Source: Anthoceros angustus (taxonomy: Eukaryota > Plantae > Anthocerotophyta). From it: DNA of 26,599 nucleotides. Below the pieces are notes generated by a model. That model was given only the letters and a program-made list of their open reading frames with translations, ran no database searches and was not told where the DNA came from. Positions 1 to 26,599 of this stretch are shown here, piece after piece (the first letter of the stretch is position 1; each line of letters starts with the position of its first letter). The position numbers and the translations under genes were made by a program. The DNA lies in assembly GCA_010909165.1 (NCBI GenBank), contig VJWM01000377.1, positions 1 to 26,599 on the forward strand, given 5' to 3'.

Positions 1-113
1 ACATATATCAAAATCACTCTAAACTCATCGACCATTAATTAAAACCTCAAAAGTAATTCTTATTATTTTATTTAAAAGTCCTTTGAATCCTTGCGGCTAC
101 TAGGCATGTCGAT
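1..113. repeat. Direct repeat, copy 1 (truncated by window edge); partner at 5530-5642
   Basis: acatat...ttaaaagtcctttgaatccttgcggctactaggcatgtcgat recurs almost identically at 5530-5642. Both copies stop sharing sequence right after 'tgtcgat'. Confidence 0.92.
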
Positions 114-123
114 GTGTTAAAAG

Positions 124-212
124 TGTTTTAGATCATGAGGAGTCCTGTTAAATGGGGAATAGTTTAATGGGAGGCATGTATGCACGCAAAGATTAGTTAG
201 AACAGGGGCAAT
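124..212 (+). repeat. Left arm of an imperfect inverted repeat; partner ~5250-5360
   Basis: tgttttagatcatgaggagtcctgttaaatggggaatagtttaatgggaggcatg is the reverse complement, with a few mismatches, of catgccttccattaaattattctccacttacaggacttctcatgatctaaaaca ending at 5360. Weaker similarity extends to ~212 and ~5250. Confidence 0.85.
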
Positions 213-310
213 GGAGGAACTTGGGTTGCCTAGCTATCAAAGAACTACGCAAAGATTTGTTAGAAACGGGTAATAGAGGAACTTGGGTTGCTCGCAGCTA
301 TCTAAGAATT
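185..310. repeat. Tandem duplication, ~63-bp unit x2
   Basis: cgcaaagatt(a/t)gttagaa...gaggaacttgggttgc...agctatc occurs twice in tandem. Confidence 0.8.
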
Positions 311-524
311 GTGAGAGTCTCCAGCCTAGACAAAGAGCGGTTCGTTAATGGTAATAGTTCATAGCACAACGCCCTTGGTGGAGAAATAGAAGGTACGCAG
401 GTTATTATTTTATATGTAACAAGGGGTCAACATAGGAGATGTAAATGACCGGACTCTATTGCATGATATGACTAAAACCAATGCAAAGTAGGCACCTCAA
501 AACTCTACACGGCAACTGGAGGCA

Positions 525-654
525 AGAGGCTTCTAGGCCCACCTAGCTCGTTAACTGTCACCATCACACCATGTACAAGGAAAACAATTAGAGGCTTTAG
601 GCCCACCTAACCAGCCATTATCATTACACCATGTACAAGGAAAACAATAAGAGG
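525..654. repeat. Tandem duplication, ~65-bp unit x2
   Basis: agaggctt..aggcccaccta...acaccatgtacaaggaaaacaat occurs twice. Confidence 0.85.
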
Positions 655-2346
655 TACAAAGGCAACTCCTATCTTTGAAAAGGCCCCCATTACAATTTTT
701 GAACTGGCTCAAACTTCTAGACATAAAAGCTATGGTGCACTTCTACCAAAACTTCATCTCTAATTGAGCATATGGGTCTCCTTCCAACCTCTATTATCGC
801 ATGGCCCTCGGTGGAAGGGGTCAGGCTGAGCTCGGCACGGCACTAGGTAAGGTGGCCCCTAGGGGTGCTCTTGTTGCCATGGTGCATTTGGGCTTTTGTC
901 TTCAACTCTTCAAGGTGAGAGAATGTTTGTATCCGTCTATGGCGATATCCATATCCTCGGGCTAAAGACAAGTTTAAGGTGGCATTTGATTTTTTCTGCT
1001 TTTAGAGCTATACGCCTCGATTTGAAGGTTAAAATCATTAAGTGTAAGGTTTGGTCTCCAAGGCGTTGTGCCCTTTCTTCGGTATCCTGAGGGGGGATAT
1101 TGCTTCGGGCCGGGTTCTGCGGTGTCCCGATTGGGCCTCCCGCCTCACCTGTGATTATGTGACGCGACTTTATCGAGGATTTAGCGCACATCGACGACCT
1201 TTCTCAACTAGGAGACCCGCAAGTGGCATTTGGGATCCTCTCCTTTTGTTTTGCACTCCAGTGGTACCTTCTCAACGGTTGCCCCTCCCAGTATTCTTAT
1301 CTAGCCTAAGGAATTTCGACAAGTGGCTTATGTGTGTTTTAGGCGACATCATCGGCCGCACCTCGAGTGTGCGGCGGATCTTGCGGCAAAGGCGTTCCTT
1401 CCGTTGCTTTTGGAGGCATTGGTTTGTGGCCACGGAGGCCTCTGGGCTAGAGGCTTTCTTAGGAGCTGGGCTCTCTACCCCCATCTTGTCCTCCCGCTTT
1501 CTTAATTTTGTATTCACATATCCTGGAGGCTTTTGTCATGACGTAAATGTGGGACTTTTCCCATGTAGGCCTGCTAAGATTAGCTGTGACTCTTTATCCT
1601 CCGAGACAAGGGTTGCTATGCCTTTTTTCCTCGCTTCCCGAGGTTGGGCACCGGGGCTTCAGGCGTCCCTCACGGAAGCAGTCTGGCGTAGGCAGGTTGG
1701 TCTCCTCCGAGATTCCGCCATTCCTAGGCTCACCCCAAGCCTGCGTCTCACTCTTGCCTGGGGAAGGGGGGGTTCCTCGGCTCGCTCGACCCGGTGTTGC
1801 CCCATATCACACGGCAACTTTTTCCATCGCTGGCGCATTTTCGCTCAGCTTGGTCCATCCTCTAGCTTGCTCTCTTTCAACTCTCAGGTCAGCCCCTCCA
1901 ATGACTTTGGGACACACTTGGCTCGGGCCGTCCGCATGTGCGCGATCATGCGACATGATGCCGCCCCGACGTCATATTTCTATTGCTAGGGAAGGTGGGT
2001 TCCTTCCATTTAGAGAGCGCCCTTACACCCTGCTCAACGGGGTTTCGCTTAGGGCAGATCTATTTTTTGACCCGTGGGATCAAGTTTCGATTGAGTTCTT
2101 TTCCTCCTATTGAGCACATAATAGATTTGATAGCAATATATAATGGTGGCAATACTACAAGTCATATATAATAGCGATATATAAAGCGGCAGGACTATAA
2201 GACATATAAGAGATGCATAATAAAGGACATATAGGAGATACATAAGGTTGAGACTTATTTGATGACTTTCCAACTTACGTCGTGATAAGATGTGGTGGAC
2301 TATTTAAGGACCTAAAAGGTTGTGAAAAATTACACATGAAGTAAAA

Positions 2347-2418
2347 GGCTATATAATAGTCTACATACTATTCCCTTCCTATAGGCTATTTAATAGTCTA
2401 CATACTATTCCCTTCCTA
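2347..2418. repeat. Tandem duplication, ~36-bp unit x2
   Basis: ggctat(a/t)taatagtctacatactattcccttccta occurs twice. Confidence 0.9.
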
Positions 2419-2556
2419 CTCTCGTCTACTTTGTTCTATGATGTTCCAATCATTACTACTTTATACACAGAGTAATCTCGGGTGATATTGCATGAGGGTT
2501 TCAACACGTGGCTCCCAATCTCAAAAATATTGGGACAATAGCATGAGCACTATATA

Positions 2557-3662
2557 TTATGGCACATACAAGTCCATTGTCCCGTTGATGGGAAGTCCAC
2601 AAGTGGGGCACGTACTGCTGCGGTCTCTATGCTTCTGCGTGCACTTGTTGCAAAGTAGGAGATGATTGCAAGGTAAGATAATGGTATTCACGGCTCAAAG
2701 CGATTATTGCGATTATATATGGTTCTAACTCTCCGAGCATTGCCTTGAGGTCCTCAAGTAGTGTCTCCTGTCGGACTCAAGTGAGTCTAAGGTCTCTCTC
2801 GGTTAGCGTTTTCCTCCTCTAGCTGGGGTGTGGTAGTGACCATATCCCTTGCTTCCTCTCCTCCTTCAAACTTTGCCGAAATGATATCCTCAATAAAACA
2901 TAATGTTTTTCAGAACTCTCAAGGGCATCTAGAGGGCCCCTCTCTCCACCCTTCCCGGATCCTAGCAAGGAAAGCCAAATCTCTTGCCGCTCTCTCGATT
3001 TCCTTACCTCCATCTGCACTGCAGGTATCTTCTCTCTCCTCCTCTTCACACCTTTGCTCTTCTTCTCCTCTTCCGTAGGCTCCGCTTTGGGCCTTTTGGA
3101 TTCACCAATTTTGTGGCCCCTGCATGTTGGGTCTTCTAGATTTACCAATTGCATAAGCATAAGCACAAGTTTATGACATTGTCTCACTCATTCGAGTGCT
3201 AGTCCATTTTGCAAAAGGAAGGCGAACACGGAGGTTGAATAATCTTTTCAAGCTCTATCTGCTCACGCTCTGCCGTTGATTACACGAATTCTATCCTTAG
3301 CTTCCATTTTCCTTAATTTAGCTTTCTCTTTGGCTTTCTTTTGGAAAGCGGAGATCCCCATGCCCCAAATAGTTTCTTTTTGCTCTTGAGCTTGAAATTG
3401 TTTTTGCTCCTCAAGGCTTTCCAACTCTTGATCGGACATGAGCTTAAGGGATGCGCACCACCGACTTGTCTCACGCTCTTGAGTTCGGTGTGGATAAGAT
3501 GAAGCTTGTCCATTGCTTGCTTTATTGGCCAACTCGTCCGACCCACCCAAGACCATCAGCCTATCTGACTCCCATTCCGGTAACTTTTGAGCTCGAACAT
3601 CTCCGCAGTGTGAAGCACAACAACTTCAAGTTCGCCAAGCTCACCTCCACTTCATCCGCCAT
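2557..3662 (-). pseudogene. RING-family copy 1: coiled-coil + C-terminal C3HC4 RING gene, frameshifted in this sequence
   Basis: Manual minus-strand translation. ATG at 3662 (MADEVEVSLANLKLL) follows the family leader. Second motif ASLKLMSDQELESLEEQ is in ORF 3263-3556. C-terminus reads NTIILPCNHLLLCNKCTQKHRDRSSTCPTCGLPINGTMDLYVP* (stop 2557-2559). The first CxxC of the RING is degenerate. Confidence 0.82.
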
Positions 3663-4678
3663 TCCTCGGCGGCAATGTCAATGTAGAGTATCCTCGGCAG
3701 CTGCATGCAAGTCGACATGCAATACATTAACAAATTTAATGTATTAGAATTAAAATATGATGGAATCTGAATTTAAATATGACGTTGACCACGTGCGATT
3801 AAAGCAAGTATCCTCGCTTGGAAGATTGAATGATTATGTTCCAATTTCTCCAAATGCTTCCTTGATGTGTGCCGATCCTCCGTGAAATGTGTTTGTATAA
3901 CGATACTTGTATTGATTTAGTTTTTCCTTAATTGGATAAAAATAAGAGGGAAGACAAAACAAGGATGCATTAATTGATGTCGGAACCCTCCATATATAGT
4001 ATGAGGCTTTGATAAGTTCTCGATAATCATTAACCCATTAACCTATAACATGAAGTCGGGGGCGGTGACTTGGAATATTATAAATTGATATGAAGATTTT
4101 ATCTTTCAAAATTGAATCTATTAAAATTATATATTATGAGTGGTTGGTAACTAGTTCTACATTTTTGTTCCAACATACGTAAATTGTTTCATTTTAGTCC
4201 CATGATATCGGTCATTTGTCCTTGTATAATTAGTGGATTAACTATAATACATTTCTTCTTCTTTTGAGTTGCATTTATTTTTCTTCTTCTTTTGGACTCC
4301 AAGCTTTGAAGTCTAACAAAGCAATGAGACCTCCAATCAGATGATGGTCACCTGTGGTGACCTCGGTAGGTATATAGAGGTACATAGATATAGAGGGTGA
4401 GTGTGTGACCCTCAAGCGTCGTGAGAGAACGAAGGAGGTGAAGTGAGAATAAATCAAATATTTAATATAAAAATAATATATCTAGTAATCTTTCAAACTA
4501 GGTAGGAACCTTTCTCTACCTACCTCTATCTACTCGGGTCAATACCCCACGGTGAGGAAATGAGGTGTTAATTCTTGATGTTTGTCTTTATAAAACAAGT
4601 AATCTCGCCTCAAGGCCACCTTTATAAAATAAGTAATCTCACTCCGAGGCACACATGAGTGAGGACGGTGCCCCAAGA

Positions 4679-5360
4679 TGTTAGAAATGATTAGTACAAC
4701 ATGATATCAAAAGAGGTCATGAAGAGTGCCTGGGATGTGGGTATGGATCTTGGTTCTAACCTCCTCCAGGCTCTCGCTCAAACTAGCTGTTCAGCCACCT
4801 ACAAAACTAAGCAGGGTTAGGCCTTTCTTCTTCTTGTAAGGCTGATGTGCCACTCAACCTCTCACATCCACTCATGCATGCAAACAAACACCACTAAAAA
4901 TCACTGATACAAGCTACGAAGCTGCTATTTGTGACAAGGAAAGACAGGCTGATGCCTAGCTGCTTGTCCTCCAGCAAGGAAACTTGCTTGTTCAAAACTG
5001 TGGTGGGTTCGCTCCGGTCACCCAGAGCTAGCCCCAGTGGCCACACTTATCCCACGGTCGTGGAATACGTGGGTTCGATCCCGAGAGACTTGTCTGGATA
5101 CGGTGATTCGGAGGGGTCGATTCTCACGCTCTCTCTCTCAACTGCTTCTCTATTACCAATTGCCTCACCGAATATGGGCTTTGGGTTTACTGGCCCACGG
5201 ACCCAAGTTGAGCCTTCCAGATTCCTCTAGCTTCTAAGATCAAACACCATAGCCTGTTCTAACAAGTCTTTGCATGCTACTGAGACTAAGCCCATACCCT
5301 AAGACGCATGCCTTCCATTAAATTATTCTCCACTTACAGGACTTCTCATGATCTAAAACA
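4679..5360. mobile_element. LTR-like segment (TG...CA, ~680 bp)
   Basis: Begins tgttagaaat and ends atctaaaaca (imperfect terminal inverted repeat). Its first ~52 bp resemble the LTR-like start at 6380, which follows a PPT. No target-site duplication is visible. Confidence 0.4.
5029..5085 (+). other. tRNA-derived-like fragment with Pol III A/B-box-like motifs
   Basis: tagccccagtgg (A-box-like, 5029-5040), ccacg-gt-cgtgg stem (5052-5063), ggg-ttcgat-ccc T-arm/B-box (5071-5082). The anticodon loop is too short and there is no acceptor stem, so it is not a functional tRNA. Confidence 0.3.
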
Positions 5361-5374
5361 TGGGGACAACAGAT

Positions 5375-5575
5375 GAGAGGAGGCCTCATCATCTAGATCA
5401 CTCTCTAAGGTCATGAGACATTGGATCAAAGAGGATGCCTTATGATCTAGATCATTCTCTAAACTCATCGGACCATTAATTAAAGCATGATGCCTTATGG
5501 TCTAGATTATTCTCTAAACTCATCATACAACATATAAAAATCAGTCTCTAAACTCATCCGACCATTAATAAAACC
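5375..5575. repeat. Degenerate array of 'gccttatgatctagatcattctctaaactcatc'-like units
   Basis: Three to four degenerate copies, including the perfect palindrome atgatctagatcat at 5442-5455. Confidence 0.75.
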
Positions 5576-5642
5576 TCAAAATTAATTCTTATTATTTTAT
5601 TTAAAAGTCCTTTGAATCCTTGCGGCTACTAGGCATGTCGAT
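5530..5642. repeat. Direct repeat, copy 2; partner at 1-113
   Basis: Near-identical to 1-113. Confidence 0.92.
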
Positions 5643-5857
5643 TCGGGTTCTTGGTAATTTCATGTCTCGGTTCTCTCAACCACCGATATACTTAATTAAT
5701 GTATGTATATACCTATATAAGCTTTTAATCGTGTGAAGCGATCGCAATAAGTAGTGGACTATAATATATAGCGATTGTAATATGTAACCATCGCAGCGTC
5801 ACATTTTTTAAAGAGAATGCGTGATACTTTTGGGCTCTGCATCGCTGCTGCAAAGGA

Positions 5858-6340
5858 ATAGTAGGTGAAGGGGAGGTGAATCTGCCTGCGAACTTGAAGC
5901 TGCTGTCTGACGAGGAGTTGGAGGAGAACACTCTATGGGTATGGAAACATAAGTACATTGTGGAGATTAAAGGCACTGGGTGACGATGAGCTAAAGGAGC
6001 ATCGAGTATGAGGAGGGAGGTCGAGGCAGGAAAAAATTTTGTCGCGTTGGAGAGGAGGTGGCGAGCAGCAATTTAGCGGTCTTGGCTACACAGAGAGGGA
6101 GAGGAGGAACCATATTGAAGAAGGAGCAGGACACGAACAAGCTTCAACTAATTTACAAGGAGCGCTCGGGCGTGCAGTGAGGGATTTCCGCCCATCAGGC
6201 TGCTCCAACGAGTTCTTGGTGGAGAGGCTCGAGGAGCGAAACAACTTCTCGGCATTGGAGACAACAAATGGCTGGAAGGCTTTTGCCCAAGAACTAGGCT
6301 GAGGCCAAGCGTCAAGCGATGCGCAAGGAGCGTAGGGATA
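5858..6340 (+). pseudogene. RING-family copy 2: 5' half only, start codon lost
   Basis: Family leader gggctctgcatcgctgctgcaaagga is followed by ATA instead of ATG, reading (I)VGEGEVNLPANLKLLSDEELEE. A later match reads SNEFLVERLEE. Homology ends near 6340, before a PPT/LTR-like sequence, with no RING. Confidence 0.78.
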
Positions 6341-6368
6341 CTAGACCTAAGGGAATAATTTTGATATG

Positions 6369-6460
6369 TTGAGTGGGAGTGTTAGAAATAATTTGGTACC
6401 ACATATCAAAATAGGTTATGAAGAGTGCCCTAAAAATAGGTTATGAAGAGTGCGCTAAAA
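6369..6460 (+). mobile_element. Copia-type polypurine tract followed by an LTR-like start (fragment)
   Basis: ttgagtgggag is immediately followed by tgttagaaat (6380), the usual copia PPT/LTR junction pattern. It is similar to 4679-4730 and contains the tandem aaaataggttatgaagagtgc x2. The other end was not identified. Confidence 0.45.
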
Positions 6461-6711
6461 TTACAAATATGTATACCTTCTAGAAACTCATGTATCTTCT
6501 AGAAAGCCCAAGAGATGGTAAAGCCAAGTGATGGATTCAAGCACATGAAAAATCAACAGACCAATAGAATTCAAGGCTGAGTACTATGTAATGCCAAGCC
6601 CACCTAGGTGTAGGTGTGGTGTGTAAGTGTGCTTGTGTGTTAGTACCCATTCAGTAGTCGTCACCTTTCTGCTGAATCTAACGGTTCGAGTGGCTCATGT
6701 GACTCGGAGAC

Positions 6712-7390
6712 GCGCTCGCGTTCGTTTGCCTTCCAGCGTAAGGGCAGGTCCGGTGGTTAAACAGCCTGCCCAAGGAGGTTGTGTTGATGGGCAGCTCGTT
6801 TCTTTGGATATTCAGATGGGCCATGGTGCGTCACCTTCCAATCCGAGCTCTCCGGACAAGCCAGAGCCTGGCGTGTGCAGGATCGTGAATGGGCGTCATG
6901 GCTCGATGGAGAATGTGGGAGCTTGAGGGATGCTCGCAGGGGTTTGATGGAGTTGCCAGGAGAGGTTGTTTCATCGATGACAGTGATGTAGTCGTTACTG
7001 TGCGATTTACTAGGGCGGCCGATTCATTTCAGGTACCGGTGAGATCTCAATGCTGTCTGTACAAGATAATCATGTCACAGTGGGGTTGTCTACGCAGTTG
7101 CTTGTACGCAGCAGGCCTGCAACTACTGAATGGTAACGATATTTCTTTCCTGTTCAGCGTTTTGCCCTGGTCTGTTGTGAACTGAGTTAGTGATGGGTTT
7201 ACTGCTTCATTTGTTTCGGGAATCATTCGATTTTCGAGGAGGAAGTGTTGCCAGTTGCTGGCAGCACCACGTTTTAATGTTATTGGTAACTATCTGGTCG
7301 ACACGTATGTCCCGAGAAATTCACAAAGTCTCTAATGTGGCCTTCAGCTGAATTGTTTCCCTGGACTCTTGCTCACATGTATGCAACATT
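6712..7390 (+). repeat. Block A, left arm of large inverted duplication; partner 17825-18505
   Basis: ORF-track peptides match on opposite strands (6889+ MGVMARWRMWELEGCSQGFDG vs 18326- MGVMALWRMWELEGCSQGFDG), and the nucleotides align throughout. Confidence 0.93.
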
Positions 7391-7645
7391 TAGCTCGCCA
7401 ACATCCTGCCCATCGGGAGTAACTGAGGTCGTGGACGGGCAGGACATCAAAGTAACATGTGTGCAAAAGGGAAGGAGGGTCAGCGTCGAAGCTGCTTGCG
7501 TGCTCCGATTCAAATGTGTCTGCTGGTAACACTTTTGTTGTTGCTTGTTTGTTGGTATTGACATGTATACTAGATGTGGAAGCGGGTTGATGCGCACAGC
7601 CGAACACCCTGTCTCAGCACTGGAGGCGCTCTTAGCAGTTTCTGC
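7385..7645 (+). repeat. Block B; direct-orientation copy at ~17097-17366
   Basis: gaggtcgtgga(c/t)gggcaggacatcaaagtaac...cactggaggcgctcttagcagtttct is present at both sites. Confidence 0.92.
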
Positions 7646-7789
7646 TAAATCACGATGTTGTTTTGTATGTGTGTTTTATTCTCGTTTGATCTGTTCGATT
7701 TCACGGACCGGACGCGAGGAAAGAACAACACACGGGCATCCCGCTCCTTGTCTGTACGAGACATGCTGATTTTTAGGAGTGAGCCGTGT

Positions 7790-7961
7790 AATTTATCAAA
7801 TGCTGGGCCACCCTGCTCCCACATTCAGCATGCATGTAAGCATCAGGCTGGCAAAGAGTTCAGGGTTAAGGCCACCACCTTTGAGAATTTCTTCAGGGTA
7901 AAGGCCACAATGGAGAATTTCTCAAACCCCTTCTGCATGATACGGATGGCAGCTGATTACT
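7790..7961 (+). repeat. Block C; inverted copy at ~17390-17568
   Basis: The KEFRVKAT(T)FENFFRVK peptide appears in ORF 7655+ and ORF 17577-. It contains an internal ~30-bp tandem repeat (7859-7921). Confidence 0.9.
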
Positions 7962-8986
7962 TCCTGAAACTAACGCGTGAAAATGCCACGGTGCTACCAA
8001 CATGCAAACAAAGGCCATTTGCATCTCACCCGGATAGATAACCGTAGCGTTGCCATAAAAGTGACGGTGGGTGGGGAGAGGTCCACGGGTTGTCGGTCGG
8101 AAGGTTGATGGGATGTCGTCATGTTATGTTATCCCTCCACTGCCGAGGGAGGGTGTCGCTGCTCGGTTGCCCGCCTCACGCAGTCCCCCACTCTAACGCG
8201 GACCTCATCCCACCCTGTCACCCAACTCGACTTGGAGGTTGTCACCCAACTCCGACTTGGATCGGACACATCACGGACACAACTTCAACGCAGCCGGACG
8301 AGCAGATCGCCAGTCCACAGATCCCACTAGCCCCGCGTCTTGGTCAGGGCGCTCACCCCTTCCAGCTGCTGCCGAAGGTGAGAAAAAATTTGTTATACCC
8401 TGCCTTTACTTTTGGAAAAACACTATGGTTATATCTGCAAAATCATTGCACTTCCCTTCCCCACGCCGACTTTCGTGAGCATGTTGTTCCCTTTCACAGG
8501 CAGCCGGACCTGATGTCATGAAAGATCATGTTATCGAAATGGTACCAATTTCCTTCCTGAGAAGCCATGGACGGTCCCGACTTCGCCATTATATCCGTGT
8601 GGTGGAACTGTTGTGAATTCCACCACAAGCTTGGTGGAATTCACAACAGTGAGTACGGCAAGAGGTGAAGCATGGTGAGTGCCAGCAATCACAAAACCTA
8701 CCTTTCCCGAATCTCAGCAAGAACTGACATTATCAGCGAGGCACAAGAGTGGCAACTTTACTGGCTTTGCACATTCTAGTCAAGCTCGTAGCTAGAAACA
8801 AGTATTCAAGTCCACAGACACGTCTGGACAGAAGGCCAATGTCGCAAACTGTCTACCTTTGTTCATAGCTACCTTGATCAACAGCTTTCGTACTAAAAAC
8901 CAGTATGTACCAAGACTAGCTGGAGCAACAGCAGCTATAGAGGACAAGGTGAAATTTTCTTTTCTTTTAATTTCTCCCCGTTTGTT
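7872..8986 (+). repeat. ~1.1-kb direct segmental duplication, copy 1; partner 12254-13381
   Basis: Colinear from ccaccacctttgagaatttc to tttcttttaatttctccccgtttgtt. The right end is the family 3' cassette in minus-gene orientation. Confidence 0.95.
8608..8649. repeat. Perfect 18-bp inverted repeat (hairpin), 6-nt loop
   Basis: ctgttgtgaattccacca-caagct-tggtggaattcacaacag. The second copy (17-bp stem) is at 12992-13031. Confidence 0.92.
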
Positions 8987-9717
8987 TTGGTTTTGATCGA
9001 GGCAAAGAGAAAAATTGATGACTTGAGGAGGATGGACCAACTTCGGGCCGTCACTTGAGTTCACCGAGTTTGGAAAGTGGATGAGCAATTTTCAATATCC
9101 ACCACTTTTCAAGACTTTAAAGATAAGTATTCGCACTTTGGGAGCATAGTCTAAAGAGCAAGCAGCCCATCTTGAATGAAGATGGGTCCAACCCAACATT
9201 CGAAAAGATGCATAAATCCAAGCAAGTAAGCTGCGATAACTTCTCTTTTCACTATTATTTTCATTACATATAATTCAATGTATTCTAATTCTATGCATTG
9301 AATGCGTAGATAGGGGCAGAATTGAAAATAAGGAGTTGAAAACGAGACTTGTTGTCTCTCATGGAAGAACCGAGACAACTAAAAACATTCAAAAGGTACA
9401 TCGCTTGAAAGGTATATATTGCATTCCAAAAAAATTCTAATGTTTATGTTTCTTCGTAACATACGATCACATTTCAGTAGTGTGGGGAATCTTCACACGT
9501 GTTTAACGCTTGTCGAAAAGGTATATGCAAAGAAAGATCTTCTCCGAATTGAAATGGAGGTAAATGACTAATTACTTTTACTTTTTGTTTGTAGTTATCG
9601 GAGAATCAAAACGAGTTGTTTTCACTCTTTGAGGTGAGTACTAAAGTTAAAAATAGATAAGTTTATATATGAATTCGAATGGTTTAAATTGCGTAAATAT
9701 TCTCGCATGAAATATTC

Positions 9718-10180
9718 AAATGATAATACATTTATCCGGACCATACAATCAGCAGCTCAAAAGTACTATTCAAGAGACGGACACTGTAACCATATTACAC
9801 TCCATCTACTCCAATAGAATATGTGTGATTGAACCAAAAATATTTTGATTAGAGACGACAAAGGATTTATGATAATCCTTTTATTGTGTAAAAGGATTGA
9901 AAAACTAAAAATGATACAGAGTGAAGGAAGTTACCGTAAGAGAGAGAGAAATGATAATACATTTATCTGGACCATACAATCAAGCTCAAAAGTACTATTC
10001 GAAGAGGCGGACGACGGAACCATATTACACTCCATCTACTCCAATAGAATATGTGTGATTAACCAAAAATTTTGATTAGAGCCTAATTACGACGGTGATG
10101 ATAATCCTTTTATTGTGTAAAAGGATTGAAAAAACGAAAATAATCTGGTAGTTGAAATTCTTGTAAGAGAGAAATGACAT
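9718..10180. repeat. AT-rich tandem repeat, ~231-bp unit x2
   Basis: aaatgataatacatttatc.ggaccatacaatc starts at 9718 and 9949. Each unit carries a 10-bp-stem hairpin aatcctttta-ttgtg-taaaaggatt (9874-9898, 10103-10127). Confidence 0.92.
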
Positions 10181-10449
10181 ATAAGCGGGTGGTATAGGCA
10201 CCGGTCTAAACAAGATCACGGACCTCGGCTCCGCCTCGATGCCGCGTCGAGTTAGGCGCGTCGGCCCCGGACTCGGCGCTCCCTCGCCGAGGCGGGCGCG
10301 TCGGGCGCACGGCCTAAACGGTCTCGGCCTCACGGCCTCGACCGTTCTCGGCCGTGGCGCCCAGCGTCCGTTCCTCTTCGTCGAGTCATAGGTTTACGCG
10401 GCCATGGTTTGCTCACGCTCGCAGCCAGGCTCTTGCGGCGCACCCTCAC

Positions 10450-11600
10450 TAAGCGATTAACTTTCCGAGTGTAGCTCGCACCCGGTTTCTTGTCCATTGC
10501 TCGGTCTCCTAGGCCCTTGGGTTTGAGTTCGGGATGGGCTTGCGAAGCGGCTTCCGTATGTCGGTTTTACCACATGCCCCGCACGCCTCTTTCTCCTTTG
10601 ACCCACCAACACGATGCTCACATTCACGCCTTGCGGCCCCTTGCACCGCAAACACTTTACGGATGTCTTGAAGCTTACTGAGCCACTTGATCCTTTGATG
10701 GCGGCTCTGCGTTGGCGTTCACCGCACATGCTCGCGATAATGTGACTTCCGTGCTTCTAAATGTTGGTGCTGGTGTGACCTCCGATCACATTGTGCTCCT
10801 CATTGGTGGTGACATCTCCCTTCATAACTCTTTCGGCCATCTCGTACGCTGCTCCAACTCATAATCGCCCCATGTAGCATATGCGAAAGTTGGCGATCAC
10901 CCTCCTCTGTCTTCTGGCGCGAATGTATATTTGCGCTGCCTCCCTCATGGTCTTCACCTTGGTGTCTTTCACCCGCCTCAACCGTAGATATGCGGATCTT
11001 AGAGGCTCATGCTTGATCACAAACTTTGACAACTCTTGGATTTTCTCAATGGAAGATCAGGAACATCTCACCAAACTTGACGAACATCTCGTCCACCAAA
11101 TAAGTGATGACCTCGGATTGCGAACCCGATGATCCGGTTCTTCATCATCGACCTTGGAGCCTTTCCTTGCCGCTTCATTCGCAGCGACATGTGTGCATCC
11201 TGCGATCTTTTCTTTGCGATCCGATAGTAGCGTTAAAGCTTCACCGGCTAGAAACGTGCTCATCTTCCGAGTGCCATCTCGGTGTGAACTCGGACTTGTA
11301 TTTGAGCACCATCTCATCAATCGCCCATCGAACTTCTCTTCAAAGTCGCAAGAGACATACTACCGTGTCTGGTGAACACATCATTTTTCTGGTGGTTCAT
11401 AATCCATCCTGGCGCCACCACGATTTTCTTCAAAGTCAATGGATCGATGTGACTCCACTCAAATCGACCACTTGTCCTACGGACGAAGGAAGGCATGCCC
11501 GGGATTGTGCCCGGTGTGCTTTCGTCGTCCACCCGACTGTAACAACACCATCACTATCAATCCCTCCCCGCGAGACTATGTAAGGCATTCCGTCAAAGTT
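10450..11600 (-). mobile_element. Degenerate retroelement gag-like region with two zinc-knuckle-like motifs
   Basis: Minus strand gives KCLRCKGP.. (10639-10660) and EACGACGKTD.. (10556-10590, His/Cys recovered only with frameshifts). These are preceded by the gag-like fragments FLAGEAL and TKVKTMREAAQI. Heavily disrupted, and the boundaries are approximate. Confidence 0.42.
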
Positions 11601-12253
11601 GGTGTCGATTCCTTCCAGCGTCGATCCGCCAACCATGCCGACTTGTCAATCACCTCACCCGAGACGTTGAAAATACCGCTGCCCACTCCACCGAGATCGG
11701 CCCACTCGAATGGATACGCATAAAGGAATAATCCAAGGTGTTTTCTCGGCTTTACCATGGACTTATCTGGTCGCTCACCGGCTTGGGGTCACGATTGACT
11801 TCCTCTTCTCCGTCTTCGCTCGAATCTCGGCCCTCTCTGGACCCTTCGAGTCGCGTTACCTTGTGTGGCTTCACCGATGCGGATTGTTGATGTGCAAAAA
11901 TCTCGACTTGGGATGGTTGTCCTCTGCACACCACTGAAGCATCACAAGGTTTCGTAAAATGCTTGGGATAGGCATTCTATCGAGACATCAACAATCCGCC
12001 CTCAATGACGGATTGGGCTTTGTAGCCTACACGCCGATCTTAATTCGGCCCGAATTCGAGCGCCGTGATCACACCCGCACATGTCGGAGATCTTCGCCAC
12101 GAGCCGTAATGCGCTTGACCATTCGCTTGTATGGTCCACATAACCACGACACCATCCTATTTCCATACCCATGCCACTCATCATGCCACCACACACATAG
12201 CACACGCACACCATCAAATTTCTTATCTACCTCTTTCTATGCTGCCATGACGC

Positions 12254-13381
12254 CCACCACCTTTGAGAATTTCTTGGGTAAAAGCCACAATGGAGAATTT
12301 CTCAAACCCCTTCTGCATGATACGGATGGCAGTTGATTACTTCTTGAAACTAGCGCGTGAAAATGCCACGGGTGCTACCAACATGCAAACAAAGGCCATT
12401 TGCATCTCACCCAGATAACCGTACCACGGTTGCCATAAAAGTGATAGTGGGTGGGCGAGAGGTCCACGGGTTGTCGGTCGGAAGGTTGATCGGGATGTCG
12501 TCATGCTATGTTATCCCTCCACTGCCGAGAGGGAGGGTAGTTGCTGCTCGGTTACCTGCCTCACATGCGCAGTCCCCCACTCTAATAAGCGCAGAGCTCA
12601 TCCCTCGAAGAGGTCTGTCACCCAACTCCCAACTTGGATCGGACACGTCACGACACAACAAGATCAACCCGAGCCGGCAGACCGCCCAAGTCCACTAGCC
12701 CCGCTTGGTCATAGAAGGGCGCTCACCCTTCCAGCTGCTGCCGAAGGTGAGAAAAATTTGTTATACCCTGCCTTTACTTTTGGAAAAACACTATGGGTTA
12801 TATCTGCAAAATCATTGCACTTCCTTCCCCACGCGCCGACTTTCGTGAGCGTGTTGTTCCCTCACAGGCAGCCGGACCCTGATGAGCTTAGGTTCATGAA
12901 AGATCATGTTATCGAAATGGGTACCAATTTCCTTCTCGCTGAGAAGCCATGGATGGGTCCCGACTTCGCCATTATATCCGTGTGGTGGAATTGTTGTGAA
13001 TTCCACCACAAGCTTGGTGGAATTCACAACAGAGTGAGTACGGCAAGAGGTGAAGCATGGTGAGTGCCAGCAATCACAAAACCTACCTTTCTCGAATCTC
13101 AGCAAGAACTGACATTATCAGCAGGCACAAGAGTGCAACTTTACTGGCTTTGCACATTCTAGTCAAGCTCGTAGCTAGAAACAAGTATTCAAGTCCACAG
13201 ACACGTCTGGACAGAAGGCCAATGTCAGCAAACCTGTCTACCTTTGTTCATAGCTACCTTGATCAACCAGCTTTCCTCTGTACTAAAAACCAGTATGTAC
13301 CAAGACTAGCTGGAAGGAGCAACAGGCAGCTATAGAGGACAAGGTGAAATTTTCTTTTCTTTTAATTTCTCCCCGTTTGTT
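12254..13381 (+). repeat. ~1.1-kb direct segmental duplication, copy 2
   Basis: Matches 7872-8986. Here it continues directly into the 3' end of RING-family copy 3. Confidence 0.95.
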
Positions 13382-14373
13382 GCATGCTCCCTCGCGTGTC
13401 CACTCTTGTCGCTTGCCTCTTCTTTTCCTGGCCCAAATTGGAAATTGGAACAGCAGCAGCACTATTAGCGCACAGAGACGAGACCATTGTTCCGGTGATC
13501 GGGACTCTGCAAACAGGGCAATCACCCATCTGCTGCGTGCAGGAGTTGCAATACAGGAAATGACGGCAAGGTAAGATGACGGTGTCCCTGGCCTGCTCCC
13601 AGCAGATCGTGCACATAATCTTCTCCTGCTCTTCCTCCAGGTACTCACGCATCTCGTTCCTGTCCGACTCAAGGAAGGCGACAGCTGCCCGCAACCAAGA
13701 GTTCTCCTCCAGCAGCCTCCACAGTTTGGTACAGACAGCCAAATCCTTGTCGCCCTCACCGCATCCCAGGCCTCCTTCTCCTCCTCCAATCTCTGCAGCT
13801 CGGCAGCGAAACCCGCATCCGGATCCGTTGCCTCCATGTCCTCCGTCATCCTCCGCCGCTTGGGCTGCTCTCTCTCTTCCTCCTCCACTTCCGTGGGTCC
13901 CGCCCGCGTTCCAGAGCCTTCTGGACGCTCAATCCTTCACGCTCTCTAATAAGCTCATGCTCCCTGCGCTCGGTGCGGATGACTCGGAGATTGGTCTGCT
14001 GTTGGTTCTTGGTCAGTGTGTACAACGCTTTGTGTTTGTTTGCACCCGCTTTGGGTTCGTTTCTGACACAGCTTGTCACTTCTTCCTCCGCAAAGCAGAA
14101 GTTCTGTCTTCGCGTCAAGCAGAACTTCTTCCTCCTCCAGGCTTTCCAGCAGCTCCTCGTAGGACAAGAGCTCAAGGGACGCAGCCAGGTTCCTCCGCCT
14201 GTCGTCACGCTTTGTCCGTTCGTTGCGGATCAGTTGCAGCCTGTGCGTGGCCTGTTGAGAATTCGTCTCACAGTGCCGCACAACTTTTATTGCTCCTCGA
14301 ACTCCTCCTCCAGCTCGTCGTCGCTCAGCAGCATCAGATCGTCAGCCAGGTTACCCTCCTTCTCACCCGCCAT
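13362..14373 (-). CDS. RING-family copy 3: coiled-coil + C3HC4 RING, putative E3 ubiquitin ligase (frame-broken in this sequence)
   Basis: ATG 14373: MAGEKEGNLADDLMLLSDDELEEEFEEQ, then an in-frame TAA. Repeat NLAASLELLSYEELLESLEEEE follows. The RING is intact: CTICWEQARDTVILPCRHFLYCNSCTQQMGDCPVCRVPITG (ORF 13362-13742). Paralogs suggest the true stop may be ~13465. Confidence 0.82.
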
Positions 14374-14692
14374 TCCTTGGCAGCCACGATGCAAAGCCCA
14401 GTATCCTCACCTTTCACGCTAGTATAAACCAAGCCATGCCGTGAGCTGGTTTGTATGGCATACTCCGTTCCGTTGGATATTTTATATTCGATATTCGATC
14501 ATCAAGGCCAGCCGCCAGCGTGGGACGATGCCTCGGTACCCTGCCCTTGCTTTAGGGTATAGCAACGCTTGCTCTTATTATAAATACGCTCCCATGTGTG
14601 TCTCAAAGTCATTCTCATCCAACCAAGTTCTCTTCCACCTCTGCATGCAAGGGAGCGTGAACGCACTTGGGTCTGCAAGCTGGTAGCGAAGA
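14374..14692. promoter_or_regulatory. Putative bidirectional promoter between copies 3 and 4
   Basis: 319 bp between divergent ATGs. TATAAAA on the minus strand (14480-14486) and TATAAATA on the plus strand (14579-14586) start 113 and 114 bp upstream of their ATGs. Confidence 0.55.
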
Positions 14693-15848
14693 ATGGCGGG
14701 ACGTGTGGAAGTGTCCAGGCCAGCTATGGCGGCTGAGGCATGCGCAGAGGCCGAGCTAGCTATGAACAAGCTGCAGGCTAGGCTACCCAAGGTAGTTGAG
14801 AAGGCTGAGGGCGGCTAGGCTGGCTGAGGAGAGGTAGGCGCGCTGAGTACCAGGCTTGGCTGGCTGATGAGGAGGCTAGACAGGCTGAGGAGGTGGCTAG
14901 GTTGGCTGAGGATCCGGAGGAGAACACGCAGGCTAAGGAGGAGGCTATGCTGGCTGCGGACCTGAGGCGGTGTCCGACAAGGAGCTGGAGGAGAGGCTCC
15001 AGGAGCAGGAAGGCTTTTGTGGTGTGCGTCCGCGATATTGAAGTTGTCGGCATTGGTCAGGCAAACCAGAAACGATTCGGTAGCCGTGCTCGCGAATGCC
15101 GCATGGAGGAAGAAGCAGGCCATCAGCAAGATCGACGTGATCCAAAACGAGCGCAGAGCGGGAGCGCAGTCGGGAGCAGAGCTGAGGCTCCAGGTTTAGA
15201 GATCCTTATGCAAAACCGACTCCGACTTCGGAGGAGAGACAAATTGCCATTAACATGTGCTTGTCTTGTGCAGAATTGGGGAATCTAGACGATGGGCCAG
15301 GGTCCAGGGTGCGTGCCTGTATGCAGGCGGCGTCGCATGTGGCGGGGAAGCGCTCGAGGACAGGCAATGCAGTGACTGGGTAAAAGGGATGTCGCTGAAG
15401 ATGGAGGGGTTTGCTGTACGCGCGTCCGCCGGCATGAGCTTGCCACAGATTTTGGAGGAGGAGAAGGAGAAGGTGAGGAAGAAGAGAGGGAGGCAAGGGA
15501 TGCCGCTGTACATGTCCCTGCCCAGCTGCGGAGGCTGGAGGAGGAGAACGCCGAGCTGCGAAAGGGTATAGCCTTTGCACGAAGGGATGCGCTGACCTGT
15601 AGGAATACGCATCGGAATCAGATTGCGGAACTTGAGTCCGAGAGGACACACTGCGTGAGGACCTGGAGGCAGAGCAGGAGAAGAGTATGTGCAAGGTCTG
15701 CTATGTGGAGCCCAGGAACAGCGTCGTCTTACCTTGCTTTCATTTCCTGTTGTGCAAGTCGTGCATGAAGCGGGCCCGGGACCGTACCATTCCTTGCCCT
15801 ACTTGCAGAGTCCGCATCACCGGATCAATGGCAGTGTTCGTGTCATAG
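14693..15848 (+). CDS. RING-family copy 4: coiled-coil + C3HC4 RING, putative E3 ubiquitin ligase (frame-broken in this sequence)
   Basis: ATG 14693 follows a diverged leader. Motif MLAADLR..SDKELEERLQEQ is present. The RING, read manually from 15681, is intact: KSMCKVCYVEPRNSVVLPCFHFLLCKSCMKRARDRTIPCPTCRVRITGSMAVFVS* (stop 15846-15848). Confidence 0.85.
14800..14955 (+). repeat. Degenerate coding minisatellite (EEARLAE-like) in copy 4
   Basis: Repeated ggctgaggag/ggctaggctggctgag units giving AWLADEEARQAEEVARLAED...AKEEAMLA. Confidence 0.7.
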
Positions 15849-16044
15849 TAGTAGTGCCACCGGATCCTAATCTATGTGTTAGGGCAACTTGTGCTGTCCC
15901 AATTCTCCCAGTCTGAGTCTGGGACTGGCTGTGTTGCAACTTGCGAAAACTCTGCCAGCGACAAATCTGCACAAGCAAGTGAAGAGCTAAGCAGCGAGGA
16001 GAAGAATTCTTGTCCTGTATAGGCTTGCTGCTTCTCCCTGGCTT

Positions 16045-16320
16045 TATCTAGGAGCTGATTGATAAGGTAGCTATGAACAAAGGCAATCAGTTTGCTGACA
16101 TTCCAATAATTGTACCGGTGCGACCTAGAAGCAGAGCAGAAGAAAAGTCTGTGCTTGGTCTGCCTCGTGGAGGCCAGGAACACCATCTTCCTTGCCATAT
16201 CTAGGAGCTGGTTGATAAGGTAGTATGAACAAAGGCAATCAGGTTTGGGTTTGCTGACATTCCAATAATTGTACCGGTGCGACCTAGTGCTTGGTCTGCC
16301 TCGTGGAGGCAAGGAACACC
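16045..16320 (+). repeat. ~155-bp tandem duplication joining 3' cassette sequence to RING fragments
   Basis: tatctaggagctg.ttgataaggtag...tgtaccggtgcgacctag occurs twice, each followed by a RING start (DLEAEQKKSLCLVCLVEARNT; tgcttggtctgcctcgtggaggc). Confidence 0.85.
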
Positions 16321-16457
16321 TTCTTCTTTGGGAATCTCTTAAAAGGATTCTTGGTTAGAGCCAGGAATAAAAGATACCTTGCAACTGTGTGGAATACTCA
16401 GGGTGTCTGAGCGTCAATCTCGATTCGAACCCACTACGTTGTATTCTAGGTCAGAAT

Positions 16458-16830
16458 GCGTGAAAGGTGAGCATACTGGGCTCTGCATCGCGGCTGCCAA
16501 GGAATGGCGGGTGAGAAGGAGGTAACCTGGCTGAGGACCTGATGCTGCTGAGCGGCGGTCCTGCGAGGAGCAGTCTGGGCCAGGGAAAGAAGAGGCAAGC
16601 GACAAGAGTAGACATTTAAGGGACCATGCAACAAACGGGGAGAAATTAAAAGAAAAGAAAAATTCACCTTGTCCTCTATAGCTGCCTGCAGCTCCAGCTA
16701 GTCTTGGTACAGACTGGTTTTCCTCTTCCTTCCAGCTAGTCTTGGTACAGACTGGTATTTACGGGAAAGCTGGTTGATCAAGGTAGCTATGAACAAAGGT
16801 AGACAAGTTTGCTGACATTGGCCTATCGTC
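16458..16830 (+). pseudogene. Internally deleted mini-copy of copy 3 (leader + ~20 codons fused to 3' cassette)
   Basis: gcgtgaaaggtgag.atactgggct.tgcatcg.ggctgccaaggaATGgcgggtgagaaggag (ATG 16504) matches 14420-14330 reversed, then jumps to the reverse complement of ~13435-13215. Confidence 0.85.
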
Positions 16831-17096
16831 CACGATTAATTCTTTCCAGAATTTGGGAACCCGAGAGGTCGCTTACAGACGCAGAGCCTGTTTACCCTGA
16901 TCTTGAAACTGTAGCGTGCAATATTGCAGCCCAAGTGACAATATCGCGCTGCACCATTTCTTGCTTCTGACGCAAAATGAAGTCGAAGTGGACCATTCCA
17001 GCATCGAAGCTTTAGGGTCTGTTGCCCACCACTCAATGGAAGAGACGGTCGTCGACAAGATACGTGTCCAGATGATGGCATTTGTGCATTAAGCTG

Positions 17097-18505
17097 CCAA
17101 CATTTAGCCCTGCGAACATCCTGCCTATCAGGAGTAATCAGAGGTCGTGGATGGGCAGGACATCAAAGTAACCTGTCTGGAAAAGGGAAAGAGGGTCAAC
17201 GTCGAAGCTGCTTGTGAGTACTTCGATTCAAATGTGTCTGTTGGTAACACTTTTTGTTGCTTGTTTGTTGGTATTGACATGTATACTAAATGTGGAAGCT
17301 GGTTAGATGCCCATTACGAGCTGAACACCCTGTCTCACCGCACTGGAGGCGCTCTTAGCAGTTTCTATCCATGAAGTCTTTTGTCCAGCAAGTAATCAGC
17401 TGGCATCGGTATCATGCAGAAGGGGTTTGGGAAATTCTCCATTGTGATCTTTACCCTGAAGAAATTCTCAAAGGTGGCCTTAACCCTGAACTCTTTGCCA
17501 GGCCTGATGCTTACATGCATGCTGAATGTGGCAGCAGGGTGGACTCGAGCAGCATGTATTTGATAAATGACCCACATACTCTTGCAGGCTCAAGAGTGAA
17601 TGAACCACCTGCATACTTTCCTCAGTGTTCTAAGAATGGACTTGTGCAAATAGTGCGGTAGGATAGGATGAGATATGTATCAGGGTGTTCGCTCGATATG
17701 ACGATGCTTTTGAAAGCCCGTCATATTCTAGGACATACTAGCTGTACCATATGCGGATTGTTTCTCACGCTGAGGTCAGTTTTCAAATACATGGTGTGCG
17801 TCCACCATGCTGCCACAATCAGCATACATGTAAGCAAGAGCCCAGGGAAACAATTCAGGCTGAAGGCCACATTAAAGACTCTATTTGTGAATTTCGCGGG
17901 ACATTCGTGTCGACCAGATAGTTACCAATCACATTAGAACGTGGTGCTGCCAGCAACTGGCAACACTTCCTCCTCGAAAATCGAATGATTCCCGAAAGAA
18001 ATGAAGCAGTAAACCCATCACTAACTCTGTTCACAAAACACCAGGGCAAAACGCTGCACAGGAAAGAAATATCCTCACCATTCAGCAGTCCAATATTGCA
18101 GGCCTACTCTGTACGAGCAACTGCGTGGACAACCCCACTGTGACATGATTATCTTGTACAGACAGCATTGAGATCTCACCGGTACCTGACATGAATCAGC
18201 CCTAGACAAACGCACAGTAACGACTACATCACTGTCATCGATGAAACAACCTCTCCTGGCAACACCATCAAACCCCTGCGAGCATCCCTCAAGCTCCCAC
18301 ATTCTCCATAGAGCCATGACGCCCATTCACGATCCTGCACACGCCCAAGCTCTGGCTTGTCCGGAGAGCTCGAATTGGAAGGCGACGCACCATGGCCCAT
18401 CTGAATATCCAAAGAAACCAGCTGCCCATCAACACAACATGCCTGGGGCAAGCGGTTTAACCACCGAACCTACCCTTACGCAGGAAGGCCAAACGAACGC
18501 GAGTG
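17097..18505. repeat. Right arm of large inverted duplication (block B direct, C inverted, A inverted)
   Basis: See blocks A, B and C at 6712-7961. Confidence 0.9.
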
Positions 18506-19096
18506 CCATATCCGAGGTATGTGAGTGTACCATTTTATCAAAGGTATGGTGAGCAGGGCACCAGCCGCGCCCGCGCAAACCAACAAAGGGCTGGCATGGC
18601 ACAAGCCTGCAGACTGCGCACTCCGGACTCAAAACCAATCCAAAAGTCTCTCCTCGGTTCACCGCTGTGAAGAGAACTCAGACTTGTCAAGTAAACGAAC
18701 AGGCTGAAGGGCTCGGACGGCCACCCATTGGACAAAGCAACAACTGACATTAGCTAGATGCGTTGCAATAGCAGCTGGCCAGTCTGCAAGCACAAGAGTA
18801 TCAACTTGGCTACTGGCTTTGCACATTGCAAGCTCCTGAAAACAGCTGTCAAAGCCGGGAGACATGTATGCAAAGACTGTATCTTGTCGACAACAGACCA
18901 ATGTCATCAGCCTCTGCAAAGCATCACCTAACTTTGTGGATAACAGGACAATGTCAAAACCTGGCTACCTTTCGTCATGGGTAGGTACCCATGAAGCAAG
19001 GTAGCCAGCCTCTCATAAAAACCAGCATGTACCCTAGACCAGCTGGAGAGGAGGAGGCCTATACAGGACGAGGTGAAACACCTTTTTCCTCTTTGC

Positions 19097-19949
19097 TCAG
19101 CTCTCCTTGCTTAGGTCTTGTCCAGCTTGCCTCTTCCCTTGCTTGCTGGTCTTGTCGAATTTTTCTGTGATGCTGCCAACAGTAGCATGCTTTTCCTCCC
19201 TTTCCCGCAACAGCGCGGCCTGCTGTCTCATCCTCATGCTCTTCCTTTTGCACTATCTGTGCCATGGCCATGCTGCTCGCTTGGCTTCTAGTTTTTCCTC
19301 GCCGCATGCAACTCCGTGGCCCCTTCCTTGAAAATTCGCCAATTATGCACAATACAAGCACACGTTAATGGCGTTGTCAATTTCATTTTCCTCCCTTGAA
19401 TACGACTCCAGGGATTTGCACACGGAAGGAAGGTGGACGGTAGCTCTAAACCCCTGCAGACCAGTGAGCATCCGCCACCTCATTCCGGCATCTTTGGGAA
19501 GCCTCAATCTTCTCCTGGCCGCAATCACGCTCTCTGCGTTCGTTGCGGATGACTTGAATCTTGCCCTTCTTCTTCAATATGGCGTCCGGATGCAATGACC
19601 TTCCTACATCCGGTTTCTGTCTTCAGCTTTTTGTCCAGGGAAGTTGATGTACTCCGCTTCGCACAAACGTTTTTCTGTTTCTCAAGCCTCGTTACCAGCT
19701 CCTCGTCGGACAGGTCCTTCAGATACGCAGCAAGGTCCCATCGGCTGCGCTGACGCTCTTGCGGTCGTTGCGGATCATTTGAAGCTGCTTCTCCAACTTC
19801 ATATCCTTGACCCCTTCCTTCTCGACCCCTGTGCCGTGTCTAACAACCTTGCCACCAACGTAATTTTCCCCTCACTCGAGCCTTTCCTCAAGCATGTTAT
19901 CTGATTGCAGCTTCAGTTCCGCAGCAAGACTGCCCTCCTTATCCGCCAT
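19097..19949 (-). pseudogene. RING-family copy 5: N-terminal motifs and coiled coil, RING deleted
   Basis: Leader + ATG 19949 (MADKEGSLAAELKLQSDNMLE). Middle motif EIDNAINVCLYCA is present. After gaggaaaagcatgc it joins directly to the 3' cassette. Confidence 0.8.
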
Positions 19950-20007
19950 TCCTCGCCAGCCGTGATGCAGAGCCCAGTATCCTCAACCTACATGCAAGGC
20001 AGAGGCG

Positions 20008-20130
20008 TACAGACACCGTTGCATATGTATATGGCGGGTGTCTGTAATCACATGGGCAAGCACATGCGATTGCAGACACCCGCACATGTGATAAGGGCAA
20101 GATGTGACACATCCCCTTATCACATGTGAT
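20008..20130. repeat. Cluster of three overlapping inverted repeats, copy 1
   Basis: tacagacacc/ggtgtctgta (10 bp); gcgggtgtctgtaatcacatg/catgcgattgcagacacccgc (19 of 21); cacatgtgataaggg/cccttatcacatgtg (15 bp perfect). Confidence 0.88.
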
Positions 20131-20139
20131 TAGGGACAA

Positions 20140-20540
20140 ACCTTCCTTCTCACAGGCCTGCAGGAGGTTTAGAGCTACCTTCCTACCTTCCTTCTCAAAG
20201 GTCTGCAGGTTTAGAGATACCGTCCTACCTTCTACCTTCCTTGTGCAAAGCCCTCCTTCTTGAAAATCGGATGTGGAGGAGGGACAGTGAAATTGACAAT
20301 GCCACTAACGGGCGAATTCCCAAGGGAGGGGCCACGGAGTGCAGGAGGATGTCTCTCTGCACGAGGCTCTGCATGCAGGCGGAAAAACCAGAAGCCTGGC
20401 AAGCGAGCGGCGAGGTACAGGGGATGAAGTTGGAGGAGCTTGATGAGCTCGGCTCCTCCACCATGGCCATGGCGCAGATAGTGGAAAAGGAGAATGAGGA
20501 AGGGAGAGGAGGCCGCGCTACGGAGAGAGGAGGCAAGGCA
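20140..20540 (+). pseudogene. RING-family copy 6: middle fragment only
   Basis: SEIDNATN...SSTMAMAQIVEKE is homologous to copies 4 and 5. It is cut at the tandem-duplication junction before the RING. Confidence 0.75.
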
Positions 20541-21040
20541 CAAGCCTGCAGACTGCGCACCGGACTCAAAACCAATCCAAAAGTCTCTCCTCGGTTCACC
20601 GCTGTGTGAAGAGAACTCAGACTTGTCAAGTAAACGAACAGGCTGAAGGGCTCGGACGGCCACCCATTGGACAAAGCAACAACTGACATTAGCTAGATGC
20701 GTTGCAATAGCAGCTGGCTGGCCAGTCTGCAAGCACAAGTATCAACTTGGCTACTAGCTTTGCACATTGCAAGCTCCTGAAAACAGCTGTAAAGCCGGGA
20801 GACATGTATGCAAAGACTATATCTTGTCGACAACAGACCAATGTCATCAGCCTCTGCAAAGCATCACCTAACTTTGTGGATAACAGGACAATGTCAGAAA
20901 CCTGGCTACCTTTCGTCATGGGTATGAAGCAAGGTAGCCAGCGCTCCTCTCTCATAAAAACCAGCATGTACCCTAGACCAGCTGGAGAGGAAGAGCAGGC
21001 CTATACAGGACGAGGTGAAACACCTTTTTCCCCTCTTTGC

Positions 21041-21897
21041 TCAGCTCTCCTTGCTTAGGTCTTGTCCAGCTTGCCTCTTCCCTTGCTTGCTGGTCTTGTC
21101 GAATTTTTCTGTGATGCTGCCAACAGTAGCATGCTTTTCCTCCCTTTCCCGCAACAGCGCGGCCTGCTGTCTCATCCTCATGCTCTCCTTTGCACTATCT
21201 GTGCCATGGCCATGCTGCTCGCTTGCCAGGCTTCTAGTTTTTCCTCGCCGCATGCAACCTGTGGCCCCTTCCTTGAAATTCGCCAATTATGCACAATACA
21301 AGCACACGTTAATGGCGTTGTCAATTTCATTTTCCTCCCTTGAATACGACTAGGGATTTGCACACGGAAGGAAGGTGGACGGTAGCTCTAAACCCCTGCA
21401 GACCAGTGAGCATCCGCCACCTCATTCCGGCATCTTTGGAGGCCTCAATCTTCTCCTGCAATCACGCTCTCTGCGTTCGTTGCGGATGACTTGAATCTTG
21501 CCCTTGGCCTTATTCTTCTTCAATATGGCGTCCGGATGCAATGACCTTCCTACATCCGGTTTCTGTCTTCAGCTTTTTGTCCAGGGAAGTTGATGTACTC
21601 TCCGCTTCGCACAAACGTTTTTCTGTTTCTCAAGCCTCGTTACCAGCTCCTCGTCGGACAGGTCCTTCAGATACGCAGCAAGGTCCCATCGGCTGCGCTG
21701 ACGCTCTTGCGGTCGTTGCGGATCATTTGAAGCTGCTTCTCCAACTTCATATCCTTGACCCTTTCCTTCTCGACCCCTGTGCCGTGTCTAACAACCTTTG
21801 CCACCAACGTAATTTTCCCCTCACTCGAGCCCTCAAGCATGTTATCTGATTGCAGCTTCAGTTCCGCAGCAAGACTGCCCTCCTCCTTATCCGCCAT
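21041..21897 (-). pseudogene. RING-family copy 7 (duplicate of copy 5), RING deleted
   Basis: ORF 21667-21897 MADKEEGSLAAELKLQSDNMLE...KQLQMIRNDRK. ORF 21041-21286 reads through the deletion junction into the cassette. Confidence 0.8.
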
Positions 21898-21949
21898 TCC
21901 TCGCCAGCCGTGATGCAGAGCCCAGTATCCTCAACCCACATGCAAGGCG

Positions 21950-22075
21950 TACAGACACCCGTTGCATATATGTATGAAGTGGGGTGTCTGTAATCACATG
22001 GGCAAGCACATGCGATTGCAGACACCGCACATGTGATAAGGGCAAGATGTGACACATCCCCTTATCACATGTGAT
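21950..22075. repeat. Cluster of overlapping inverted repeats, copy 2
   Basis: Duplicate of 20008-20130. Confidence 0.85.
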
Positions 22076-22084
22076 TAGGGACAA

Positions 22085-22761
22085 ACCTTCCTTCTCACAG
22101 GTCTGCAGGAGGTTTAGAGCTACCTTCCTACCTTCCTTCTCAAAGGTCTGCAGGTTTAGAGATACCGTCCTACCTTCTACCTTCCTTGTGCAAAGCCCTC
22201 CCTTCTTGAAAATCGGATGTGGAGGAGGGACAGTGAAATTGACAATGCCACTAACGGGCGAATTCCCAAGGGAGGGGCCACGGAGTGCAGGGAGGATGTC
22301 TCTGCACGAGGCTCTGCATGCAGGAAAACCAGAAGCCTGGCAAGCGAGCGGCGAGGTACAGGGATGAAGTTGGAGGAGCTTGATGAGCTCGGCTCCTCCA
22401 CCATGGCCATGGCGCAGATAGTGGAAAAGGAGAATGAGGAAGGGAGAGGAGGCCGCGCTAATGCGGAGAGAGGAGGCAAGGCATGCAACAGTTGTTTCCG
22501 AGCTGCAAAGCATGGAGGCGAGAGAATATAGCCTCTGAACGAACGGCTGCACTTGACCTTAGGAATGAGCGTTAGCAAATTGCGTCCGACCTGGAGGCGG
22601 AGCAGGAGAAAATATGTGTAAGATCTGCTTTGTGGAGGCCAGGAACACCGTGGTCTTACCTTGCTTTCATTACTGTGCATGCAGCGGCACAGGGACCAGA
22701 CCCTACTTGCCCTACTTGCACAGACCCCATCACCGGATCAATGGCCTTGTATGTGGCATAG
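22085..22761 (+). pseudogene. RING-family copy 8: 5'-truncated, retains a partly damaged RING
   Basis: MCKICFVEARNTVVLPCFH (ORF 22614), then after a small deletion/frameshift PTCPTCTDPITGSMALYVA* (stop 22759-22761). No leader or N-terminal motif upstream. Confidence 0.8.
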
Positions 22762-23220
22762 TAGTGGTACTGCTGCTGTCCCAATTTTCTAACCTGGGAC
22801 CCGCTTTGTCTGCTGAACTCTGCCATCATCACAGAAAACTTAGACGAAACCAGCAAGGGAAGAGGTAAGGACAACACTAAGAAGCTGGCCAAGACTAAGC
22901 GAAGGGAGAGCTAAGCAACGAGGGACAAGAGATTTTTCACCTCGTCTTGTATAGGCATGCTCCTCCTCTCCAGCTAGTCTGGGTGCATACCGGTTTTTGT
23001 TAGAGAGGAGCGCTGGTTGAACAAGGTACCCACGAACAAAGCCGGTAGCCACATTTGCTTGTTATCCACACGATTAATTCTTTGCAGACATGTCTCTGGG
23101 CTTTGAATGAAGAGCTGTTTGTAGGAGCTTGCCTTGAATGTGCAAAGCCAGTTGCTAGTGTTGACACTCTCGCGTGCCTGCAGACTGGCCAGCCAGCTGC
23201 TTTTACAGCACATCTACCTG
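22762..23220 (+). repeat. Family 3' cassette (reference copy)
   Basis: ttcacctcgtc.tgtataggc...ctccagct.gtct.gg...aaggta...tgtgcaaagccag homologues occur at ~8740-8986, 13125-13460, 18760-19180 and 20690-21125 (minus) and at 15890-16105 and 16575-16850 (plus). Confidence 0.85.
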
Positions 23221-23529
23221 CAATAAGAGCTCTACATGTCCTTCCATGCCCAAGCAGTGTCAAAAACCCCGCGTGCATCTTCCATTTCGTCGAATTTGGC
23301 ACACCTGTTCACGAGGCGGTTACCAACCAGTATTTTATCTTGCAGTCCGTTCCAAAGATGTAACGCACCAGTGCATGCACAGACCTTCAGAAGGGCACCT
23401 GCCTGGACATGTATGCAAAATTCGGAGAACTGGAGTAATGCCCAATGATGGAGAACTGGAGGCAAAAGGCGCTTGTTGTGTATGGGCAAGTGGACCGGGA
23501 GGGGCCTAATTGTGGCTGACCATGTTACA

Positions 23530-23709
23530 TGTGAACCAAAGCGATCTAGACCAGACACACGACACACAGAGAAGAACAACGAGTAGTGTGTTTCATTATG
23601 AGCCTGAAAAGGCATTACACAAGAGCAGAACGAAGAGTCACGTCTGTTCATATAGCGTCCCTAAACAAAAGGAGAAACGAGCTTCACGTAAAACGTAACC
23701 AGTTTCACA
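23530..23709 (-). mobile_element. 3' LTR of Ty1/copia element (180 bp)
   Basis: TGTGAA...TTCACA perfect 6-bp terminal inverted repeat, preceded on the minus strand by the short PPT aagggg and the pol stop at 23745. Contains TATA-like ctatatgaa. Confidence 0.8.
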
Positions 23710-23744
23710 CCCCTTGAAGCGAGATGATCTAAAACAGCAGTGTA

Positions 23745-26599
23745 TCACAAATCAACGAGTCCCAATCTTGAACAGAAGCTCTCATGTTTAATCTTCCCCA
23801 AAGGCTTGGTGAGAATGTCGGCTAGCTGGTCTTCAGTGGATACGTACGTCAACACTAGCGCTCCTAAGTCCACCTTGAGACGGAGGAAATGATATCTTAC
23901 TTCTATGTGTTTTGATCGCTCATGAAACCTCAGATCTTTTGAGAGAGCAATGGTAGCTGTATTATCACACATTAATTCCAAAGGGCCTTCTTGTGGGTAA
24001 CCAAGGTCTCGAAGTAGCTGAACGATCCATAGTCCTTCCTTGGCGGCTGAGGCAGCAATATATTCAGATTCAGCTGAACTCTGTGCAATCGAGGTTTGTT
24101 TCTTCGACTTCCAGCTCACAGGCCCCTGCAAGCATGAACACGTAACCACTTGTGGATTTTCTAGAGTGAGGATCGCCTGCATAGTCTGCATCAGTCCAAC
24201 CTATAAGCTTGGTTGCAGCATCAGGACCTCCTTTGTACTGAATTCCACGGGTTCTCGTTCGCTGAAGATATCTAAGGATTCTTTTAGCTGCTACCCAATG
24301 TAACTTTCCAGGATTGGACAGGAACTGAGAAACGTGGCCATTAGGACACGCTATATCTGGTCTAGTGTATTGAGCTAAATGCTGAACACTGCCTACTACG
24401 CCTGCATACGGAACTGATTGCATCTCAGCAGCTTCATCATCTACTTGAGGTGACATAGTCTTACTTAGTCTTGGGCCTGTTTGCATGGGTGTGTCTACAG
24501 GTTTGCAGCTAGACATTTCATACTTGGTCAGTAAGTTAAAACATACGTATCCTGATGCAAGGTGATAGTATGACTAGACGAATTCTGAACGACCTGAATA
24601 CCAAGACAATATGACATACTCCCATTATCAGTCATTTTGAACTCTTTCCAAGAGCAGATTTGCACTCCGCTAAATACTTTTCATCATTTGAAACCATGAT
24701 GAGGTCATCTACATAGAGACCCATCATAAGCATCTGTGTCCCCTATTTCTTGTGAAGACGCTAGAGTCCATGATTTTTAACATAACCTGTGCTGAGTAAA
24801 TACCGAAGTAGATGCTCGCATCATTTCCTGAGACCGCCATCCATAGAGTGTTTCAAGAAGGCACACCTTGGACTCTTGGCCTTTACTTCATATCCAGGAG
24901 GTCGTTGAACGTAGATTTCTTCTTTTAAAATCCCATGAAGAAACGGGTCTCCACATCTAATCGATGTATAGCGAGACCATATAGAGCAGCTAGGGCTATC
25001 ATCACACGAAGAGAGGTGAGTTTAACTAGGGCTGAAGATATCGGATTCGAGTAGTCGACTCCACTCTTTTGTGTGAATCCTCTTGCTAGAGTCCGGCCTT
25101 GAACTGCGAGAGCCATCTCGCGTGCTTCTTTCTCAAGACCCATTTGCTGCCCACGATGTTTCGCCGTGGATCAACCAAGGTCCGTGTGTTAGAAACCAAG
25201 GATTGATATTCACCCCATTGCCTGCTTCCGAGTTGGATTCGGTCCTTTAGTGCTTAATGAGAACAATGTCAAGACTAGAGAGCATGCGTAAAGGCCTTGG
25301 ATTTGTCAAAGGAGAGATCATGAAATTTTACACTTGGAATCCCTCTGCTTTGGCCCGGTAGAGCGTCGTGTTGTGTTGTCAAGATGGAAGTCCATCGTGC
25401 TCGCAACATTAGGATCCGGTCCTTGAAATCCATCATGCTCAAGAACGCTATTCGTCCCGGCCGAAAGGTGATCTTTGTAAAGCCATCGTGTTGTGGGCGG
25501 GTGAGGGGAGCTGGGAAGGGGTGGTAAAGGAGCGCGGGTTAGGGATTGGGTGGGAAGTGGCACGGAATGGGAGGCGGTTGAAAGACGTCGTCCGCATAGG
25601 TGGTAGGAAGGAGTGTCATCGCTACTGGCTGCCGGTGAAGGATCCCGAGGAGGAGCGTTGCATAGAAGCTTCATCAAAGATGACATTCCCGCCAACGAAA
25701 AGCGGGTTGTGGCGATTGTAGAGCCGGTAACCTTTCACACCAGCTTTTCGCCATATCCGACAAAGGTAAGTGGGATGGAACGAGGGTCCAATTTCTTGCA
25801 CTGGGAACATATTTGTAGGCGGTGCAGCCAAAAATCCTAAGATGGTCGACGTTCGCCTTCCAGATTTCATAAGGTGTCTTGTCTTCAATCGTGGAAGTGC
25901 CACATGATTTTGAACATAGCAAACGCAGCAGCAGCCCGCCCACGATAATTTGGGAGGCTAGCAGAGAGTCATGGACACATAATGGAGCGATGGCACTCAG
26001 CCTTTCCCAATTGTTGGTGTGAATATGGGACGATCTTTTGGTGTTGGATCCCGTGAGAGGAGATGTCCTCAAAAATTGGTGTGGTAAGTTCTCCCGCATT
26101 GTCGAGAAAATCTTGATCTTCCGTCATTGGTGGTTCTCGCATAAGCTTGGAACGCTTGAACAGTGGAAATGCCTCGGGTTTGTATTTGAGGAAATAAAGG
26201 TGTGTCCAAAGGATCGAAATCATCTAGCAAGACAAACATGTATAATTCGACAGTTGCTCCGTGCATTGGTCCGCAAAGGTCAGCATGTACCAACTCAAGG
26301 ACACGGATGTTTTGGTATGGGATCTTGATAAGGTCGGGTGGCGCGGTTTGCTCACGACACCGGGACATAGAGGTAAAGCTCCTAACTTAGGAGGTAACCC
26401 TAAAACCAGATTTTTGTGGACATCCGCCGCATGCCCCGCAGATGTAAGTGGTGTGGAACGAAGACTTTGGTTTCCAAGACGCCGGGCAGGAGACCGACGC
26501 GTGAGATGGGTAATGCTGTTCAAAGGTGTAGGTGGTAGGTAGGTCGATAGCAATGTAGGAAGCTGAGGGACGTCCAAGGAAGTTCGGCCTTAATCGAAA
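23745..26599 (-). pseudogene. pol: Copia pol polyprotein (integrase, reverse transcriptase, RNase H), multiply frameshifted
   Basis: RRLGN (GAG-pre-integrase), VLELVHADLCGPM, KTPYEIWK..HLRIFGCTAY, LARGFTQKSGVDY, LYVDDLIMV (~24692-24718), TRPDIA, GWTDADYAGD, SWKSKKQTSIAQSSAESEY, CDNTATI, HERSKHIEVRYH, DQLADILTK. Confidence 0.94.

Follow-up and report, generated by a model that had tools for sequence, protein, structure and literature searches.

The window, a stretch of 26,599 nucleotides analysed in full from contig VJWM01000377.1 of the hornwort Anthoceros angustus, contains eleven pieces, copies and fragments of a single coiled-coil and RING gene whose product runs from an acidic N-terminus through a long helix into a C-terminal RING. 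We read these pieces, with a probability of roughly 60%, as a local birth-and-death cluster of a lineage-specific plant RING gene, in which one copy (copy 3) is probably intact and nine pieces are dead fragments. With only one copy probably whole and many frame breaks due to assembly errors, the array looks like an ordinary birth-and-death cluster with one fast-evolving pair. Its surroundings are repeat-rich, with many other repeats and a Ty1/copia element. The features are as follows, with the supporting evidence or identity in brackets.

2526..3662, minus strand: copy 1, an old, decayed full-length copy (66-78% nucleotide identity to copies 3 and 4)
5831..6340, plus strand: copy 2, a decayed 5' fragment (76-77% identity over 5831-5927)
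8675..8986, minus strand: 3'-flank relic of a further copy (95% to 13060-13381, the copy 3 flank)
13118..13469, minus strand: conserved, UTR-like 3' flank of copy 3 (72-95% identity to the flanks at five further pieces)
13470..14373, minus strand: copy 3, full length, with helix and complete RING at 13509-13613 (Pfam, AF2, fold matches, read indels)
14374..14692, no strand: 319-bp spacer separating the divergently oriented ATGs of copies 3 and 4 (direct sequence reading)
14693..15848, plus strand: copy 4, full length, with complete RING at 15690-15806 (Pfam, read-supported indels)
16033..16330, plus strand: two tandem units of ~150 bp, debris (repeat and DNA map)
16458..16832, plus strand: deletion derivative (89% to copy 3 in the 5' part, 80% in the 3' flank)
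18711..20000, minus strand: c19, a RING-less copy and twin of c21 (via the 1.94-kb tandem duplication)
20115..20540, plus strand: c20, first 424 nt of a 5'-truncated copy of the c22 type, without RING (97% to 22060-22483)
20650..21950, minus strand: c21, N-terminal and middle blocks with 3' flank (DNA map)
22060..23260, plus strand: c22, a 5'-truncated copy with helix, broken RING and conserved 3' flank (alignment, DNA map)

An initial annotation of this DNA had listed ten places as one related family. Three-frame reads and the DNA map found family sequence in all ten, while the eleventh piece, the relic at 8675-8986 on the minus strand, had been overlooked. The reading as about ten genes is overstated: one piece is probably an intact gene, a second is full length but really broken in at least one place, and the other nine are fragments. 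RING damage had been assigned to the first and eighth pieces. It is present in copy 1, whose N-terminus begins at 3662 and which retains the latter half of the RING together with its C-terminal tail (2563-2688, minus strand), its first C-x2-C having been destroyed by substitutions and stops and its linchpin Arg replaced by Gly. The eighth piece (20140-20540), however, ends before the RING, and the second damaged RING sits in the tenth listed piece (22085-22761), at 22608-22770 on the plus strand.

The real damage consists of internal deletions of 866 nt and 326 nt, a 13-nt deletion within a RING, and truncations. The longest deletion is found in 16458..16832, where the 5' leader and the first ~24 codons are fused to the 3' flank and ~866 nt of coding sequence are gone. 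In c21 the 326 nt holding helix and RING are absent (its positions 734-830 align with 22399-22494, and 829-1013 with 22821-23016). The piece c22 starts behind a 42-bp tandem repeat, and in its RING the 13-nt deletion removes the fifth ligand and the linchpin Arg is changed to Thr. Copy 2 runs from the N-terminal acidic 'LSDEELEE' block but has lost its start codon and has no RING, and each of the two units at 16033..16330 joins a 3'-flank piece to the first half of a RING (C-x2-C plus 11 residues).

In copies 3 and 4 the RING is complete, with eight ligands in C3HC4 order and the spacing C-x2-C-x11-C-x-H-x3-C-x2-C-x6/10-C-x2-C; this bears out the spacing and LPCxH core originally described, at 13509-13613 on the minus and 15690-15806 on the plus strand. 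Both match Pfam zf-C3HC4_3 (PF13920), copy 3 with an E-value of 1.5e-14 (53.9 bits) and copy 4 with 2.1e-13 (50.3 bits), and the c22 fragment reaches 26.5 bits, just under the gathering threshold of 27 bits. When all eight ligands are required, copy 1, which has lost the first pair, and c22, through its deletion, drop out. Sequence matches of the family RING in the PDB are cIAP2, MGRN1, cIAP1, MYLIP and XIAP (E 4e-9 to 5e-7). The AF2 model of copy 3 reaches a pLDDT of 97, with a helix at 2-42 followed by the RING, and Foldseek places it with IDOL, cIAP2, cIAP1, XIAP and BIRC7 at probability 1.00 and an rmsd of 1.0-1.7 Å. The proposed RING class, zf-C3HC4_3, is thus upheld by the nearest solved relatives in both sequence and fold (cIAP1/2, MGRN1, IDOL/MYLIP and XIAP). 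Between Cys1 and Cys2, the predicted E2-contact residue appears as C-T-I-C in copy 3 and C-K-V-C in copy 4. The linchpin Arg follows the last Cys in both (CPVC-R and CPTC-R) and is nearly invariant in an alignment of 41 sequences (A3). The stop position is common to four copies. We infer E3 activity of the family proteins purely from such conserved features.

The likeness to the C-terminal RINGs of the IAP, IDOL (MYLIP) and MGRN1 type covers ligand spacing and fold. As in the IAP/IDOL type, the RING is preceded by a helix and the protein closes with a short C-terminal tail; of the four family copies in which this tail survives, three have Phe or Tyr at position -3. Copies 3 and 4 retain both the Ile/Val at the E2-contact position and the Arg behind the last Cys. 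Identity, however, is only 29-34%, the family is a plant gene without BIR, FERM or other partner domains, and the rest of the protein is acidic, helix-rich and without Pfam match. An IAP homolog was rejected because the BIR domain is absent, and no piece gave a Pfam match outside the RING. Plant ligases of the BOI/BRG and SBP1 type, in which a coiled coil precedes a zf-C3HC4_3 RING at the C-terminus, resemble the family in general layout and are a possible lead; they were absent among the named matches that were looked up.

A word-index search with the 126-aa ORF of copy 3 gave no match in the range of 69-220 aa. An exhaustive HMMER search yielded 5314 matches, the best at E 4.6e-14 and confined to the RING, none of them a family member, and 1.84 billion representative proteins held nothing closer to the family than generic RINGs. 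When 151 fetched proteins were mapped back on the window, the RINGs matched and nothing else did. A metagenome scan with helix and RING of copy 3 found no relative, the ESM Atlas gave no usable match to the middle block, and a literature search yielded no report of RING gene amplification in hornworts. The protein P0037 is encoded on an unrelated Logan contig.

The same layout is seen in uncharacterised coiled-coil and RING proteins of ferns (Adiantum capillus-veneris KAI5060654.1, here P0047, with its paralogs, and A. nelumboides), which are ~270-400 aa long and run from an acidic N-terminus through a coiled coil to an 'EEE.EK..C..C' junction and a C-terminal zf-C3HC4_3. A search with P0047 retrieved only six fern or Logan proteins. 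The fern proteins share 40-49% identity with the family over the last 65-100 residues and none that is detectable outside helix and RING; as their scores do not exceed those of animal IAP RINGs, descent of the whole gene from a common ancestor is left unsupported.

Comparison with short-read contigs shows ~23 small indels within 13200-16900 (3.7 kb), almost all of them letters that the window lacks in homopolymers or short repeats. All 12 listed indels fall in such tracts, and applying them joins several frames. One short-read contig of 595 nt aligned with 0 mismatches but had 5 letters more than the window, and another of 972 nt showed 4 mismatches plus 10 gap letters. Many of the frameshifts in the family are assembly errors and absent from the DNA of the organism; should sequencing run X1 come from another strain, some indels between window and reads could be real differences. 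The genes were said to be missed by standard ORF calling, and they are indeed hidden, but largely because the assembly carries indel errors rather than for a biological reason.

As assembled, copy 3 shows a stop-free piece at 13362-13742. Two unlisted inserted letters correspond exactly to the two +1 shifts that the frame requires, one at 14290-14341 and one at 13849-13936; these two hidden indels were deduced by count, and a single 2-nt insertion would leave the ORF broken. With the assembly indels removed, copy 3 is probably an intact ORF of ~350 codons. That the genes are intronless, as originally suggested, is plausible for this copy, which may be a single-exon ORF. In copy 4, read-supported indels connect the first 117 codons and the helix to the RING, and a stop at ~15039 persists within a short-read contig with zero mismatches. 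Among the contigs matched in the organism's reads, 41 of 69 are only 90-99% identical, which suggests further family copies elsewhere in the organism. One such read variant of the helix and RING of copy 4 differs by 6 amino-acid changes and 4 silent ones and keeps all ligands and the stop.

Selection was assessed between copies. In the RING region ~20% of the bases differ between copies 3 and 4, and at this divergence 8/8 ligands are kept in both, against a neutral expectation of 0.6-1%. Their dN/dS is 2.1 (interval 0.96-6.8, which includes 1), with 96% of bootstraps above 1, and other pairs range from 0.55 to 1.3, all estimates resting on just 50-62 codons. The claim that the paralogs are strongly diverged and yet keep their ligands agrees with these values. 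Identity in the coding sequence (74-80%) is similar to that in the 3' flank (72-80%); given this and the dN/dS of 0.55-2.1, most of the sequence apart from the ligands looks near neutral. CpG depletion and substitution spectra gave no clear signature of RIP or methylation.

These data bear on the possibility that every copy in the window is dead, a relic cluster drifting in silenced, repeat-rich DNA whose ligands reflect past function. Nine of the eleven pieces are truncated or deleted, the stop in copy 4 lies inside an exactly matching contig, dN/dS is near or above 1, and coding sequence is conserved no better than the flank. Among the sequencing runs matching the stretch there was one DNA run and no confirmed RNA run, run X2 being at most presumed to be RNA, and no family member was found in the protein libraries. 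However, eight ligands in an open RING at 20% divergence would be left by drift in less than 1% of trials, the frame arithmetic of copy 3 fits an intact ORF, and the near-identical read variant retains all ligands and the stop. We consider a wholly dead cluster unlikely.

The arrangement of the pieces confirms that the array turns over by duplication and deletion. A tandem duplication of 1.94 kb (18593-20540 and 20532-22483, 95% identical) relates c19 to c21 and cuts off c20 at its boundary, and a direct duplication of 1.1 kb (7872-8986 and 12254-13381) has the relic at 8675-8986 at its end. Only one pair within the window exceeds 90% identity. Both duplications also carry non-family DNA, so the spread was segmental and not transpositional. 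This speaks against a transposon (Pack-MULE, Helitron or Sola2-like) that carried the unit as cargo or as an accessory gene and spread its copies by transposition. Such an origin would suit the neighbouring repeats and copia element and the conserved unit ends, a ~60 nt 5' leader and a ~400 nt 3' flank that are both kept in internal-deletion derivatives. But around units and deletion derivative only inverted matches of chance size were found, no terminal inverted repeats bound them, and Pfam detected no transposase in 30 non-RING ORFs, the only hit being a weak retroviral SH3-like match in the copia element. The copies moreover face each other head to head at distances of 190-320 bp. The ligand pattern rules out a RING-H2 transposon accessory gene, ligand 5 being Cys in copies 3 and 4 and the RING thus C3HC4, and a transposon origin of any of these kinds is decidedly improbable. 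An Rfam scan of the stretch gave no match.

A parallel from another bryophyte is the male-specific ORF162 of Marchantia polymorpha, which reportedly (Okada et al. in 2001) encodes a RING-finger protein. Like the family, it is a small bryophyte gene co-amplified with repeats (sequences not compared), but its copies number in the hundreds and sit on a known sex chromosome, the V(Y), whereas the family has ~11 pieces here. Amplification of ORF162 within repeats of the Marchantia V chromosome has been described (bioRxiv 10.1101/2021.02.08.430207). In parallel to it, copies 3 and 4 and their presumed near-identical relatives might be live, diversifying, bryophyte-specific E3s driven by conflict in a non-recombining region of a sex or accessory chromosome, which we regard as improbable. 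That the array as a whole is ampliconic and conflict-driven on such a chromosome, as the initial annotation inferred with sex-linked, drive or defence loci in view, is very improbable indeed: the ORF162 precedent, the dN/dS of the two complete RINGs with ligands fixed, the inverted and tandem amplification in repeat-rich DNA and the 90-99% contigs would fit, but the few codons, an interval including 1 and the lower ratios of other pairs argue against it, and most copies are debris rather than maintained amplicons.

For the birth-and-death cluster that we favour, the following course can be proposed. An ancestral head-to-head pair, represented by copies 3 and 4 with starts 319 bp apart, would have been duplicated as a unit to give c21 and c22, and inverted and tandem segmental duplication together with internal deletions would have left the nine dead fragments. 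Copy 3 would probably still be an intact single-exon gene, and copy 4 would be full length but really broken in at least one place. Long-read assembly errors at homopolymers account for much of the frameshifting that is seen. The spacer has a TATA-like element ~105-110 nt upstream of each ATG, which suggests a shared bidirectional promoter of the two copies. The predicted protein of ~350 residues would have an acidic, helix-rich N-terminal two-thirds and a ~40-residue helix leading straight into a C-terminal IAP/IDOL-type RING, ending ~12 residues past the last Cys. By analogy with that type, the proteins may pair through helix and RING tail, and the RING may bind an E2 of the UbcH5 type carrying ubiquitin and so act as an E3 ligase, with the fast-changing N-terminal part choosing the target.

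Homopolymer deletions in the assembly are dense enough to conceal real genes, so frameshifted 'pseudogene arrays' need a short-read check before they are interpreted. If copy 3 and its relatives are expressed, they would constitute an unannotated, lineage-restricted family of plant E3 ligases that is absent from protein libraries of billions of sequences. In such a family the zinc scaffold would stay fixed while the surface of the RING evolves faster than silent sites, as is usually associated with arms races.

Complete RINGs with exactly the spacing proposed in the initial annotation were found in a six-frame scan at 13509-13613(-) and 15690-15806(+), along with further LPCxH cores at 2662-2676(-) and 22656-22670(+). 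Pfam scored copy 3 (53.9 bits, E 1.5e-14) and copy 4 (50.3 bits, E 2.1e-13) as zf-C3HC4_3, the class originally suggested; the c22 fragment reached 26.5 bits. When read in three frames, all places proposed as copies or fragments show recurring family blocks, namely an N-terminal 'MAGE.E..LA..L.LLSD.ELEE', an 'I/V-I-R/Q-N-E-R-R' motif occurring twice, 'EIDNA.N', 'MAMAQIV.KE' and lastly the helix that leads into the RING. A DNA map for which the four best units served as queries placed eleven pieces, ten of which match the original list. The proposed places are confirmed as related. The sole slip in that list was a second damaged RING ascribed to the eighth piece (c20), which belongs to the tenth (c22).

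Pieces of the family and TATA-like elements in the window
2526..3662, minus: copy 1
5831..6340, plus: copy 2
8675..8986: 3'-flank relic, the eleventh piece
13470..14373, minus: copy 3
14480..14487 (approximate), minus: TATA-like TATAAAA in the spacer (14374-14692) that separates the divergent starts of copies 3 and 4, about 105-110 nt upstream of the ATG
14580..14588, plus: TATA-like TATAAATA in the same spacer, about 105-110 nt upstream of the ATG
14693..15848, plus: copy 4
16033..16330: debris, a tandem pair of scraps that each combine part of the flank with half a RING
16458..16832: deletion derivative, leader and first ~24 codons fused to the 3' flank by an 866-nt deletion
18711..20000, minus: c19
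20115..20540, plus: c20
20650..21950, minus: c21
22060..23260, plus: c22

Copies 3 and 4 lie head to head with 319 bp between their start codons, and c21 and c22 form a second such pair. As copy 4 is nearer to c22 (78.6% identity) than to copy 3 (75%), the head-to-head pair was copied as a unit. A later tandem duplication of 1.94 kb (18593-20540 = 20532-22483, 95%) produced c19 and c20. According to the DNA map, c19 and c21 are without the 326 nt carrying helix and RING, and alignment of the RINGs revealed a 13-nt deletion in that of c22. Copies 1 and 2, at 66-78% identity, are old. An alignment of the 3' flanks shows about 400 bp shared by six pieces, with conservation roughly equal to that of the coding sequence. 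A 42-bp tandem repeat (2.1 copies; 20140-20232 and 22085-22177) sits exactly at the 5' loss point of c20 and c22 and may mark their truncation breakpoint. No terminal inverted repeats bounding a unit were found, nor was a transposase domain among the 30 ORFs examined.

Short-read contigs of one DNA run of the same organism, which contains 70% of the words of 13280-15900, were aligned to 13200-16900. A 595-nt contig over 14491-15080 showed 0 mismatches and 5 extra letters, and a 972-nt contig over 13406-14371 showed 4 mismatches and 10 gap letters. In these 3.7 kb the window differs from the contigs by about 23 indels. Twelve were listed individually, every one inside or next to a homopolymer or short repeat: in ten cases the window lacks a letter, and in two (13371, 13474) it has one too many. 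Such indels are the usual signature of long-read error. The frameshifts are largely assembly errors. Letters were lost from the assembly singly or doubly in this stretch; the loss probably extends over the whole window, and every ORF there, including the copia element, likely looks more broken than it is.

The listed indels were applied by script and the frames reread. In copy 4 the first 117 codons became continuous and the helix came into frame with the RING; five further indel letters in 15211-15392 were reported without listed positions. A stop persists at about 15039 within the zero-mismatch contig, and copy 4 therefore carries at least one real break. In copy 3, helix and RING fused with the upstream acidic block, and the corrected end has its stop 12 residues past the last cysteine, matching copies 1, 4 and c22. 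The corrected copy is still split into three open blocks, lying in frames 0, 2 and 1; to bridge the two junctions, a single letter would have to be added in 14290-14341 and another in 13849-13936. The contig has 972 letters against 966 in the window; since 8 of its 10 gap letters are listed, with a net of +4, exactly two are unlisted, and both are insertions. Two insertions are the number expected if copy 3 is an unbroken ORF of about 350 codons, to which we assign a probability of about 75%. Assembly errors are the main reason that the genes of the family were hidden.

Compared across 61 helix and RING codons, a small sample, copies 3 and 4 gave dN 0.33 and dS 0.16, a ratio of 2.1 (bootstrap interval 0.96-6.8; 96% of resamples above 1). 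Ratios in other copy pairs, likewise small samples, were 0.55-1.3. As had been claimed, the paralogs diverged while retaining their ligands: all eight Cys/His zinc ligands are kept between copies 3 and 4 despite about 20% nucleotide divergence, and only 0.6% of 20,000 neutral simulations kept all ligands and gained no stop. Purifying selection therefore acted on the zinc scaffold in both lineages; the RING surface meanwhile changed freely or adaptively. The short-read contigs also carry a variant of the copy 4 helix and RING (15645-15848) that differs at 10 sites, 6 of them changing an amino acid and 4 silent, and keeps all ligands and the stop; at several variant sites no contig supports the window's letters. 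Together with the 41 of 69 contigs matching 13200-16900 at only 90-99%, this suggests that the genome holds additional copies at other places, or that strains differ. No RNA run containing the stretch was found among the runs searched; run X2, only guessed to be RNA, yielded one paralog-like contig of 1480 nt touching 15518-15561 and 15793-15813.

A 90-residue segment of copy 3 comprising helix and RING was folded with a 41-sequence alignment (pLDDT 97), giving a helix at residues 2-42 followed by the RING. Best Foldseek matches were the RINGs of IDOL, cIAP2, cIAP1, XIAP and BIRC7 (rmsd 1.0-1.7 Å); by sequence, the best solved relatives were cIAP2, MGRN1, cIAP1, MYLIP and XIAP. Several such RINGs (IAPs, IDOL) dimerise via the helix in front of the RING and via their C-terminal tail, in which an aromatic residue helps to hold donor ubiquitin. 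Copy 4 ends in 'FVS', c22 in 'YVA' and copy 1 in 'YVP', whereas copy 3 deviates with 'SVR'. Copies 3 and 4 retain an Ile/Val between cysteines 1 and 2 as well as an Arg following the last cysteine; this Arg is lost in c22 and copy 1.

An exhaustive search of 1.84 billion representatives returned 5314 hits, among them IAP-like proteins of abalone, proteins of protists and a small family of fern proteins, themselves unnamed, that share the layout. The best (E 4.6e-14, 38-56% identity) was limited to the RING and a little of the helix. None of the fetched hits matches the remainder of the gene, the N-terminal two-thirds match no Pfam family or ESM Atlas cluster, and neither a word-index search nor a metagenome scan found a relative. 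Because no match extends beyond RING and helix, the family is lineage-specific and unannotated.

The eukaryotic DNA of the window (26.6 kb, ~48% G+C, no N) has no Rfam match and contains the following element.

23700..26599 (about 23.7-26.6 kb), minus: frameshifted Ty1/copia element, in which integrase, the 'YVDD' motif of RT and RNase H can be read as the frame changes

It continues past the window end, and the Atlas clusters nearest to its RNase H piece are from Streptophyta. A ~0.9-kb repeat occurs in two copies (6703-7643 / 17098-18516; 7788-7966 / 17386-17571) in mixed inverted and direct order at 88-91% identity; its ORFs have no Pfam match. A 1.1-kb direct duplication (7872-8986 / 12254-13381, 89%) comprises repeat DNA together with the 3' flank belonging to a RING copy; a near-perfect 41-nt palindrome lies in both duplicates (8608-8648 and 12992-13032). 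Directly adjoining the truncated flank relic is an AT-rich island (9000-10150, 34% G+C) with a 229-bp tandem repeat (1.8 copies, 9718-10133). A 112-nt repeat lies on both sides of the copy 1 region (1-113 and 5532-5642, 95%), its second copy just preceded by a 54-bp tandem repeat (2.8 copies, 5376-5529).

Of the proposed array of about ten E3 genes, the family pieces are real; as genes they reduce to one probably intact member, copy 3, alongside copy 4, which is full length but carries a real break, and nine fragments. Plant RING E3 families that evolve by local duplication and decay are already well known, and the cluster is a lineage-specific instance of them; the lineage-specific family itself is new.
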